NCBI GenBank assembly: GCA_965220965.1
Contig: CBDCRI010000001.1
Span: forward strand, 293,532-357,531
DNA length: 64,000 nt
Source: Candidatus Marinacidobacterium sp.
GTDB taxonomy: Bacteria; Acidobacteriota; Vicinamibacteria; Marinacidobacterales; Marinacidobacteraceae
Reading direction: 5' to 3'
The translations under genes were made by a program, and so were the position numbers. Below, one piece after another: positions 1 to 64,000 of this stretch. How positions within the stretch are numbered: the stretch's first letter is position 1; each line of letters starts with the position of its first letter. Below the pieces are notes generated by a model, which searched no databases, was not told the origin of the DNA, and was given only the letters and a program-made list of their open reading frames with translations.

Positions 1-2144
1 TCATGCGGGTGGCCGAGGTCGGCCAGCTGGCCCTTGTGGACCGCGCAGACCCAGGCCGCCCGGCGCAGGTCGCCAAGCGTCCAGGCGTCCTTGGCGGCGA
101 GCGCGCTGCCCGCCCCCACCGTGGCCCGGGAGAAGCCGGCGCCGTCCAGCCTCGAGACGCCGTCGCAGCGCGCCAGGAGGGCGCCGATGCGCGCCATGCC
201 CAGCGCCTGGGCGGCCGCCGGGGCCGGGAGCGGCGCCCGCTCCGGCGCCAGCGCCACCTTCACCGCCTCGGGGGCTGGCGCGTTCTCCCAGTCGATCGGC
301 GCGTCCATCGCCCGGTCGATGGCCTCCTGCTTGTCCACCAGCAGCCTGACGATGCGCTCGTCGAGCGAGCCCTGAAGCACGTAGTGGCGCACGTTGACCG
401 CGGCGTCCTGGCCGATGCGGTGGCAGCGGTCCTCGGCCTGGCTCAGGTCGGACGGGCGCCACGGCAGCTCGGCGAACACCACGTCGCTGGCCGCGGTCAG
501 GGTCAGCCCCACGCCGGCCGCCCCGATACTGCCGATGAAGGCGCGGCAGTCCGGGTCGCCCTGGAAGCGCTCCACCGCCGCCTGCCGGGCCTCGCGCCCG
601 TCGCGGCCGGTCAGCCTGGCGATGCCGTCGACGCCGTTGGCGCGCAGCGCCGCCTCGATGCGGTCAATGGCCACGTGGTGGTGGGCGAAGACCACCAGCT
701 TGGGCACGGACTCCAGCAGCCGCGCCGCCTCCTCGCCGACCAGGCGGGCCTTGCGCGCCCCGATGGCCTGCATGACGCGGGAGATCTTGCGGAAGGCGAC
801 GCCGCCGAGGCCCCCGCCGCCGTCGAGGGCCTCGGACAGGATGGCAAGGGAGCCCTCCCCGATCTCGGCGATGTCGGACTCAAGGGGCGCCAGCACGTCC
901 CCGTCGGCGCGCAGCGGGATGACCTGCCGGCGCTTGGCGGGCAGCTCCCTGAGCACGTCGGCCTTCAGCCGGCGGACCATGCACGTCGAGCGCAGGCGCT
1001 GCTGCAGCTCCTCCATGTTGCTGGCTCCCTGCGCGTTCCAGCCGTGCTCCGTCCGGTGCCCGGCGCAGTAGGCGCTGGTGAAGCCCGGGTAGCTGTCCCA
1101 GGTCCGCGGGTCGATGCGCTGCAGCAGCGGCCACAGCTCGACCGGGCGGTTGAGGATCGGCGTGCCGGTCATGAACAGGTCGCGCCGCGAGCGCAGGGCG
1201 AGCGCCGCCTTGGTGCGCTGCGCCCGAGGGTTCTTCAGGTAGTGGGCCTCGTCGAAGACGATCAGGTCCCACTCCTCCGCCGCAAGGCGCCCCTTCAGCC
1301 GCGTCAGCATGGAGTAGGTGGCGATCGCCGTCACCGGCCCGTCGGGGATGGGCGCCTTGGGCTCCACCAGGCAGGCCGGGGCGCCGTCCGCGCGCCACTT
1401 GCGCGCCTCCAGCCGCCAGTTCAGGGCCAGCGAGGCCGGCGCCACAACCAGGGCGCGGCTGACGTCGTCGGCGTTGTTGATCAGGCCGAGCGCCTGGATG
1501 GTCTTGCCGAGCCCCATCTCGTCGGCGAGCAGCACGCGCTCGCGCGCCATGCAGTAGCGGATGCCGGCGGCCTGGAAGGGCAGGTAGGCGAGGCCCTCGG
1601 GGGCCAGCAGCCCCTCGGCGTCGGCGGCCGTGGCCCGGCTGCGCTCGGACGCCTCCAGGTCCATGTGGGGGGTCCTCCACCAAGCGACCTCCTCGCGCCC
1701 TTGGTAGGCGCCCAGGGAGATGCCGGCCTTGCGCAGGGCGCGCCGCGTCTGCGGCGCCGACCACAGCGCCCGGAACGCATCGTCGGGGGCCGCCTTGCGC
1801 AGCTCGCGGGCGCCGCGCTTGGTGTGGACCGTGCGCGGCTCGCTCCAGTCGAGCAGCCCGTCCAGGCGCATCTCGTCCGGCTTGGCGATGCGCAACCCGT
1901 CGGGCAGCGGCTCGTCGGGGTCGGTCCACCAGCAGACCTCGTCGCGCTCTCCGGAGAGGCTGAAGCCGGCGGCCTTGAAGCGCTTGCGGCTCTGCAGCGC
2001 GCGCTCGAGGAAGGGTCCGTCGGGCGTGGCGGTGAGCAGGCGCCGGACGCCCTTGCGCGTGTGCACCTCCCGGGGCGCATCCCACTCCAGCATCCGCGCG
2101 AGCTCCCCCCGAAAGTCCTCCTCCCCCGCCATCGGCTCGTCCAT
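1..2144 (-). CDS. SNF2/Rad54-family helicase, C-terminus truncated at the window edge. The N-terminus carries two copies of a ~45-aa motif ([DE]W..PR.VHT[KR][KR]G.R.L).
   Basis: My own minus-strand translation from the ATG at 2144: GLGKTIQALG (motif I), VFDEAHYLKNP (DEAH box), FMTGTPILNRPVELW (motif III), VVFAHH..IGSIGAAGVGLTLTAASDVVFAELPWRPSDLSQAEDRCHRIGQ (motifs IV-VI). The frame is open to position 1. It is absent from the ORF track because no stop codon lies inside the window. Confidence 0.85.
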   Translation of the reverse strand, partial: MDEPMAGEEDFRGELARMLEWDAPREVHTRKGVRRLLTATPDGPFLERALQSRKRFKAAGFSLSGERDEVCWWTDPDEPLPDGLRIAKPDEMRLDGLLDWSEPRTVHTKRGARELRKAAPDDAFRALWSAPQTRRALRKAGISLGAYQGREEVAWWRTPHMDLEASERSRATAADAEGLLAPEGLAYLPFQAAGIRYCMARERVLLADEMGLGKTIQALGLINNADDVSRALVVAPASLALNWRLEARKWRADGAPACLVEPKAPIPDGPVTAIATYSMLTRLKGRLAAEEWDLIVFDEAHYLKNPRAQRTKAALALRSRRDLFMTGTPILNRPVELWPLLQRIDPRTWDSYPGFTSAYCAGHRTEHGWNAQGASNMEELQQRLRSTCMVRRLKADVLRELPAKRRQVIPLRADGDVLAPLESDIAEIGEGSLAILSEALDGGGGLGGVAFRKISRVMQAIGARKARLVGEEAARLLESVPKLVVFAHHHVAIDRIEAALRANGVDGIARLTGRDGREARQAAVERFQGDPDCRAFIGSIGAAGVGLTLTAASDVVFAELPWRPSDLSQAEDRCHRIGQDAAVNVRHYVLQGSLDERIVRLLVDKQEAIDRAMDAPIDWENAPAPEAVKVALAPERAPLPAPAAAQALGMARIGALLARCDGVSRLDGAGFSRATVGAGSALAAKDAWTLGDLRRAAWVCAVHKGQLADLGHPH

Positions 2145-2220
2145 GCCGCGCCTCCTCGCCAGCCTGGCCGCGTCCTTGGATTGTAGGATTCCGCCGCCGG
2201 CCGGCCCCGGCGCTTGGGGG

Positions 2221-3343
2221 TCAGGCGCCCAGAAGCAGTGGGGCGAGGTGGCCGACGGCGCCCAGAGCGGCGGCGACGGCCAGCAGGCCGCTGAGCGCGC
2301 GCCGCGCGAGGTCCCCGGCTCCGGCTGCCCGGGGCTGCGGGGGCAGGCCCGCCGCGGTCGCCCGGAAGGCCGGCGACAGCGCCTGCAGCTTGCACTCCGC
2401 CAGCGCCATGGCGCGCAGCCCCTCCGCCATGGCGCGGGCGCGGGCCGAGCGGGCCCGGCCGGAGGCGGCGACCAAGGCCCCGCCCAGGGCGGCCAGGGCC
2501 GCGTGCCCGGAGAGGCCCAGCCAGGACCGCACCGGATCGAAGGCGGCCGGGGCCGCGGCCCACAGGGCGAACTGGCCGGCGATGACGGCAAGCGCGCACA
2601 GGGCGCTCAGGGCGGACGTCCCCATGGCGGCCGCCTGCTCGCGGGCGCACGCGCCGCGGGCGGCCTCCGCGGCGGCGAGCAGGCCCTCCGAGCGGCTCCC
2701 GGCCTGGCCGCGCGCCGACTGGCGCAGCAGCGCCGCCTCGGCGGTGACGTGCCACACGTCGGTCTGCGACGGCGGCTGGCCGACGCCGGCCCCATGGGAG
2801 AGCACCGGCAGGAAGCCCAGCCGCTCGTGGAAGCGCGCCGACCTCAGGTTGGGCGGCTGGCTGACGACGGCCGCGAACACGTCGGCCGGCGGCGCGCCGC
2901 CCGGGCCCCGCTGCGCGGACCGGACGGAAAGCTCCCGGAAGAAGGCGTCGTACAGCGCCCTGCCGATGCCCCGTCCGGCCATGCCCCCGGCGACGCCGAC
3001 CTGCTTGACGACGTGGAAGGGCGGCGCGCCGCCGAACAGGGCCAGCAGGCGCCGCTCCGTGCTCTCGGGAGCGAAGCCGCCGGCGCGCTCGATGTGGTCG
3101 GACCGGTAGGCCAGGAGGAAGCCGACCGGCGGGCCGCCGTCGGCGTCAGTGCAGACCAGGAGGTCCACCCCCCCCCCCCGAAGGCGGGCCGCTGCGCTCC
3201 TGGAAGGCCCGGTAGCGCTCGACGCTGAAGTCGGAGACCAGGAAGCCGGTCTCGCCGTCGGACGTGTCGCGGTGGGCGCGCGACAGGTCGAAGACGGCCC
3301 CCACGTCATCCGCGGCGGCATGGCGGACGGTCCATCCGGTCAT
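2221..3343 (-). pseudogene. GNAT-family N-acetyltransferase interrupted by a frameshift inside a 12-nt homopolymeric C (coding-strand G) tract. It has a hydrophobic C-terminal extension.
   Basis: ORF 3343-3146 encodes MTGWTVRHAAADDVGAVFDLS...ERSGPPSGGGGG. ORF 3321-2221 continues ...GGGVDLLVCTDADGGPPVGFLLAYRSD...VKQVGVAGGMAGRGIGRALYDAFF (GNAT motif A). The two frames join with a +/-1 change at the poly-C run 3168-3179. Confidence 0.6.
3168..3179. repeat. Homopolymeric C12/G12 tract inside the GNAT coding sequence.
   Basis: Read directly from the sequence: aggtccacccccccccccccgaagg. Confidence 0.9.
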
Positions 3344-3695
3344 TTCAAGCCCCTTGGCGGCAAAGCCCCAACGCGTCGGGGGAGATGGTACGCCACGGCG
3401 GCGGAGGCTTTCACCCCCCTTCCGGGCGCACGCTCAAGCCGCGGGCGGCGGGCTTGGGCGGAGCGGGCCAAGCCGGAGCTCCGGGCTTCGAAGGGCCAAA
3501 GAGGCTATAGTTGGCCACACCCCCGCGGATAGGCCCAGGATGCGCGCAAGAGCGAGGAAAAGGACGCATGCGGTCCCAGCCCGCAGGCCTGGCGCCCCCC
3601 TGCCCCGCCCCGGGCTTGGCGCATCCGCTTGGCTGCGGCGTCCGGCGCAGCCTTGAGACGGTTTTCAGAAGCCGTCCCCATTCCAGGGCCTGCCG

Positions 3696-6600
3696 ATGCG
3701 CTGCATTGCCATTGACCTCGAGGTCAAGTCAGACCGCATCGCCGAGCTCGCCGGGGTCGATGCGCGGTCCGGCGAGGCGTTGAAGCTTTCCTGCGAAGGC
3801 CGGACGGGCCGCAACCTGCGCGACGCCCTGGCGCAGCTCGACGAGTTCGCCCGGCCCGGCGACTGCCTCGTGGGCCACAACCTGATCGACTTCGACCTGC
3901 CGCACCTGGCCGCCGCCGCACCCGAGCTGGACCTGCTGCGCATGCCCGTTGTGGACACCTTGCGCCTCAACCCCTTGGCCTTCCCGGCCAATCCCTACCA
4001 CAAGCTCGTCAAGCTCTACCAGGACGGCCGCTGGGTTCGGGGACAGACCAACGACCCGGAACAGGACTCCCGGCTTGCCCTGAAGCTCCTTGAGTCGCAG
4101 CGCGGCGCCCTGCAGGGCGCCGAGCCGGACCTGCTCGCCGCTTGGCATTGGCTGACCGGCGGATCGGCATCCGGCCTCGGATTCGACGCCTTCTTCGCGC
4201 AGTTGCGAGGCAGCCCCCGCCCGCCAGCCGACGAGGCCCGCGCCGCCATGGACCGGCGCCTTTCGGGCAGGGTCTGCCGCGCGCAGGGGCGCTCGCTCCC
4301 CGTCGGCGGGGAGGACGGCTGGCCGCTGGCCTACGCGCTGGCCTGGCTCTCCGTGGCCGAAGGCAACTCGGTCCTGCCAGGCTGGGTGCGCCACCGGTTC
4401 CCCGCCGCCGGACGGCTGATTCGGCGGCTGCGCGACCGTCCCTGCGCGGATGCGCGCTGCGCGTGGTGCCGCGAACGCCACGACGCCGCCAAGGAGCTGA
4501 AGCGCTGGTTCGGCTTCGACGGCTACCGCACGGCGCCGGCCACGCCCGACGGCGCTTCCATGCAGCGCGCGGTCGTCGAACGGGCGATGGCCGGCGGGCC
4601 GGTGCTGGCCATCCTGCCCACCGGCGCCGGCAAGTCGATCTGCTACCAAGTCCCGGCGCTGTCGCGCCACGCCAAGACCGGCGCGCTCACCGTGGTGATC
4701 TCGCCCCTGGTGGCCCTCATGGCCGACCAGGTGGCGGGGCTTGAGGCGCGGGGCATCAGCAGCTGCGTCACCGTCAACGGCATGCTGACGCCGCCGGAAC
4801 GGGCCGACGCCCTGGACCGAGTGCGCCTGGGCGACGCCGCGATCCTGCTGACCTCGCCGGAGCAGCTGCGCAACGAGTCGCTGCGCAAGGCGCTTGGGCA
4901 GCGCGAGATTGGCGCCTGGGTGCTCGACGAGGCGCACTGCCTGTCCGCCTGGGGCCACGACTTTCGCCCCGACTACCGTTTCGTGGGCCGCTTCATTGGC
5001 GAGCGCCGCAGCGCCCAAGGCGCGGCGGATCCGCCCCCGCCGGTGACCTGCCTCACCGCCACGGCCCGGCCGGAGGTCGTGGCCGGCATTCAGGAGCACT
5101 TCCGCGAAACGCTGGGCATGGAGTTCACCGTGTTCAACGGCGGCTCCGAGCGCGACAACCTCGAGTTCGAGGTGCGCCGGACGGACTCGGCCCACAAGCT
5201 CGACGACATCCACGAAGCGTTGACGGCGGAGCTGCCGGTCGGGCAACCCGGCGGAGCGATCGTCTACTGCGCCACCCGCCGCCGGTGCGAGGACGTGGCC
5301 GAGCACCTGCGGCGCAAGGGCGCGGATTGCGAGCACTTTCATGCCGGCCTCGCGCCGGAAGCCAAGAAGCGCATCCAGCAGCGGTTCATCGACGGCGAGG
5401 TGCGCGTGATTGCCGCCACCAACGCCTTCGGCATGGGCATCGACAAGCCCGACGTGCGCCTGGTGGTGCACGCCGACATCCCCGGGTCGCTGGAGAACTA
5501 CCTGCAGGAGGCGGGCCGGGCGGGCCGCGACCGGAAGCGCGCGCGCTGCGTGCTGCTCCACGCCGCCGACGACCTCGAGCGGCAGTTCGGGATGTCAGCC
5601 CGGTCCCGCCTCAGCCGCCGCGAAATCCAGGGCGTCCTCAAGGCGTTGCGTCGCGTCGGCGACCGGCAGCGAGACCCCGTGGTCGTGGCCACCCCCGGGG
5701 AGATTCTGGTGGACGATGAGGACGGGGCCTTCGAGCGCGACAGCGCCACGGACGACACCCGGGTGAGGACCGCGGTGTCCTGGCTGGAGGAGGCGGCGCT
5801 CCTGCGCCGGGAGGAGAACCGGGTGAAGGTGTTTCCGTCGTCGTTGCGGGTGCGCTCGGCGGACGAGGCGAAGCGCAGGCTCGATGCGAAGGCAGGCCTC
5901 ACCCAAAGCCGCCGCGATGCCCTGCTGCGCATCGTGCGGGCGCTGATTGCCGCGGACCCGGACGAGGGCGTCTCCACCGACGAGCTGATGGGCATTGCGC
6001 GGCTGGACTCCCCCGGCGTTCGCAACGGCCTGCATGACCTGGAGCACTTCGGCTTGGTCGCCAACGACATGGCCTTGACCGCGTACGTCCATGTGGCCAT
6101 GAAGGAGTCATCCCAACGACGGCTGAAGCGGGCCTGCGAACTGGAGGCGGCGCTGATCGCGCTGATGCGGGAGCAGTCCCCGGACCTCGCCAAGGGGGAG
6201 GCCCAGGACCTGCACCTGCGCGTCGCCGCGCAACGGCTGAGGAACGGCGGCCTCGCCCAAACGCCGCCCGATCGGCTGTCGCGCATCCTGCGCAGCCTCG
6301 AACGGGACGGGCGCGGCGATGAGCGGGCTGAGGAGGGGTCCGGGGGCAGCATCAAGCTGCACCGCCCGAACCGCGAACTGGCCCGAATCACGCTGCTTCG
6401 GTCATGGCGCGCCCTGGCCCGCACTGCGGAACGGCGCCGCGACGCGGCCGGCCTGCTGCTCGACCACTTGCTGGCCGCCCTGCCCAAGGGCGCCCGGGGC
6501 GCCGACCAGCTGGCGGAGACCACCCTTGGCAAGCTGCGGCAGGCGCTGGCCGAGGACATGGTGCTGAACGTCGAGGCCGGGAACTTGGGCAAGCTGCTCG

Positions 6601-8903
6601 ACCGAGCCCTGCTCTGGCTGCATGAGCAGGAGGTCATCCGGCTCAATCGGGGGCTCACGGTGTTCCAGCCCGCCATGACCGTCCGCCTTGAGGGCCGGCC
6701 CGGAACGGGCGCCCGCCGCCGGCAGTTCGGGCCCGCGGACTTCGAGCCTTTGGCGCTCCACTACCAGGAGCAGGTGCGGCAGACGCACATCATGGCGGAG
6801 TTCGCGGCCCGCGGCCTGCAGGCCCCCGCCGACGCGCTGCGCCTGGCGAGGGACTACTTCGGGCTGGAGCGCGGCGCCTTCCTCGACCGCTGGCTGCCCA
6901 ATCGCGGTTCAGGGATCAAGCGCGAGACCACCCCGGACAGCTGGACGGCAATCGTTGGCGGCTTGAGCCCGAATCAGCGAGAGATCGTTGCCGACCCCCG
7001 GGAGCGCGCCGACGTGCTGGTGCTGGCGGGCCCGGGCGCCGGCAAGACCCGCGTGCTGGCGCATCGGATCGCCTACCTGCTGCGGGTTCGGCGCGAACGG
7101 CCCCAAGGCATCCTCGCCCTCGCCTACAACCGGCACGCCGCCGTTGAGATTCGGCGACGGATTGAGGGGCTGGTTGGGTCGGACGCCAAGGGCGTCACGG
7201 TGATGACCTGCCACGCCATGGCCATGCGCCTTGCGGGCGCCAGCTTTGCGGCCATGCAGCGCACCGACGCCGGGGATGCGCGGAACGCGTTCAGGAAGGT
7301 GCTGCGCGAGGCCACCGCGCTGCTGCAGGGCGAGGGGCTGCCGCCGGACGAGGCCGACGCCCAGCGCGACCGCCTGCTGGCCGGGTTCCGACACATCCTG
7401 GTGGACGAGTACCAGGACCTCGACGGGGACCAGTATGAGTTGATCGCCGCCATGGCAGGACGGACCCGCAACGACCCGGACAGCAAGCTTGCGCTGTTCG
7501 CCGTCGGCGACGACGACCAGAACGTGTACGGCTTCATGGGCGCCTCGGTGAAGTTCATCCAGCGCTTCAAAGAGGACTACGACGCCGAGCCCGTCTACCT
7601 GACCGAGAACTACCGCTCAACCGCCCACATCATCGACGCGGCCAACGCCTTGATCGCGCCCGCCGAGCACCGGATGAAGCGGGAGCGCCCCATCGAGGTG
7701 GACCGCAAGCGGCGCAAGGCGGTGCCGGGCGGCACGTGGGCATCCTGGGACCCGGTCGGCCAAGGCCGGGTGCAGATCATCCCGGCGGGGGGCGACGACC
7801 GGACCCAAGCCCAAGCGGCCATTGCCGAGCTGACGCGCCTGCAGGGCCTGGCGGCCCCACGGAACGCCTGGGACTGGCGCAACTGCGCGGTGATAGCCCG
7901 ACGATGGCAAACCCTGGAGCCGGTGCGGAGCCTGTGCGAACTCAAAGGCATCCCCGCACAGATGGCCTCCGAGGAGACGGGCTACTTCTGGCGGCTTCGG
8001 GAAACCCGCGCGCTGCGCGATTGGCTGGCGGAGCGCGCCGGCGGCTTGGTGACGGCCGGCATGCTGGAGGACTGGGCGGACGCCCAGCACGCCAGCGGCT
8101 GGATGGATGCGCTGCTTGAGGCCGTGGCGGCGTTTCGAGCCGAACACGGCGCTGCGGAATGCGCCTTGGAGGCCTTTCTGGAATGGCTGGCCGAGTGGGG
8201 TCGGGACTTCCGGCGCGCCCAACGGGGCTTGCTGCTGGTCACGGCGCACAGCGCCAAGGGGCTGGAATTCGACCACGTCGTCATTCTCGACGACCAATGG
8301 CGCGTGAGCGAGCGCGATGAGGACCCCGACGCCTGGCGGCGCCTGCACTACGTGGCCATGACCCGAGCCAAGCAAACGCTGGCGTTGGCAAGCCTCGACC
8401 GGGAGGGCCGCGCGCGCCGCCACGGCAATCCGCAGCCGCGCCAGCCGCGTGCCACGCCGGCAGTCCCTTTGGAACTGCGCGACCGGGCTTGCGCACTGCT
8501 TCGCCCGGCGGCGGAACTCCCGCCGCCACCGCCCGAGCTGGGCCGCATCCGCGAGGCGCTGACCCTGGCGGACGTGAACCTGGGCTTTCCCGGCCGGCAC
8601 GTCCCCAGCCACGCAATCCACGGCGCCATTCGCCGGCTGCGGCAGCATGACCCGCTAGACGTCCTCACCGACCGCAGCCCTTGGGAACTGGCCACCAAGG
8701 CGGGACAGGTCATCGGCCGGCTGGCCAAGCAGTACGAGCCAAAGGGGCAAGTTCAATCGGCCCGGGTCCACGCGGTGGTCGGCTGGGGGCGAGACGACAG
8801 CGCGCCCGAATTCCAGGAGGGCCTGCCATGCGACGAGTGGGAGGTGGTGGTCCCCGAGCTGGTGTTCGATTCGACAACTGGCGATGGGGCGCAAGGGCGC
8901 TAG
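3696..8903 (+). CDS. Giant fusion protein: N-terminal DEDD(h) 3'-5' exonuclease, central RecQ-family SF2 helicase, C-terminal UvrD/Rep-like SF1 helicase.
   Basis: Exonuclease motifs IAIDLEV...LVGHNLIDFDLPHL. RecQ motifs ILPTGAGKSICYQ, VLDEAHCLSAWGHDFRPDY, VTCLTATA, VIAATNAFGMGIDKPDVRLVVH, QEAGRAGRD. UvrD motifs VLAGPGAGKTRVLAHRIAYLL, ILVDEYQDLD, TENYRSTAHIIDAAN, LLLVTAHSAKGLEFDHVVIL, VAMTRAKQTL. Confidence 0.85.
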   Translation: MRCIAIDLEVKSDRIAELAGVDARSGEALKLSCEGRTGRNLRDALAQLDEFARPGDCLVGHNLIDFDLPHLAAAAPELDLLRMPVVDTLRLNPLAFPANPYHKLVKLYQDGRWVRGQTNDPEQDSRLALKLLESQRGALQGAEPDLLAAWHWLTGGSASGLGFDAFFAQLRGSPRPPADEARAAMDRRLSGRVCRAQGRSLPVGGEDGWPLAYALAWLSVAEGNSVLPGWVRHRFPAAGRLIRRLRDRPCADARCAWCRERHDAAKELKRWFGFDGYRTAPATPDGASMQRAVVERAMAGGPVLAILPTGAGKSICYQVPALSRHAKTGALTVVISPLVALMADQVAGLEARGISSCVTVNGMLTPPERADALDRVRLGDAAILLTSPEQLRNESLRKALGQREIGAWVLDEAHCLSAWGHDFRPDYRFVGRFIGERRSAQGAADPPPPVTCLTATARPEVVAGIQEHFRETLGMEFTVFNGGSERDNLEFEVRRTDSAHKLDDIHEALTAELPVGQPGGAIVYCATRRRCEDVAEHLRRKGADCEHFHAGLAPEAKKRIQQRFIDGEVRVIAATNAFGMGIDKPDVRLVVHADIPGSLENYLQEAGRAGRDRKRARCVLLHAADDLERQFGMSARSRLSRREIQGVLKALRRVGDRQRDPVVVATPGEILVDDEDGAFERDSATDDTRVRTAVSWLEEAALLRREENRVKVFPSSLRVRSADEAKRRLDAKAGLTQSRRDALLRIVRALIAADPDEGVSTDELMGIARLDSPGVRNGLHDLEHFGLVANDMALTAYVHVAMKESSQRRLKRACELEAALIALMREQSPDLAKGEAQDLHLRVAAQRLRNGGLAQTPPDRLSRILRSLERDGRGDERAEEGSGGSIKLHRPNRELARITLLRSWRALARTAERRRDAAGLLLDHLLAALPKGARGADQLAETTLGKLRQALAEDMVLNVEAGNLGKLLDRALLWLHEQEVIRLNRGLTVFQPAMTVRLEGRPGTGARRRQFGPADFEPLALHYQEQVRQTHIMAEFAARGLQAPADALRLARDYFGLERGAFLDRWLPNRGSGIKRETTPDSWTAIVGGLSPNQREIVADPRERADVLVLAGPGAGKTRVLAHRIAYLLRVRRERPQGILALAYNRHAAVEIRRRIEGLVGSDAKGVTVMTCHAMAMRLAGASFAAMQRTDAGDARNAFRKVLREATALLQGEGLPPDEADAQRDRLLAGFRHILVDEYQDLDGDQYELIAAMAGRTRNDPDSKLALFAVGDDDQNVYGFMGASVKFIQRFKEDYDAEPVYLTENYRSTAHIIDAANALIAPAEHRMKRERPIEVDRKRRKAVPGGTWASWDPVGQGRVQIIPAGGDDRTQAQAAIAELTRLQGLAAPRNAWDWRNCAVIARRWQTLEPVRSLCELKGIPAQMASEETGYFWRLRETRALRDWLAERAGGLVTAGMLEDWADAQHASGWMDALLEAVAAFRAEHGAAECALEAFLEWLAEWGRDFRRAQRGLLLVTAHSAKGLEFDHVVILDDQWRVSERDEDPDAWRRLHYVAMTRAKQTLALASLDREGRARRHGNPQPRQPRATPAVPLELRDRACALLRPAAELPPPPPELGRIREALTLADVNLGFPGRHVPSHAIHGAIRRLRQHDPLDVLTDRSPWELATKAGQVIGRLAKQYEPKGQVQSARVHAVVGWGRDDSAPEFQEGLPCDEWEVVVPELVFDSTTGDGAQGR

Positions 8904-9138
8904 AGGCAGACCGGAAGCCGCGCCAACAAGCGCATCACCGCCCTTCGAGGAAAGGGCGCCCGGCGCCGAGTCCACCGGGCTCCCGATTCCGTCCGCTTGG
9001 CGACGCCGCCCTCGCCCAAGCGGAGCCTCCGAGCAGGACGGGGCGAGCAATGCGCCCACGAAGGGGAAGGCGCTGCAAGTTGCCCAAAACCGTGCTTTAG
9101 CGTTAAGCTTTTGGCTCGTTCGAACCGAGGCCTGCCTC

Positions 9139-9714
9139 ATGCGACTTCGCGATGCCGTTCGCGTCCTGGTCCTCGGCAAGGGGCGCCAAAGGCAGATATT
9201 GACCTCCAGCGACCTAGCCTGCCTCTTCCCTGAGGACTCTCCAGCGGCTCTCGCAAGGGGCGTTCGGTCGCTGGTTGACGTGGGGTTGCTGTCGCGGGTG
9301 ACGCACGGCGTTTACGTGAACTGCGCCGCTGCGCCGATGGGGTTGGAGGCCCCCGGCCGCCTTGTGGCGCACATCCGCCCCCACGACGTCAGCTACCTGT
9401 CCTACGAGTCCGCCTTGAGTTGGCATGGGGCGATCAATCCCATCCCGCACGTGGAGACGTTCGCCACCACGGGCCGTAGCGGTCGATTCAAAACCCTGGT
9501 CGCGCACTTGGAGCTGACGCACACCAGGCGCACGCCAAAGGAGATATTCGCCCGGACGCTCTTCAGGAAGGACTTGCGCTGCCGGGTTGCGTCGCCCGAC
9601 CTGGCCCTTGAGGACCAGCGCCGCGTCCGTCCCTACATGATCGGATGCCACGTCGAGGAGGTCTATCTGAGCGAAGCGCGCGCCGACTGGCGGGAGATGG
9701 GAGGCCCTCATTGA
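9139..9714 (+). CDS. AbiEi-like antitoxin/transcriptional regulator (type IV toxin-antitoxin).
   Basis: ~190 aa with LSRVTHGVYV and YLSYESALSWHG signatures. An AT-richer promoter region lies upstream. Its stop overlaps the ATG of the downstream AbiEii gene (ATGA at 9711-9716). Confidence 0.7.
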   Translation: MRLRDAVRVLVLGKGRQRQILTSSDLACLFPEDSPAALARGVRSLVDVGLLSRVTHGVYVNCAAAPMGLEAPGRLVAHIRPHDVSYLSYESALSWHGAINPIPHVETFATTGRSGRFKTLVAHLELTHTRRTPKEIFARTLFRKDLRCRVASPDLALEDQRRVRPYMIGCHVEEVYLSEARADWREMGGPH

Positions 9715-10673
9715 TGAACAGCTTCATCCACGACCAAGCGGCGGCGATTGTCCAGAACAAAAAGGACCTCGTTACGCACCTTCGGTCCGTGCGAAAGGAG
9801 ATCGTTCAGCTGCATGTCCTGCGCGCCCTCAACAGCAGCGGGATTCTCGATGAGATCACCTTCATGGGCGGCACCTGCCTGCGGCTTTGCCACGGCGGCA
9901 TCAGGTTCAGTGAGGACTTGGGCTTTCGCGGCGGCGGCTTTGACGGCCTCGCGAACGGCTTGGGGGCCACGCTTCAAGACGCCCTTCTGAAGCGCGGCAT
10001 CAATGCCGATGTCCGCCCTGCTGGGGCGCCCGGCAGGGCGAAGGGAGGCGTGGAGCGCTGGTGGGTGCGAGTCGTCGTCAGGAAGGATGCCCCCAAGGAC
10101 CAGCCCTCTGTCGAGCGAATCAAAATCGAGATTAACGCCCGAACGCGTCCGGAGGAGCGCGAACTCGGCCACTTGGCCGACCGTTTCGGCGAGCTGTCGG
10201 GAGACCTGTCGGAAGCCCCCCTGATCCATTGCATGCCCATGCTGGACATTTGCGCTGACAAGCTCGCGGCCTTTCCGTTGAGCGTCGTCCAGCGCCCAGA
10301 GAATCCGCGCTACAGGGATGTGTTTGACTTGGCTTGGGCGTTGCCCCGGCTTGACGATGGAGCCGTGCCGGACCGTGCGGCGGAGGTGGCCAGCCAACGA
10401 GGACTGGCGCCGGACGTGCGCGACGCCATCTCAAAAACGCTGCCAAAGCTGCGCGCGATTGTGGAGTCCGAAGAATACCGACGCAAGATTTCCCCCTTTT
10501 TGACTGACAGCGTGGCTGAAAGGACAGTGCGCGACGCGGAGTACAGGCGCAATTCGATCCAAGCATTGAGGCGGCAGCTGGATCTGTTGGACCGAGCGCT
10601 CGCGCTCCTTGGCCGTGGCCAGCGCGGCAGGCCGACCCAAGGCGGCGTTCGCCGCCGGCCCCCTTCCCCCTGA
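9714..10673 (+). CDS. AbiEii/AbiGii-family nucleotidyltransferase toxin (DUF1814).
   Basis: ITFMGGTCLRLCHGGIRFSEDLGF nucleotidyltransferase motif. Translationally coupled to the upstream AbiEi. Confidence 0.85.
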   Translation: MNSFIHDQAAAIVQNKKDLVTHLRSVRKEIVQLHVLRALNSSGILDEITFMGGTCLRLCHGGIRFSEDLGFRGGGFDGLANGLGATLQDALLKRGINADVRPAGAPGRAKGGVERWWVRVVVRKDAPKDQPSVERIKIEINARTRPEERELGHLADRFGELSGDLSEAPLIHCMPMLDICADKLAAFPLSVVQRPENPRYRDVFDLAWALPRLDDGAVPDRAAEVASQRGLAPDVRDAISKTLPKLRAIVESEEYRRKISPFLTDSVAERTVRDAEYRRNSIQALRRQLDLLDRALALLGRGQRGRPTQGGVRRRPPSP

Positions 10674-11074
10674 CCGTCGGCGCATCGCCTAGACGCACGC
10701 GCAGGCTTGTGGCCGAACTGTCCAACGGACTGACCGCCCCCCCCTCCCGCATCCCAAGCGCATTGGCCATGCGAATTCGAGATGGCCTTGAGTTGGACAG
10801 GCCTGAGTCAAAGGGAGTGTGCGGGTTGTTGAAGACCGCTCGGGACAGCGCTATCATGCCGTCATCCGGACGCGGCCTCATTGAAGCCAAGGCAAAGCCA
10901 TCTGATCCGCACCTTCCGCGTTCGGCAGCCAGCTCCGCCGCTGGATGCGGCCAGCCACCTTGCTATGGCGGCGCTGGCGCCCTTCCCTTCCTTGTTTCGC
11001 GCGGATGCCCTCTGGCCCCAAACGCGGCCCCGGCTGAAGCCGAGCCGGGAGCGCCCCCAAGTCGGCCTCGCGCG

Positions 11075-11854
11075 CTAAAACCGCAAACCCACCGATGACC
11101 TGGCGCGGCGCATGCGATCCATTCGCTTGGTCTCGACGTCCCGCACCCGGCGCCATTCCCGGGTTCCTATCAATTGGGCTGCGCGGTCCCACCGGGCATC
11201 GCGGCCGCGGGTCCGCTCCTCGACGATCAACGTGTTGCCGATGCCCGGCATGGACGCGTTCAGCTTGTCGCCAAATCGAATCAACAATTCGCGTTCCTCA
11301 TGCGGAGCCATCCGCGTGTTCGGCATGACCATGTTGACGGCGCATTGATGCAGGAACGGCTCGTCGGGAAACCGCCTCCCGTGCCGGGCCATCAATTGCG
11401 CGACGCCTGGCGCGGGCTCCAGCATGAATGGCGAATTGCGCACGCCAGAACGGACAGCCCAATCATTGAGCACATGGTGAAACATCGTGCCGCAGTTGTT
11501 GGTCATCAAGCCTTCCGCGCCGCCGGCCAGAGCATCCGCGACGATCAGCATGTCGTTGACGGCGCCCGCGTCCGTCCTTGCCTTGAAAGCCTCGGTCGGC
11601 AAGCGGTCGATCCATTGCTCCCGATCGCTTTCGGTCTTGGCTGCGCAAACGTCGAAGACGCCCGATGGGCCAAGAAAGTCAGTGTCGAGCCAATCCGTGA
11701 CTCTTTCCCGCACCATGTCGCCATAGTCGTCGGACCACTCGGATGTGCGTTCGCGGATGAACTGGCGCTCTGAGTAAGCCACCAGCCTGAGCATTTCGGT
11801 GCGAACCGCAGGGGTGATGGCCAGGCGTTCGCCGGTTGCCGCGCTCAAACCCAT
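11075..11854 (-). CDS. Hypothetical protein.
   Basis: Open reading frame with coding-like composition (ORF 11075..11917 on the six-frame track). No recognisable motif. Confidence 0.35.
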   Translation of the reverse strand: MGLSAATGERLAITPAVRTEMLRLVAYSERQFIRERTSEWSDDYGDMVRERVTDWLDTDFLGPSGVFDVCAAKTESDREQWIDRLPTEAFKARTDAGAVNDMLIVADALAGGAEGLMTNNCGTMFHHVLNDWAVRSGVRNSPFMLEPAPGVAQLMARHGRRFPDEPFLHQCAVNMVMPNTRMAPHEERELLIRFGDKLNASMPGIGNTLIVEERTRGRDARWDRAAQLIGTREWRRVRDVETKRMDRMRRARSSVGLRF

Positions 11855-11898
11855 CAGAAAGCGCCGCGGGGCCGCACAAGCGACCAAACTGCAGTCGA

Positions 11899-12165
11899 TC
11901 ACGCAGAGGGACGCCATCGCTGCGCGAAACCGGGCGACCGGCCCACTCGCCTGCGGTCGATTTCGGCAAGGGTTTCAGGCATGTTTTCGCGATCGGCGAG
12001 CCATTCGGAAACTTGTTCGCCGGTCCATCCGAAACGGTTGGCAAGGCGTTCGGCCAAGCGGCCTGCAAGCCCGCCCTCAACGGCCCGAACCGCGTTCAGT
12101 CGGAGACCCTGCGCTTGCAGGGCGTCTTGGCCAGATGCGTTCATGGCGGCAGCTTGTGCCCCCAT
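11899..12165 (-). CDS. Hypothetical small protein upstream of the 11075-11854 gene, forming a possible two-gene module with it.
   Basis: 88-aa ORF. Its 3' end abuts or overlaps the next gene's start. Confidence 0.3.
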   Translation of the reverse strand: MGAQAAAMNASGQDALQAQGLRLNAVRAVEGGLAGRLAERLANRFGWTGEQVSEWLADRENMPETLAEIDRRRVGRSPGFAQRWRPSA

Positions 12166-12297
12166 GCCCGCACTGTCAACTTCCGCTAGGGGGTGCCTGG
12201 AGCCACAACTGGGTCCGATCCAAGCTTCAAGGCGCCCTTCTCAAGCGCGGGGTCAAGGCGGGCGTCCGCCAGGCCGGGGCGTCCGCAGGACCGCGCC

Positions 12298-13155
12298 TCA
12301 GCGCAGGCCCGCGTCCTCCAAGGCGGCGCGCACGTCCGCCAGACGCCGGGCCTCCGCCGCACGCGCCCTGCCGGGCAGCGCGGCGCGCACCATTGCGAAG
12401 GTCGCCGCGGGGTCGCGGTCGGCCTGAAGCTCCTGAAGGACGCGCCGGCCCATGTAGTCCAGCCCGGCCTCCCTGAGCTGCGCGGCGTTCCGCTCGATGA
12501 TGCGCAGGTCGTCCTCGGAGGGCGCCTCGGGCAGGAACGCGCCGAGCATCCAGTGGTAGAGCGCCTGGTCGCCCGCCGACTCCTCAAGCCTCTGGTGGGC
12601 GAGCCCGTTGGCCTGCACGAGCCGCCTTCGATCCGTCCAGCCGTTGTCCCTGAGCCAGTTGTTGAGGCGCACGTGGCGGATGGTCCGCTCATCCTCCGTG
12701 AGGAGCAGCGTGCGCTCCGTGACCGCGGCCTCGGCCACCATGCGCCGGTCCACCTCCTTGCGCGGGCCGTCCTTGCCCACGAACAGTTCATCGGGCATCG
12801 CCAAGTAGAGCTCGAAGGCCGCCAGATCCTCCTCTGCGGAAAGCGGCTGCGTCGCGAACATGCCTCCCGGCCGGTCGAGCTCGGCCCTGAACCACGCCCG
12901 GGCCGCCCGCTCCGCGGCGACCAGCGCGTCCCGTTGCGTGGCCGGGGGAACCTGCGTTCGGCCGAACTCACGCCTGAGCCGACGCCTCTCGGAGGCGCCC
13001 ACGCAACGCTCGAGCTCATCCACGACCGCGTTCAGCACGCGGATGCGTCGGCGTCCGTTGTCCGCCATGGCCATGTTGACCCGGCGCTGCGGCGGGTCGG
13101 CAAGGTTGTTCGAATCGTGGGCGACGCTCGCCAGCTCGGGGGCATCGGGCCACAT
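12298..13155 (-). CDS. Hypothetical protein (second gene of a 2-gene operon).
   Basis: ORF starting MWPDAPELASV. Its start overlaps the stop of the 72-aa upstream gene (stop TGA at 13161-13163; ATG at 13153-13155). Confidence 0.45.
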   Translation of the reverse strand: MWPDAPELASVAHDSNNLADPPQRRVNMAMADNGRRRIRVLNAVVDELERCVGASERRRLRREFGRTQVPPATQRDALVAAERAARAWFRAELDRPGGMFATQPLSAEEDLAAFELYLAMPDELFVGKDGPRKEVDRRMVAEAAVTERTLLLTEDERTIRHVRLNNWLRDNGWTDRRRLVQANGLAHQRLEESAGDQALYHWMLGAFLPEAPSEDDLRIIERNAAQLREAGLDYMGRRVLQELQADRDPAATFAMVRAALPGRARAAEARRLADVRAALEDAGLR

Positions 13156-13160
13156 GCCCG

Positions 13161-13376
13161 TCACAGCCTCCCCGTCTTGGCGTCCTCCCGCGCCCTGAAC
13201 CGTCGGTCGGCCTCCCAAAGGTAGGCTGCGGACACCGGGCAGGTGGTGCGCACGACGGGGTCGTCATATCCCGCCATGACCGTCTCGATGTCGCCCTCGG
13301 TCACGCCCAGCGCCCTAAGGAGCGGCGGATAGCCGTCCCGGAGCCGGGCTTCGCTGGCGGATGCCTTGGGGGTCAT
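13161..13376 (-). CDS. Hypothetical small protein (72 aa), first gene of the operon.
   Basis: MTPKASASEARLRDGYPPLLRALGVTEGDIETVMAGYDDPVVRTTCPVSAAYLWEADRRFRAREDAKTGRL. Overlaps and is coupled to the downstream gene. Confidence 0.4.
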   Translation of the reverse strand: MTPKASASEARLRDGYPPLLRALGVTEGDIETVMAGYDDPVVRTTCPVSAAYLWEADRRFRAREDAKTGRL

Positions 13377-13518
13377 GGGGCGCTTTGGCCTCGCGTCGCG
13401 TGGAACGTGGCGTCCATTGTAACAGCCACCGCGCGGCAGCCCACCGTTGGCCCCGGCCCGCGCCGGAATTGCTTGAATGCAGGCGCGAACAGCACTTTCA
13501 GCCGCCGGAGGCCCCGCC

Positions 13519-14097
13519 ATGAACACCGCCCCACCGCCCATCAGCCTGCTGCGCCTGGTCGAGACGGCCATCGGCCACGCCCGCGACCTCGAGGCGGGCG
13601 GCAGGCACGTCCCGTCGTACGCCAGCTGGCACGAGCCGCATCGGGACGGCTGCCGCATCAGCCTGGCGGGCGCGTACGCGGCGGAGGCGCTGTGCGTGCG
13701 CCCCGACGAGCCGGGCGGCCCTGAGGACTTCGCGCCGCCGCTGCGACAGCAGGTCCAGGCGATCGGCGCGGCCGACAGGGGCCACGTGGGAATCGCCTAC
13801 GGTCGGCTCGGGGAGCTGGCCTGCGGTCCGGACCGCAGGCGCTTGGCGCGGTGCGCGGAGGATTGGCTGGATGAACTGGAGTCGCCCGCCGTCCGGGGCC
13901 GCATCGACGGCTTGAGGTACCACAGCTGGGACCAGTTCCTGCGCCACCTGGACCAGCTGGAGAGGGCTCTCCTGCCGGCGCTAGGCCGGATCGAGGCGGT
14001 GGCCCCGATGCCGGCCTACGCCCTGGACGCGCCGCGGATGACGGCGGACGCAGGCCGGCCCGGGGCGGCTGCCAAGGCTGGGCCGACCTCCCCGTGA
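13519..14097 (+). CDS. Hypothetical protein.
   Basis: ORF from MNTAPPPISLLRLVETAIGHARDLEAGG, coding-like. No motif recognised. Confidence 0.4.
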   Translation: MNTAPPPISLLRLVETAIGHARDLEAGGRHVPSYASWHEPHRDGCRISLAGAYAAEALCVRPDEPGGPEDFAPPLRQQVQAIGAADRGHVGIAYGRLGELACGPDRRRLARCAEDWLDELESPAVRGRIDGLRYHSWDQFLRHLDQLERALLPALGRIEAVAPMPAYALDAPRMTADAGRPGAAAKAGPTSP

Positions 14098-14296
14098 GGC
14101 GCGACGGCGATGGCGCGTGGCTGACCGAAGCGTTGCCTCCCAGCGCCACGCTGCGCTCCGCCTTGGCGCCGGGCCAGATTGCCCGCCGTGCCAATGCCGA
14201 TTGAAATTTCCCCAAAATCGCCAAAGTAAAATTCCCCGGCTTTTCGGTTCCGGTCAGGTCGCCGCACTGACGTTCCTTCGCTTGGTTGCGGGCGGC

Positions 14297-14704
14297 TCAC
14301 GGCCCCGGCGCGGGGGGCCTCGGCCCGGCCAACGGACTGGCGGACAGGCCGGGGCTCCCGATGAACCTGCGCAGGCCCTCCGAGTGGAACGCCCTGATCG
14401 CCTCCACGGTGGGCTGGAACCCGCCTAAGCGCAGGGTTTCCCGGATGCGCTTCCAATGCCCGTCCTTGCGGATGACGTCGAGGAACTCGGCGCCAGCCCA
14501 CGTCAGGCGCGGCATCCAAACCTCGGCGCTCGTGTATTTCCGCGGCATCGCCTCCCCGTGGATCGAGGTGATGAAGCCGGCGTCAAGCAGCAGCAAAAGC
14601 TGGGCCGACTCCGGCGAGTTGCTCTTCACTTCGAGGGGGCGGCCCGTCCCCGCCTCGACATCCAGAAGCAGCTTCCTGATCGCGTCCATGTCCCGCTTCA
14701 TGCG
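14297..14704 (-). CDS. DUF2513-like small protein.
   Basis: N-terminus MKRDMDAIRKLLLDVEAG resembles the DUF2513 family. A paralog lies immediately upstream. Confidence 0.5.
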   Translation of the reverse strand, partial: RMKRDMDAIRKLLLDVEAGTGRPLEVKSNSPESAQLLLLLDAGFITSIHGEAMPRKYTSAEVWMPRLTWAGAEFLDVIRKDGHWKRIRETLRLGGFQPTVEAIRAFHSEGLRRFIGSPGLSASPLAGPRPPAPGP

Positions 14705-14810
14705 TTTCCCTCCCTTTCGGCCGGCATCGCCGACGTTGCGCAACGCGTCCATTGTAGGGTCCGCAATGGGCGGCGGCTCTTAAAGGCCGCCCACCGCGCC
14801 TGGGCGGACG

Positions 14811-15323
14811 CTAGGGCGACGGCGAGCACTGCTTGGGCGCGGCGGCCCGCTTGACGCGCTCCGCGTGCACCCCCTCAATGGCGGCTTGCGTGACCGGAAC
14901 CTCCTTCGCGGCGAGCTGGCGCTTGATTATCCGCCACTGGCGGGGGTCGCGAATGATGTCGAGGAGCTCCGCGCCCGCCCACGTGAGGCGGACGCCATCC
15001 CAGACTTCGGTTATGGTGCTGTCCGCCTGCAAGGGGCCAATCCTCGGCTCGCCGGCCCGCAGCCGGATGAGGCCGGCGTCCCGCAGCTGCCAAAGGACGG
15101 CGGATCCGTCGGAGCCCCCTTCCGTCGAGACTGCGCCTGGCCCCTTCCCCCCTGCCGCCTCCACCTGCAGCAGCGCCACGCGCGCCTTGTCCATGGACCG
15201 CCTGCCGGGCGGCCCGAACATGCCCGTCGACCACCACCACTCGGACCATTCCGCCGGCTCGCGCCCGGCGGCCTTCCGCATGGCCTTCCACTCCAAGTAC
15301 TCGGGATCACGTTCGACTTCCAT
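14811..15323 (-). CDS. DUF2513-like paralog.
   Basis: Its C-terminal half (VWDGVRLTWAGAELLDIIRD...) parallels the neighbouring gene (VWMPRLTWAGAEFLDVIRKD...). Confidence 0.5.
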   Translation of the reverse strand: MEVERDPEYLEWKAMRKAAGREPAEWSEWWWSTGMFGPPGRRSMDKARVALLQVEAAGGKGPGAVSTEGGSDGSAVLWQLRDAGLIRLRAGEPRIGPLQADSTITEVWDGVRLTWAGAELLDIIRDPRQWRIIKRQLAAKEVPVTQAAIEGVHAERVKRAAAPKQCSPSP

Positions 15324-15430
15324 GCGCTGCGCTCCTGCGGCCGGATTGGGTTGGGTGCGGCCATGCGCCGCAACGCGCTGGATTATAGTGACGAGCCGCC
15401 CGGCGGGGCCGCAGGACGCCTCCGGCGGCC

Positions 15431-16603
15431 CTACCGCCCCGGCGCGGGCGGGGTCCCGGCCCGACGCCGGGCCGCAGCCTCGCGCACGGCGTCCCTCAGG
15501 TTCAACAGCCGCTCGGCGCTGGCCGGGTGCGTGGACGCGTGCTCGATGGCCACCGGGTCGAGCTGGGCGAATCGCCCCCACACGCGGGGCAGCGCGGCCA
15601 CGTCCATGCCGGCCTTGGCCATGAAGCGGCTGCCGAGGCGGTCGGCCTCCAGCTCGTAGCGCTGCGCGTACGCCAGCCGGCGCGACTCGTCGGCCTCCCA
15701 CGGGGCGCGAAGGCGCCGGGCCGCCCGCGCCAGCAGCGGCCTGGGGCCGACCGCGGCCGGCCTGCCGACCGCGGCGGGACCGCCGACCGGCACGGTCGGC
15801 CCGTGGCCGGCGACGTTGTGGGCCAGCTCGTGGGCGAGGATGGCCTGGTGCTCGACGTCGGCGTGCAGGAACTCCAGCATGCCCTCGGTGACGAGGATGG
15901 ACCGGCCGTCGGCGAATGCGTTGACTGCGTGGGAGGTCAGCAGCCGGACCGGGTAGTCGCAGGCGCGGACCTGCGCCATGCGGATCGGCAGCCCACGGCC
16001 GCCGCGCTCGACCGTCAAGGCCAGGCGGCCGTCCTCGCCGCCGGCCCGGACCATGCGCCCGACCCGCGCCTTGGCGCGGGCGTGGGCGCCGTGGGAGGCC
16101 GGCTCGGGCGCGGGCCGGCCCTCGACCTCGAGCAGGCGGTCGCCGACCCGCAGCCCGGCGCGCTCGGCCGGCGAGCCGGCGGCGACGTGGGCGACCACGA
16201 AGCCGGTCCCGTCCATGCCGAGCGCCTCGCGGTGCGCGACGCCCTCGAACAGCGGCATGCTGAAGGACCGCTCCCACATGGACTCCAGCGTGAACCCGCC
16301 GCTCGGGCGCACGCGCGGGCAGGCGTCGGCGTTGGCCGCCAGCAGCCGGAAGGCGTTGTCGCGCAGCCGCGAGAGCTTCGCCAGCCGGGAGGCCACCAGG
16401 GGCCTGGCCTCGGCCAGGCCGCCCTCCGAGCGCTGCAGGCGGTCGAGCGCCAGCCGGTGGGCCGCCCCCGGATCCGGCTGGCCGAGGGGCAGCGCGCAGC
16501 CCTGCAGGAGCATCCCCAGGCAGAGGGCGGCGCAGGCCGAAAGGCCGGTTGCCGAGGAGCGGCGGGCGGGCGTCGGTGCGGCGGTCCGGACGGGCTTGGG
16601 CAT
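15431..16603 (-). CDS. M48-family zinc metallopeptidase with a PDZ domain; predicted lipoprotein.
   Basis: HELAHNVAGH zinc-binding motif. PDZ-like GSPAERAGLRVGDRLLEVEG. N-terminal signal with lipobox LLQGC. Confidence 0.75.
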   Translation of the reverse strand: MPKPVRTAAPTPARRSSATGLSACAALCLGMLLQGCALPLGQPDPGAAHRLALDRLQRSEGGLAEARPLVASRLAKLSRLRDNAFRLLAANADACPRVRPSGGFTLESMWERSFSMPLFEGVAHREALGMDGTGFVVAHVAAGSPAERAGLRVGDRLLEVEGRPAPEPASHGAHARAKARVGRMVRAGGEDGRLALTVERGGRGLPIRMAQVRACDYPVRLLTSHAVNAFADGRSILVTEGMLEFLHADVEHQAILAHELAHNVAGHGPTVPVGGPAAVGRPAAVGPRPLLARAARRLRAPWEADESRRLAYAQRYELEADRLGSRFMAKAGMDVAALPRVWGRFAQLDPVAIEHASTHPASAERLLNLRDAVREAAARRRAGTPPAPGR

Positions 16604-16886
16604 GCAGGGGGTCGCTTGCAGTGGCGGGCGCCTCCGACGCGGCGGGACTTCGAGAGAGGGAAGAACCAGACCCATTGTGAATGGCCGCCGCGCCGGAGTG
16701 CCCGAGCGGAATTTTGCACAAGGCGGGCGGGCGGCGTCAACGGCCGCGTGTCCGGGGCGCCGCAATGGGACGCGCGGCCGCCGCCTCACCAGTTGTTGCG
16801 CCGTGTCGACCGCCGCGCAAGCGTGGCGCTTGGCCCGCCGACCCGACTGCTTGGATCAGGGCGCACGGCGACCGCAAGCTCCTGCC

Positions 16887-17561
16887 CTACGGCAGCTTGG
16901 CGGACCGGTTGCGATTCGGGTTGGGGGCCGGACCTGGCTCATGGGACAGACGGACCTTGGCCCTTACCATGTCGGCCCAGTGGTGCCCCGTGAAGTAGGT
17001 CTTTTGAAGCGCCCCTTCGACGGTTCTGAAAAGCAACGCCGGCATCTCTCCCTCGACGGAATTGTCATAGACATAGGCTCGATCGACAATCGGGATGGCT
17101 CTGGCAAGATTGGTGACGGATTTCCCGTACCTGCTGATTATCTTGCTGATTGGCACGTCGTGCCCGCCTTCCATCACGCGAGCGGCCACCCGCGTGGCGT
17201 TGATCGTCGGCGAATCGGTCCCAACGAAGAACAGCCGGACGAAGAAGCCATGTGAGATCGCCCGCCGAACGAAGGCGAGTTTCTCTTCCGTGGAAAACAC
17301 CGTCTCGAACGCCAGGGACTTGCCGCGTTCCAAGCACGCCTCGCGCCTCCGAGCGGCCTCACGCGCCGCTTCGAGGATTGCCTTTGGGTCATTCCAGTCT
17401 CCGAATGACTGCTGGGCGATCGCATCGGGGTTCACGTATTCGCAGCCTCCCAGCCAGTCGTGAGCCAAGGCGCGCTCAGTCAGGGTGGTTTTGCCGGCGC
17501 CGTTGGGGCCGGCGATCACGATCAGTTTTGGGCGAAGGGCGCTTGCCGATTCAGGAGCCAT
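16887..17561 (-). CDS. Zeta-toxin-like P-loop kinase/ATPase toxin.
   Basis: LIVIAGPNGAGKTTL Walker A motif; ~220 aa. A small gene immediately upstream overlaps it by 11 nt. Confidence 0.65.
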   Translation of the reverse strand: MAPESASALRPKLIVIAGPNGAGKTTLTERALAHDWLGGCEYVNPDAIAQQSFGDWNDPKAILEAAREAARRREACLERGKSLAFETVFSTEEKLAFVRRAISHGFFVRLFFVGTDSPTINATRVAARVMEGGHDVPISKIISRYGKSVTNLARAIPIVDRAYVYDNSVEGEMPALLFRTVEGALQKTYFTGHHWADMVRAKVRLSHEPGPAPNPNRNRSAKLP

Positions 17562-17853
17562 ATCCGAAGCTGGAGGAAGCGGGGGGACTCACGGATTGCG
17601 GGTCATCCAGCATTGCCTCATCGATCGAATCAGCAAGGCTTTGGAAATAGGCGGCTTGCGCCGCGTCGCCGCGCATGGCGACCACGCGCTGGAAGTCGAG
17701 CATGAGAGCTTCGAGCTCCGCATCCGAAGGCTCAGTTTGCGCATCAAGCAAGTTGACTTTTGGAACCATAAGACCCTGCTGGCTTACTCGGAACTGCAGC
17801 AATGGTAGCACGCTGCCCGCAAGATGGTCCGAACCGGATTTTTTTCGTGGCAT
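17551..17853 (-). CDS. Putative antitoxin partner of the zeta-like toxin.
   Basis: 100-aa acidic ORF (MPRKKSGSD...) overlapping the toxin start. Confidence 0.4.
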   Translation of the reverse strand: MPRKKSGSDHLAGSVLPLLQFRVSQQGLMVPKVNLLDAQTEPSDAELEALMLDFQRVVAMRGDAAQAAYFQSLADSIDEAMLDDPQSVSPPASSSFGYGS

Positions 17854-18065
17854 GCGGATGCCCTCCAAGGGACGGCCTCGCCCACCTCCCCGACACCGCC
17901 TGAAGCGCCTCTGCCCGATTGCGCCAGCCCTTGGCCGGCCGATTCGTTCCAGAGCGTCATAAGACCTGACGGCGCGGCTCAAGCTCTCTTAAGCCGGCAA
18001 GCTCGTGCAACATTCGGGCTAGGCAGCCGCGGGGGCCGCCCAAGGGGCTGCGCCGCGCCGGTCGG

Positions 18066-19049
18066 TCATCCGGGGGCGGGGCCGGCCGCCCTCCCCGCCT
18101 GCGAAGGCCCGTCCGTCGGCGCGGGCCGCCCCGCCCCGAGGCCATGCAGCGCGGCGGGGTCGTAGCGGTGCACGGCGGACAGGATGTCGTCGACCAGGCG
18201 CGCCTCCCTCCCGGTCGAGGGCAGCGCCTCGGCCAGCGAGCCGTAGTGCATCTCGAGCGCGTCCATCAGGAGTCCGCGCAGCGCCTCCAGGTCCGGGGAG
18301 CGCGGCAGCGCGGTCCTCGCCTTCAGGGCCTCCAGCTCGCGCTCCTTGTCGGCGAACCAGTCCTTGATCCGCTGCTTGGACCACTCGCCGCGGCGCACCG
18401 CCTTGTACAGCTCGCGGTCGCGGTCGAGCACCAGGTCGCCGCCGGCGAGGATCTGCTCGCACTCGCAGGCCAAGCGCACGATGTGGTAGGCGAACTTGGT
18501 GTCGAAACCGTGGGCGTCGATCGCCGCCTGGCGCTGCGGATTGGCCCGCTTGGGCCGGCCGTCGAGCTTCTTCAGCTGGGCGTAGGCGTAGCCGCGGAAC
18601 CGGGCGAAGGCGCCTTGGTGAAGGAACAAGCGGCGGTGGTCGCGCACGTGCTCGTAGAGCGCGGTGGAGTGGCGCACGCAGCGCCGCGGGCAGAACAGCG
18701 CGTCCACCATGTTGGGGTTGTTGTCGGCGCACAGGTCGAAGAAGCGCACGAGGGAGTAGATCGTGACATCGTACTGCCTGCGCGTCTGCGCAAACTCGAC
18801 GTGGTGCTGCTGGAACTGGTCGAAGGAGGGCGGCGCCGGACCGAATCCCGGTATGTGCCCGGCGAGGTGCGGGAAGACCTGATGCTTGGGCGGCATGGCG
18901 AACCCGACGATGTCCTCGTCCGAGTTGCCTGGCTCCGCGCAGCCGTAGGCGACCGAGCCGGTGGTCGCCTCGAACATGACGTTGTGCGGCAGCCAGGGCG
19001 GCGGCGTGATCAGCCCCTCCCGGGCCAGCTTTGCGGTGATTGAGGCCAT
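18066..19049 (-). CDS. Predicted nucleotidyltransferase (Pol-beta superfamily, RlaP/DUF4037-like).
   Basis: N-terminal GSVAYGCAEPGNSDEDIVGF (GS...D.D nucleotidyltransferase motif); ~330 aa. Confidence 0.45.
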   Translation of the reverse strand: MASITAKLAREGLITPPPWLPHNVMFEATTGSVAYGCAEPGNSDEDIVGFAMPPKHQVFPHLAGHIPGFGPAPPSFDQFQQHHVEFAQTRRQYDVTIYSLVRFFDLCADNNPNMVDALFCPRRCVRHSTALYEHVRDHRRLFLHQGAFARFRGYAYAQLKKLDGRPKRANPQRQAAIDAHGFDTKFAYHIVRLACECEQILAGGDLVLDRDRELYKAVRRGEWSKQRIKDWFADKERELEALKARTALPRSPDLEALRGLLMDALEMHYGSLAEALPSTGREARLVDDILSAVHRYDPAALHGLGAGRPAPTDGPSQAGRAAGPAPG

Positions 19050-19121
19050 GTCGGACTCCTTCGCTCCGGTTGCGGGCCGAAGCGCCGCTTTCGTTGCGGT
19101 CGGGCTTGGGGCCGTCCGACG

Positions 19122-20651
19122 CTAGCGCGTCGCCTGGGCGCCCACCGCGATCTCGCTGTCGCGGGAGATCGCCAAGGCCAGAGCGCTTCCGCCCCCGCCC
19201 GGCTCGCCCTCCCGGTCGCCGACGGCGACGAGCAGCTCCACGTTGAGCGCGATGGCCGAGCAGTCCACCGCCACCGCACCCCGGTACAGGCTGAACGCCG
19301 GGTTGACGCCAGCGAGCGTCCCGGACAGGGCGCAGTCGTAGCCGCCCGCGTCGAGGGAGCCGCCCAGCCGGCCCTGCCCGTCGACCGTGAAGGCCAAGCC
19401 CTCAGCGGACCATTGGCCAGCCAGCGCCGCGGCGTCAGCACCGCGGCCGAAGCCGGCGAACGCCCGGCCGCTGAAAGCCCGGGAGACGCCTGCGATCGAG
19501 TACTCGCCCTTGATCCAGTCGCCTTGGCGGTAGGCGGCGCGCAGCTCGAACGGCTCGCTGCCGCCGCTGACGCCGAGGCCCGCCACGTTGACGACGCCGG
19601 ACTCGTAGGCCCTGCCGCTGGCGCTGAGGCTGCCAGCGCCGGAGTCGTAGTCCGCGTCGGCGACGCGCACGGTCCCCTCGCCTGGCAGCCAGCCGTAGAG
19701 GCGACCGTCCGGGGTGGCGACCAGGTAGCCGTCGTCCCCGCCGGCGGAGGGCAGCCGCCAGACGTTGGCGGCGCCCGCGTAGTCGGCCTTGGCGGCGGAC
19801 AGGTTGGACAGGTGGCCGGTGGGCGTGTCCATCAAGCTCATTACGAGGATGGGGCGGTCCGCCGACACGGCCAAGCGCCACTTCACGGCGCCGTCGCCCA
19901 GGCGCCCCTCCAGGCCGTCGCCGCCGTTCTCCAGCTCCGCGGAGGTCACCGCCCGCGCGGCGTTGGCGGGCAGCGTCAGGGTGACCGGGCCGCCTGCCGA
20001 CCCGGGCCGCCCCCGGTCGTCACGGCCGGTGACGGCGACCGCCGCCGGCTCATCGGACAGGTTGACCAGGCGCAGCCAGCTCCGCTGGCGGTAGTTGCTC
20101 GCGGGGTTGAAGATCGACACCCGGTGGCGCATGCGGCCTTCGGGGGCCACGGCGGACATGCTGGTGAGGAAGCCGTCGCGCCGGGTGCGGATGTAGGCCT
20201 GCGGCTCGATGTCCTGACGGCTGTGCAGGTGCAGGCGCCAGTTGCCCTCGGCCGGCCCAAGGCCGTCCGTGAGGCGCTTGCCGGCGTTGCCCTGCTCCAT
20301 GTCCTCGGAGTTGAGGTGGATGGCCTGCAGGGCGGGCAGCGTCAGCCGCGCCGGTCCGCGCCGCCGGCCCGCGTCGTCGACGCCGAAGATGCGCACGGCG
20401 GCGTCCTCGTCGGAATGGTTGACGACCCGGACGAACCCCTGCTGGTCGAGGTTGGAGGTGGACATGAACAGCGGCAGGACGTGCTCGCGCCCGCCCGGCT
20501 GGCCGAGCGCTCCCCCGGACAGGGAGAACAGGGCCGCCGTGGCCGCGGTGGCGCAAATCACCGTCACGCATCGATGGAACGGCAGGCGCAGTGACGGCCA
20601 CTTCGCCCGCGGCGGGCTGCTGGGCAAGGCCCCGGCGGAGCGGGAGGTCAT
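19122..20651 (-). CDS. Secreted protein with an internally repeated domain.
   Basis: N-terminal signal peptide (VTVICATAATAALFSLSGGALG). Repeated segments VRVVNHSDEDAAVRIFGVDDAGRRRGPARLTLPA and LRLVNLSDEPAAVAVTGRDDRGRPGSAGGPVTLTLPA. Confidence 0.5.
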   Translation of the reverse strand: MTSRSAGALPSSPPRAKWPSLRLPFHRCVTVICATAATAALFSLSGGALGQPGGREHVLPLFMSTSNLDQQGFVRVVNHSDEDAAVRIFGVDDAGRRRGPARLTLPALQAIHLNSEDMEQGNAGKRLTDGLGPAEGNWRLHLHSRQDIEPQAYIRTRRDGFLTSMSAVAPEGRMRHRVSIFNPASNYRQRSWLRLVNLSDEPAAVAVTGRDDRGRPGSAGGPVTLTLPANAARAVTSAELENGGDGLEGRLGDGAVKWRLAVSADRPILVMSLMDTPTGHLSNLSAAKADYAGAANVWRLPSAGGDDGYLVATPDGRLYGWLPGEGTVRVADADYDSGAGSLSASGRAYESGVVNVAGLGVSGGSEPFELRAAYRQGDWIKGEYSIAGVSRAFSGRAFAGFGRGADAAALAGQWSAEGLAFTVDGQGRLGGSLDAGGYDCALSGTLAGVNPAFSLYRGAVAVDCSAIALNVELLVAVGDREGEPGGGGSALALAISRDSEIAVGAQATR

Positions 20652-20902
20652 GTCCGTCCCCATCCATTCAGAACGTCCATTGCGTAGCATAGCGCGTCAT
20701 CCAGCCACCGCCGGGTGACGCCCGGATCGACCTGCCGCAATTTGTGGAACAGCGGAGCCAAAGGCCCAAAGTCGGCGATTGGATGAAGCTCGTTGGCCAC
20801 CACTCTCGCTTGGTGGATTGTCTCGCCGGTGGCGGCGCTGACGAAGTCGAATCCGAGAACCCCCCTTTCGTCGCGCATCGCCGTCACGTGTATCCTGCTC
20901 AT
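20648..20902 (-). CDS. Hypothetical small protein.
   Basis: 84-aa ORF whose stop overlaps the downstream start (ATGA-type coupling at 20648-20651). Confidence 0.3.
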   Translation of the reverse strand: MSRIHVTAMRDERGVLGFDFVSAATGETIHQARVVANELHPIADFGPLAPLFHKLRQVDPGVTRRWLDDALCYAMDVLNGWGRT

Positions 20903-20935
20903 GCCCGGTCTGCCAACGGGAAGGCGCCGGCCGCC

Positions 20936-21142
20936 CTAGTCCACCGTGACGCAGGCGCACGGCCAGGGCATGTCGTCGGTGTCGGGCCGGCTCCGCTCCG
21001 CGATGTGCGTCAGCCCGTGCTTGACGGCGTTGCGGGTGGCCTCCACGAACGGGAGGCACTTCGGGCAGGTGTCGACCTGATAGGTCTCCCCTGTGTCGCT
21101 GCGGGTCTCATAGGTCGTGATGACCTTGGATTGGGACGTCAT
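20936..21142 (-). CDS. Hypothetical small Cys-containing protein (possible zinc ribbon).
   Basis: 68 aa with CPKC...CAC. Confidence 0.25.
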   Translation of the reverse strand: MTSQSKVITTYETRSDTGETYQVDTCPKCLPFVEATRNAVKHGLTHIAERSRPDTDDMPWPCACVTVD

Positions 21143-21208
21143 TGGCCGCCTCCCGGGGCATTGCTGGATGATGTCCGCATTATACCATGGCCGGCGCCCC
21201 GCACCGCG

Positions 21209-21832
21209 CTAGGGGGCCGGCCCGGGAGTCCCGGGCTCGGCGGGCGACGGCGGGTTGGCCTCCTGCCAGGCGGCCTTGCGCTCGTGCAGCCAAGTTTGGG
21301 TGTGGGTGAAGGTCGGCCCCACGGACGTGCAGAAGGCGGCGCCGCCATTGAACCCGTCGGCCTGCGGCCTCGAGCAGTAGTCCGCCCAGGCGAACCCCAC
21401 GGGGGGGAGCCCGAAGGCCTCCACCAGCCCCGAGGCGCAGTGGCCGGCGAGCTCAACGTCGCCGTACTCCTCGGCGTAGATGCTCACGCCCCCGTCCCAT
21501 GTCTCGACCAGGAAGTCGTCGCTGAGCTCATCCAAGTCCTCCGTGTCCGCATCCTTCAGGCAGTTGGGGCGCTCGATGCATAGGCGCGCGAAGAGCTTGG
21601 CGGCCAGCTGCCGCGCAACCGCACGGGCCTCGGCGTCGAACCGCGGCCCGGGCGGCTCCGCCTCCGGAAACATGTCATCGAAGCCGAACGGGCGCCCGTG
21701 CTCAAGGGCCTGCAGCCCCTCGCGCCACCGGGCCGGGCCGTTCACGACCGCTTCAAGCGCCCACTTGGCGGCCTCGGCGCGCCCGCCCAAGTCCTCCACT
21801 CGGAACGAGAACTGGCGGTAGTTGTTGGCCAT
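21209..21832 (-). CDS. Hypothetical protein.
   Basis: 207-aa ORF with coding-like composition. Confidence 0.4.
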   Translation of the reverse strand: MANNYRQFSFRVEDLGGRAEAAKWALEAVVNGPARWREGLQALEHGRPFGFDDMFPEAEPPGPRFDAEARAVARQLAAKLFARLCIERPNCLKDADTEDLDELSDDFLVETWDGGVSIYAEEYGDVELAGHCASGLVEAFGLPPVGFAWADYCSRPQADGFNGGAAFCTSVGPTFTHTQTWLHERKAAWQEANPPSPAEPGTPGPAP

Positions 21833-22022
21833 GGACCTCTCCTGGTTGACTTGGCGGTCGCCGCCCGCGCCGCGGCCCGTGCCGGGCGAATGGCGCGCCC
21901 GGATTCATTATAGGAGGGCGGCCGGCCTTGGGCCGTTACCGTCCGCGGAAACGCCGCCATTGCCTGAGAGGGCTTGCCCAGAGGGATGGGGCGGCTCTGT
22001 GTCTGCCTGCTTTTCAGGTGGT

Positions 22023-22871
22023 CTAGGACGTCTCCAGCGCATGCTTCGTGTCCCACACCGGAGCCGAACTGCCGTCCCGCCTCCAACATCGACGCTCGGC
22101 CAGCTCCTGAAGCAGGTACGGCATTAGCGCTCGCCGGACACGGATGACGCGCTTGCCCGTTTCAGGAATGCCGTACTCGTGCTCGTAGCAGAGCCGCTCG
22201 TCATGGGAAAGCTCCTTGGAAAGGATGAACTCGCGTCTCTCGAACGAGTTCCAATCGTCGTCCCCATCGAGTCCGACAAAGGGCGCTTCGTCGTCTCGCC
22301 ATGCATCGATGGACCGAGCAGGCACGACATCCACGTAGCGATCCTCGAGCGGCCGACTGAACTCGTCACGGCAACCCGCTCTGTACCCTCGCACGTGATA
22401 GCGCCCCCTTGTGCGAACGAGTTCGGATGGCGAAAAGACGAATTCCTGACGGCCGGTTTTGGCTGCGTAGACCAGCCTCACTGGCTCCCTGTCGAGCCAT
22501 GCAGCCACAAATTCCCGAACCGCAGCAGAAGGTGTCGCCGCGGTGAGCGACAAATCGTGTCCTCTGGCCTTGGGCACGGTCGATGCGAATGGGTTTCCCG
22601 GCAAGCCGTTGCCAATCAGCATCAGTGCAAACGCAACGCCCGGATCGATGACTTCGGGCGCCGGTTCAAAGCGTTCGTCCGGCACCAGACATCGTTCCGA
22701 ACTCGGCTTATAAGGTGGCAAGAGGCCGCGAACCCGCCATTCGGAGATCAGGTTCCTTGCGGTGCGCTCGGAAACGCGCGCGAACCTCTGCACATCGCCC
22801 GCTTTGAGGCCTCCTCGCCAGAACAGCATGGTTTCAGCAAAACGGCGTGCAACTGCGCGACCAACATTCAT
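22023..22871 (-). CDS. WYL-domain transcriptional regulator (HTH + WYL), divergently oriented from the cas operon.
   Basis: HTH GDVQRFARVSERTARNLI. WYL-like RLVYAAKTGRQEFVFSPSELVRTRGRYHVRGY. Confidence 0.65.
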   Translation of the reverse strand: MNVGRAVARRFAETMLFWRGGLKAGDVQRFARVSERTARNLISEWRVRGLLPPYKPSSERCLVPDERFEPAPEVIDPGVAFALMLIGNGLPGNPFASTVPKARGHDLSLTAATPSAAVREFVAAWLDREPVRLVYAAKTGRQEFVFSPSELVRTRGRYHVRGYRAGCRDEFSRPLEDRYVDVVPARSIDAWRDDEAPFVGLDGDDDWNSFERREFILSKELSHDERLCYEHEYGIPETGKRVIRVRRALMPYLLQELAERRCWRRDGSSAPVWDTKHALETS

Positions 22872-22976
22872 TACAGATCAAATCTAGGTCAACACCTGCA
22901 ATATTTGCAAGTTTCACTCTCATGCAGATCACGTATGTTAGTCGGCAGTTCGTGTTGTCCAGAGGATACATTTGGG

Positions 22977-23705
22977 ATGCGATTCAGATTGACAGCGCCA
23001 CGCGGTGAGAGTGCGCGGATTCGGTACTTGGACAGCCTCCACGCTGCACTGATCAACGCTTGGACCGCCAGTGGAGCGCAGCCCGAGCAATTGTTGGGGG
23101 GGCGTGCCGGCAACTGGTCCTTCGGGGCAGTGGGCGCCTCGAAATCCAGTGGCTTCGCGCTCAAGTCCGTAGTGATTGGGGCGGAAGACGGCGCCTTGGA
23201 GCCGTTCCTCCAAGACCTAGCTTGCGAAAACGTTCGAAAATCGTCTGTCAATGGCGACGTCATTGATCTTTCCGCTTGGGATCTGGCCCCGGAGGAGCTG
23301 CCGATTGAGTGTCCTCACGGCAGCTCGGCCGTCCTTCCGGCAATCATGCTCTCTCCGCTCGCCGTGTCCAAGCGCGGGGAAAAGAGGCGTTGGCATGACG
23401 ATCTGACGAAGATCGGATCGAACCTCGAGCAGGCGGTCAGCGCGCGTCTGTCGCGACTGACTGGTCGAAAGGTGGACCTTGAGGTTGAACCCGACCGACT
23501 CTACCTTCGAGCGAATCCGAAGCACTCGACGCTGGTTCCTACCCGCACCGCCAGGGGAGCAAGGCCGGCATTCGTGATCGGGACGCTTTGCCCGTTGCTC
23601 ATCCGCGGAAGCATTGAAGACCTCCGTTCAGCCTGGGCACTCGGAATCGGCGAGAAGAATCGCTACGGATTCGGGTGCATTGGCTACGCAGGACAACGCG
23701 CATGA
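22977..23705 (+). CDS. cas6: Cas6 crRNA endoribonuclease.
   Basis: 243 aa with the C-terminal glycine-rich loop GIGEKNRYGFGCIG. First gene of the cas operon. Its stop overlaps the next ATG (ATGA). Confidence 0.8.
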   Translation: MRFRLTAPRGESARIRYLDSLHAALINAWTASGAQPEQLLGGRAGNWSFGAVGASKSSGFALKSVVIGAEDGALEPFLQDLACENVRKSSVNGDVIDLSAWDLAPEELPIECPHGSSAVLPAIMLSPLAVSKRGEKRRWHDDLTKIGSNLEQAVSARLSRLTGRKVDLEVEPDRLYLRANPKHSTLVPTRTARGARPAFVIGTLCPLLIRGSIEDLRSAWALGIGEKNRYGFGCIGYAGQRA

Positions 23706-26695
23706 CGGGCGCACCGCGGGGATTCGCTCACTCGGCAGCCGTTGAGGTCTACGGTGCCTTCCTAGACGAGTGTGTCATTGCGCACGTTGCCAAGGATCGC
23801 GTTGGCGCTCCCGCGAGGACTGCCAATGCAATCGTCGACGGCCGCCCAGTGCGCTTGGTGACGATCAGCGGGAAAGGAGGCTGGTCCCCCGATTCGCAAT
23901 TGCGCGAGCGCTATTCGAAGAACCGCAACGTCAGCCTGCTGGACCACGCGCTCTCCGTGGCGCGCGGTGCGCTCATGTTCTGGCTTGCCAACGCGCCCAG
24001 AGCCTGGTCCGGCGAAAGCGACCTAAAGGAAATAGAGCAGCTAGGGTACAGTGTGGTCTGCATCGCGTTCCTTCACGACATCGACAAGGATCTGGGGTTG
24101 GCGCGCGGGGAGAAAATCCCCGCTGACGCGGTGGCCGAGCGCATGAGGCGCTACGGCATCGATGAGTTTCTCGCAAAGCATGACATCCGCATGTCGCCTG
24201 CAGCGATGCTCAACTACATCGAGGCTGTCGAGGGCACCCAAGTGGCCGGAAGCGCGCCGGCGCCGGATTTCAACGCGCGAATTGCATCCACCTGCCGTTA
24301 CGTCGAGTTGGCCGACAAGCTCGATGGAACCTTCTCGAGCAATGAGCCGGGTGGAGGGGTCGAAGGAGTGGTTGCGTCACTGGGCGACCCAAACCGATGG
24401 CCGGTGCTTGGCGACGATTCGGCACTGAAGCGTTGGGAAAGGATAGAGGTTCACGATCATCTTCACCCCTTTCTCTTGGACGGACTTCAATCGGCACTAT
24501 CCTCCGCCTGTGAGGACCTCTCCGGCCGCCTTCCCTTGGTCGAGGTGGTCCACGGCGGGCGCCTCCTGGCCGTGATTCCGCGAGAGCAAGCGGGACCGAT
24601 CCAAGATCGTGCCCTGGAGCGCTTTCTGCAGGAACTTCCCTACGGCTTGGGCTTCTCGGTCAACAACCGGCTGGCGTGCGAGTTCGTTGGCGGAGCAGCC
24701 TCGTGGCAGGCGTGTCGCGAAGTCATGGACCAAACATCCAACTGGCGTGCCTTCGCAAACCTCCTCGCGCTCCCAAAGCCTTTTGTCCGTGAACACCGTC
24801 AAGCTGTGGACGAGCTTTTTGAGAGCGCGGGCATGTCGAGTTCGTGGAGTTCCATCGACGACGGCGGCGGCGCCACCGCGAAGCCCGCGCTGAATCACCC
24901 CGGAGGATACCCTGCTGACCTGGACATGGAGCCTGCCCATGCGCTGACGTTCCTTGCGATTGCGCTCAACCACAGGGACAGCCCGCGCAAGGGCGGCGCG
25001 CCGGACGCCGCCTCGCGCGAACGGGAACTGACCGACCTGCTGGAGGCCAACGGCACGCCGTTGCCGCGCTTCATCGCGGCGAGCCTTGCGCGTGATGCGC
25101 GGGCGCGGCGGGTCATGCTCGCATTGTGGGCGGTGGCGGAGATATGGAAGCAGGCTGACGACGATCCAGACTCGGCGCAGGAGCTGCTGGACCTCGTCGT
25201 TGGTCGCGGCGGCCTTGCGGGCCTGTGGATTGAAGGCGATGAAGCCCGGCCGGGGCTGGCGGCCCAGGTCGAGGATACGTCGAGTGAAATCACGAGCGCC
25301 CTTCGTGAGCGCTTTGGCGCTCAACTGAAAGGGGCCGCCGCGCGGCCGTTTGACGGCGACCAGCCCCGCAAGCGGTGCATTCTCTGCAACGAGCCGGTCC
25401 GCGAGTCACGGCGGGTGAGGACCGAATCGCGCGCCCACGGCATCAAGTCGTCCGCATTTTCGGGACGGGATCTGCGCAACGACCACCTCGCCTCCCCTTC
25501 CGGCGACACCCACCTTTGCCTAGTGTGCCTCGCCGAGTCACAGCTGCGGCAAGATGCGCAGGAAGAGTTCAAGGGAAGCGGCGACCTTCCCGCACTCATG
25601 TCTTCCCCGACGACGACCGGCCTCTTCGGCGGGCTCGCGTTCCAAAGCGGAGGACCGGGGATCCCCATGGGCCTGAACGACCTCAATCGCCTCTCGATCA
25701 AGAAGGGACGCGTCTACGAAGGCCTCGACTGCCAGAAGCGCCGCATTCGCCTGGCCCGCCTGGAGGCCCAGCCCCGCAAGGATGGCGAGCTCGTCGCCCA
25801 GCTTCGGATGATTCTGCAAGCGGTTCGGCGGCTTGGCCGGCCGATCCACATCTTCCGTGGGGCGCCGCGCCAACACCCCGCCATCTTTCATTCCGATTCG
25901 TTGCCCACATGGCTCGAAAGGCTGCTCGGCGGCGACTCGCTGCGCATAGAACAGCTTGGCGGCGCCATGGCAAAACTGGAGTTGTTCGAGCGCATGGCCG
26001 ACATGCCCGGCCTGGGAATCGAGTGGGCCAAGCAGCTTGCGGATCCCGACCACCTAGTGCGGCTCGGCGCCATTTGCGTTGCGTGGAGCCTGGCGGTCGA
26101 CCGGGAGGGCGCCAGGAACGGCAAACAAGCGCGGTCCAACATTGAAGCAAAGACGCGCGAGCACGCGCTCTCGCTCATCAGAAGCACCGGAGGTGAACCA
26201 GTGAACTTGAAAAACAACGCGGACCCCCTGATTCGGCTCGCATGGCTCGCGACACGCATCCAGAAGCGGAGAGGATTCAAAGATTCAACCGGGAAGCAGC
26301 TGCTTTGCTGGAAAATCGCCGTGGACTTCTACGCGGGCGCTAGGGCTTCGACAACGCAAGATCGAACCGCCCTGATCCTCGGGCTCGCCGGCACGCTTGA
26401 GGAGGAGCTAACGAGAAAGGATGACGCGGCTGCGAAAAAGCACCGCGACGATGAGCTTCGGAAGGACCGAGGGGCAAGTCAAGGCGGCGAGTCGCTTGCC
26501 GATGCTTGCGTCACGTTCGCCGAGCACTTTGCCGACAACGTGTGGGGTGCAGCATTCGGCTCGAAGGAGCCGACCTCGCAGGAGCAGCGGCGCGCGGCGT
26601 CCATTTACCGCTTCGCCTTGCTGGAATCCTATCGCGAGCGCGCGATAGCCGAGTCGGCAAGCGCGGCCTTCAACGACGAAAGCCCGGAATCCTGA
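23702..26695 (+). CDS. CRISPR large subunit with an N-terminal HD nuclease domain and a Cys4 zinc finger (Cas10d-like).
   Basis: HD motifs LLDHALSVARG...VVCIAFLHDIDKDLG. CILCNEP...HLCLVCLAE zinc finger. ~1000 aa, in the large-subunit position. Confidence 0.7.
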   Translation: MTGAPRGFAHSAAVEVYGAFLDECVIAHVAKDRVGAPARTANAIVDGRPVRLVTISGKGGWSPDSQLRERYSKNRNVSLLDHALSVARGALMFWLANAPRAWSGESDLKEIEQLGYSVVCIAFLHDIDKDLGLARGEKIPADAVAERMRRYGIDEFLAKHDIRMSPAAMLNYIEAVEGTQVAGSAPAPDFNARIASTCRYVELADKLDGTFSSNEPGGGVEGVVASLGDPNRWPVLGDDSALKRWERIEVHDHLHPFLLDGLQSALSSACEDLSGRLPLVEVVHGGRLLAVIPREQAGPIQDRALERFLQELPYGLGFSVNNRLACEFVGGAASWQACREVMDQTSNWRAFANLLALPKPFVREHRQAVDELFESAGMSSSWSSIDDGGGATAKPALNHPGGYPADLDMEPAHALTFLAIALNHRDSPRKGGAPDAASRERELTDLLEANGTPLPRFIAASLARDARARRVMLALWAVAEIWKQADDDPDSAQELLDLVVGRGGLAGLWIEGDEARPGLAAQVEDTSSEITSALRERFGAQLKGAAARPFDGDQPRKRCILCNEPVRESRRVRTESRAHGIKSSAFSGRDLRNDHLASPSGDTHLCLVCLAESQLRQDAQEEFKGSGDLPALMSSPTTTGLFGGLAFQSGGPGIPMGLNDLNRLSIKKGRVYEGLDCQKRRIRLARLEAQPRKDGELVAQLRMILQAVRRLGRPIHIFRGAPRQHPAIFHSDSLPTWLERLLGGDSLRIEQLGGAMAKLELFERMADMPGLGIEWAKQLADPDHLVRLGAICVAWSLAVDREGARNGKQARSNIEAKTREHALSLIRSTGGEPVNLKNNADPLIRLAWLATRIQKRRGFKDSTGKQLLCWKIAVDFYAGARASTTQDRTALILGLAGTLEEELTRKDDAAAKKHRDDELRKDRGASQGGESLADACVTFAEHFADNVWGAAFGSKEPTSQEQRRAASIYRFALLESYRERAIAESASAAFNDESPES

Positions 26696-26714
26696 CCCGA
26701 GAGTTTCCAACCAC

Positions 26715-27725
26715 ATGGAGAACATGATGCTCGACCAATTCAATGCGTATCTCAACGACGGCGACCTTACCGAGGAGGTGACCGCCGCCAACGGCAAGGA
26801 CACCTACGTGATGCCCAAGCGGCGCAATGCCGGACATGTGGCCATCGCACTCATCCGCGAGATCGTGGCGCCCACCGTCTTCCGCAATGCGGAGGAGGAA
26901 ATCACCGACATCGAGGACCGGAAGGGCATTCGCCGCGTGCGGGCGACGCCGAACAAGTTCAAGTTCGGGGAGCGCGGCCGGGGCCTGTTGGTGCTGCGCG
27001 CTTGGAACGTCGGTGGCCGGCTGCCGCAAAACCGCACCGCGGTCGGTCAGCGAATGCCGGTCCGTGAGGCGTTGGACCTGAACACCCTAGTGTTCGGCGA
27101 CTCGACCATGTTGGGTACGCGGGTCCTGCCGGTCAAGGCGGCCGTTCAGTACTCCGACGCGCTGAGCACCACGCCGTACCGCGAGGCCGTAGGCGAGAGC
27201 TTTCACCACCGTGGCGACGAGACCGGAACGTTGTGGGACGCAGAGGGAAAGAAGAACACCGAAAACCTGTTTACGCGTCACTTCGTGCGACCCGGGACGA
27301 CGCTGATCCAGATCCTCACCAGCAACGGCCGGCAGCTTCCGCCGATTGGCCTCGACCACCTGCTGCTGAGCCTTGGCCTCGCCGGCTCTTACGGCGGACA
27401 GACCTCGGTGACGGGAGTGAACGTGCGCACGCACATCGCTGGCATCTTCGCCTCGCGTCTTGAGGTGCCAGTTTCGTCACCTTACGAGTTGCTCCGCAAG
27501 GTGCCGGAATCCGGCTCCGCGGACAAGCTGGCAGCCGGGGTGTACCAGGAGATGAAGGAGCACTACCAAACGCGCGCCGATGGCGCCGAAGCGTCAGCGC
27601 ATCAGCGGCAGCTCGTCCATGCGTTCGAGCGCGACGACTCGGAGCTGCGGCGCCGGTATGAAGACGCTGCGCCCAAGATCGCGGACATGTTCGAGGGGTA
27701 CTTCAACCCCGAGAAGAAGGCGTGA
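26715..27725 (+). CDS. cas7: Cas7 backbone subunit (Csc2-like).
   Basis: 336 aa in the Cas7 position. Glycine-rich loop LAGSYGGQTSVTG. Confidence 0.65.
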   Translation: MENMMLDQFNAYLNDGDLTEEVTAANGKDTYVMPKRRNAGHVAIALIREIVAPTVFRNAEEEITDIEDRKGIRRVRATPNKFKFGERGRGLLVLRAWNVGGRLPQNRTAVGQRMPVREALDLNTLVFGDSTMLGTRVLPVKAAVQYSDALSTTPYREAVGESFHHRGDETGTLWDAEGKKNTENLFTRHFVRPGTTLIQILTSNGRQLPPIGLDHLLLSLGLAGSYGGQTSVTGVNVRTHIAGIFASRLEVPVSSPYELLRKVPESGSADKLAAGVYQEMKEHYQTRADGAEASAHQRQLVHAFERDDSELRRRYEDAAPKIADMFEGYFNPEKKA

Positions 27726-27728
27726 ACC

Positions 27729-28391
27729 GTGGCTGCGGCCCTCTTCCCGTTTAAACTGACTGCGCTGTCGCCCTGGGCATGGCACGGGCTCGCCGTGCCA
27801 TCGGGAACCTCGACGCTGAACGATGTCGTCACCGACACCGCAATGGCGTTCGCGACGGCGGCGGCGCTGGGCATGATGCCCCGTTCGCCATGCCTGCCGT
27901 CGGCACCCGACTATCGGAACCACTTGGCCGCCTTGCCCTTCAAGACCGCGCTCTTCACGGGGACCGGCAACCGGCTCAACCGGCCATTGGCGCGCCGCCT
28001 CAACCTCGATCCGGAGTGCGGGATGCCGAAGAGCGTTCACGATGCACGCAACAGCGGCAACGTCAAGGACTACTTCCACATCCACGAGGTCGCGGCGGGA
28101 GCCGTTTTCCACGGGAGCTTTCTCCACGCCGATCCGATGGAGCTGGCATTCGAAGCCTATGGCGAGAGGCCGGAAGGGCTCGTCATCCGGCTGGGTTTGG
28201 GGAGAAACGGCATGGGACTCCTGCAGCGATGCGACGAACAGGCTCCCGTACGGCTCAATCTCCATACGGCGCAACTCTTCGATCCAGACGTCGATCTAAG
28301 GGCGGGGCCGTATCGCCTGCACAACATCCAGCCCAGCGAACCGCTGGATCCTGACGAGGCTTTGCGCATCACCGCCGGTTGGCATCGGTGA
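27729..28391 (+). CDS. cas5: Cas5 subunit (Csc1-like). Probable GTG start.
   Basis: 220 aa in the Cas5 position between cas7 and cas3'. Confidence 0.55.
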   Translation: MAAALFPFKLTALSPWAWHGLAVPSGTSTLNDVVTDTAMAFATAAALGMMPRSPCLPSAPDYRNHLAALPFKTALFTGTGNRLNRPLARRLNLDPECGMPKSVHDARNSGNVKDYFHIHEVAAGAVFHGSFLHADPMELAFEAYGERPEGLVIRLGLGRNGMGLLQRCDEQAPVRLNLHTAQLFDPDVDLRAGPYRLHNIQPSEPLDPDEALRITAGWHR

Positions 28392-28398
28392 ACGGACA

Positions 28399-30453
28399 GT
28401 GATCATCCGTTCCCATTCAGTGCGCATGCTGCCCAGCGGCCTGTCGCCAATGCAGCAAAGCTTGCTGGACTCGGAGCGATTCGTCCGGCTGGTGTCGGCG
28501 CCCACGGGCTCCGGAAAGTCCTACGCATTCATGCGCGCGGTGCTGGAGCGCGATGCGCGCGTGCTGTTCATCGTGCCCACGAAACGCCTGCTGCAGAACC
28601 TGATCGAGGATGCGCGTGAACAGGCGGACGAGCACTGGCGCGATCAGGGCCTCGACGAAGCGCGGCGCACCGCCTGGACCAATGAGCGAATTGTCGAGTG
28701 GTCCGGCAATCAGGCCGACGACGGCGGCGGGAGCCTGGCGGCCAAACGCGCCGGACAGCTCTTTTCGATCAGCGAAGAAAGAACCGGTGGGGTCATCTTC
28801 GCCATCCCTGAGGTGGTGGTCTCGTCGATCTCGGGAATCCGCATCAAGGGGGCAAGCGCAATCAACCCCTTCGAATTCGTGCACGCCTTCGACCATGTCG
28901 TGTTCGACGAGTTCCACACAATCGACGACCGCGCCTTTGGCCTGGCCAGCCTTCTGTCGCTGCTCGCGGTGACGCAACGGCAAGGCAAGGTGTCGCTGCT
29001 CTCCGCCACGCCGATAGACGTGACCGGAGTTCTTGCCCGGTGCGGCGTGGGGCCAGACAAGATCGAGAGCATCCCCGAGGAGATTGTCGATGGGCATCCG
29101 CCAGGGCATCGTGAGATACATGGCGACGTGTCGGTGTCCGTAGACCCGCGCACTTTGCCGGAATTGGTCGAGGCGAACATCGATTCCGTGCGAACCTCGG
29201 TCGCGGGCCAGCGCACGGTGATAGTCATCTACGACTCCCTGCAGCGCCTGCGGGAGGACGAGTCGAACCTGCGAGCGAAGCTTCGCGCCGCCGGCATCGG
29301 AGAGGACAGGATTTGCGCCATCAACTCCATCGAAGACTCCAGGCGGGCGCCAGACGAGCCCCGCCGCGGGCGAAGGTTTGCGGATCCGCGCGACTTCGAC
29401 GTGCTCATCTGCACATCGACCGTAGAAGTCGGCGTCACGTTCCGCAGCGATCTCATGTTCATGGAGCCCGGATTTGGAGAGGCCAGCTTCGTTCAGCGGG
29501 TGGGCCGAGTGTCGCGCGGCGCGGACGACGGGCAGGTCTTCGTGTCGTTGCCAGAACGCACGCGCGCGCGCAACGCATGGACACGACGTGTCGAGACCGT
29601 CATTCGGGAGAATGCGGAGCTGACGATTCAGGAGTTCACCGAGAATGTCCTTCGTGACGTTAGAAGGCGGCTTGAGCCGACGCGCAAGGAAGCCGAAGCC
29701 GACTGGTCCGCTCCCAACACCGCACTTTCGTTCTACCGGCGCCCCTCGTGGCGCGGCGCATTCTGGGCGGCGCTTTTCATTGTCGCGATCCGGCGGCAGA
29801 AAATGACGGTACAAAGGGCGGCGCGGGAGCGGCTGCGCGCGCTCTCGCCCAGCACCGTGAGGTTCGTCGACGCCAAGATCGGCGACATCATGTCCGTGGA
29901 TGCAGTGAACAACAACCTGCGCAGCGCGTCGCAGCCACACCGGGCATGGGCGAACGCTCTTCTTGCAAGCGCTCTGACCTACCGCGACATCGGCCGGACC
30001 ATCCGTGTTGTCGATCCCGACGGCTGCAGCCATGTGGTGTCGGAATCCTATCTCCGGCGAGCCACCGATGTTCTAAGGCGGCACATCGTTTCCGACGACA
30101 GCGGGGAACCTGTGATCCAATTGCTGTCCCGCAGCCTTCGGGAGGAGGAGAGCAAGGGGTCCTCCGGCCAGCCGAGGGCGCAGAGGATGACGCTCTACGT
30201 CCGTTCCCCGATCGGCGAAGGAGACTTCGCTCTGCCGATCTACGAACGGGAAAGGGGAACCGAGCAGCTCAACGTGCGTCTTGTCAAGGAATGGCGCAAT
30301 CAGTTCGCCAACTTCCTGCCAGCGCCGGGCGAGAAAGACATGCATCCGCGGAAGAAAGTGATGGCCGCCGCCACGGCACTGGTCGAGGTCATCGGCCGGC
30401 CGCCGCATGAAGAGGACTATGAGGATTCTGCAGAAAGCGCGATGTTTGCGTGA
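28399..30453 (+). CDS. cas3: Cas3' SF2 helicase (no HD domain).
   Basis: VSAPTGSGKSYAF (motif I), VVFDEFHTID (motif II), LLSATP (motif III), FVQRVGRVSRG (motif VI). No HD domain at either terminus. Confidence 0.8.
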   Translation: MIIRSHSVRMLPSGLSPMQQSLLDSERFVRLVSAPTGSGKSYAFMRAVLERDARVLFIVPTKRLLQNLIEDAREQADEHWRDQGLDEARRTAWTNERIVEWSGNQADDGGGSLAAKRAGQLFSISEERTGGVIFAIPEVVVSSISGIRIKGASAINPFEFVHAFDHVVFDEFHTIDDRAFGLASLLSLLAVTQRQGKVSLLSATPIDVTGVLARCGVGPDKIESIPEEIVDGHPPGHREIHGDVSVSVDPRTLPELVEANIDSVRTSVAGQRTVIVIYDSLQRLREDESNLRAKLRAAGIGEDRICAINSIEDSRRAPDEPRRGRRFADPRDFDVLICTSTVEVGVTFRSDLMFMEPGFGEASFVQRVGRVSRGADDGQVFVSLPERTRARNAWTRRVETVIRENAELTIQEFTENVLRDVRRRLEPTRKEAEADWSAPNTALSFYRRPSWRGAFWAALFIVAIRRQKMTVQRAARERLRALSPSTVRFVDAKIGDIMSVDAVNNNLRSASQPHRAWANALLASALTYRDIGRTIRVVDPDGCSHVVSESYLRRATDVLRRHIVSDDSGEPVIQLLSRSLREEESKGSSGQPRAQRMTLYVRSPIGEGDFALPIYERERGTEQLNVRLVKEWRNQFANFLPAPGEKDMHPRKKVMAAATALVEVIGRPPHEEDYEDSAESAMFA

Positions 30454-30982
30454 ACTGGCGGAGGAGCGCGGCCTGCACGGCCTTTACTTCCAGCATGTGG
30501 CCTTGTGCCGACGACGTGCCTGGCTGCACCTGATGGGCGCGACGCACGCCGCCCATCACTCTCGCGTCCAAAGGGGCCTTGCGCTGCATCAGACCGAGAA
30601 GCGCCCCGGAGAGGCGCCACGGGGACTTGGCATTGCGCCTGACGCAATCGACTTCAAGCGCCGCGTTGTCATCGAAAGGAAGGGGGGCGCCGGAGCAAGC
30701 GACGCGGTTTCCAGGCAGGCGCTGTTCTACGCCGCATTCATGACGGGAGCCTCCGGAGAGCACTGGCAAGCGGAGGTTCACGTCTACGGATCCCGCGCGA
30801 AGAGGACCTACCATCTCACTGAGGATGCGCTGGACCGGCTCATCCGCGACGCGCAGGAGAGCCGTGGCTTGGCAGCCGGGCCGGCGCCACCGGCCCGTCG
30901 CATTCCGCTCTGCGAAGCCTGCAGCTGCAATCCCCTGTGCTGGGATGAGGAGCATGATGGACACAGTGATCGTACCGCGTGA
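30407..30982 (+). CDS. cas4: Cas4 RecB-like nuclease with a 4-Cys cluster.
   Basis: DAIDF...VVIERK (D-ExK motif). Cys at the N-terminus plus CEACSCNPLC at the C-terminus. Confidence 0.8.
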   Translation: MKRTMRILQKARCLRELAEERGLHGLYFQHVALCRRRAWLHLMGATHAAHHSRVQRGLALHQTEKRPGEAPRGLGIAPDAIDFKRRVVIERKGGAGASDAVSRQALFYAAFMTGASGEHWQAEVHVYGSRAKRTYHLTEDALDRLIRDAQESRGLAAGPAPPARRIPLCEACSCNPLCWDEEHDGHSDRTA

Positions 30983-31925
30983 CGCACGGCTGAGCCGTCA
31001 CGAAAACGCGCTGGTGGTCCTGTCTGACGCTGGGCGCAAGGCGATTCCCCTGCACGGGGTAAAGCACGTCGTGTGCATGGGCGACGGTTCGATCTCCATT
31101 CGCCTGCTCAAGGACATGGGACGAAACGGCATTCGCTTCTCGGTGCTCGATGCAGGGGGACGATTTCTGGGCGCATTCGAGCCTGAGGATGAAACGCCTT
31201 CGGGCCGAGTCCGAGTCGGCCAAGCTTCGCTGTTTCTGGATGAGGCGGCCCGCCTTCGTCTGGCCAAGCTGATCGTGGCTGCGCAGGTGAAGTCCATGCG
31301 AGGGCTGCTGCAACGCTATCGGCGGAATGGCGTCACCGGCATCGAAGCATCCCTGGACGGCATTCAGAGCGCCCTCGCCCTGGCAAGTGAAGCCGCCAGC
31401 ATCGAGCAGCTCATGGGCGCAGAAGGGCATGCTCGCGCATTCCTGCACGATGCGTTCAAGGAGGTTTCAATGGATGCCCGCCTCGACCGCAGAGTTCGAC
31501 GTCCGCCTTCAGATCCCGTCAACTGCCTGATGTCGTTCTTCAACATGCTGCTCTACTCCGCGTGCGCGAGCGAACTCGCCAAGACCCACCTGGATCGGAG
31601 CATTTCGTTCCTTCATGCTCCAGGCACCGGCAGGCGTTCGCTCTCGATCGACATGGCCGAGAACTTCAGGCCGGTGTTGTCGGACGCCCTTCTGCTGTCC
31701 ATTTTTCGCCGGGGCCATGCGGACCGGTCATGGTTCGATCGGTCGCCCGGAGTATACCTGCTCAGCGAGAAGGGGCGAATCAAGGCCACGCAGCGCTTTT
31801 GGGGGCGCATCGAGGAAAGCGTCGGCGAACAGACGCTTCGGCAGGCGATCCACCGCCAGTGCCTGTCCTTGGAGCGCGAGGCGTTGGGAATCGGGCGGTT
31901 CAGGCCTTTCGTCTGGCGGGGTTGA
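30954..31925 (+). CDS. cas1: Cas1 integrase.
   Basis: 324 aa starting MMDTVIVPRDARL. Its position and length are typical for Cas1. Confidence 0.85.
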   Translation: MMDTVIVPRDARLSRHENALVVLSDAGRKAIPLHGVKHVVCMGDGSISIRLLKDMGRNGIRFSVLDAGGRFLGAFEPEDETPSGRVRVGQASLFLDEAARLRLAKLIVAAQVKSMRGLLQRYRRNGVTGIEASLDGIQSALALASEAASIEQLMGAEGHARAFLHDAFKEVSMDARLDRRVRRPPSDPVNCLMSFFNMLLYSACASELAKTHLDRSISFLHAPGTGRRSLSIDMAENFRPVLSDALLLSIFRRGHADRSWFDRSPGVYLLSEKGRIKATQRFWGRIEESVGEQTLRQAIHRQCLSLEREALGIGRFRPFVWRG

Positions 31926-31928
31926 TCG

Positions 31929-32228
31929 ATGTTCGTATTGGTTTCCTACGACGTGCCCGCCAAGCGAACGGCGATATTCAGGAAGCTGCTGAAGGGGTTC
32001 CTTGTGCACGAGCAGGCTTCCGTTTTCATGGGCGACCTGCCGGAGTCGGAACTCATCAAGTTGACTTCCGAGATATCGAACAAGATTGGACCGGATGATC
32101 GGATACTGAAGCTGGTGTGCCGAAACCGCCACAACGTGGAGGTGGAGCAGCTCAGCAAGGACGCCCTCGGAGGGCCGATGCGCCAGGACGAAGATGCGTG
32201 GCACGGAAAAAACTGGTCTGTGCTCTGA
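31929..32228 (+). CDS. cas2: Cas2.
   Basis: 99 aa starting MFVLVSYDV, the classic Cas2 N-terminus. Confidence 0.85.
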   Translation: MFVLVSYDVPAKRTAIFRKLLKGFLVHEQASVFMGDLPESELIKLTSEISNKIGPDDRILKLVCRNRHNVEVEQLSKDALGGPMRQDEDAWHGKNWSVL

Positions 32229-32357
32229 CCCATTCATTTACGCGCTTGGAAGAAAATCTGCCGATGGCCGGGCGTCAGGCGCAGTTTTCCAGCCTTTCCG
32301 GCGCGCAATGGTAACTACATGCTGCAATAGGGCAACAAAAACCCTATGATTTCGAGG
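32229..32357 (+). promoter_or_regulatory. CRISPR leader for array 1.
   Basis: AT-richer non-coding stretch between the cas2 stop and the first repeat. Confidence 0.5.
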
Positions 32358-33827
32358 GTTCCCAATCCCCATGAGGGGTAATGAGGAGGACGTTCGAACG
32401 AAGCTTAAGCAGCATACGTTGTTCCCAATCCCCATGAGGGGTAATGAGGAGGTTGTGGAGTACACCCAGAACCTAAAGAACATGAGTTCCCAATCCCCAT
32501 GAGGGGTAATGAGTACTGCGACCCGCCCTATGTCAACAGCGCCGTGAACGGTTCCCAATCCCCATGAGGGGTAATGAGCCCGTCAACCTGCCGAAGCGCA
32601 TCCCGTGGTTCAAAGTTCCCAATCCCCATGAGGGGTAATGAGCGGCAGCCTTGCGCTCGCGCTTGGCCGGTTGGTTCATGTTCCCAATCCCCATGAGGGG
32701 TAATGAGACGGACGCATTCACTCAAACCGTCAGCCAGAGCATAGGTTCCCAATCCCCATGAGGGGTAATGAGAAATGCTGAAAGGCGTGTACAAGTTGCT
32801 CAAGGAAAAGTTCCCAATCCCCATGAGGGGTAATGAGGGTTTGTTTCACCAATGAGGAAAGACAATGCTGCAAAGGTTCCCAATCCCCATGAGGGGTAAT
32901 GAGTATGCCGTGTACTGGATCAAGCAGGCCGTGCAGCGCAGCGGTTCCCAATCCCCATGAGGGGTAATGAGTATCCCGCTGTGGCGCATCACGGCGTAAG
33001 CCGTCTGACGTCGTTCCCAATCCCCATGAGGGGTAATGAGCAGCGACTTCTGAACCGAACTGCCGGCAAGCGTTCCCGGTTCCCAATCCCCATGAGGGGT
33101 AATGAGGTTCAGGTCGATGGTCATCGCAGCAACTCCAGCAGCACGTTCCCAATCCCCATGAGGGGTAATGAGTCTAGAGCAAGGAGGCTCTAAGCAATGG
33201 AGAACAAAGGGTTCCCAATCCCCATGAGGGGTAATGAGCCAGTTGCACTCAAGTATGAAGGCATCGCCGATCCGGGTTCCCAATCCCCATGAGGGGTAAT
33301 GAGATGCAAACCTTCACTTTCGCCGAAACCCCTGCCGGAACGTTTCCCAATCCCCATGAGGGGTAATGAGTTGGCCAGCCCTCGGCAATGCGGGTCAAGG
33401 ATGAGGTTGTTCCCAATCCCCATGAGGGGTAATGAGTTACGGACCGTGCTCTAGTCGCTTCGCGACCCAAGCCCTTTACCAATCCCCATGAGGGGTAATG
33501 AGATGGGAGCAGAGCCACCCGTAGAACTGCAGGACGGACAGTTCCCAATCCCCATGAGGGGTAATGAGGATGACAAGCTGAGGCGCAAGGACGCCTGCAA
33601 GGGTGGTTCCCAATCCCCATGAGGGGTAATGAGAGGGTGACGTGCCTTATGGCTTTTGGTACTGTGAGACGTTCCTAATCCCCATGAGGGGTAATGAGGA
33701 CTTCTGCGCCGACGTCGACGGGGGGCTGACGCGCGTTCCCAATCCCCATGAGGGGTACCCAGTTGAACGCTGACCGCTTCGAGGTTTGCGCGGCGGCCCG
33801 TTCCCACTCCCGATGAGGGGCATGGGT
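32358..33827 (+). CRISPR. CRISPR array 1: 23 copies of the 28-bp repeat GTTCCCAATCCCCATGAGGGGTAATGAG, with 32-37-bp spacers.
   Basis: Repeats counted directly, at 32358, 32421, 32486, 32551, 32615, 32680 and onward. The distal repeats degenerate (GTTTCCC.., GTTCCTA.., ..GGGGTACCCAG, GTTCCCACTCCCGATGAGGGGCATGGGT). Confidence 0.95.
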
Positions 33828-34162
33828 GGGGCCGGTGGCCGCGTTTATGGGTTATGGCCTTCGTGCGGTTCTCGCCGCGCCCTACCTCTTGATTGAGGGC
33901 AGCCAAGCCGGCGCGGCGGGCACTCGCGGACGGACGACTTTTCGCTGATTGCGGAGGCAATGGCCACCTGCGTCTCACCGTCGGTCCCCGACCTGCCGCC
34001 ATCGCCAAGTAGCGCTCAGTTGCGGTTGGAGCGGCGGCTTTGGGGAGAAAATCCGGGGGAAGTCAGCGCTAACTTAGGGCGACAGAGGCCTCCGCCCGGC
34101 GTAGGAGGCAACTGTGGTAGGCCTTGTGGCTTGGGCACGGAGCATTCCCCGCCGCCGGACGC

Positions 34163-34984
34163 TCAGGGCCGCATTGCCCCGCTTGCCGGCGGCGCTCCCC
34201 GCAGGCACTTCAGGTGGCTCTGCAGTTCGGCGTCGGCCTCCAGGTTGGCCATGAGCGCCAGCAGCACGTCGTCGAAGTCGCATCTTGGCCAGGCCAGGGT
34301 CTCGTCCGCCTCGAAAGTCTCGCGCCACGCCCTCTCCTGCTCCCCGTCGAAGTTGAGCGTCCAATCGTGCAGGCGGACCTTGTTGTCCAGCGTGATCGCG
34401 TCGCCGTGCTTGGCCGTCAGCCAAGCGGCGTCGTAGAGGTCCCTGGCCTGAACGCGCCGGTCATCTCCCACCAGCGCGTTCAGCTTGAGGCTGGCGAGCG
34501 TGGGCATGTCATAGACGGCGAGCCCGTCCACCATGACGATTCGGTCCTGGTCAAGGCGGGGCTTGCGGATGCCGTCGCGCACGTTGACGTCGATTTTGGC
34601 GCGGAAGGGCTCCGCGAATCCGGCGTGGCGGAACCAAAGGCGGACGTAGCCGCGCCCGTGCTGCTTGACGTCGAGCCGCTCGACTTCGAGGTCCTTGCGT
34701 TGCGCCAACGTCCTGCCGACCCTTTCCACCACGTCGACGCGCCTGGCCACGTCAAGGTCCAAGTCCATGGAAGGGCGCGTCAGCCCGTAGGCGGCCGCCA
34801 GCGCGGTCCCGCCCTTGAGCGCAAACCACCGCTGGCCCTGCGGCGGGCCAAGGGACAGCCCCCGGACGACATGGACCAGCACGCCCAGCAGGGCGCGCTC
34901 GCGGGGCGAGAGTGCAACCTCCGGCGGCGGCGTGCCGCCGGTCAAGTCGAAAGCCCGTGGCGCATGTGCGTTCCCTTCTCCCAA
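34163..34984 (-). CDS. Second AbiEii/DUF1814-family nucleotidyltransferase.
   Basis: WFALKGGTALAAAYGLTRPSMDLDLDV nucleotidyltransferase motif. Confidence 0.7.
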   Translation of the reverse strand: MGEGNAHAPRAFDLTGGTPPPEVALSPRERALLGVLVHVVRGLSLGPPQGQRWFALKGGTALAAAYGLTRPSMDLDLDVARRVDVVERVGRTLAQRKDLEVERLDVKQHGRGYVRLWFRHAGFAEPFRAKIDVNVRDGIRKPRLDQDRIVMVDGLAVYDMPTLASLKLNALVGDDRRVQARDLYDAAWLTAKHGDAITLDNKVRLHDWTLNFDGEQERAWRETFEADETLAWPRCDFDDVLLALMANLEADAELQSHLKCLRGAPPASGAMRP

Positions 34985-35574
34985 TCCGCATCCGGCGACA
35001 GGTCGCGCGTCCAGCGGCTCCAGAGTCGCAGCGCCTCCCCCTCAAGGGCCGCCGCCAAGGCGCGCACCAGCCGGTGGAGGTGCCCGAACTGGGCCTCAGT
35101 CCACAGCCACTTGGCCACCGAAGGCCCGTCGTAGGGGCCTGGGAAGCCCGTTGGCCGGCTGGCCAACCAGTCCCATGCGCCGTCCGCGATGGCCCGGTCA
35201 TGGCGCGCCGCCCACACGGGAGCCGCCGAGCTCCCCTGCGGGTGCCCGATCAGGCGCAGTGACGGCCGGGCGTCGAACAGCCGGTCCCAGCCAAGCAGAT
35301 TTGCCGGCGTGCGCAACGTGAAGCCGTTTCTGGCCTTGTTGGCGAGCAGCATCTCCATCCCGTTTCCGGTGCGGCCTTCGGCGGGAACGAACCAAGAGCC
35401 CTCGGCGTGCCAGTCGCCGCCTGACGGGCAGTCGGGATCGACGAGGTTGAGCGCATGAATGCCGGTCAGGTACTGGCTCACGCTGGTCGGGGGAATGCGA
35501 ACGGGAATGGCCTGCGCCCAGGCCGGCGCGGGCGCATCAGGGCCTCTTCGGGTCGGTTGGTGCCTGTCGGCCAT
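34942..35574 (-). CDS. Hypothetical protein immediately upstream of and overlapping the AbiEii-like gene; possible cognate antitoxin.
   Basis: 210-aa ORF whose 3' end overlaps the AbiEii-like start by ~40 nt. No AbiEi signature recognised. Confidence 0.3.
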   Translation of the reverse strand: MADRHQPTRRGPDAPAPAWAQAIPVRIPPTSVSQYLTGIHALNLVDPDCPSGGDWHAEGSWFVPAEGRTGNGMEMLLANKARNGFTLRTPANLLGWDRLFDARPSLRLIGHPQGSSAAPVWAARHDRAIADGAWDWLASRPTGFPGPYDGPSVAKWLWTEAQFGHLHRLVRALAAALEGEALRLWSRWTRDLSPDADWEKGTHMRHGLST

Positions 35575-35664
35575 GGCTTCACGGCTCCTGGGCGGTTGGC
35601 GCCGGACAGCGTATCACAGCGCTCCTGAAGGGCGCTCCCGCCCAGGCCCGGCCCAAGCGCCCCA

Positions 35665-36654
35665 TCAAGCCTGCGGCGCGCCCCCGCCGGCCAGCGCTGG
35701 CCGCGGACCCGACCCGGGGCGAGGCGCTTCCAGGATCGCCTCGCGGAGCATGCCGAACCGATGTTCGAGCTCCAACTGGACCGTGCCGGGCAGCAGCAGC
35801 TGGTTGCGCAGCCTGGCGGCAGGCAGGTCGAGCACGGTCAGCGGCGCGCCGCCCTCCCCGCCCTTAGCCAAGCCGATGACGAGGGCCTCCTTGCCGTCGG
35901 GCGCGCGCGAGGTCACGCAATCCTCGTCGTGCCAGTCCGCCGTCAGCCGGTCCAGAAGCGAAAGGCCCGTCTCCCCTGGGCTGAAGGACAGGCCGCGCCC
36001 GGGGAGGGCGCGCCGCCAGATGAAGCGGTTGCGGCGCTCGCCAAGGTCCAGCGCGAGCGCCCGAAGGGCCTTCAGGGCCTGCGAGTCGGGCCCTTCGGAC
36101 AGGCCGCGGCAGACGGCCAAGGCCATGTGGCCAACGACCTCCCCGGCGCGGCCGGCTTCGCCGGAGCGCACCGCCTCCAGCGCCAGCCGGCTGCAGTCCC
36201 GCACAACCTGCTTCGCGTACGTCGCTAGCGGCGGCCCGGCGGGATTGGCGTCCCCGGGCTGCGCGAGCTCGGCCAAGGGGGCCTCCAGCCGCTTGAACAG
36301 GGCCTTGACCTCGGCGGCGTAGGCCGCCTCCCGGCCCTTCGCGTCGGCGTCGGAGCCCTCCGGCCCGGCGGTCACCAACGGATAGCTCATGCGCAGGGCA
36401 ACGAAGGTCCGCGACCAGTCCGTGAGGGCCGCGGGGGCAGCCCTCAACTCGAGCCGGAGGCCGCCCGCGCCCTCCATGAACAGGGGGGCGTTCCGGGTTC
36501 CCTTGGGCATGGTGAGAAACTTCGCCTTGGCCTTGATGGCCCGCTCGACGAGGGCGCGTCCCTCGGCCAGCCCCTCTTCGGGCGCGGCCGCCTCGCCGAG
36601 GACGGACGCCCGATACCCATACTCGGACGCCAAGGCCTTGCGAACCATGCTCAT
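35665..36654 (-). CDS. Hypothetical protein.
   Basis: ~330-aa ORF starting MSMVRKALASEYGY. Confidence 0.4.
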   Translation of the reverse strand: MSMVRKALASEYGYRASVLGEAAAPEEGLAEGRALVERAIKAKAKFLTMPKGTRNAPLFMEGAGGLRLELRAAPAALTDWSRTFVALRMSYPLVTAGPEGSDADAKGREAAYAAEVKALFKRLEAPLAELAQPGDANPAGPPLATYAKQVVRDCSRLALEAVRSGEAGRAGEVVGHMALAVCRGLSEGPDSQALKALRALALDLGERRNRFIWRRALPGRGLSFSPGETGLSLLDRLTADWHDEDCVTSRAPDGKEALVIGLAKGGEGGAPLTVLDLPAARLRNQLLLPGTVQLELEHRFGMLREAILEAPRPGSGPRPALAGGGAPQA

Positions 36655-36879
36655 CTCGGTCTTTCCCTGGCGGCTCGGCTGGCCGTTCCGGCGCATTGTA
36701 GTGGCTCCCTGCCGAACCGGCCCGCCTGGGCCCCTGGCCCGCGGACGCACGGACGTTCGCCGAGGCCCCGCTCAAGGATCAGCCCCGCGGCTCGGAGCAG
36801 GCGGGCGGCATGCCGAGCCGTCCATGCGCTGAGCGGACAGGCCTCGGCCGGGCGTTGCGGCTTTCCCTAGGCGACGGAT

Positions 36880-37021
36880 GCCTCGAGCGGCGCGAGTCAA
36901 GGACTTGACGCTGGGCCTTCGCAACGTGTTGTAGACTGGGCGCCATTGGCCGTTTCGCCCCATGGTAGGAGACGACATCGAATTGACGAAAACAACTGCG
37001 GCTCAGGCGCTTAATCGATAG
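36880..37021 (+). promoter_or_regulatory. Original leader of the I-E-type array block; ends ...CTTAATCGATAGAGG.
   Basis: Homologous to the 3' ends of the three internal leader-like elements (TTGTA[GC]ACTGG ... CTTAA[TG][CG]GATAG[AG]G). Confidence 0.5.
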
Positions 37022-37412
37022 AGGCTGCCCCGCCCGTGCGGGGATGACCCCTCAGAAGCCTAGATTTTCATCACTTTCTGATAGGCTGCCCCGCCCCTGC
37101 GGGGATGAACCCAAACAGGCAGCCACGCACTTCGACGAATTGGCGGCCGCCCCGCCAGCGCGGGGATGGCCCTTGGAAACGGCGGGGTTGATCACTCGGG
37201 TGGAGGATGGCCCCGCCTGCGCGGGGATGGACCCTTCGGCGTGTGTTTCGACGGGCTTTTCATCGAGTTAGCCCCGCCTGCGCGGGGATGGACCCTCGGG
37301 TATTCCTCGTGAAATGCTTTTGGATCAATTAGCCCCGCCAGCGCGGGGATGAACCCACAGCCATGTTGCGACCGGCCGAAAGCTGGCGATGGCGCCGCCC
37401 ATGCGGGGATGG
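37022..37412 (+). CRISPR. CRISPR sub-array 2a: 7 degenerate 29-bp repeats, 61-bp period.
   Basis: Repeats of the form GGCTGCCCCGCCCGTGCGGGGATGACCC and TAGCCCCGCCTGCGCGGGGATGGACCC at a 61-bp period. Confidence 0.85.
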
Positions 37413-37948
37413 GGCCAGGCTTCTGTTGAAGCCTCGGCGAGGGGTCGCCGCGTGCCTGTCAGAGCGGGCGCGGACCGCAAAGCGGCCGCGCCGCATGCTT
37501 CGGTTCGCGGCCGGCGTGCATGCCACGTCCCCACCGGGTTTTCGCGAGGCGCCAGAGGCAGGCATGGGAGGCCGCTGAACCGTCGCTTGCCGCCTATGCC
37601 TGCCTCGACGTAAAGCCTGGGAAGCCCGCCCCTAAGTCAGGGAAGGCCCGGCGGTGGGGGCCCGACTTTCGGCGTGCCTGTCGCGCTCAAGGATCAGGGT
37701 GCCGGTCCGGGCGCGCTCCCACCCAGGATGGCCCATCCATGCCGTGACCGGGGAGGCTCCGTCCGATGACGCGGCCGGCTCGGCGCCGGCCTGCCACGCC
37801 GACCGATGGCGGTGGCGGCGGTGAGGAGCCGATCCCTGGCGCTGGGCCCACGCCAGGTGTTGTACACTGGCGGCGTTGCGCCGTTCATGGGGGAAATCGA
37901 TTTAACGGATCAGACATTGTGAGTTTCAACAAGGACTTAATGGATAGG
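37413..37948 (+). repeat. Leader-like duplicated element A (~536 bp).
   Basis: Begins inside a truncated repeat (..GGGGATGG|GGCCAGGCTTCTGTTGAAGCCTCGGCGAGGGG). Ends with a leader-like 3' end abutting a consensus repeat. Confidence 0.8.
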
Positions 37949-38157
37949 GTCGGCCCCGCCAGCGCGGGGATGGGCCTTTGCCGCCGCACATGTCGATGAG
38001 GCGCGAGCCGTTAGCCCCGCCAGCGCGGGGATGGTCCCCGAGGTGAGACGGCCATTAGGTCGGAAGAAGAAGTTAGCCCCGCCCGAGCGTGGATGGCCCC
38101 TCGATTCGGACGCAGCTTGGTCTAATTGCTTCGTTAGCCCCGCCAGCGCGGGGATGG
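37949..38157 (+). CRISPR. CRISPR sub-array 2b: 4 repeats.
   Basis: GTCGGCCCCGCCAGCGCGGGGATGGGCC, then three copies of GTTAGCCCCGCC.GCG.GGATGG. Confidence 0.85.
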
Positions 38158-38592
38158 AGCGAGCCTTCTGTTGCAGCCTCGGCGAGGGGAGGCTCTGTAC
38201 CTGCCAGAATGGGCACGGACCGCGCGGATCACAAACAATGTCCGCCTCGACGTCAAGCGAAGGAAGCCCGCCACGATGTCAGGGAAGGCACGGCGGAGGC
38301 GGCCCTGACTCTCGGCGTGGCTGTCGCGCTCAGGGATCAGGTTGCCGGTCCGGGCGCGCTCCCACCCAGGATGACCCGTCGATGCCGTGACCGGGGAGGC
38401 CCAGTCCGATGACGCGGCCGGCTCTGCGCTGGCCTGCCACGCCGACCGATGGCGGTGGCGGCGGCGAGGAGCCAAGCCCTGACGCCTGGCCTTCGACATG
38501 TGTTGTACACTGGAGGCGCGCCGTTCATGGGGGGAGGATATCGAGTTAACCGATCAGACATTGTGAGTTGCAACAAGGGCTTAAGGGATAGG
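38158..38592 (+). repeat. Leader-like duplicated element B (~435 bp; lacks a ~110-bp internal segment present in A and C).
   Basis: AGCGAGCCTTCTGTTGCAGCCTCGGCGAGGGG ... TTGTACACTGG ... CTTAAGGGATAGGG. Confidence 0.8.
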
Positions 38593-39044
38593 GTTGGCCC
38601 CGCCAGCGCGGGGATGGACCCCTCTTGAACACCATCGGCGCAACGCTCAAGCCGTTGGCCCCGCCAGCGCGGGGATGGACCCGCTATGTTGGGGAAGGGT
38701 GTCTCGTCGAGAAGGTTGGCCCCGCCTGCGCGGGGATGGACCCCTCTTGGCAAAGATGAATTTTGCCACGCAATCGTTGGCCCCGCCTGCGCGGGGATGG
38801 ACCCTGCATTCGACGGCAGCTTGCTCTCATTGCTTCGTTGGCCCCGCCAGCGCGGGGATGGACCCCTCATTGAAATGATGACCAGTGACTCCACCGAGCT
38901 TGCCCCGCCCGAGCGGGGATGATCCCTTGAGAAAGTGGCCAGCGACGCCAATGCTCCAGTTGGCCCCGCCCGCGCGGGGGAGAGCCCGTTGCATGTTGAC
39001 GCCGCGATCGCGAGCGAAGCTTTGCCCCGCCCACGCGGGGATGG
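38593..39044 (+). CRISPR. CRISPR sub-array 2c: 8 repeats.
   Basis: GTTGGCCCCGCC[AT]GCGCGGGGATGGACCC at a 61-bp period. The last repeats degenerate. Confidence 0.9.
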
Positions 39045-39592
39045 AGCGAGGCTTGTGTTGCAGCCTCGGCGAGGGGAGCCTCTCCAACTGCCAGAACGTG
39101 CTCGGATCGCTTGGATCGCAAAGCGGCCGCGCCACAAGCTTCGGTTCGCGGCCGGCGTGCATGCCACGTCCCCACCCAGGTTTTCGCGAGGCGCCCGAGG
39201 CTGGCTTTGGCGGCCGCTGAGCCGTCGCCTGCCGCCAATGCCTGCCTCGACGTCAAGCGAAGGAAGCCCGCCCCCGGAAGTCAGGGAAGGCCGGCGGTGG
39301 GGCCCCGGCCTTCGGCGTGCCTGTCGCGCACAAGGATCAGGTTGCCGGTCCGGGCACGCTCCCACCCAGGATGACCCGTCGATGCCGTGACTGGGGAGGC
39401 CAAGCCCAATGGCGCGGTTGGCTCGGAGCCGGCCTGCCATGCCGACCGATGGCGGTGGCGGCGGCGAGGAGCCAACCCCTGACGCCTGGCCTGCGCCATG
39501 TGCTGTACACTGGAGGCGCGCCGTTCATGGGGGGAGGCTATCGAGTTAACGGATCAGACATTGTGAGTTGCAACAAGGGCTTAAGGGATAGG
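39045..39592 (+). repeat. Leader-like duplicated element C (~548 bp).
   Basis: Near-identical to A over most of its length. Confidence 0.8.
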
Positions 39593-40292
39593 GTTGGCCC
39601 CGCCTGCGCGGGGATGGACCCACAAGAACCGCCTATGATGGATCTTGAGGCCGGTTGGCCCCGCCTGCGCGGGGATGGACCCTCGTGGAACATCCGCGTT
39701 GGGTAAGCGCGCGTGTTGGCCCCGCCTGCGCGGGGATGGACCCTTTCTAAACGGAAGTTGTGTCGCAGTTGTGTGGTTGGTCCCGCCGGCGCGGGGATGG
39801 ACCCGAGAAGGGAGCGACATCAGGTCGGAAGAAGAAGTTAGCCCCGCCTGCGCGGGGATGCACCGGAGTCCAAGACCGCCTGTGTGCCTGCAGCGCGATT
39901 GCCCCGCCCGAGCGGGGATGGGCCGTTGGATGAGCAGGTCCTTTCCCGCAAGGCAAAGTTGGCCCCGCCCATGCGGGGATGGCCCGCATTCAAAAACCGC
40001 ATGCGCGCCTGCGTTGCGCCGGCCCCGCCCTTGCGGGGATGGTCCCTATGACGATGTGACGCTGCAGACAGCAGAGGAGCGTTGGCCCCGCCTGTGCGGG
40101 GATGAACCCACTCCTCGGTCCGCTTTGCCCACTGCACGGCTTCGCTGGCCCCGCCCAAGCGGGGATGGCCCTTTGTCCAAGACCGCATGCGTGGCTGCAG
40201 CGCCTTGGCCCCGCCCGTGCGGGGATGATCCCGGCGCGCAGTGGATGGCGCCTGCCTTCGTCGGTTTGGCCCCGCCCGCGCGCTCCCCGCGT
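39593..40292 (+). CRISPR. CRISPR sub-array 2d: ~12 repeats, the terminal repeat degenerate.
   Basis: GTTGGCCCCGCCTGCGCGGGGATGGACCC at a 61-bp period, ending in ..CGCGCTCCCCGCGTCC. Confidence 0.9.
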
Positions 40293-40476
40293 CCGCTTCG
40301 GACCCGCGAAAGCTGCGGCTGCGCCACGCGCCGCCGGAGAAGGCCCTTGCTGGCAAAGGCCTCCCGGCAGCCGGCCGGGACCGCCCGTGAACCCGAACCC
40401 GCCATGGCCGCCTGCGGGCGCGAAGGCGGCGGGATTTGCTTCAATCCGCCCTGAACACTTCCGGAGCGGACGCCCG

Positions 40477-41649
40477 ATGAACGACGCCGACATCCTCCCC
40501 GCCCCCCGCATCGCCGATGCCTCCGACGCCTTGCACAGCTGGCTGCGGTCGCACCTTGCCGTCCCCACCAAGGCGAGGATGTGGGGCGTGGAGGGAACCT
40601 TCACCCCGCCGCTGTCCAGGGCGGTCTACGGGGACGGCGGCGCCATCCTCTGCGTCTGCGACAGGCGCGCCCGCCCCGCCTTCTGGCAGGTGCGCATCGA
40701 CAGCAAGTGGCGCATCGGGACCGAGCCCGGCCGCGACCACGCCGCCCTCGACTTGGGCAAGGCCATCCGCGAGATCGCGGCCAACTTGGCGGCTGAGTTC
40801 GCGCCCCTGGACACCGAGGTCGAGGCCGCGGAGGAGAAGGCCCAGCAGGCGGACGACGAAATCGATTGGATGCGGGACTGCGACCCGGAGGCGGCCTTCA
40901 TGGACCCAGGCCTTCCCAGGGACGCGCACGGCAACTTGGCGATCGACATCAGCGACGGCGTGATGTTCTGGCGCGGCGGCGCGACCGCCGCGCCGACGGC
41001 CGTGCGCCACTGCGCGTTCGGCGAGGCGGGCGTCGGCGAGCTCGACGTGATGCACCACGGGATCGTGGAGCCGGTCAGGATCGGGGGCGTCCTAGTGATG
41101 CCCCGCGTCGCGGACGCCTCCGAGGCCGAGCACCTGCGCCTGCAGGCGCTCCTGTGCGCGCCTCGGGAGGGGCGCCTTTGGGAGCACTCCCGGCCGGTCA
41201 AGTTCACGCCAGCGCTGTCGCGCGCGGTCTACGGCGACGGCAAGGGCCTCATCGGCATCACGACCATCAGCGACCGGCCGCGGTACTGGCTGGTGCGCAT
41301 CGACAGCCAGTGGATGGTGCCGGGCCGCAGCTGCGACGCCGAGCGCCGGCTGCCCCCCGACGCGCCGGACGTGGGCGAGGCCATGGAGGGCATAGAGGTG
41401 AACCTCATCGCTGAGTTCGGCTCCTCCGACCCGGAAGCCTACCTCGACGATGAGATCGCCGACTGCGACGACTGCTGCGGCCGCGGGTGCGACGCCTGCG
41501 CCCACACCGGCTACGGGCCCGAGGGCACGCCGCCGGACTTCCCGGCCATCGATCTGACCGACGGGACCAGCTGGTGGCGCGAGGACTACCCGGCGCCGTC
41601 CGCGGACGCCCGGCCGCGCAAGGCGCGCCTTCCCGCCCCCGCCGTCTAG
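40477..41649 (+). CDS. Hypothetical protein with an internally duplicated ~100-aa domain and a C-terminal Cys-rich motif.
   Basis: Duplicated W..EG.FTPPLSRAVYGDGGAILCV.DRRARPAFWQVRIDSKW / W.HSRPVKFTPALSRAVYGDGKGLIGI..ISDRPRYWLVRIDSQW. C-terminal CDDCCGRGCDACAHTGYG...FPAIDLTDGTSWWREDYP. Confidence 0.55.
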   Translation: MNDADILPAPRIADASDALHSWLRSHLAVPTKARMWGVEGTFTPPLSRAVYGDGGAILCVCDRRARPAFWQVRIDSKWRIGTEPGRDHAALDLGKAIREIAANLAAEFAPLDTEVEAAEEKAQQADDEIDWMRDCDPEAAFMDPGLPRDAHGNLAIDISDGVMFWRGGATAAPTAVRHCAFGEAGVGELDVMHHGIVEPVRIGGVLVMPRVADASEAEHLRLQALLCAPREGRLWEHSRPVKFTPALSRAVYGDGKGLIGITTISDRPRYWLVRIDSQWMVPGRSCDAERRLPPDAPDVGEAMEGIEVNLIAEFGSSDPEAYLDDEIADCDDCCGRGCDACAHTGYGPEGTPPDFPAIDLTDGTSWWREDYPAPSADARPRKARLPAPAV

Positions 41650-41726
41650 GCCGTAGGCGCCGGCCGCGGCACCGTTGGTGGCGCGCTTCCTACAATCTCG
41701 GGCATCGCTTCACGTGGGGGGCCGAC

Positions 41727-42842
41727 ATGCCCGACCCGGCAGGCAGCAGGGCGCCATGCGGGCGCCTGGAGGACGCCGTCATCGACGGCGACCGGTTTTC
41801 GCCGCGGACCGCCGCCCCGTCGGACGCCGAGCACGGGCGCTGGCGCGCGCTGCTGGAGGCGCCGACCAGGGCCAAGGTCTGGGGCGCGGGGCCGGAGCGG
41901 GCGTTCATCCCGCCGCTCTCCTCGACCGTGTACGGCGACGGCGAGGCGGTCCTGTGCGTGTCGCCCATCAAGTCGCGGCCGGCCTTCTGGCAGGTGCGCA
42001 TCGACAGCGAGTGGCGCCATGGCGACGGCGGCGGCCCGCCGCGGCGCAACAGCGACGTGGCCCAGGGGGTCCACGCGATCGCCCGCAACCTCGCGCGGGA
42101 GTTCGGCGCCGCGTTCGACCTCTCCGAAGGCTTCTCGTGGCAGCGCGGCGGCCCCGACGCCGCCGTCCCGAGGGATCCGGACAAGCCGCACTACCACCCG
42201 GTCCTGCGCTTCGGCCTCGAAGCGCCGGGCGCGATGGCGCGCAGCGAGCTCGACGGGAGGCTTGGGCACGTGGACGTGGGCCCGGGGAACGCCCTGCGGT
42301 CCGCCGAGGCCATCGCGGTCTGCCCGCGGGTCGCGGACGCCGCCGACGTCGAGCACGAGCGGCTGCGCGCCGCGCTGTGCGTGCCCCAGACGGGAGAGCT
42401 GCGGGGCCAGCCGGTCGAGTTCACGCCGCCGCTGTCCAATGCCGTGTACGGGGACGGACGCGCGCTGCTGTGCGTCTCCACCCGCAACGACCGCCCCAAG
42501 CACTGGCTGGTCCGCATCGACAGCCAATGGCGGGTCGTTGGGGATCCGCACCTGCCGCCGGACGCGCCCGATGTCAAAGGGATGATCCTGGCCATCCTCG
42601 ACAACCTAGAGGCGGAGTTCGGCGACGGCGGCCTCAACAGCCGCTTCACCGGGAAGCGCTGCGGCGCCTGCCCCGCTGAAGGCGCCTGCGAGTCCTGCCA
42701 GGGATGCGGCTTCGAGCCTTGCTGCGAGCCGCCCGAGTTTCCGGCGATCGACACCTCCGTCGGCTTCGGCTACTGGCGGCAGGACTACCCGCAGCCGCCT
42801 GCCCCGAGGCGGCTCCCCAACGCTTCCGCCTGTGGGCCGTAA
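41727..42842 (+). CDS. Paralog of the preceding gene.
   Basis: Same duplicated domain (FIPPLSSTVYGDGEAVLCVSPIKSRPAFWQVRIDSEW ...). C-terminal CGACPAEGACESCQGCGFEPCCEPPEFPAIDTSVGFGYWRQDYP. Confidence 0.55.
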   Translation: MPDPAGSRAPCGRLEDAVIDGDRFSPRTAAPSDAEHGRWRALLEAPTRAKVWGAGPERAFIPPLSSTVYGDGEAVLCVSPIKSRPAFWQVRIDSEWRHGDGGGPPRRNSDVAQGVHAIARNLAREFGAAFDLSEGFSWQRGGPDAAVPRDPDKPHYHPVLRFGLEAPGAMARSELDGRLGHVDVGPGNALRSAEAIAVCPRVADAADVEHERLRAALCVPQTGELRGQPVEFTPPLSNAVYGDGRALLCVSTRNDRPKHWLVRIDSQWRVVGDPHLPPDAPDVKGMILAILDNLEAEFGDGGLNSRFTGKRCGACPAEGACESCQGCGFEPCCEPPEFPAIDTSVGFGYWRQDYPQPPAPRRLPNASACGP

Positions 42843-42993
42843 GGCCGCAGCGCGGGGACGCGGCAGCGAAGCCGCGCGCTTTCGCGGGTTGCTGCAGGCA
42901 GGCGGTTCAGAGCCCCCGAACGCCCAAGGCCGAATCCCCCGCTGTGGCATAATCCCTGCCAGTGCCAAGGCGAGCCAAGGAACCGGGGGAAGC

Positions 42994-43311
42994 ATGCCGG
43001 AGGTGGACTCAGCAGCCGCGCGAAACGGCTTGGGCGCGGTCGAGGCCAAGCCGCCCGACCTGCGGGTTGGGCGCGCGCTCGACGCCGGCTGGCGGGCCAC
43101 CGTCAGGGAAGGCCGCCCGGGACCGCTTCGAAAGGACTTCGAAGCGGCTTTGCAAGCCGTCGCCGAACAGGGCGGCCCGGTTCCCCTGGGGCGCATCCAG
43201 CGCCGGGTCGAGGCCGCCGTGAGGCGCGCATGCGGCCGGGCCGACGCGCGCGCGCATCGCGGGGCCGCGGCCGCAAGGCGGCCCAGGGCGCTTGGCGGGG
43301 CGGACTCATGA
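42994..43311 (+). CDS. Hypothetical small protein.
   Basis: 105-aa ORF. Its stop overlaps the next ATG (ATGA at 43308-43311). Confidence 0.35.
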   Translation: MPEVDSAAARNGLGAVEAKPPDLRVGRALDAGWRATVREGRPGPLRKDFEAALQAVAEQGGPVPLGRIQRRVEAAVRRACGRADARAHRGAAAARRPRALGGADS

Positions 43312-43565
43312 TCTGGAAGACCACCAACGCCTCCACGCAGATCGACGACATCGCCTGGGAGCACGGCTTCGAGGGCGAGCTCGTCGACGCGGATTGCGTC
43401 AGGCACGACGCCAACGGCTTCGCGCCGCCCATCGACGAGGTCAAGCGCGGGCTCTGGACGCTTGCGGGCGCCGAAACCGCGCGCCCGCTGTGGGAGCGGG
43501 CCGACGGGGCGCCGGGCGGGCCGGCCAAGCGCCCCGCCCCCAAGGCCGCGCCCGGGCCGGCGTGA
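43308..43565 (+). CDS. Hypothetical small protein.
   Basis: 86-aa ORF, translationally coupled to the upstream gene. Confidence 0.35.
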   Translation: MIWKTTNASTQIDDIAWEHGFEGELVDADCVRHDANGFAPPIDEVKRGLWTLAGAETARPLWERADGAPGGPAKRPAPKAAPGPA

Positions 43566-43632
43566 GGGCTTGCGCTGCCGGCAGCCGCCGCCTGCCCGGA
43601 GCGCCCATTCACGACGCGGCACGGAGACGGGA

Positions 43633-44148
43633 ATGAACCGAGACGCAACTGACCTCCTGCCCGCCTGGGCGGTCGAGTACCCGCACCGCGGCGACCCCGT
43701 GGCCTACCGGATCGAAAGCCTGGAGAGGCTCGAGGCGCTCGCTCAGGAGGCGGTCGGCAACGGCAAGCATCTGCATCAGACGACCACGTTCGCCGAGGCG
43801 CTGGGGATTTTCGGGGACCTGGACGACATGCGCGAGGCCGGCGGCGCCTGGGCTCGGCTGGCCGACGAGCGCGCCGGCGTCGTGGTGCAGTCGCCGGGCG
43901 AGGACGAGTGGCTCGCGGCGATGCCCCAGCGCAGCTGGCGCGACCGCTACGAGGAGGCCGTCGATGCGCTCAGGAACGACCTGAGCCACCTCAAGCTGGT
44001 GCCGGAGTCCAGGCTCGACGCCGCGCTCGCGGACCCCGCGGAGTGGGAGGGCCGTTGGGGCCAGTGCGGCGGGCCGGCCGGCCAGCGGGCGCTGGCGGCC
44101 GAGACGGACGGCTGGCCGCGGACGCGGGCGCCCTCCCCCGCCCCGTGA
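43633..44148 (+). CDS. Hypothetical protein.
   Basis: 171-aa ORF starting MNRDATDLLPAWAVEYPHRGDPVAYR. Confidence 0.4.
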   Translation: MNRDATDLLPAWAVEYPHRGDPVAYRIESLERLEALAQEAVGNGKHLHQTTTFAEALGIFGDLDDMREAGGAWARLADERAGVVVQSPGEDEWLAAMPQRSWRDRYEEAVDALRNDLSHLKLVPESRLDAALADPAEWEGRWGQCGGPAGQRALAAETDGWPRTRAPSPAP

Positions 44149-44366
44149 CGGGCCGCCGGCGCCGACGTCCCAGCGCCTGACCTCGCCGGGGGCCGCCGGA
44201 CGGGGCGCGGCCGCCATCGCCCTCTCCGGATCCATCGCCCGCATCGCCGCCATGGCCCCTTCCCCCGCCGAAGCCCGCGGGCGCCCGCCTTCGCCCCCGC
44301 CGCGGCGCCCGCCCCGCGGGACGGCCCCGGCCCGCCGGAAGGCGCCCTGAGCCGGCCGGAGCGGTC

Positions 44367-44445
44367 AATCGAATCAAAAAGACGGCGTTTTTGATTCGAT
44401 TAGGGGGCTTAATCGCATCAAAAAACGCTATTATTTGATTCGATT
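44367..44445. promoter_or_regulatory. Two 35-bp palindromic operator-like sites (AATCGAATCAAAAA-N7-TTTTTGATTCGATT and AATCGCATCAAAAAAC..TTATTTGATTCGATT) upstream of the Fic gene.
   Basis: Near-perfect inverted repeats in an AT-rich island 20-100 bp upstream of the ATG at 44464. Confidence 0.6.
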
Positions 44446-44463
44446 AGCGGGAGAACGTCGATC

Positions 44464-45696
44464 ATGTGGATGTGGGAGAGGCCGGACTGGCCGGAATTCA
44501 GGTTCGAGGAGGGTCGCTTGGCGGACGCCATGAGGCGCTTCGCGGAGGCGGACGCGGGTCTCGTCGGCCGCTCGGAGGGCTTCGGGGACGAGTGGCGCCG
44601 GGAGCTGGCCGTCGAGCTGATGTTCGCCGAGGCGCTGGCGTCGCACGCCATCGAGGGCGAGGCGCTTGACAGCGAGTCGGTGCGCTCGTCGCTGCTGCTG
44701 GCCCTGGGGGGGCTGTCGGAGAGCCCGCGCCGGGACCCCCGGATCGCCGAGGGCGGCGCCGTCGCCCTGATCCTGGACGCGCGGCGCCATTGGGACCAGC
44801 CCCTGACCAAGCAACGGCTGTGCGCCTGGCAGTCGATGGCGCTCGCCGGCCGGGCGAAGCCCACTCTGGAGGTCGGCGACTACCGGAGCGGCCCGGAGAA
44901 GATGGGCATCGTCAGCGGCAACGGCAGCCTGCACGGGTTCAAGCCCATGCGCGTGCACTACGAGGCGCCGCCCTCCGACCGCGTGCCCGCCGAGATGGCC
45001 CGCTTCCTTGAGTGGTTCAACGCCTCGCGCGGGCGCATCAACGGCCTGGCGCGCACGGCGGTGGCCCACCTCTGGTTCGAGAAGATCCACCCGTTCGACG
45101 ACGGCAACGGCCGCGTCGGGCGGGCGCTGGCGGACCTGGCGGCCTCGCAGGCGCTCGGGCGCCCGACGCTGTCGTGCCTGGCCACGGCCATCAACCAGGA
45201 CCGCGACCCCTACTACCGCGCCCTGGAGCAGGCCGGCCGGGACGGCATGGACGTCAACCCCTTCCTCGACTACTTCGCGGGCGTGGCGCTGCGCGCCCAG
45301 GAGATCGCCCTTCGGGAGGTGCGCTTCGTGCTCGGCAAGGCGCGCTTCTTCAGCCGCTTCGACGCCCGGCTCAACGCCCGGCAGCGCAAGGCGGCGCTGC
45401 GCGTCTTCGCCGAGGGCTCCAAGGGCTTCGCCGGCGGCCTGTCGCGCAACAACTACCAAGCCATCACCAAGGCCTCCAGCGCCACCGCCACCCGCGACCT
45501 CGCCGACCTGGTGCGCATCGGCGCCATGACATCGGCCGGCGAGGGCCGCAGCGTGCGCTACGCGCTGGCGACCGACCCGCCCCAGCACCTGCTGCTGGAG
45601 GCGCTCGCGGACGGCGCGCCCGCCGGCGCCGCCCCCGAGGCCGAAGCGCACGGCCAGCCGCGGCGCCGGTCGAGGAGCGCCTCCCCAGGCCCCTGA
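44464..45696 (+). CDS. Fic/Doc-family protein (AMPylation-type motif) with a DUF4172-like N-terminus.
   Basis: HPFDDGNGRVGRAL (Fic motif HPFx[DE]GNGR). N-terminal MWMWERPDWPEF. Confidence 0.8.
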   Translation: MWMWERPDWPEFRFEEGRLADAMRRFAEADAGLVGRSEGFGDEWRRELAVELMFAEALASHAIEGEALDSESVRSSLLLALGGLSESPRRDPRIAEGGAVALILDARRHWDQPLTKQRLCAWQSMALAGRAKPTLEVGDYRSGPEKMGIVSGNGSLHGFKPMRVHYEAPPSDRVPAEMARFLEWFNASRGRINGLARTAVAHLWFEKIHPFDDGNGRVGRALADLAASQALGRPTLSCLATAINQDRDPYYRALEQAGRDGMDVNPFLDYFAGVALRAQEIALREVRFVLGKARFFSRFDARLNARQRKAALRVFAEGSKGFAGGLSRNNYQAITKASSATATRDLADLVRIGAMTSAGEGRSVRYALATDPPQHLLLEALADGAPAGAAPEAEAHGQPRRRSRSASPGP

Positions 45697-45844
45697 CCGG
45701 CCGGCCGGCCCCCCTCGGGGGGCGCCCAACGCCGCGCCGGCGCGGGAAAGCGGCGGCATCCGGCGCAAGGGGCTCCCCGCCCGCCCTCGAACTGGGCCGG
45801 CTGCCGGCGGGGGCATGCCCGTCGGGGCCGGCCAAGGGCCCGGT

Positions 45845-45853
45845 TGCTAGAAT
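45845..45853 (+). promoter_or_regulatory. Extended -10-like motif TGCTAGAAT-CCC upstream of cassette gene P1. The same motif recurs at 46851, 48828, 50986, 58622, 59802, 62487, 40438 and 42945.
   Basis: Recurrent TGnTAnAAT followed by CC(C), 40-55 nt upstream of the ATG codons. Confidence 0.45.
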
Positions 45854-45897
45854 CCGTGCCCGCGGCCCGCCCTGGGCCGCCCGGAGAAGGGGGGAGC

Positions 45898-46812
45898 ATG
45901 GCGCAGCGCACCGTCAGATTGCGGCCGGATGCGGCCCGCGAGGCCATCCTCGCCCGGACCTGCCCGCCGAACGCCGTCGTGGCCGGCGACCTGTTCCTCA
46001 CCGGGGAGCCGTGGCTGACCCGGCTGCCCGAGGGCCTCAGGGTCGAGGGCCGGCTGGGGATCAGCGGCTGCCACCGCCTCGCGGGGCCCATCATCGGGCT
46101 GTCGGCGGACTCGCTGGAGATCTCCGACTGCGCCGCCCTGGTGGGCTTGATCGAGGACTCCGCGCAGGGCCTCCTCGTGCCCGGGGACCTGGTCCTGCAG
46201 GACTGCCCCGTGCTGGACCTCTTTCCCGAGGTGGCCGCCATTCGGGGCGACCTCCATGTCAGCAACTGCGGTCTGGGCTGGATGCAAATGGGCCATGGGG
46301 AGCCTTGGAAGCTCGCCGTCGGCGGCTCCGCGACGATCGAGGGGTGCGTCGGCCTCAAAAGCCTGCCGCTGCAAATGGCCGTCGGCGGCGACCTGCACAT
46401 CCTGGACTGCCCGCAGCTCGGCCGCAGCAGCTGGAGGCCGTCGCCGGACGTGTCCGTCGGCGCGGCCTGCCGCATCCAGCGCTGCCACGCCCTCCGGCGA
46501 TTGCCGTCCATCGCGTTCCGGGGGGAGGGCCACCTGCGCATCGCCGAATGCCACAGCCTCTCCGCCGTCTGGGAGGACGTGCGGCCGCGGGGGTCCCTGC
46601 ACCTCGATGACTGCCCGCTGCTGTTGCACCTGCCCGACGGGCTCGCCTTGAGCGGCAGCCTCCATGCGACCGATTGCCCCGCGCTGGAATGGCCGGACGG
46701 CCTTGACGTCCAGGGGGAGGTCAGGGCCTTGGGCACCACCCCGCGCCGGGTGCCGCCCTCGGCAGGCCCCGCCGAAGGGCGCGGCAAGGCGCCGGCCGGC
46801 CCGGCCCCCTGA
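45898..46812 (+). CDS. Cassette-family member P1: ~300-aa cysteine-containing LRR-like repeat protein.
   Basis: N-terminal .AREAIL..TCPP.AVV.G.L.L...P.L..LP.GL.VEG.L.I.GCHRL. Repeats of ~22 aa C(P)xLxxLPxxLxVGGxLxIxxC. C-terminal GTTPRR. Confidence 0.7.
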   Translation: MAQRTVRLRPDAAREAILARTCPPNAVVAGDLFLTGEPWLTRLPEGLRVEGRLGISGCHRLAGPIIGLSADSLEISDCAALVGLIEDSAQGLLVPGDLVLQDCPVLDLFPEVAAIRGDLHVSNCGLGWMQMGHGEPWKLAVGGSATIEGCVGLKSLPLQMAVGGDLHILDCPQLGRSSWRPSPDVSVGAACRIQRCHALRRLPSIAFRGEGHLRIAECHSLSAVWEDVRPRGSLHLDDCPLLLHLPDGLALSGSLHATDCPALEWPDGLDVQGEVRALGTTPRRVPPSAGPAEGRGKAPAGPAP

Positions 46813-46903
46813 GGGCCTGCGGCCCGGCGCCGCCCAGCCGGCCCCGCGGTTGCTAGAATCCCGCCGGGCCCCGCGCAGGGCGGGGCGGCGACGGGAGTGA
46901 GGC

Positions 46904-47800
46904 ATGGCGAACGGCACCGTCATCATGGCCCCGGAGGAGGCGAGCGAGGCGATCCTGGCCGGGACCTGCCCGGCCGGCGCCGTGGTGGCGGGCCACCTGA
47001 CGCTGCACGGCGAGCCCTGGCTGGCCGAGCTGCCCAAGGGCCTTTCGGTCGAGGGGCGGCTGCGCATCGCCGGCTGCCACCGCCTCAAGCGGCTGCCCGA
47101 AGGGCTGTCGGCCCTCGGCCTGGCCGTCGAGAACTGCTGCCTCCTCGAGGGGTTCGACCACGCGGCCTCGCTGCGGTTCGAGACGCCCGGCGACCTCTCC
47201 TTCAGCAACTGCCCTTCGCTGCGGCTGCTCCCGGTTGAGGCCGCCGCCGGGGGCGACCTGACCATCAAGGACTGCCAGCGGGCCTTCGGCCACTCGACGG
47301 GAGGGCCCGCGCTTGCGCCGCGGGCGCTCCAGGCGGGCGGCAGCGCGTTCCTCGCGGGCCTCCCCGGCCTGGTCGAGCTTCGCGGCCGCATCCGCGTCGG
47401 CGAGAGCCTGGAGATCGACGGGTGCCCGTTCCTGGCCCAGGTGGGCGGCGGCCCCGAGCGCATCCGCGTCGGCCGGGGCTGCCGGATCGCCCGCTGCCAC
47501 GCCCTCAGGACCGTGGCGGGCATCGAGTTCGCAGGGGACCGGGGGGAGCTGGCCATCCGCCACTGCACGGCGCTGGAGTCCATCGGCGACGACGTCCGCC
47601 CCTCGGGCAGCCTGGCGGTCATCGGCTGCCCCTCGCTCCCGCGGCTGCCGAGCGGCCTGGCCCTGGCCGGGAGCCTGTGGGCCAACAACTGCCCCGCCCT
47701 GCGCCTGCCCGACGACCTCGAGGTGCGGGGGAGGGTCTGGCAATGGGGCGTGGACATGCGCCGGGCGGCCGCCAAGGGCGGCCCCTCGCCCTCCCCCTGA
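46904..47800 (+). CDS. Cassette-family member P2.
   Basis: MAPEEASEAILAGTCPAGAVVAGHLTLHGEPWLAELPKGLSVEGRLRIAGCHRLKRLPEGLSA...GVDMRRAA. Confidence 0.7.
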   Translation: MANGTVIMAPEEASEAILAGTCPAGAVVAGHLTLHGEPWLAELPKGLSVEGRLRIAGCHRLKRLPEGLSALGLAVENCCLLEGFDHAASLRFETPGDLSFSNCPSLRLLPVEAAAGGDLTIKDCQRAFGHSTGGPALAPRALQAGGSAFLAGLPGLVELRGRIRVGESLEIDGCPFLAQVGGGPERIRVGRGCRIARCHALRTVAGIEFAGDRGELAIRHCTALESIGDDVRPSGSLAVIGCPSLPRLPSGLALAGSLWANNCPALRLPDDLEVRGRVWQWGVDMRRAAAKGGPSPSP

Positions 47801-47872
47801 AGCGCGCCCGGCCACGCGCTCGGCTGCCGGAATCGACGGACCCGCGCGCAACGCGGACCGGAAGGAGCGAAC

Positions 47873-48796
47873 ATGGCGAAGCGAACCGCCCGGCTGGCGC
47901 CGGCGCAGGCCCAAGAGGCCATCCTCAAGGGGGAGTGCCCGCCCGGCGCGGTGGTGGAGGGGGGCTTGGCTTTCGTCAGCGAGCCGGGGCTGGCCGAGCT
48001 GCCCAGGGACCTCACGGTGCTGGGGCCGCTGCAGGTCGACGGCTGCCACCGGCTCAAGCGGCTGCCCAAGGGGCTGTCGGCGACCGCCCTCAGCGTCCGC
48101 GAATGCGCCTCCCTCGAAGGCTTCGAGCCCGCCCCCGGAACGGCGTTCCAAGTGGACGGCGACCTGCTGTTCAGCAAGTGCCCGTCGCTGGCGCGCTTCC
48201 CGGAGGCCCTGGAGGTCGGGCGCGACCTGACCCTCAAGGACTGCCACCAAGCCTGGACCAACCCGATGGGGCTGCCCCTTTGGGTGCCGGAGCGGGTTCG
48301 GGTGGGCCGCGCCGCGGTCCTCGACGGCTGCGTCGGCCTCACCGAGCTGCCGGGCCGCATGGAGGTCGGCCTGGAGCTGCGGATCATCGGCTCCCCCTTC
48401 CTTGCCGAGATCAGGGCGGAGGAGGGTTTCGGGACGCTCACGGTCGGGACCGCCTGCCTCATCAAGCGGTGCCATGGCCTGCGCCGCGTGGCGAGCCTTT
48501 CGTTCGCGGGCGAAGGCGAGCTTGCGGTCATCGACTGCGACGCGCTGGAGGCCATCGGCGACGGCGTCCGGCCCCAAGGGCGGCTGGCGCTCATGGACTG
48601 CCCGTCGCTGGCGCGGCTGCCCAGGCGCCTCGACCTGAAGGGCAGCCTGGTGGCCGACAACTGCCCGTCGCTGGGGGCGCCGCCGGCGGGGATCCGGGCG
48701 CGGGAGGGGCTCTGGCCCTCGGGGACGACGCCGCGCTGGGCGGACGCCCCGGCGGCTGCGGCGCCGGTCGGACGCCCCACCCGCCAGGCCCCTTGA
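47873..48796 (+). CDS. Cassette-family member P3.
   Basis: Same architecture as P1; C-terminal GTTPRWADAP. Confidence 0.7.
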   Translation: MAKRTARLAPAQAQEAILKGECPPGAVVEGGLAFVSEPGLAELPRDLTVLGPLQVDGCHRLKRLPKGLSATALSVRECASLEGFEPAPGTAFQVDGDLLFSKCPSLARFPEALEVGRDLTLKDCHQAWTNPMGLPLWVPERVRVGRAAVLDGCVGLTELPGRMEVGLELRIIGSPFLAEIRAEEGFGTLTVGTACLIKRCHGLRRVASLSFAGEGELAVIDCDALEAIGDGVRPQGRLALMDCPSLARLPRRLDLKGSLVADNCPSLGAPPAGIRAREGLWPSGTTPRWADAPAAAAPVGRPTRQAP

Positions 48797-48897
48797 GCGG
48801 GCGCGGGGCGCCGTCCGGCGCCCGGTTGCTAGAATCCCTGCGCCGCCACCGCCCAGGCGACTGGGCCGGCCGCCCGCAAGCCAGCTGAGGGACGCCC

Positions 48898-49845
48898 ATG
48901 ACGCAACCCGACCCACACGCCAGCGCCGGCCCATTCCACCCCGATGGCTTCCGGGAGGATGCGGTCCGCACTGGCGCCATGATGTCTCCCGAGGAGGCGC
49001 ACGAAGCGATCCTGAAGGGGACCTGCCCCCCCGGCGTGTCGGTGCATGGCAGCCTGGCCTTCCTCAACGAGCCCTCGCTGGCCGAGCTGCCCCGCGGCCT
49101 CGCGGTCGAGGAAGGCCTCGACATCCTGGGCTGCCACCGGCTCAGGCGCCTGCCGGCCGGCCTTTCGGCCCGTTCGGTCTCGGTCAGCCACTGCGACGCC
49201 TTCGAGGGGTTCGACGTCCACGCCTTCGACCGCTTCTTCGTGCCGGGCCACCTCGTGCTGCTCGACTGCCCCTCCCTGACCGCCTGGCCGCGGGAGCTTT
49301 ACGTCGGGGGCCAGCTGCGGGTCGCGAGATGCCAGTGGGCCTGGGACAGGCCCGCGCTGCCAAGGGGGGCGGGGGCGCCGTTCAGGCTGTCGGTGGGCGG
49401 CCAAGCCGATCTCGAGGAATGCGCGGGCCTGCGCGAGCTGCCCCGGGAGGTCGAGGTGGGAACCTCGTTGACGCTCTCCCGGTGCCCGCGGATGACGGCC
49501 CTGCCCGGGGCTCGCGGCGGGCGCCTCGTCGTGGGGGACCTCTGCGTCGTCGAGCGCTGCCACGGCCTGCGGGAGCTGTCGCGCGTCAGCTTCCGCGGGG
49601 AGGGCAAGCTGCGGGTGCGCGACTGCGCCGCGCTGGAGGTCGTCGGCGACGGGGCGAGGCCGGGCGCGACCCTGGCGCTGGCCGACTGCCCGTCGCTGTC
49701 GCGGCTGCCGAGCCCCCTGCCCCCGTCCTGCCGCCTGGCGGTCCGCAACTGCCCCAAGCTTCAGGCGGACGGCGAAGCCAAGGCGGCGCAAGGCCATGCC
49801 CGCCAGGCCGGCGCTGGGCCCCGCGCCCCGTCGCCCGCGCCATGA
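48898..49845 (+). CDS. Cassette-family member P4 (alternative start at MMSPEE near 48976).
   Basis: MMSPEEAHEAILKGTCPPGVSVHGSLAFLNEPSLAELPRGLAVEEGLDILGCHRLRRLP. Confidence 0.65.
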   Translation: MTQPDPHASAGPFHPDGFREDAVRTGAMMSPEEAHEAILKGTCPPGVSVHGSLAFLNEPSLAELPRGLAVEEGLDILGCHRLRRLPAGLSARSVSVSHCDAFEGFDVHAFDRFFVPGHLVLLDCPSLTAWPRELYVGGQLRVARCQWAWDRPALPRGAGAPFRLSVGGQADLEECAGLRELPREVEVGTSLTLSRCPRMTALPGARGGRLVVGDLCVVERCHGLRELSRVSFRGEGKLRVRDCAALEVVGDGARPGATLALADCPSLSRLPSPLPPSCRLAVRNCPKLQADGEAKAAQGHARQAGAGPRAPSPAP

Positions 49846-49972
49846 CGCGCCGCCCCGCCGGCCCGCGCAAGCCACTCGCCAAGCCCGTCCGGCCCCGCCC
49901 CTTCGGCTGCGCTGCGGGCGCTGCCGCCGCCATCGCGCCGCGCCCGAGGGCCGGACGCGCCAGGGGGGCGGC

Positions 49973-50905
49973 ATGGCGCAGCCAACCCTCCGAATGACCC
50001 CAACGGAGGCCCGCAGGGCCATCCTCGACGGCACCTGCCCGCCGGGCGCGACCGTCGAGGGCTCCCTGAGGATCGAGCGGGAGCCGGGGCTGACGCGGCT
50101 GCCCGACGGGCTCTCGGTGCACGGCGGGCTGCGCATCGTCGGCTGCCACCGCCTGCGGCGGCCGATCTCCGGGCTGTCCGCGCAGTCGATCGAGGTCAGG
50201 TCGTGCAGCGCCTTCGAGGGCTTCGACGGCGGCAGGGACGGGGCGCTGCGCGTGCCAGGGCGCTTCGACCTGTTCGACTGCCCCTCCCTTGCCCGCCTCC
50301 CGCGGGCGCTTCACGTCGAGTTCGGGCTGTGGATCGAGCGCTGCCCATGGGGGTGGGCGAGCGCGCCCGGTTGGCTCCCGCGGGCGCCGCAGCGGCTCGA
50401 GGTGGTCGGGCCGGCCCTCTTCGCGGACTGCCCCGGCCTTGCCAGGCTGCCGAAGGCGATGGAGGTCGGCGGGGGCTTGACGGTGCGGCGATGCCCGCAC
50501 CTTCGGGCCGTGGGGGGGCTGGACGCCGACGTGCGCCTGCGCATCCGGGGCGACTGCGTCATAGAGCAGTGCCATGGCCTGCGGGAGGTGGATTTCGTCG
50601 ACTTCTGGCCGGGCGGCGACCTGCGCGTCACCGACTGCGCGGCGCTGGAGCGGATCGGCGACGAAGCGCGGCCGCAGCGCTGCCTCGTCGTCCGCGAGTG
50701 CCCGTCGCTGTCTCGGCTGCCCAGGCGCCTGTTCCTCGACGGCGACCTGGTGGCCCACGACTGCCCCTCGCTGAAGGAGAGGCCGCAGATCACCGTGCTG
50801 GGCGACATCCTCCCAACCGGCGCGACGCCCCGCTGGGAGGCCCCGCCGACGGCCGCCGAAGCGGCGCGCGGGCCAAGGCGCCGCGCCCCTTCGCCCGGAG
50901 CCTGA
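49973..50905 (+). CDS. Cassette-family member P5.
   Basis: MAQPTLRMTPTEARRAILDGTCPPGATVEGSLRIEREPGLTRLPDGLSVHGGLRIVGCHRLRRP...GATPRWEAPP. Confidence 0.7.
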   Translation: MAQPTLRMTPTEARRAILDGTCPPGATVEGSLRIEREPGLTRLPDGLSVHGGLRIVGCHRLRRPISGLSAQSIEVRSCSAFEGFDGGRDGALRVPGRFDLFDCPSLARLPRALHVEFGLWIERCPWGWASAPGWLPRAPQRLEVVGPALFADCPGLARLPKAMEVGGGLTVRRCPHLRAVGGLDADVRLRIRGDCVIEQCHGLREVDFVDFWPGGDLRVTDCAALERIGDEARPQRCLVVRECPSLSRLPRRLFLDGDLVAHDCPSLKERPQITVLGDILPTGATPRWEAPPTAAEAARGPRRRAPSPGA

Positions 50906-51033
50906 GGCGCCGCCCGCCGAGCCGGCGGGCCATCCCGCGAAGCCGCGCGCAACGCCGCCCGCTCGGCCCCACCGCGGGCGCGGTTGCTAAAATCCCGCAA
51001 CGCTCAAACGCCAGTCCGAAAAAGGGGGAAGGC

Positions 51034-51963
51034 ATGGCGCAGTCACGCATCCGAATGGGGCCGACGGCCGCCCGCAAGGCCATCCTCGACGGCACCTGGC
51101 CGCCGGGCGCCGTGGTCGAGGGCGACCTGCGCCTCGATCGGGAGCCGGGACTGGCGGAGCTGCCCGACGGGCTGGCGGTGGAGGGCGAGCTGCGCATCGA
51201 CCGCTGCCACCGGCTGGCGCGGCTGCCGAAGCGGCTGGCCGCCCAGGGGGTCCGCATCACGACCTGCGACGCCTTCCAAGGGCTCGGCCCCGGCGAGGCC
51301 GCCTTCTGCGTGCCCGGCGACCTCAACCTGATTGACTGCCCGGCCCTGGCCCACTTCCCAGGGGAGCTGGTCGTGGGGGGCGACCTGCGCATGGGGGAGT
51401 GCCCAAGGGCCTGGTCGGACCCGAGCCGGTCGGGCCAGGGCGCTCCGGAGCGGCTCATCGTGGGCGGGTCGGTGGCGATCGAGGAGTGCGCCGGCCTCGC
51501 CGGGCTGCCCCACGAGATCGACGTCGGCGGGGACCTGAACGTCGCGCGCTGCCCGAAACTGGTCGCGGTCGGCGGCGGGCCCGGCGCCCGGATCGCCGTC
51601 GGCGAGGGGCGCATGGTCCACATCGAGCGCTGCAACGGCCTGTGGCTCGTAGCGTCCATCGAGTGGCGCGGCGGCGGCACTCTGCGGATCACGGACTGCG
51701 CCGCGCTGGAGCGCATCGCCGACGGCGTGCTCCCGCAGTGGAGCCTGACGGTCCACAACTGCCACTCGCTGACGCGGCTGCCGAGCCGCCTTGTCCTTGA
51801 CGGCGACCTGGTGGCCCACGACTGCCCCTCGCTGAGGACCGTGCACCCCCCGGACGTGAACGGCAACATCATGCCTACCGGCACCACGCCCCGCTGGGAG
51901 GTGCTGCCGACGCCCGCGGAGGCGCCCTATTCGCGGCGCCGCGGCCCGTCGCCTTCTCCCTGA
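51034..51963 (+). CDS. Cassette-family member P6.
   Basis: MAQSRIRMGPTAARKAILDGTWPPGAVVEGDLRLDREPGLAELPDGLAVEGELRIDRCHRLARLP...GTTPRWEVLP. Confidence 0.7.
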   Translation: MAQSRIRMGPTAARKAILDGTWPPGAVVEGDLRLDREPGLAELPDGLAVEGELRIDRCHRLARLPKRLAAQGVRITTCDAFQGLGPGEAAFCVPGDLNLIDCPALAHFPGELVVGGDLRMGECPRAWSDPSRSGQGAPERLIVGGSVAIEECAGLAGLPHEIDVGGDLNVARCPKLVAVGGGPGARIAVGEGRMVHIERCNGLWLVASIEWRGGGTLRITDCAALERIADGVLPQWSLTVHNCHSLTRLPSRLVLDGDLVAHDCPSLRTVHPPDVNGNIMPTGTTPRWEVLPTPAEAPYSRRRGPSPSP

Positions 51964-51997
51964 CCCGCCGCCCGCAAGGCCGCCCCGGGGAGGCAGC

Positions 51998-52918
51998 ATG
52001 GCCAAGGGAGCCATTCGAATGACCGGCGAGGAGGCGCGCGAGGCCATCCTCAAGGGGGAGTGCCCGCCCGGCACGACCGTCCGGGGCAGCCTGGCCTTCC
52101 GCCGGGAGCCGTGGCTCACCCAGCTGCCCCGAGGCCTGACCGTGGAGGGAACCCTGTCCATCGTCGAGTGCCACCAGATGCACTCGCTGCCGAGCAACCT
52201 AGCGGCGGAGGGGCTCACGATCTCCAACTGCGCCCAGATGCAAAGCCTGGGACGCGTCAACCGACCGCCCCTGCACCTCCCGGAGGGCCTGCTTCTGCAG
52301 GGCTGCCCCGCCTTGGCCGAGCTTCCCGACGACGTCGCCGTCGGGGGCGACCTGCACATCCAGGACTGCCCGTGGCTCTGGCCGGGGCCGCGCGTCGGGC
52401 GACCGCGCTCCGTGCATCTCATCGGGCCGCGGCGGCTGTCGGTGGAGGGATCCGCGACGCTGCGCGAGTGCGCGGGCCTCTACAGCCTGCCGGACCGCAT
52501 GGCGGTGGGCGGCGCGCTGACGATAGCCGACTGCCCTGGGCTCTCCGGCATCGGCGGCCCGGACGGCGAGGCCGGCCTCGCCGTCGGCGGCGCCTGCCTC
52601 ATCGAGCGCTGCCACGGCCTGCACGAGGTGAGCGGCATCGCCTTCGGAGGCGGCGGCCTGCTGCGCGTCGACGACTTCAGCGGGCTGGAGGCGCTCGGCG
52701 ACGGCGTGCGCCCGCCGCGCCGCCTGGAGGTGCGCGGCTGCCCGTCGCTGGTCCGGCTGCCGCGCCGCCTCGCGCTCGAGGGCGCCTTGGTGGCACACGA
52801 CTGCCCGTTGCTCGAGGCCCCCGACGGGGCCGTCGCGCGCGGCGGCGTCCGGGCAACCGGCAGCACCCCGCGCTGGGAGGCCGCGCCCGATCGGCGCGCG
52901 CCCTCCCCCTCGCCCTGA
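51998..52918 (+). CDS. Cassette-family member P7.
   Basis: MTGEEAREAILKGECPPGTTVRGSLAFRREPWLTQLPRGLTVEGTLSIVECHQMHSLP...GSTPRWEAAP. Confidence 0.7.
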   Translation: MAKGAIRMTGEEAREAILKGECPPGTTVRGSLAFRREPWLTQLPRGLTVEGTLSIVECHQMHSLPSNLAAEGLTISNCAQMQSLGRVNRPPLHLPEGLLLQGCPALAELPDDVAVGGDLHIQDCPWLWPGPRVGRPRSVHLIGPRRLSVEGSATLRECAGLYSLPDRMAVGGALTIADCPGLSGIGGPDGEAGLAVGGACLIERCHGLHEVSGIAFGGGGLLRVDDFSGLEALGDGVRPPRRLEVRGCPSLVRLPRRLALEGALVAHDCPLLEAPDGAVARGGVRATGSTPRWEAAPDRRAPSPSP

Positions 52919-52930
52919 GAGCGCACGGGG

Positions 52931-53980
52931 ATGCTGGGCGTGGACCTGTTCGCCGGCGCCGGGGGGCTGTCCGCGGGCGCCCGGGCGGCGGGCGTGCGCA
53001 TCGCCGTCGCGGTCGAGTCGGACCCGCGCGCCGCCGACGCCTACCGCCTCAACCACCCCGAGGCGGACCTGCGGGTCATGGACGTCAGGCGGCTGCCCGA
53101 CCCGGCGCCCATTGCCACCTCCCAGCCCACGGTCCTGCTCGGCGGGCCGCCGTGCCAGGCGTTCTCCTCCTCCAACCAGAGGTCCCGAAGCCTGGGCAAT
53201 CCGGCGAACCGCCTCTACGTAGAGATGCTGCGCGTGGCGCGGGCCATGCGGCCAACCCACGTCGTCATCGAGAACGTCCGGGGGTTCGTCGAGGCCCAAG
53301 GCGGGCTGTTCCTCAGCGACGCCCTGAAGCGGCTTCGCGAGCTCGGCTACCACGTCGCCCACGGCATGCTCGACGCCGCCGACTTCGGCGTGCCGCAGCA
53401 CCGGCGGCGCCTGTTCATCGTCGGCTCCCGGGGACGCCCGCCGAGGCTGCCCCGGCCCGTCGGCGGGCCGCGGACGACGGTGGCCGACGCGCTGCTCGAC
53501 CTGCCCGTGCTGGAAAACGGCGCCGCCCTGCCCCTGGCCCGCTACCGGCGGGCGCCCCACTCCGCCTACGCCCGGCGCCTGCGCGGGGACGGCGCCGCGT
53601 GCACCGGCCATCTCGTCACCCGCAACGCGCCCCACATCGTGGAGCGGTACCGGCACGTGCCGCCGGGCGGCAACTGGCGGGCGATCCCGGCCCGGCTCAT
53701 GGCGGGCTACGCGGACCGCACGCGCTGCCACGAGGGCCTCTACCGCCGGCTGCGCTGGGACGCGCCCTCGGTGGTGCTCAACAACTTCAGGAAGAACATG
53801 CTGATCCACCCCTGGGCGCAGCGCGGCCTGTCGGTGCGCGAGGCGGCGCGGCTGCAGTCGTTTCCCGACGCCCACGCCTTCGCCGGGAGCATCGGCTTCC
53901 AGCAGCAGCAGGTGGCCGACGCCGTGCCGCCGCTCATGGCGCGGGCGGTGCTGGAGAGCGTCCTGCAGGGCGCGGGCTAG
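52931..53980 (+). CDS. C5 cytosine-specific DNA methyltransferase (Dcm-like), embedded in the cassette array.
   Basis: DLFAGAGGLS (motif I), GGPPCQAFSSSN (motif IV), ENVRGF (motif VI), QHRRRLFIVG (motif VIII). It sits 13 bp after the P7 stop. Confidence 0.85.
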   Translation: MLGVDLFAGAGGLSAGARAAGVRIAVAVESDPRAADAYRLNHPEADLRVMDVRRLPDPAPIATSQPTVLLGGPPCQAFSSSNQRSRSLGNPANRLYVEMLRVARAMRPTHVVIENVRGFVEAQGGLFLSDALKRLRELGYHVAHGMLDAADFGVPQHRRRLFIVGSRGRPPRLPRPVGGPRTTVADALLDLPVLENGAALPLARYRRAPHSAYARRLRGDGAACTGHLVTRNAPHIVERYRHVPPGGNWRAIPARLMAGYADRTRCHEGLYRRLRWDAPSVVLNNFRKNMLIHPWAQRGLSVREAARLQSFPDAHAFAGSIGFQQQQVADAVPPLMARAVLESVLQGAG

Positions 53981-54042
53981 GGGCCGTCGGCGGAGGGCTT
54001 GGTTCAACGGCCGCAGCGCCGGCTGCCGGCAGGAGGGCGAAA

Positions 54043-54806
54043 ATGGCGACATCCGGGACCCGCATGACCCCGGACGAGGCCCGCGAGGCCATCCTCGGCG
54101 GCGCCTGCCCCGACGGCGCCCAGTCCGCGAGGCCGGCCCGATCCGCCTGCCCGCCGGCCTCACGGTGGAGGGCGGCCTGCACGCCAACGAGTGCCCGGGG
54201 CTCAGGCACCTGCCGCGGGGGCTGTCGGCGGCGTCGGTGGCCGTCGAGGCCTGCGCGGCCTTCGAGGGCTTCGATCCCGAGTTCGAGGGGGCCTTCCGCG
54301 TGCCCGGGAACGCCCACTTCCTCGCGTGCCACGCCCTGGCCCGGTTCCCGGAGGAGGTCGCGGTCGGGGGACACTTCGACCTCACGCGCTGCGCGCGCGC
54401 CTGGGCGGGGCCGTCCGGGACGCCGAGAAGGCTCACGGCGGGAGGCAGGGCGGTCCTCACCGGATGCGCGGGGCTCAGCGAGCTGCCGGAGGAGATGGCG
54501 GTCGGCCAGGCCCTGCTGCTGATCAAGTGCCCGAGCCTGCGCAGCGTGCCCCATGGCGAGGGGGCGGGCGCCCCCCGCGCGGGCGCCTACGCCGGCATCT
54601 TCCGCTGCGACGGCCTGGAGCGCGTTGACGGGATCTCGTTCGAGCCGGGCGGCGTCCTGGAGGTGGTGGGCTGCCGCAGGCTCAGGTCCATCGGCGACGG
54701 CGCGCGGCCGGAACGGCTGTCCGTGGAGGGCTGCCCGCTGCTGGAGCGGCTGCCGCAGCGGCCGGCCTCCCGCCCCGCCTCCCGCAAAGGCCCGCCGTTG
54801 CCCTGA
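54043..54806 (+). pseudogene. Frameshifted cassette-family member P8.
   Basis: The N-terminus MATSGTRMTPDEAREAILGGACPDGAQ runs in one frame. The LRR-like body (ECPGLRHLPRGLSAASVAVEACAAFEGF...CPLLERLP) lies in another frame from ~54165. The frame switch is near 54125. Confidence 0.6.
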
Positions 54807-55072
54807 TCACGCAACCGGGGGCACGGCCTCGACCGGGAGGGAGTCCGGCGAACGCCCAGGCCGCCGCTCGTTCCGGGCGGCCAATGCCGATTCATCGCCA
54901 GCCGTTCACAGCCCTCGGGCAAAGCCGCCCCAATCCCCGACCCGCGGGAATTCGGGGTGCCTGCCAACCCATTCGCCCCGCACCGCCAGGACCTGGAAGG
55001 GAAACCGGGTCCAGTGCTATGGTCCAAGCCGGCTTCAGGGATGCGCGCAGCGCAGCGAACCGAGACTCGAAC

Positions 55073-56419
55073 ATGCGCCTGTCCGTCCTCCTACACGATG
55101 AGCTTGCCGTCGAGCTGCAGGCCGATCCGCGGCAGCGGGCCGCCATCCTGACGCGGGGGGCCGCGATGCGGTGGCTCTCCGCCGCCTGGACGGGCGATGA
55201 GGGACTCAACCCCATGGTCAATTGGCTCGAGGCGCTCCTGCCGGAAAGCGGCAAGCTTGAGCGATGGCTGGGGCAGACGCGGGGGAGGCTGCTCGCAGGC
55301 GGCGTCGAGGACCGGCCCCACATTCCGGAAACGACGCTTTGGATGCATGCGGACGCGGAGTTTGCGGGCGCCGTGTCCCTCGTTCGGGACCAAGGCTCCC
55401 CCCGGAAGGCCCTGCCCATGGACTCCTCCGCCTATCGGAGGCTCGATGAGAAGGACGTTGGGCGGCTGCTTCTCGACGAGAACCAATTGGCCGGACGCGC
55501 GAAGGGCTCCCCCCGGGGCATTGAAGGGCGGGCGCGATCCTCGCTGTCCGGGATGCGTCCGAAGATCACCCTGACGGCCGTTGACGGCGATCCGGACCGG
55601 GGCTGGGCGCAAGGGGAGCCTGGGCAGCTGAACACTTGGATCGTCAAGCATGAGCACAGCCCGAACCTCCCCGGGGAGGCCGGCGTGGAGGCGGTTTGCC
55701 AAAGCGCGCTGGACCTTGCCGGGGTGCCGGCGGCCCGCACGCTGTCCCGGGTGATTGACGGCATGCAGTGCGTCCTGAGCGAGCGCAGCGACCGGGCCGT
55801 CAGGGACGGGGCGGTCGTGCCGGTCCACCAGGAGGACTATCGGCAGGCGGCGGGCAAGGGGATCGTGAAGTTTCGCGAGGCCGTCCAGCCGCGCAGCGAG
55901 TGGCCCTTTGCCTACCGGCTGCTGGACGGCGAGGCCGAGCGTGAGGCGCTGACCCGCTTCCTGGCGGGGTCGTGGCTGTTGGCGCACTGCGACCTGCACA
56001 GGGGCAACTTGGGCTTCACCATCACCCAACGGGGGGCGGGGCCGAAAAGGGCGTCCGTGGCGCCGGCGTACGACGTGTCGAGCGCCGTCGGCACGAAGCT
56101 GAGCGCAAGGCTTGAGTTCCCCATCGCCGCGCAGGGCGACCCCGCGAAGATCAGCGTCCGCCAATGGGCCGCGCACGCCAGGGAGTGCGGAATCGAGGAG
56201 GATGCCACGCTGGAGGCGGTTTCGAGCGTCGCGCGGGCGATGCCTGGCGCCCTCGCCCAAGCCATGGCCGACGCACGGGCGGGCCATGAGAACATCAGGC
56301 AGGATGCGGTCGATGCGCGGTGCGCGGCGGTGATGGGGCACGTCGTCGCCCGCGCCGACCGCTTCGAGCAGGACTTGGCACGGAGGATGAGGAGGGCCTT
56401 CGACGCGCCGGGGCCTTAG
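55073..56419 (+). CDS. HipA-family serine/threonine kinase toxin-like protein, with no adjacent HipB.
   Basis: GMRPKITL, HCDLHRGNLGF and APAYDVSS motifs; ~450 aa. Confidence 0.7.
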   Translation: MRLSVLLHDELAVELQADPRQRAAILTRGAAMRWLSAAWTGDEGLNPMVNWLEALLPESGKLERWLGQTRGRLLAGGVEDRPHIPETTLWMHADAEFAGAVSLVRDQGSPRKALPMDSSAYRRLDEKDVGRLLLDENQLAGRAKGSPRGIEGRARSSLSGMRPKITLTAVDGDPDRGWAQGEPGQLNTWIVKHEHSPNLPGEAGVEAVCQSALDLAGVPAARTLSRVIDGMQCVLSERSDRAVRDGAVVPVHQEDYRQAAGKGIVKFREAVQPRSEWPFAYRLLDGEAEREALTRFLAGSWLLAHCDLHRGNLGFTITQRGAGPKRASVAPAYDVSSAVGTKLSARLEFPIAAQGDPAKISVRQWAAHARECGIEEDATLEAVSSVARAMPGALAQAMADARAGHENIRQDAVDARCAAVMGHVVARADRFEQDLARRMRRAFDAPGP

Positions 56420-56665
56420 GCCGCGGGATTCCCAGCCCGCCCGAAGGTCGCCGGCGGCCAGGAGCGGAGGCCGGGGCGCCGCCGGTTCGGCATCAGGCCG
56501 CAAGGCGCCCCGGATTGCCCCAAGCCAAGGGCGCACGGGGAACCTGAAGGGCGAGCGGCGTGAACGGAAGGCGCCGGAGCCCGGCGGGCCGCCTTTCCCG
56601 AAGGACCGGCGTTGCTTTGATGGGGCAACGGGCGGCACGGCCCCCCACCCGCAGCGAAACGGCGA

Positions 56666-56974
56666 ATGCCCCATGGATTCACGCGCCTGACCACGGACGA
56701 GGCCTGGACGGCCATCCGGGCGGGCACCTGCCCCGACAACGCCTTCTTCGAGGGACGCCTGATCCTCGTCAGGCATGACGAAGCGACCGAGCCGCCCCGC
56801 AGCCTCGGGGCGGACGGGAAGCTCCGCATCATCAATTGCCGCCGCCTCCGGCTGCCGCCCCCGGGGCTGGCGGCCCACGCGCTCGGCGTCAAGGAATGCC
56901 CGTCGTCGGCGTTGCCGGTCGCGAGAGCAGGCGGAACATGCGTAGTGTGTTGCGAAGGCAGAAGCGTGATGTAA
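56666..56974 (+). pseudogene. Truncated cassette-family member P9 (102 aa, N-terminal module only).
   Basis: MPHGFTRLTTDEAWTAIRAGTCPDNAFFEGRLILVRHDEATEPPRSLGADGKLRIINCRRLRLPPPGLAAHALGVKECPS, then termination. Confidence 0.5.
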
Positions 56975-56981
56975 TCAGCGA

Positions 56982-57275
56982 GTGGAATTGGCTCACAAGC
57001 GGCAGGTGGCCGAGATGACGCGCAATCAGATGCTTAAGGCGTGGGCGCAACGCCCGCGAGTGGCTGGAAAGCCCCCCCGATCATGCGATGGGCAGCCGCC
57101 ATGCAGCAAGGCGGCACGGGCGGAGCGCCGGATTGCGGCGGGCGTTGAGTCAGCCGTTCAGTCAGCCCTGGACAGTTCCATTGACCTTCACCATGTCCGC
57201 GAGCGGGAGATCCAGCAGGCGGGCTTGAATCAGCCCTCGGAGTACGCGCTCGAAATGGCGGAGCGAACTCAGTAG
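56982..57275 (+). CDS. Small protein in a low-GC module; possible antitoxin.
   Basis: 97-aa ORF directly upstream of the PIN-like gene. Local GC is clearly lower than the flanks. Confidence 0.3.
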   Translation: MELAHKRQVAEMTRNQMLKAWAQRPRVAGKPPRSCDGQPPCSKAARAERRIAAGVESAVQSALDSSIDLHHVREREIQQAGLNQPSEYALEMAERTQ

Positions 57276-57282
57276 TTGGGCG

Positions 57283-58065
57283 ATGTCCGTCAAGCCGCTG
57301 CTCATTGCGTTCGACAGCAACATTCCAGCCCTGCCTTCAGTTCGGGCGTTCTGGGGAACGTTGTGCGAAGCGGTTGGGCAGCGAATGGCATTGACGCCAA
57401 CCGCCGCCTCTGAACTTCTTCGCCGAGTCAGGCTAGAAACCGAACGTGAATGGGACAGCCGCTTGCGGCTGCTGAAGGCTGATGGCGAAATCAGCTTGCG
57501 CCCCGGCGACATTCGAAGGCTGTCCACTGCGGCGGGCAATGCCGCAAGAGACATGCTGCGCCACGAAATGCGCAACTCCAACGGCATTTACGCAGCGGCG
57601 CACGAAGCCGGCCAAGCGGTGCTCGCTCTGGAAGAGGCGCTTTACGAATTGATGCCCGAGGACATCTTCGATCCAACCACCGACAACGGCATTCGAGACC
57701 GGAAGATCGTCATTGAGTCCCTCGCGCGCGGATTCAACGTCTTGGCCTCCAACAACACCCACAGCATTGACCACAATGGGCTAAAGGACTGGGTTGAAAC
57801 CGATGAGGCAAAGCGCTTGAAAATCCAATCCACCATACTGCGTCCCCAAGGCGCTGAACGAAAGCTGCGCAAGCACTATGGCAAGCCTGCGGATTGGACG
57901 GTTCGCGCCTTGGCGCGATCGTGCGTGACGGATCCCCACAACGCAAAGCGCGCGGTCAAGGAAATGGCCGACGCGTTGCAGCCGTTCGACGAGCGGGGCA
58001 TGGGCGAACTGCAAATGAGGATCAACAAAGTCCTGATGAACAAAAAAAACTGGACTCAGTGCTGA
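57283..58065 (+). CDS. PIN-like domain protein (putative toxin) in a low-GC module.
   Basis: N-terminal LLIAFDSNI resembles PIN motif I; 260 aa. The composition is atypical for the region. Confidence 0.35.
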   Translation: MSVKPLLIAFDSNIPALPSVRAFWGTLCEAVGQRMALTPTAASELLRRVRLETEREWDSRLRLLKADGEISLRPGDIRRLSTAAGNAARDMLRHEMRNSNGIYAAAHEAGQAVLALEEALYELMPEDIFDPTTDNGIRDRKIVIESLARGFNVLASNNTHSIDHNGLKDWVETDEAKRLKIQSTILRPQGAERKLRKHYGKPADWTVRALARSCVTDPHNAKRAVKEMADALQPFDERGMGELQMRINKVLMNKKNWTQC

Positions 58066-58652
58066 GCGCGGTTCGAACCCACGGCAACAGCATGGCAATG
58101 CGCACCAATGTCCTGATAGCGGAAAAGGCCACCAAGGAAGTGTCCAGACTATCAGGGGGCGACATCAGCCTCTAAATCGTCAGTGGCTGGCGGCGTGGAT
58201 CTTGTTTCGCATGTTGCGGGAGGGCGAAAGGGTTGGGCTTGTGCCGATGCCCCTTCCTGGTTCGGCAGCCGGCCGAACTCAACGTCGGGTTCGACCTCCG
58301 CATCCAGGGCCGCTCCCGCCTCTGGCAGTACGCCTTCGGCGCCCTAGGCGCGGTGCCAGAAAGCCACCGCGTCGGCGGCTCGGCGGAGCTGATCGGCAGC
58401 GACGGCCTTTCCGAGCGGCCGCAGCGCCTCCTGGAGGTCCGCTTCCGCCCCTTGCTGGCGCGCGTCCCGGACCGCCCGTCCCCGGAGGACGCGTTCCACT
58501 CCCATGACTGCCCCCTGCCTAGGGCGGACCCCTGGCTCAAGGCCGAAGCGGGAGGCAGGCAAGCGCGCGTGCGGGCGCGGCCTCACTCCAGCGCCTTGCC
58601 CGCGCCCAAGCGGCGCGCCGTTGCTTAAATCAAGCCGGACCGGGGCGCACCG

Positions 58653-58664
58653 CCCCCCCCCCCC
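58653..58664. repeat. Homopolymeric C12 tract in the 5' leader of cassette gene P10.
   Basis: TGCTTAAATCAAGCCGGACCGGGGCGCACCG-C12-ACGGAGAGGACGC-ATG. The tract sits between the promoter-like motif and the ribosome-binding site. Confidence 0.9.
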
Positions 58665-58677
58665 ACGGAGAGGACGC

Positions 58678-59784
58678 ATGGCGCAGCGCACCAACCGAAT
58701 GACCCCCGAGGAGGCCCGCGAGGCCATCGTTGCGGGCGCCTGCCCGGAGGGGGCGTCGGTCGACGGGCGGCTGCTGCTGGAGGACGCGGACTCGCTGACC
58801 GAGCTGCCGCGCGGCCTGCGGGTCGACGGCGAGCTTTGGATCCGCGGGTGCAACCGGCTGCGGCTGCTGCCCGCCGGGCTTTCCGCGCAGGCGCTGCGGG
58901 TGGAGGCCTGCTCCCTCATGGAGGGGTTCGCCCCGGACTTCGGCGGCGCCTTCGGCGCGCCGCGTTGGGTCCACTTCGAGAGCTGCCCATCGCTGCACAG
59001 CCTTCCCGACGCCCTGAGCGCGGGGGGCGACCTCTCGCTGGTCGGCTGCCATAGGCTCACGGCGCTGCCCCGAAGCCTGTCGGCGCGCTCGGTGCTGGTC
59101 GGCGACTGCGCCGCCTTGGAGGGGTTCCACGCCGACGCCAGCGCCTTCGAGGCCGCGGGGACCGTGAGGTTCCTGAACTGCCCCTCGCTGCACCGCTTCC
59201 CGGAAAGCCTGGCCGTCGGCCGCGACCTGCTGCTGATCGACTGCCCGCGCGCATGGGCGAGCCCCGCGGGGGAGCCCGGCGGCGCGCCGCGGCGGCTGTC
59301 CGTGGGCGGCACCGCCACCCTCGAGCGGTGCGCGGCGCTGTCGCGGCTCCCGGAGGACGCCGCCATCGGCGTGCGCCTCTACGTGGACCGGTGCCACCGC
59401 CTGGAGCGGCTGGGCGGGCTCGACGGGCCGCGCCCGCTACGCGTCGGCTTCGGCTGCAGCGTCGAGCGCTGCCAGGGGCTGCGGCGCATCGACCACATCG
59501 CGTTCAGGCGCTTTGGCTCGCTGGAGGTCGTCCACTGCCTGCGGGTCGAGGCCATCGGGGACGGCGTGAGGCCCCAGCGCAAGCTGCGCCTGGTGGGCTG
59601 CGGCGCGCTGGAGCGGCTGCCCGCCGCGCTCTCCCTCGACGGCGCCCTGGTCGCCCGCGACTGCCCCTCCCTGGCGGGGCCGCAGGGCGTTTCGGCCCCG
59701 ATCGTGGCGGCTGAGGGCACGACGCCGCGCTGGGAGGGCGCGGAGGCGGCGGCCGCCAAGGCGGACGCCGGCCCCTCCCCCTGA
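58678..59784 (+). CDS. Cassette-family member P10 (368 aa).
   Basis: MAQRTNRMTPEEAREAIVAGACPEGASVDGRLLLEDADSLTELPRGLRVDGELWIRGCNRLRLLP...GTTPRWEGAE. Confidence 0.7.
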   Translation: MAQRTNRMTPEEAREAIVAGACPEGASVDGRLLLEDADSLTELPRGLRVDGELWIRGCNRLRLLPAGLSAQALRVEACSLMEGFAPDFGGAFGAPRWVHFESCPSLHSLPDALSAGGDLSLVGCHRLTALPRSLSARSVLVGDCAALEGFHADASAFEAAGTVRFLNCPSLHRFPESLAVGRDLLLIDCPRAWASPAGEPGGAPRRLSVGGTATLERCAALSRLPEDAAIGVRLYVDRCHRLERLGGLDGPRPLRVGFGCSVERCQGLRRIDHIAFRRFGSLEVVHCLRVEAIGDGVRPQRKLRLVGCGALERLPAALSLDGALVARDCPSLAGPQGVSAPIVAAEGTTPRWEGAEAAAAKADAGPSP

Positions 59785-59839
59785 GCCGGCCCGGCCCGAT
59801 TTGCTCTAATGGGGGCATCGCATTGCCAAGGAAGGCGCC

Positions 59840-60550
59840 ATGGCGGGAGGGAGCCGCAGCATGTCCCCGGCACAGGCCCGGGCCGCGATCCTCGCGGGGG
59901 ACTGCCCGGACGGGGCGGTCGTCGAAGGGCCTCTCTGGCTGCTGCCGGGGGACGGCGGGGGCGTGCTGCCCGAGGGGCTGACCGTTGAGGGGGAGATGGT
60001 CCTCGATGGCTGGGACGGGATCAGGCACCTGCCCCCCGGGCTGTCCGCGCGCTCGCTCTGGATCCAGCGGTGCGCGGCGCTGGAGGGCTTCCATCCGGCC
60101 TTCGGGGGCGCCTTCCACGTGCCCGGGGACCTGCTCCTGATCGACTGCCCCGCCCTGCACGCCTTTCCCGCCGAGCTGAGCGTCGGCGGCGGCCTGCGCC
60201 TCGAACGCTGCCCGAGGGCCTGGTCGGGCGGGGCGGGCGCCGCCGGGGCGCCCCCCGCAAGGCTCAGGGTGGCGGGCGAGCTACGGCTGAAGAGCTGCGG
60301 GCGGCTGTCCGCGCTGCCCCCGGAGTTGGACGTCGGCGGCAGCCTGCGGATCACCGATTGCCCCGCGCTCAAGGACATCCGCCCGCGGCGCTGCGTGGGC
60401 CAGGTCCAAATCGAGAGCCGCGAGCCGGTGCGGGGCGTGGGAACGCTCTCCTTCAAGCCCTTGGGGGCGCTGCTGCACCCGCCCGCCGGCAGCGCCCTGC
60501 GGCGGAAGGCCCGACCCAATGGAGGGAAGCCCCATGGCCCAGGCCATTGA
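59840..60550 (+). CDS. Cassette-family member P11 (short variant, 236 aa, divergent C-terminus).
   Basis: MSPAQARAAILAGDCPDGAVVEGPLWLLP...GIRHLPPGLSARSLWIQRCAALEGF. Lacks the GTTPRW tail. Confidence 0.55.
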   Translation: MAGGSRSMSPAQARAAILAGDCPDGAVVEGPLWLLPGDGGGVLPEGLTVEGEMVLDGWDGIRHLPPGLSARSLWIQRCAALEGFHPAFGGAFHVPGDLLLIDCPALHAFPAELSVGGGLRLERCPRAWSGGAGAAGAPPARLRVAGELRLKSCGRLSALPPELDVGGSLRITDCPALKDIRPRRCVGQVQIESREPVRGVGTLSFKPLGALLHPPAGSALRRKARPNGGKPHGPGH

Positions 60551-61439
60551 ACTGACCGAGGCCGAGGCCCGCGAGGCCATACTGAAGGGGACGTGCCCGG
60601 AAGGCGCGGCGGTGGACGGGGGCCTCGCCTTCGAGCGGAAGGGCGCGTTGGTCGAGCTGCCCGAGGCGCTCAGGGTCCGCGGGACGCTGCGCATCAGCGG
60701 CTGCGACCGGATCAGGCGCCTGCCGGCCGGGCTGGACGCCGACGCCGTGCTGGTCGAGGAGTGCCCCGTTCTTGAGGGGACCGACCCCTCCAGGGGGGCG
60801 ACCCTGACCGTGAGGCGCGACCTCTCCTTCCTCAACTGCCCGTCCCTGGCGCGCTTCCCGGACCGGCTCAAGGTCGGGGGCAGCCTGTCCATGGCGAACT
60901 GCCCGCAGGCCTGGTCGCAGCCGGCCGGACGGCCAGGAGGCCCGCCCGAGGCCCTGCGCACGGGCGGCGACGTGACCCTGCACGCCTGCGCCGCCCTGCG
61001 GCACCTCCCGGACGCCCTTCGCGTCGGCGGCTCCCTCATCATCCTGGAGTGCCAGTCGCTGGAGGCCCTGCAAGACGGATACCCGGGCGGGCGCTGGCTC
61101 TTCGGCCATGCGGTCGTCATCAGGGGCTGCCACAACCTGCGCCGCGTCGGCGGGCTCAGGCACGAGAGCGCCGGCGAGCTTCAGGTCGAGCACTGCGCCG
61201 CCTTGGAGGAGATCGGCTCGGACGTCGGCCCGCTGCGCGTCCTCGGCCTGCGGAACTGCCCGTCGCTGCAGCGCCTGCCGGACAATCTGCCGGACGACGG
61301 CTGGCTCTCGGCCCGCGATTGCCCGTCGCTCCGGCCGCCGACGGGGTTGGCGGTTCGGGCCGCCTTCAAGCCGTCGGGCACCACGCCGCGCTGGACGGCG
61401 GGCGGCCCCGCGAAGCCGGCACGCCAGCCGGCCCCGTGA
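60534..61439 (+). CDS. Cassette-family member P12.
   Basis: MAQAIELTEAEAREAILKGTCPEGAAVDGGLAFERKGALVELPEALRVRGTLRISGCDRIRRLP...GTTPRWTAGG. Confidence 0.7.
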   Translation: MAQAIELTEAEAREAILKGTCPEGAAVDGGLAFERKGALVELPEALRVRGTLRISGCDRIRRLPAGLDADAVLVEECPVLEGTDPSRGATLTVRRDLSFLNCPSLARFPDRLKVGGSLSMANCPQAWSQPAGRPGGPPEALRTGGDVTLHACAALRHLPDALRVGGSLIILECQSLEALQDGYPGGRWLFGHAVVIRGCHNLRRVGGLRHESAGELQVEHCAALEEIGSDVGPLRVLGLRNCPSLQRLPDNLPDDGWLSARDCPSLRPPTGLAVRAAFKPSGTTPRWTAGGPAKPARQPAP

Positions 61440-61493
61440 CGGCGGCGAGGCCCGATCGGCAAGGCGCCCCGCCGGAAACCGCAACCCAGGGAG

Positions 61494-62408
61494 ATGAAGC
61501 GCATGGAGACGGCGATCGAACTGACGCGGGGGGTGCGCGAGGCCATCCTGAGGGGGGCGTGCCCGCAGGGCGCGGCCGTGGCCGGCGACCTCGTGCTCGA
61601 GGGCGAGGCCGCATTGACGGAGCTGCCGAGGGCGCTCACGGTCCATGGGACGCTGCGCATCGCCGGCTGCCACCGGCTCAGGCGCCTGCCTGTCGGCCTG
61701 GCGGCGGACAGCATCCACATCGAGAACTGCGCCGTCCTTGAGGGGGTGGCCCCAGCCACCGGGGCGGAACTGCGCGTGCGGCGGGACCTGACGTTCAGCC
61801 GATGCCCCTCCCTTGCGCGCTTCCCGGACCAGATCACGGTGGGCGGCAGCCTGTCCATCGCGGACTGCCCGCAGGCGTGGGCGCAGCCGAACGGGCAACC
61901 CGGAGGGCCGCCCTACGGCCTCAAGGCGGGCGGGGACGTGTCCCTGCAACGCTGCGCGGCCCTGCGGCACCTGCCGACGCGCATGCTCGTCGGCGGCTCC
62001 CTCAACATCGCCGAGTGCCACTCGCTGAGCAGCGTTGGCGAGGCATGGCTCGGCGCCGCGCCCATGCCCGAGGTCGGCGCCGTCTGGATCACGAGCTGCC
62101 ACGGCCTGCGTCGCGTCGGCGGGCTGGCGTTTGCGCAGGACGGGGAGCTTGACGTCGAGGACTGCGTCGCCCTGGAGGCCGTGGCGGACGACGTGGGGCC
62201 CCTGCACACCCTCGCCCTCAAGGGCTGCCCGTCGCTCAAGCGCCTGCCCCGCGGGCTGCCGCCCGACGGCTGGCTCTCGGCCCGCGACTGCCCGCTCCTC
62301 GAGCCGCCGCCGGAGCCTGCGGTCCGGGCCGCCTTGGAGACGTCGGGCACCACGCCGCGCTGGGCGCCGGCCAGCGCCGGGCGCCGGCCCCGGCCACCCT
62401 CCCCCTGA
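61494..62408 (+). CDS. Cassette-family member P13.
   Basis: METAIELTRGVREAILRGACPQGAAVAGDLVLEGEAALTELPRALTVHGTLRIAGCHRLRRLP...GTTPRWAPAS. Confidence 0.7.
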   Translation: MKRMETAIELTRGVREAILRGACPQGAAVAGDLVLEGEAALTELPRALTVHGTLRIAGCHRLRRLPVGLAADSIHIENCAVLEGVAPATGAELRVRRDLTFSRCPSLARFPDQITVGGSLSIADCPQAWAQPNGQPGGPPYGLKAGGDVSLQRCAALRHLPTRMLVGGSLNIAECHSLSSVGEAWLGAAPMPEVGAVWITSCHGLRRVGGLAFAQDGELDVEDCVALEAVADDVGPLHTLALKGCPSLKRLPRGLPPDGWLSARDCPLLEPPPEPAVRAALETSGTTPRWAPASAGRRPRPPSP

Positions 62409-62537
62409 GACCCTCGGCGAAGCCCGCGCCCCCGGCCGGACGCCGACGGGGACCGGACCTGCGGGGGGACGCCCGGCGCGCCCGTTTGCTTTAATGCCCG
62501 CAACGTCCCCGGACCCCATGCCCGAAGGAGCGGCCGC

Positions 62538-62976
62538 CATGGCCAGCGCCACGACCCTGACGACGCCAGAGGCGGCGCGCGACGCCATCCAGAGCGGCGC
62601 CTGCCCGGAGGGCGCCGTGGCCGACGGCGACCACCGGTTCGCCGAGGCGCCGGGCCCTACCGAGCTGCCCAGGGGGCTGGCGGTTCGCGGCGAGATGCTG
62701 GCCTGGGGCTGCCATCGGTTCAGGCGGCTGCCGCAGGGGCTGTCCGCCGAATCGCCCGTCATTGACGACTGCGCCCTCTTCGAGGGGATCGCGGCGGACT
62801 TCGGGGGCGCCGTCGAGGCGGGCGGCGACACATGCTTCCGCAACTGCGGGTCGCTGGCCCGCTTCCCGACGCCGATGTCCGTCGGCGCGCGCTTCTCCCT
62901 GGTCCTGCGCCCAGTGGCCTGGGGCGGCCCCAACGCGCCGGCCGCAAGGCGCGCCGGCGGTGCGGCCTCCGCATGA
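62538..62976 (+). pseudogene. Truncated cassette-family member P14 (146 aa).
   Basis: MASATTLTTPEAARDAIQSGACPEGAVADG...WGCHRFRRLPQGLSAESPVIDDCALFEGI, then premature termination. Confidence 0.5.
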
Positions 62977-63539
62977 CCGGGCGCGCGCCCTCCCCCGACG
63001 GGGTCGGCATGGGCCTTGCGCTCATGGGCCAGGCGCAGGCGCTGTGGCGATTCGCGGCGTTCGCCGAGGACGCCGAGCGCGAAAGCGGGGACGCCCAGTC
63101 CGAAGAGGCGCTCTTCCTGGGCGCCTTGCTGGGCGTCCCAATCCTGCTCGCCTTGGCCGTCGAGATCGCGCTGAAGGCGTGGCAGGCCCGGGACAGCGGC
63201 GACCACGACCGCGGCCGCGACGGCCACCACCTGCTGAAGCTCTACGGCAGCCGGCGCATCAAGGCGGAATCCAAGGCCGAGATCGGGGCCGCCGTCGAAG
63301 GCGTGCCCTTCTGGACGGGCCATCCCGTCGCCGCTGGCGGCCCACCGGATCTCTTGATGCAATTTCCGCCGGACGCGGAGACGTACATCCGCGCCGTGCT
63401 TGGGGCGCACGCCACGACCTTCGTGGACGCCCGATACCACGTTGAGACCCTGTCGAGACGGAAGGGCATGACGGTCTGGACCAGCCATCTGCACAGGGTG
63501 CTCAAGGCGCTCATTCAGGCCTTCCCGGGCGCCGCTTGA
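62973..63539 (+). CDS. Hypothetical protein (188 aa); start overlaps the P14 stop (ATGA).
   Basis: MTGRAPSPDGVGMGLALMG... with predicted hydrophobic segments. Contains an RGRDGHH stretch (weak HEPN-like R-x4-H). Confidence 0.35.
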   Translation: MTGRAPSPDGVGMGLALMGQAQALWRFAAFAEDAERESGDAQSEEALFLGALLGVPILLALAVEIALKAWQARDSGDHDRGRDGHHLLKLYGSRRIKAESKAEIGAAVEGVPFWTGHPVAAGGPPDLLMQFPPDAETYIRAVLGAHATTFVDARYHVETLSRRKGMTVWTSHLHRVLKALIQAFPGAA

Positions 63540-63717
63540 AGGCGTCCGCCCCGTGAGACCCAGCACATGGAAGCACGCTCCAGTCGCCCTTCGCCTCCCG
63601 GCCGGCATGGAAGCAGGCAATGAAGGCCCCCTGCCCCCGGCACCGCACTCCGCCAAGGGCAAGGGGAGCCCCCCCCACCCAGCGCCGCCGTGACGGGGCC
63701 TGAACGGAGCCAGAGAA

Positions 63718-64000
63718 ATGAGCGACGAGACCACCTACCACTGGATCGACAGCCCGGACGCCGTTGGGCGGCAGGAGGAGATCTTCGGGGCCGGCGCGGC
63801 CCTGCACGGGGTTTGGCTGGACAGGGAGAACGCGGAGGCCGAGGCGGAGGACTGCGCCGCCGAGCTGGAGCAGATGGACGCGGACGGCAGCTACGCCGGG
63901 GTGACCTATCATGTTGAGTCAGGCCCCTGCCTGCCGGACTGGGCGCGGTTCGACGTTGCGGAGTACCTGATCGACGCGCACGGGATCGAACACCCAACCC
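63718..64000 (+). CDS. Hypothetical protein, 3' end beyond the window.
   Basis: ATG at 63718. The frame is open to the window end (MSDETTYHWIDSPDAVGRQEEIFGAG...). Confidence 0.35.
   Translation, partial: MSDETTYHWIDSPDAVGRQEEIFGAGAALHGVWLDRENAEAEAEDCAAELEQMDADGSYAGVTYHVESGPCLPDWARFDVAEYLIDAHGIEHPT

Follow-up and report, generated by a model that had tools for sequence, protein, structure and literature searches.

Probable extended -10 promoters before accessory genes of a GC-rich bacterium

Mycobacteria are said to possess a TGN class of extended -10 promoters, ascribed to Bashyam and Tyagi in 1998. In extended -10 promoters of the E. coli galP1 type and the mycobacterial TGN type (Cortes et al. 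2013, PMC3898074), a TG stands one base before a TAnnnT hexamer; GC-rich M. tuberculosis normally uses promoters that are -10-only or TGN-extended and have no -35 element, and there the TGN boosts activity (PMC3898074; PMC1616969), the TGN being found on only 7% of TANNNT promoters (PMC3898074). Transcriptome maps of the GC-rich Actinobacteria Mycobacterium, Streptomyces and Corynebacterium show -10-only TANNNT promoters, in which one conserved AT-rich hexamer stands without a -35 consensus and transcription starts at a purine a few bases further on.

The window analyzed here, a 64,000-nt stretch of DNA, contains a TGCTAGAAT-type motif that recurs before many unrelated genes. It is built from a TG and, after one intervening base, a TAnAAT-like hexamer, and no -35 box is recognizable; as in the extended -10 class, it is intergenic, lies 30-75 nt before start codons and presents the -10 as the dominant signal of a GC-rich genome, and as in the -10-only promoters it offers a single AT-rich hexamer with a predicted purine start just downstream. 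The motif differs from the mycobacterial TGN promoters in the frequency of the TG, which is found at 9/9 of the originally listed sites and in 11/21 sites upstream of non-family genes, and from the extended -10 class in having a hexamer nearer to TAnAAT, with half of the copies in the leucine-rich-repeat (LRR) family lacking the A at -11. The genomes of those Actinobacteria yield many leaderless transcripts, whereas every site here has a predicted leader of 25-70 nt with a Shine-Dalgarno sequence, and the host may be proteobacterial. Among alphaproteobacterial housekeeping promoters, those of Caulobacter have the sigma-73 -10 element GCTANAWC and a strong TTGACGS -35; this -10 element has GCTAnAA in common with TGCTAGAAT, but the -35 is absent here, and the last position is C in Caulobacter and T in the window.

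The motif is probably the -10 region of extended -10 promoters that are generic to the genome or element, rather than a regulon box. A sequence-only reading of this DNA had proposed that the genes are preceded by an extended -10-like promoter element, and that proposal is supported by enrichment, position and the TG-n-hexamer arrangement. The result is a promoter model for an uncharacterized, very GC-rich organism (TGnTAnAAT, no -35, predicted leader of ~25-75 nt) and a division of a defence and accessory island into its likely transcription units; the practical gain is modest.

Enrichment and position of the motif

Chance expectation was taken from dinucleotide-preserving shuffles of the sequence. 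TGNTANAATCC is observed 4 times against 0.06 expected, a count reached in 0/100 shuffles; TGCTNNAAT is found 12 times (2.3 expected), TTGCTNNAAT 11 times (0.44 expected, + strand in 10/11) and TANAAT 13 times in the window (4.9 expected). The matches also concentrate in a promoter-like zone, defined as intergenic DNA 20-90 nt upstream of a co-oriented start codon, which makes up ~2% of strand positions; this zone holds 15/19 matches of TGCTNNAAT (window plus extension), 9/12 of TGNTANNNT and 11/13 of TANAAT, a twelfth TANAAT fitting after its start codon is re-read. In total 12/13 TANAAT hexamers in the window stand upstream of co-oriented genes, including an SNF2 helicase, toxin modules and others; the motif is thus located in non-coding DNA, co-oriented with and upstream of many kinds of gene, those of a related scaffold included.

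No partner element accompanies the hexamer. A promoter scan gave 0 two-hexamer promoters, and the best TTGACA match scores 2.36 against 2.22 +/- 0.13 in shuffles, with positional information absent upstream.

Probable promoters of the LRR paralogue array

The genes labelled P are tandem LRR paralogues, at least 25 in number, in an array that runs 13 kb past the window; 11 further members lie beyond the window end, in the extension. The + strand of the window carries P1-P4 (45898-46812, 46904-47800, 47873-48796, 48898-49845), P5-P7 (49973-50905, 51034-51963, 51998-52918), the disrupted member P8 (54043-54941), the fragment P9 (56666-56974), P10-P13 (58678-59784, 59840-60550, 60534-61439, 61494-62408) and the truncated P14 (62539-62976).

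The promoter core of P1, P2 and P4 is TTGCTAGAAT, a TG extension followed by TAGAAT, at 45844..45853 (+; hexamer ending 44 nt before the ATG, 45898), 46850..46859 (+; 44 nt before the ATG at 46904) and 48826..48835 (+; 62 nt before the first ATG, 48898); the listed motif TGCTAGAATCC is at 45845, 46851 and 48827. P6 has TTGCTAAAAT followed by CCCGCAAC at 50984..50993 (+), with TGCTAAAATCC at 50985 and a candidate CA start 7 nt past the hexamer. These four sites (TAGAAT, TAAAAT) have T-12, A-11 and T-7 all present. The sites of P10 (TTGCTTAAAT, 58621..58630, +; TGCTTAAAT at 58622) and P14 (TTGCTTTAAT then GCCCGCAAC, 62486..62495, +; TGCTTTAAT at 62487) have T rather than A at -11, and that of P11 (TTGCTCTAAT, 59801..59810, +; TGCTCTAAT at 59802) has C. 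Two further sites of the original list precede genes outside the family: TTGCTTCAAT (TGCTTCAAT at 40437) at 40436..40445 (+), 31 nt upstream of gene 40477-41649, and TGGCATAAT (TGGCATAATCCC at 42945) at 42945..42953 (+), 40 nt upstream of the small gene 42994-43311; the hexamer of the latter, CATAAT, retains A-11 and T-7 and has C instead of T at -12.

All nine sites of the original list are present in the sequence, three of them one nucleotide from where they had been placed (48827, 50985 and 40437 rather than 48828, 50986 and 40438), and the copy at 45845 ends in AATCCG, not AATCCC. The pattern TGnTAnAAT put forward for them describes P1, P2, P4 and P6 only; the others match TGCTnnAAT, with T or C replacing the A of 'TA'. 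A spacing of 40-55 nt to the ATG had also been claimed; measured from the motif start it is 38-71 nt (P1 53, P2 53, P4 71, P6 49, P10 56, P11 38, P14 52, the 40437 site 40 and the 42945 site 49).

Degenerate copies are also found in the array: TTGGTTCAAC upstream of P8 (53999..54008, +) and TTGCTTTGAT with GGGGCAAC upstream of P9 (56612..56621, +). P3, with its ATG at 47873, is preceded by a decayed copy, CTGCCGGAAT (CGGCTGCCGGAATCG at 47824), at 47824..47833 (+), and a possible faint remnant, CGGCTGCGCTGCGGG, was seen before P5 by eye only. The sequence-only reading took the motif-less P3, P5, P7, P12 and P13 to be probably co-transcribed; this is plausible because the gaps from the upstream stop are short (72, 127, 34, -17 [an overlap] and 54 nt, respectively), with the operons themselves being predicted from spacing. 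Each LRR paralogue, or short run of two or three, would then form its own transcription unit, the predicted units being P1, P2-P3, P4-P5, P6-P7, P10, P11-P13 and P14. The search for intrinsic terminators between the genes gave GC hairpins no stabler than those of shuffles and without T runs, and Rfam found no RNA family within the window. The LRR family has no match in GTDB representative genomes, phylogenetic footprinting in JGI metagenomes gave no relative of it, a search with the M48 protease yielded no named relative, and searches for plasmid DNA and phage returned no match.

Sites upstream of other genes

An EM motif search of the 39 non-family upstream regions alone returned TGCTAcAAT, with sites in 21/39 regions, 30-78 nt before the ATG. 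Upstream of unrelated gene 13519-14097 lies TTGCTTGAAT (13469..13478, +; 40 nt), whose divergent partner TGTTACAAT (13416..13424, -) precedes a minus-strand gene (start 13376) by 39 nt. On the minus strand there are further sites: TACAAT at 2180..2185 lies 35 nt before position 2144, where the SNF2-helicase gene begins; TACAAT at 14751..14756 lies 49 nt before a DUF2513 gene (start 14701); TATAAT precedes two genes, by 58 nt at 15382..15387 (gene start 15323) and by 74 nt at 21907..21912 (gene start 21832); TGCTACCAT at 17802..17810 lies 43 nt before a small gene that itself precedes a zeta-toxin gene; TGGTATAAT at 21179..21187 lies 36 nt before minus-strand gene 20936-21142; TGATACGCT at 35608..35616 lies 33 nt before a gene start at 35574; and, in gene 35665-36696, TACAAT at 36695..36700 is followed ~45 nt later by an in-frame ATG that has a Shine-Dalgarno sequence. 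On the + strand, TACAAT (41691..41696) lies 30 nt upstream of gene 41727-42842 and TGCTATGGT (55015..55023) 49 nt upstream of a HipA-like gene with its ATG at 55073; the motif also precedes toxin-antitoxin genes and small hypothetical genes in the window. The site TGCTGCAAT with AGGGCAAC at 32320..32328 (+), 29 nt upstream of the first repeat of a type I-D CRISPR array, is a candidate leader promoter for that array. The CRISPR repeat is also present in two unrelated MAGs.

A related scaffold from a different metagenome, with a GC content of 64%, carries ggTTGCTAGAAT, TTGCTACAAT, cgTTGCTACAAT, TGGTATAAT and TGGTACAAT before unrelated genes, ATTGCTATACT before its single LRR homologue and before one unrelated gene, and two TTGCTATACT sites.

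Probable recognition by the primary sigma factor, and alternatives

The motif fits TGnTATAAT, the consensus that primary sigma factors recognize universally, and from sequence we infer that it is most likely read by a factor of this sigma-70 type; an alternative but sigma-70-like factor is less likely, although the comparison genes are all accessory genes, from the same region or the related mobile-looking element. The holoenzyme would touch the TG via sigma region 3 and then melt the hexamer, which is the sole AT-rich patch in DNA of ~73% GC. Transcription would begin ~7 nt past the hexamer, and several copies place the CA of GCAAC exactly there; a CA at this distance, within GCAAC or GGGCAAC, is found at P6, P9, P14, Q4-7, Q10 and the CRISPR leader. 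The transcript would carry a leader of 25-55 nt with a GGAGG-type ribosome-binding site.

The recurrence of the motif had prompted the suggestion that the whole accessory block depends on a shared regulator or sigma factor, and in its fuller form this reading takes TTGCTnnAAT(C) as the site of a dedicated alternative sigma or transcription factor, under which the LRR array and a few neighbouring genes would form one regulon. Such a regulon is unlikely. The family sites do exceed the generic motif, with T at -16 (TTGC) in 14/15 independent sites and a frequent C after AAT, TTGCTNNAAT is 25-fold above expectation, and about half of the independent family sites (TTGCTTTAAT, TTGCTTAAAT, TTGCTCTAAT, TTGCTTCAAT) are without A-11 and fit a primary sigma factor poorly. 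However, the same motif tops the de novo search of non-family genes and precedes the SNF2 helicase, toxin-antitoxin genes, the CRISPR leader and genes of the related element; TTGCT(A/T)nAAT itself stands before unrelated genes both in the window (13469, 40436) and on the related scaffold (2655, 5495). The motif is also non-palindromic, no second half-site, -35, -24 element or operator palindrome is common to the sites, and the best-conserved copies are perfect TGnTAnAAT. Pfam analysis of 34 window proteins, all but a few small ORFs, gave no sigma factor, anti-sigma factor or obvious DNA-binding regulator. The suggestion of an island-specific regulon is therefore removed, and its regulator probably does not exist.

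The narrower form of this idea concerns the sub-class TTGCT(T/C)nAAT. In sigma-70 -10 elements no base is more conserved than the A at -11, and sites without it would be poor promoters by E. coli rules, although the host consensus may differ. The TG-n-hexamer is kept at all nine listed sites and at the downstream Q sites, and T or C occupies -11 at the 40437, P10, P11, P14, Q1, Q4-7, Q9 and Q10 sites; the sub-class is concentrated before the tandem LRR genes, with two or three sites elsewhere (13469, 40436 and the 57283 region). It is doubtful that these copies are read by a different factor, either an alternative sigma or an activator replacing recognition of -11; if they were, at least 25 LRR genes would be under common switchable control, distinct from the surrounding TGnTAnAAT promoters.

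Promoters of the RpoS type, in which an extended -10 with C-13 and a dispensable -35 would link expression of the accessory genes to stress, are an improbable source of the motif. RpoS is the stationary-phase and general-stress sigma factor, and the E. coli sigma-S -10 consensus is CTATACT; the two TTGCTATACT sites on the related scaffold match it, the -35 is absent, and C-13 (TGCTA...) is present in 12/15 independent family sites and about half of the non-family sites. This C-13 is weak evidence because C makes up ~35% of the background in 73% GC DNA, and five non-family sites carry G at -13 (TGGTA...). RpoS is known only from certain classes of proteobacteria, and the closest protein matches hint, loosely, at Alphaproteobacteria, a class not known to have it.

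Other described elements were rejected as well. Sigma-54 promoters have GG at -24 and GC at -12 at a fixed spacing (TGGCAC-N5-TTGC), and the pentamer TTGCT is identical to their -12 element (TTGCW); however, GG/TGGCAC is absent 10-11 nt upstream, the required offset, at all sites, and AAT is conserved downstream. By inspection, TTGCTN does not fit as a -35 hexamer, as an AT-rich hexamer 16-19 nt downstream is absent. ECF/EcfG promoters (GGAAC -35, CGT(T) -10, 16-17 nt apart) have no match upstream of any family gene, nor do HrpL, PIP, tts, CtrA or FNR boxes. The resemblance of the LRR proteins to effector LRR domains prompted a check for type III secretion regulons; the patterns TTCGB-N15-TTCGB (PIP), GGAACC-N15/16-CCACNNA (hrp) and the tts-box core gave a single PIP-like match inside a coding region and another on the other strand, with none before a family gene. 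A dimeric operator does not fit, as TTGCTnnAAT is not self-complementary and no symmetry is common to the sites. Flank symmetries, such as GGATT...AATCC at 40436, are not common to the sites. The TTG, read as an upstream start codon, is in frame at P1 and P2 and not at P6, is interrupted by a stop at P4 and lacks a Shine-Dalgarno sequence.

Conservation of the promoter core

Among P1, P2, P4 and P6 a 17-nt core is 90% identical while identity in the flanking sequence is down at background (43% and 35%), and the LRR proteins are only 42-50% identical; the core therefore appears to be maintained by selection, and purifying selection on these ~17 nt would preserve the near-consensus copies. Q4-Q7 and Q10 have ~55 nt of nearly identical upstream sequence in common, and in this downstream half of the array recombination appears to shuttle promoter-plus-5' modules between paralogues. 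That the similarity is only left over from tandem duplication, in intergenic DNA that was copied along and no longer has a function, would suit these ~55 nt and such moving modules but is highly improbable given the narrow core of P1, P2, P4 and P6, the decayed copies where the gap is short (P3 and possibly P5) and the presence of the same element before unrelated genes. Nearly every LRR paralogue has retained a strong-looking promoter of its own, so the array probably consists of expressed genes and not of silent cassettes.

Form and enrichment of the motif

The motif upstream of the P genes, a tandem set of LRR paralogues (P1−P14), is a real and functional-looking but ordinary generic promoter signal rather than the mark of an island regulon. 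The GC content of the window is ~73%, and against dinucleotide-preserving shuffles TGNTANAATCC occurs 4 times vs 0.06 expected, TGCTNNAAT 12 times vs 2.3, and TTGCTNNAAT 11 times vs 0.44; 10 of the 11 copies of the last lie on the + strand, the coding strand of the block. All instances listed in the sequence-only reading are present, three of them one base away from the coordinates it gave; the copy at 45845 ends in CCG, not in CCC as reported there. The pattern it proposed, TGnTAnAAT, describes the sites of P1, P2, P4 and P6, which share the wider conserved core cGGTTGCTAGAATCCc, and no other listed site; in the others TTGCT..AAT is common, but T or C replaces the A of the "TA". The motif does precede the ATG, at a measured spacing of 38−71 nt instead of 40−55 nt.

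Recognition of the motif

The earlier identification of a -10-like element is correct: it forms the -10 region of promoters of the extended -10 class, with the primary sigma factor as its most likely reader, and would supply every LRR gene or short operon with a promoter of its own. Comparable promoters, dominated by the -10 element and without a -35, are documented in GC-rich M. tuberculosis, in which TGN raises activity (PMC3898074; PMC1616969). A promoter scan found zero sigma-70 -35 boxes, and the best TTGACA match upstream of the motif equals the shuffled expectation. The whole stretch from -49 to -5, counted from the first base of the hexamer (the -10 box), carries no positional information, and no dyad symmetry is common to the sites. 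Downstream of several copies, and in the CRISPR leader, (G)GGCAAC or CCCGCAAC places a CA at the usual start-site spacing, 7 nt beyond the hexamer.

The A at -11 is the key base in sigma-70-type recognition; roughly half of the independent sites in the family lack it, as do two or three non-family sites. Such sites may be weak promoters aided by the TG extension, or they may be decaying copies; that another factor reads them is less likely. A sigma-S-like reading of the motif, which has the C at -13 in its favor, is a less likely alternative. As a sigma-54 promoter the motif was rejected: TTGCT matches the -12 consensus, but the -24 element is absent. Searches for ECF, HrpL, PIP, tts, CtrA and FNR boxes found none upstream of the family genes.

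Occurrence outside the LRR family

Neither the LRR family nor the block has the motif to itself, the comparison genes all being accessory genes. TANAAT hexamers number 13 in the window vs 4.9 expected, and 11 of them are intergenic and 30−75 nt upstream of a co-oriented start codon, a placement (intergenic, upstream, co-oriented) that only ~2% of strand positions have; a twelfth, at 36700, fits it after its start codon is re-read. Seven or eight of these upstream-placed hexamers precede non-family genes, among them the SNF2 helicase, a DUF2513 gene, small genes at 13376 and 21142, and the gene at 41727. TGnTAnnnT sites lie upstream of genes at 17758, 35574 and 55073 (HipA-like), TTGCTTGAAT precedes an unrelated gene (13519−14097), and ATGCTGCAAT is located 29 nt before the first CRISPR repeat. 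The only TANAAT without a co-oriented gene downstream, TAAAAT at 14227−14232 (+), lies in the space between two convergent genes (ends at 14097 and 14297) and might serve as the promoter of a small RNA or antisense transcript.

As an unbiased test, an expectation-maximization motif search was run on 39 regions upstream of non-family genes only, 22 of them taken from the window plus its extension, the other 17 from a related scaffold; TGCTAcAAT came out as the best 9-mer, with sites in 21 of the 39 regions, 30−78 nt from the ATG. The common regulator or sigma factor once proposed for the accessory block is not supported, since the same element stands upstream of non-family genes in both the window and the related scaffold; a Pfam scan of 34 window proteins, all but a few small ORFs, detects neither a sigma factor nor an obvious regulator.

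The LRR array and maintenance of its promoters

More unusual than the motif, among the features of this locus, are the tandem LRR array and the modular recombination within it. The P genes are paralogues of ~300 aa with 42−50% mutual identity. A Pfam scan of their proteins gave no match; a profile of the family hits LRR domains from plant NLR immune receptors in the PDB (RPP1, E = 1.3e-9; Roq1) and thousands of repeat proteins in a representative library, with a C-terminal NEL E3-ligase domain in three of the eight library matches scanned with Pfam. An AlphaFold model of a family protein is a beta-solenoid (pLDDT 89), whose PDB matches are weak, none reaching E <= 0.001, and are headed by the XopL effector LRR domain and the NRG1 and Roq1 LRRs. 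The array proteins have relatives in the LRR domains of NEL (IpaH-type) E3-ligase proteins, XopL and plant NLRs; they measure 300−450 aa and all end in ...PSP before the stop codon, the final Pro being invariant. Full-length homologues outside this genome are rare (P0036 and P0037, 305−307 aa).

Contig L001, from an ENA metagenome, coincides with window positions 62514−64000 with zero mismatches and lengthens the locus by 13.2 kb, adding 11 co-oriented paralogues (Q1−Q11); these and the degraded members in the window (54043−54941, 56666−56974 and 58230−58619) bring the co-oriented, LRR-only array to at least 25 members. It spans window positions 45898−62976 and L001 1860−14732 (64373−77245 of the joined sequence), with a C5 methylase, a HipA-like gene and pseudogene fragments breaking up the series. 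TTGCTTCAAT or TTGCTTTAAT stands 29−50 nt 5' of the ATG in Q1, Q4−Q7, Q9 and Q10, and variants precede Q3 (TTGCGTTAAC), Q8 (TTGATTCAAT), the disrupted P8 (TTGGTTCAAC), the fragment P9 (TTGCTTTGAT) and P3 (CTGCCGGAAT). No copy was found upstream of P7, P12, P13, Q2 or Q11, and P5 has a faint remnant at most; these members begin -17 to ~130 nt after the preceding gene.

Identity across P1, P2, P4 and P6 reaches 90% in the 17-nt core, vs 43% in the 41 nt upstream and 35% in the 27 nt downstream, both background for this composition; a conserved island of this kind, in DNA that is otherwise saturated, points to selection on motif function. Q10 is 88−95% identical to Q4−Q6 over the promoter and ~120 nt of the 5' coding end and only ~50−60% in the body, whereas Q3 is 85−95% identical to them in the body and only ~55% over the promoter and 5' end. 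These mosaics, which set the downstream half of the array apart (Q3−Q10; L001 4431−13978), indicate that recombination or gene conversion also spreads promoter-plus-5' modules. Without its original stop codon, Q5 continues through the next promoter; Q7 is a truncated copy of 48 aa.

Defense island and related elements

The remainder of the window is a defense and accessory island encoding SNF2 and DEAD/UvrD helicases, AbiEii, zeta-toxin, RlaP, Fic, HipA, a C5 DNA methylase and a type I-D CRISPR-Cas system. The type I-D array (32358−33762; 22 repeats, GTTCCCAATCCCCATGAGGGGTAATGAG) lies downstream of the cas genes (22179−32228), and its repeat is identical in two unrelated MAGs, from Gammaproteobacteria (26 copies) and Vicinamibacterales. 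A second, orphan CRISPR-like array with I-E-type repeats (GCCCCGCCTGCGCGGGGATGGACCC, period 61) occupies 37027−40232, which accounts for ~3.5 kb without coding signal; it consists of four blocks with many degenerate repeats, and the window holds no cognate cas genes. Directly upstream of the DUF4172-Fic gene is an AT-rich double palindrome (44354−44463; CAATCGAATCAAAAAGACGGCGTTTTTGATTCGATTAG, then AATCGCATCAAAAAACGCTATTATTTGATTCGATTAG), which contrasts strongly with the 75% GC DNA around it and may be an operator or bidirectional terminator.

The related ENA scaffold_2729 (ERZ23495064; 50,171 bp, 64% GC) has in common with the window an M48-PDZ protease (60% identity), RlaP, zeta-toxin, HipA (HipA_C), a C5 methylase and one full-length LRR homologue, the single-copy P0036. 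Its motif sites are ggTTGCTAGAAT upstream of a methylase gene, cgTTGCTACAAT upstream of another gene, TGGTATAAT and TGGTACAAT upstream of others, and ATTGCTATACT upstream of both the LRR homologue and one unrelated gene. Its further genes, for thymidylate synthase, dCTP deaminase and GmrSD_C, and a series of very small ORFs give the scaffold the look of a phage or plasmid. The best plasmid matches of the Fic gene (44−49% identity) are gammaproteobacterial at the top and mostly alphaproteobacterial thereafter, and weak LRR-family matches adjoin HipA and Fic on Acetobacter megaplasmids, an accessory context resembling that of the window; Acetobacter persici plasmid pAC1084_1 (NZ_CP014688.1, 495104−516036) has nine such matches, at ~27% identity.

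Follow-up and report, generated by a model that had tools for sequence, protein, structure and literature searches.

A tandem array of stand-alone leucine-rich repeat genes in a bacterial mobile defence island: a possible repertoire of cytoplasmic protein binders

Why would a bacterium keep, head to tail and on one strand, a long series of diverged genes for proteins built from leucine-rich repeats (LRRs)? LRR solenoids are a standard evolvable recognition scaffold in eukaryotic immunity, and bacterial LRRs are known chiefly from virulence factors that are secreted, or as individual domains of larger proteins. The array described here differs: it consists of a stand-alone cytoplasmic LRR gene repeated in tandem at least 25 times, and a promoter-like motif accompanies most copies. 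It was recognised in a 64 000-nt stretch of DNA (hereafter, the window), for which an earlier note had claimed 14 consecutive same-strand paralogues of high divergence and unrecognised family; every one of these was recovered in its place (Table 1).

The 14 window copies lie on the + strand between 45.8 and 63.0 kb, 10 of them intact and four decayed. A public contig that matches the last 8.3 kb of the window exactly contributes 11 further copies beyond base 64000 (Q1–Q11, a long form of 390–448 aa that begins ∼370 nt past the window end), and the whole array thus comprises at least 25 head-to-tail genes over at least 31 kb; this is a lower bound, taken from the 77 kb covered by the window plus its extension. 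The array sequence is present in three independent assemblies at 99.95–100% identity and is, therefore, not an assembly artefact; moreover, the GC3 of the copies (0.92–0.97) indicates that their reading frames are real. Recent near-identical duplication, the outcome that the earlier note had set against its own reading, is not seen: protein identity to P7 is 36–48% and nucleotide identity among copies 53–73%, as befits old, diverged duplicates subject to birth-and-death decay. Five of the 25 are visibly dead. Within the window, the frameshift ascribed to P8 was located, and its 3' end has also gone; P14 is indeed truncated, and P11 lacks its last repeats. P9, which had been called truncated, does retain its 5' part, but a decayed remnant on the far side of an insert had been left unlinked to it.

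Table 1. Features of the array and its embedded genes (window coordinates)
Feature	Coordinates	Strand	Evidence or remark
Fic protein (DUF4172 + Fic, SoFic-like), directly upstream of array	44464..45696	+	PF13776 E 1e-21, PF02661 E 2e-15, PADLOC SoFic E 1e-34
TTGCTAGAAT extended -10-like motif, 45 nt ahead of P1 start	45844..45853	+	
P1, intact LRR paralogue, 304 aa	45898..46812	+	profile match E 2e-122, positions 1-302
P2, intact LRR paralogue, 298 aa	46904..47800	+	motif 46850-46859
P3, intact LRR paralogue, 307 aa	47873..48796	+	degenerate motif upstream
P4, intact LRR paralogue, 315 aa from ATG 48898	48898..49845	+	motif 48826-48835; family-type N-terminus starts near 48976, inside this ORF
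P5, intact LRR paralogue, 310 aa	49973..50905	+	without motif
P6, intact LRR paralogue, 309 aa	51034..51963	+	motif TTGCTAAAAT at 50984-50993
P7, intact LRR paralogue, 306 aa, copy modelled by AF2	51998..52918	+	pLDDT 88.9, pTM 0.86
Orphan C5 cytosine DNA methyltransferase (Dcm)	52931..53980	+	PF00145 E 2.9e-53, PADLOC MTase_II E 4e-96; starts 13 nt past P7 stop
P8 pseudogene, ∼9-codon deletion and frameshift near 54121-54126	54043..54806	+	profile end position 252
HipA-like Ser/Thr kinase, without adjacent HipB	55073..56419	+	PF07804 (HipA_C) E 1.3e-19; mechanical ORF begins 54884
P9, 5' fragment	56666..56974	+	profile positions 3-79
Low-GC (0.54-0.66) insertion dividing P9	56975..58175	+	composition; ORFs 56982-57275, 57283-58065
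P9, decayed 3' remnant	58176..58625	+	profile positions 96-163 and 233-297
P10, intact, 368 aa, internal duplication of ∼three repeats	58678..59784	+	motif 58621-58630
P11, 3'-truncated, 236 aa, overlapping P12 start	59840..60550	+	profile positions 1-217; motif 59801-59810
P12, intact LRR paralogue, 301 aa	60534..61439	+	without motif
P13, intact LRR paralogue, 301 aa	61503..62408	+	closest to P12, 73% nt identity
P14, truncated, 145 aa	62539..62976	+	profile positions 1-141; motif 62486-62495
Spacer between array halves, two unannotated ORFs	62832..64000	+	ORFs 62832-63539, 63718 to past window end

The shared design proposed for these proteins, namely, an N-terminal module, Cys-containing repeats and a GTTPRW/PSP tail, is apparent throughout the alignment. 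They are LRR-only proteins of 300–450 aa, in which an N-terminal capping helix is followed by ∼11–17 cysteine-ladder repeats of ∼21 residues (∼11 in P7) and a short, disordered, Pro/Arg-rich tail ending PSP. The repeat consensus, CxxLxxLPxxLxVxGxLxLxx, emerges from the alignment of the paralogues, recurs among 64 distant relatives and fits the LxLxxC/NxxL LRR core. AlphaFold modelled P7 confidently (pLDDT 89) as a cysteine-ladder solenoid, predicted to be curved like those of solved LRR structures; the nearest of these are FlrP, FSHR/TSHR, plant TNL LRRs, YopM, InlJ and XopL, with SspH1, IpaH and SlrP also among the matches. A profile built from the paralogues found its best PDB matches in the LRRs of RPP1 and Roq1 (E 2e-9 and 6e-7, respectively). 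Curated LRR profiles gave sub-threshold matches only (Pfam LRR_13, E 0.04; NCBIfam XopL, 28 bits against a cut-off of 500), and no Pfam, NCBIfam, PADLOC or PHROG model names the paralogues; this previously unnamed family merits both a name and a Pfam or NCBIfam model. The same searches revealed no catalytic or NTPase domain in the LRR copies, and the Pfam NEL domain is absent from the five window copies scanned (P2, P3, P7, P12 and P13). The cytoplasmic N-termini suggested earlier are borne out: the copies lack a signal peptide, and both the alignment and the P7 model present the N-terminus as a folded cap.

The earlier note had also entertained a phase- or antigen-variable family. An array of many diverged same-strand copies with signs of gene conversion could be read as a variable surface family or an integron-like cassette array, but no lipobox, anchor, LPXTG or GW module was found, the N-termini opening directly with the conserved cap, and the proteins are not surface-exposed. 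Furthermore, no recombinase gene, invertase, attC-like repeat, simple-sequence tract or silent-cassette logic was noticed in scans of ORFs, repeats and domains, and promoter-like motifs accompany most copies in place of a single expression site; we consider this reading most improbable. The motif in question, the extended -10-like TTGCTNNAAT, is present at 11 places in the window, where 0.44 would be expected; seven of these precede array genes, each on the + strand. Across the 25 copies, it is exact in 14 and degenerate in four, as the note had anticipated for most of them; most copies thus have their own predicted sigma-70-type extended -10 element, together with a predicted Shine–Dalgarno sequence.

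Tandem duplication of single genes, duplication of repeats within genes and gene conversion have amplified the family. The closest paralogues are array neighbours (P12–P13, P5–P6, P2–P3 and Q3–Q6), and the N-termini are mosaic: Q4, Q5, Q6, Q7f and Q10 have in common a 55-nt 5' region that is 98–100% identical, with the first 144 coding nucleotides at 73–93%. Selection was assessed with cross-validated site classes and NG86 dN/dS, plus a GC-conservative control. Although the whole-gene dN/dS is near 1, conserved sites give 0.35–0.69 and variable sites 1.1–1.85 at equal pS; in the control, the respective ratios are 0.30 (p 1e-10) and 1.18 (p 0.58). The scaffold third, which comprises the core repeat residues, is clearly under purifying selection, whereas exposed residues alternating along the β-strands vary freely, this exposed third evolving at an approximately neutral rate. 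Exposed positions change ∼3-fold faster than the scaffold at equal synonymous divergence, which fits the diversified repertoire that had been proposed. Positive selection on the exposed residues is suggested, the control ratio of 1.18 being equally compatible with relaxed constraint. These results largely refute a neutral expansion and decay with no current function: while the dead copies and the whole-gene ratio would suit it, at least 19 ORFs of 300–450 codons remain open at 40–60% protein divergence, the scaffold is constrained, the 5' regions are conserved among copies, and the architecture is retained in organisms at 62–64% GC and, distantly, at 48–52% GC. We judge it very unlikely.

A mobile defence island surrounds the array. 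Pfam matches uphold the identities given to the Fic (PF02661 plus DUF4172), Dcm (PF00145) and HipA_C proteins, and the window also encodes an SNF2 helicase, a DpdF-like helicase, AbiE, RlaP and I-D CRISPR-Cas. Two further LRR loci, L001 and L003, have modules in common with the window, namely, RlaP (79% identity), AbiE (61–67%) and HipA (42%), and the Acetobacter pasteurianus copy is flanked by I-F CRISPR-Cas, a methyltransferase, Fic, AbiEii and dpdA. Indeed, all LRR loci examined lie amid toxin–antitoxin, CRISPR or restriction genes; nevertheless, context is weak evidence, because defence islands gather unrelated cargo too. The ‘low-GC PIN-like module’ of the earlier note is a ∼1.2 kb insertion that destroyed P9. 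Its low GC content stands, but its larger ORF (57283–58065; AF2 pLDDT 92) is PIN-like through weak fold matches only (Foldseek: VapC4, Nmd4 and PcrIIC1 at E 0.015–0.2); it matched none of the sequence models searched, and its 33 homologues are all unannotated. HipA and this PIN-like gene, lying inside the array, speak against a polyimmunity locus, though both look like later insertions.

The earlier note describes toxin genes as embedded in the array; that they are part of the system finds no support. A related reading is that the LRR proteins might be sensor or adaptor modules working in trans with Fic, the HipA-like kinase or another defence effector, whether by recruiting substrates or by holding an enzyme inactive as long as no phage protein is bound. 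Natural fusions of LRRs with Fic (AvrAC) or with kinases exist, a same-strand Fic gene directly precedes the array and Fic recurs near the A. pasteurianus copy, and an orthologous HipA-like kinase without HipB adjoins LRR genes in the array and in L003 (42% identity, E 5e-97). However, HipA–LRR linkage is not general, HipA homologues at four other loci (45–54% identity) all lacking an LRR gene; the copies flanking HipA here (P8 and P9) are both dead, the two Fic proteins are unrelated beyond the active-site motif, 25 adaptors for one or two enzymes would be unparsimonious, and no PADLOC model matches. We regard adaptors as improbable. The ‘NLR-like’ label finds no support, as an NB-ARC/NACHT/STAND-type NTPase or effector domain is found neither in nor beside any copy.

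The LRR-only family is lineage-specific. Same-architecture relatives are very rare, being limited to the array contig, two metagenome scaffolds and distant forms on two Acetobacter megaplasmids; next come LRR-NEL proteins, LRR-DUF6745 proteins and giant LRR proteins of intracellular bacteria. Outside this genome, the LRR module and N-cap have their nearest relatives in LRR-NEL E3 ligases (25 of the 64 scanned), alongside a Rhabdochlamydia protein and a 1391-aa protein that carries the array-type N-cap motif three times over and whose source bacterium has a gene for a TLC ATP/ADP translocase. Such NEL-fused or translocase-bacterium relatives point to eukaryote-directed effectors, and against polyimmunity.

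The main rival, accordingly, is that these are translocated LRR-only effectors, YopM- or GALA-like, each binding a different protein of a eukaryotic host such as amoebae, insects or plants. Delivery would be non-Sec, with a type IV system acting through the basic and disordered C-terminal tail as the most plausible route. Besides the relatives, the fold matches with YopM, SspH1, IpaH, SlrP and XopL and the lack of signal peptides are in keeping with this, as is the conservation of the tail: among 21 copies whose C-terminus is intact (19 from the array, P0017 and P0020), 20 carry a tail of net positive charge, and the tail ends in S-P, with SPTP or SLSP in the Acetobacter relatives at 50% GC. 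Additionally, 5 kb separates a tandem triplet in Acetobacter persici from the gene for a T4SS coupling protein. Against this, the 77 kb yielded no secretion system, a folded cap at the N-terminus makes a T3SS signal unlikely, the genes nearby are of the phage- and plasmid-conflict type, a GC content of 75% together with large defence islands suggests a free-living lifestyle, and unconstrained sequence at 75% GC also encodes Arg/Pro-rich tails. We think it a serious but rather unlikely explanation; were the targets eukaryotic, a large new effector family would extend across the Acetobacter megaplasmids and the host of the array contig.

We tentatively favour, instead, a birth-and-death repertoire of cytoplasmic protein binders, akin to polyimmunity. 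Each copy would be a stoichiometric binder with its own target specificity, most likely neutralizing or trapping variable proteins that enter from competitors or mobile elements; an arms race would maintain the repertoire, which would travel in the mobile gene pool of the surrounding toxin–antitoxin and defence modules. The locus would then be a ‘polyimmunity’ locus of the homogeneous, Imm-LRR kind, or else a comparable set of inhibitors or decoys. The bolder proposition, that the 25 or more proteins form a recognition system of stand-alone LRR receptors or inhibitors, each for a different invading phage, plasmid or injected-toxin protein, seems to us unlikely. If the targets prove to be phage or plasmid proteins or injected toxins, a repertoire-based layer would be added to bacterial immunity or immunity to toxins. 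The conserved scaffold and freely varying exposed residues, in any event, would offer an unusually clean natural system in which to follow how bacterial recognition specificity diversifies.

The polymorphic-toxin-immunity-like reading of the earlier note is plausible and has a precedent in the Imm-LRR proteins and polyimmunity loci described for polymorphic toxins (Zhang et al. 2012, PMC3482391). There, LRRs are listed among the immunity scaffolds, and the role proposed for polyimmunity is to cover many incoming toxins. Like homogeneous polyimmunity loci, the array has tandem, diverged paralogues of one superfamily, at least 25 in number and without signal peptides, that would be functionally equivalent cytoplasmic binders and lack an adjacent toxin cassette. 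Imm-LRR is, however, reported solely in heterogeneous loci, beside T5SS toxins, and the polyimmunity loci in the literature are described as never having toxin genes between their members (PMC3482391), whereas the array is larger, has promoter-like motifs for most copies, and holds toxin–antitoxin-type insertions (HipA and the PIN-like ORF) and Dcm, none of which are polymorphic toxin cassettes. No cognate polymorphic toxin was found beside a family member (window plus extension, L001, L003, L005, L006 and L016), nor any polymorphic toxin, Rhs, CdiA or secretion gene in the 77 kb or beside any relative.

In sequence, the LRR module and N-cap come closest to LRR-NEL effectors (IpaH/SspH/SlrP-type) and other LRR effectors, including the LRR expansions of Chlamydiae, which have the same ∼21 aa cysteine-containing repeat; the array proteins differ in lacking NEL or another enzymatic domain, an evident secretion signal and a nearby secretion system, and in their high-GC host and defence-island context. 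YopM has a T3SS signal, internalins (including InlJ, with its cysteine-ladder LRR) carry signal peptides and wall anchors, and neither YopM nor the Listeria internalins build 25-gene tandem arrays. Vibrio FlrP (PDB 8z5u chain 0), a periplasmic LRR protein of the polar flagellar motor with 199 aa and a Sec signal (bioRxiv 10.64898/2025.12.04.692373), differs from the array proteins, which lack signal peptides and are massively amplified. The plant TNLs RPP1 and Roq1 have the same LxLxxCxxLxxLP repeat type, but the array proteins are bacterial stand-alone cytoplasmic LRRs without TIR or NB-ARC, and the similarity is probably at the level of the scaffold only. Plant R-gene clusters are likewise birth-and-death tandem clusters with variable exposed β-strand residues; if the recognition-repertoire reading were true, the array would be a prokaryotic counterpart, in logic and with no NTPase attached, of these clusters and of lamprey VLR cassettes.

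Fourteen consecutive members of the LRR family (P1-P14) lie on the + strand between 45.8 and 63.0 kb of the window, and both the listing of open reading frames and a profile built from the paralogues bear out the earlier note, which had counted the same number of same-strand copies. Ten of the 14 look intact (P1-P7, P10, P12 and P13; 298-368 aa). P8 is frameshifted near 54121-54126, as had been proposed, and additionally has a deletion of ~9 codons and lacks its 3' end; P11 and P14, described as shortened and truncated, respectively, are both 3'-truncated. For P9, truncation is only part of the picture: its first 100 codons (56666-56974) are present, but a decayed remnant (58176-58625) persists beyond a 1.2 kb insert of 54-66% GC. 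The window copies share 36-48% protein identity and 53-73% nucleotide identity with one another, and their GC3 of 0.92-0.97 implies that the reading frames of the array are genuine and native to a genome of 75% GC.

The array extends past the window. P0013, a paralogue from the profile search, led to ENA contig ctg109675, which is 100% identical to window positions 55700-64000 and then continues for 13.2 kb. This extension contains two unannotated ORFs followed by 11 further members (Q1-Q11): ten long-form genes (390-448 aa where complete), in each of which about six repeats are internally duplicated, and one 48-codon fragment. Together with the window copies, the array thus numbers 25 genes or more over no less than 31 kb, the count being a lower bound as the contig stops inside the last copy; the previous figure of at least 14 copies over 17 kb holds for the window and falls short of the total. 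The stretch from P13 to Q2 recurs in two other assemblies with 99.95-100% identity, one of them a short-read Logan assembly. Near-identical copies arising from assembly artefact or recent duplication, which the earlier note had judged absent by eye, are ruled out: nucleotide identity between copies does not exceed 88%, and the sequence is concordant in three independent assemblies.

Features of the window and of its extension (L010 is the ENA contig extending the window; L001 and L003 are metagenome loci with relatives of the LRR genes)
Feature	Position	Strand	Details
DEAD/RecQ-like + UvrD/GajB-like helicase fusion	3696-8903		1735 aa; best PADLOC match DpdF, E 3e-110
AbiEi/AbiEii pair	8884-10673		61-67% identical to L003 pair
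RlaP nucleotidyltransferase + AAA_33/zeta-toxin-like kinase	16887-19049	-	counterpart L001 6661-8669
Type I-D-like CRISPR-Cas	22179-33830		Cas6, large unannotated subunit, Csc2, Cas3, Cas1
I-D CRISPR array	32358-33830		~23 repeats of GTTCCCAATCCCCATGAGGGGTAATGAG
Orphan CRISPR-like array	37090-37420		5-6 type I-E-like repeats GCCCCGCCTGCGCGGGGATGGACCC; 61-nt spacing
Low-GC insert ORF	57283-58065		260 aa; unannotated family; no Pfam domain
Q1-Q11	L010 501-13375 (extended coordinates 64373-77247)		beyond window end

None of the Pfam, NCBIfam, PADLOC or PHROGs models is significant for the family; the only matches, to LRR_13 and XopL-LRR, are sub-threshold. The repeat is CxxLxxLPxxLxVxGxLxLxx (~21 residues, with ~11 units in the short form), and AlphaFold2, using an alignment of 11 paralogues, yields a confident solenoid (pLDDT 88.9, pTM 0.86) for the intact copy P7 (51998-52918); the description of the proteins as cysteine-containing and LRR-like is correct. 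In the model, the N-terminal cap is predicted to comprise a strand and a helix, each repeat two short strands, and there is one disordered loop; the last 20 residues are also disordered. The top Foldseek matches are the LRRs of the plant NLRs NRG1C, RPP1 and Roq1, the TSH and FSH receptors, and XopL, and the paralogue profile directly matches the LRRs of RPP1 (E 2e-9) and Roq1 (E 6e-7). Enzymatic domain and signal peptide are absent, and the N-terminus is folded. Nearly all copies with an intact end terminate in (A/G)PSP or PSPSP (e.g. window 52900-52918); elsewhere, the ending is SPSPG in relatives of 62-64% GC, and SPTP or SLSP in Acetobacter (~50% GC). The conserved S-P at the end of a disordered tail suggests some short linear motif, for example a secretion signal, a degron or a phosphosite.

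Upstream of many copies is the motif TTGCTNNAAT, which fits TG-n-TAnAAT, a putative extended -10 element, and which we take to resemble the alphaproteobacterial housekeeping -10 element GCTANAWC. There are 11 occurrences in the window where 0.44 would be expected; seven of them precede array genes by 30-65 nt, on the + strand. Across the 25 copies, 14 have an exact and four a degenerate motif, in agreement with the proposal that most copies carry their own promoter-like element; the seven without, which mostly sit close behind the preceding gene, could be co-transcribed with it. A simple scan between copies found neither canonical -35/-10 pairs nor intrinsic terminators. Five long-form copies have in common a 55-nt block of promoter and 5'UTR (98-100% identity), whereas over the first 144 nt of coding sequence they agree at only 73-93%. 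The mosaic make-up of their N-terminal coding segments indicates gene conversion; the corresponding segment of Q5 is closer to those of Q10 and Q7f than to those of Q4 and Q6, a gene-conversion mosaic. The long-form Q3-Q6 are young single-gene tandem duplicates (82-88% nucleotide identity). Phase variation is a less likely account of the array.

For whole genes, Nei-Gojobori dN/dS is 0.7-1.05 in those window pairs that are less diverged and 0.8-1.27 between the young duplicates Q3-Q6 (dS 0.12-0.22). Site classes were then defined by conservation in one clade and tested in the other, such that they are cross-validated: the NG86 ratio is 0.35-0.69 at conserved positions and 1.1-1.85 at variable positions (1.6-1.85 in most pairs), with equal synonymous divergence. 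Because GC3 of 93-97% inflates these ratios, a control was restricted to G<->C changes alone; in it, conserved sites have a ratio of 0.30 (p 1e-10) and variable sites one of 1.18 (p 0.58). The scaffold is clearly under purifying selection, and the intact copies therefore encode functional proteins; neutral decay, with which the broken copies might be reconciled, is a less likely reading of the array as a whole. For the exposed, alternating residues of the β-strands, the rate of evolution matches the neutral one or slightly exceeds it. The dN/dS comparison suggested in the earlier note does separate a conserved scaffold from variable exposed strands, but positive selection at the latter is not established by the control, and diversifying selection on the exposed residues is plausible but not proven.

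Mobile or defence cargo makes up the entire window: an SNF2 helicase, the 1735-aa DpdF-like fusion of DEAD and UvrD helicases, AbiEi/AbiEii, the RlaP and kinase pair, type I-D CRISPR-Cas with its array, a second array that is an orphan, a SoFic-like Fic, an orphan Dcm and a HipA-like kinase. The SNF2 helicase lies upstream of the helicase fusion on the opposite strand, and a RecQ-annotated gene like the fusion is found on Cereibacter plasmids (74% nucleotide identity). The I-D-like locus has 55-65% GC against a background of 70-76%, and its identical repeat has only one match, 26 copies in the Gammaproteobacteria MAG chromosome OZ251545.1 (62% GC), so the module looks horizontally acquired. 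As the CRISPR module is mobile, this match is no guide to the taxonomy of its host. The repeats of the orphan array are partly degenerate, and no cas genes adjoin it. The insert that splits P9 is of low GC, as noted previously, and the PIN likeness of its product is weak and a matter of fold (AF2 pLDDT 92, confident); the protein has ~33 homologues of ~298 aa, relative to which it seems ~40 residues shorter at the C-terminus.

The window and the metagenome islands tap one common cargo pool: the RlaP and kinase proteins are 79% and 59% identical, respectively, to their counterparts beside LRR genes in L001, and the HipA-like kinase is orthologous (42% identity) to one adjoining an LRR gene in L003. 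The neighbours of the LRR copy in Acetobacter pasteurianus, on either side, are I-F CRISPR-Cas, a methyltransferase, Fic, AbiEii and dpdA. The LRR copies might be adaptors or sensors for Fic or HipA, which we consider less likely. HipA, embedded in the array according to the earlier note, is not a general partner, as LRR genes are missing from four other loci that contain HipA homologues, and a conserved Fic-LRR pair is likewise ruled out, the window and Acetobacter Fic proteins sharing the active-site motif only. Directly upstream of the Fic start, two AT-rich palindromes of ~36 bp each (AATCGAATCAAAAA...TTTTTGATTCGATT; 44367-44447) look like a double operator for autoregulation.

HMMER, run in full against 1.84 billion representative proteins, gave 7,844 matches (E up to 1e-3). 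Among them, full-length proteins of the same architecture are confined to the 363 kb contig to which the window belongs and to two scaffolds of a single further metagenome (P0017 and P0020). Pattern scans for the N-cap motif in GTDB species representatives and JGI metagenomes gave no match, and a word-index protein search with P7 recovered P7 alone. A phage origin has no support: tblastn against 50,697 phage records gave no match and IMG/VR no locus. Two of 72,556 plasmids bear relatives, both Acetobacter megaplasmids (471 and 526 kb): these are ~25% identical, occur at 15-16 places per plasmid, include a tandem triplet, are all annotated as hypothetical, and retain the cap, the repeat type and the S-P ending. 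No backbone likeness between the window and these plasmids was found. Both plasmids, A. pasteurianus pAP22518-1 and A. persici pAC1084_1, carry unusual cargo, encoding gyrase A and B, PAPS-reductase-family proteins, dUTPase, shufflon PilV, DpdA and one gene annotated 'exocyst complex component EXO70'. The relatives at greater distance are long proteins with several domains: a NEL E3-ligase domain is present in 25 and DUF6745 in 10 of the 64 that were scanned, and a few bear DnaJ, PcfJ or FokI-recognition domains. One relative of 1391 aa has the cap motif three times, and its bacterium encodes an ATP/ADP translocase. This homology with NEL-LRR proteins and with proteins of intracellular bacteria, like the conserved, basic, disordered tail and its S-P end, supports the main rival explanation, that the copies are translocated LRR-only effectors, to which we give a somewhat lower probability than to the reading favoured below.

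The fold, the dynamics of amplification and decay, and the pattern of constraint are established by these results, and the function is inferred. The copies may constitute a polyimmunity-like repertoire of cytoplasmic, stoichiometric binders that would neutralise or trap variable incoming proteins, a reading favoured by the folded N-terminus without enzymatic domain or signal peptide, by variable exposed strands on a conserved scaffold, and by the presence of conflict genes at every locus. We favour it only tentatively because no cognate toxin was found in the window, its extension or the loci of the relatives; that the array serves as a bank for repertoire-type recognition of invading proteins seems improbable.

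Searching the literature gave no result on DUF6745, nor on LRRs in conjunction with a defence island and HipA. LRR proteins and LRR multigene families are already known, and the array is therefore not a new kind of molecule. Nevertheless, we could match it to no described case in four respects at once: its LRR protein is cytoplasmic and stands alone; the gene is present in 25 or more tandem copies, of which most have a promoter-like motif of their own; the copies follow birth-and-death dynamics, accompanied by gene conversion; and the array resides in a defence island. Among described concepts, the nearest is the homogeneous polyimmunity locus, in the account of which Imm-LRR is listed as an immunity scaffold (PMC3482391).
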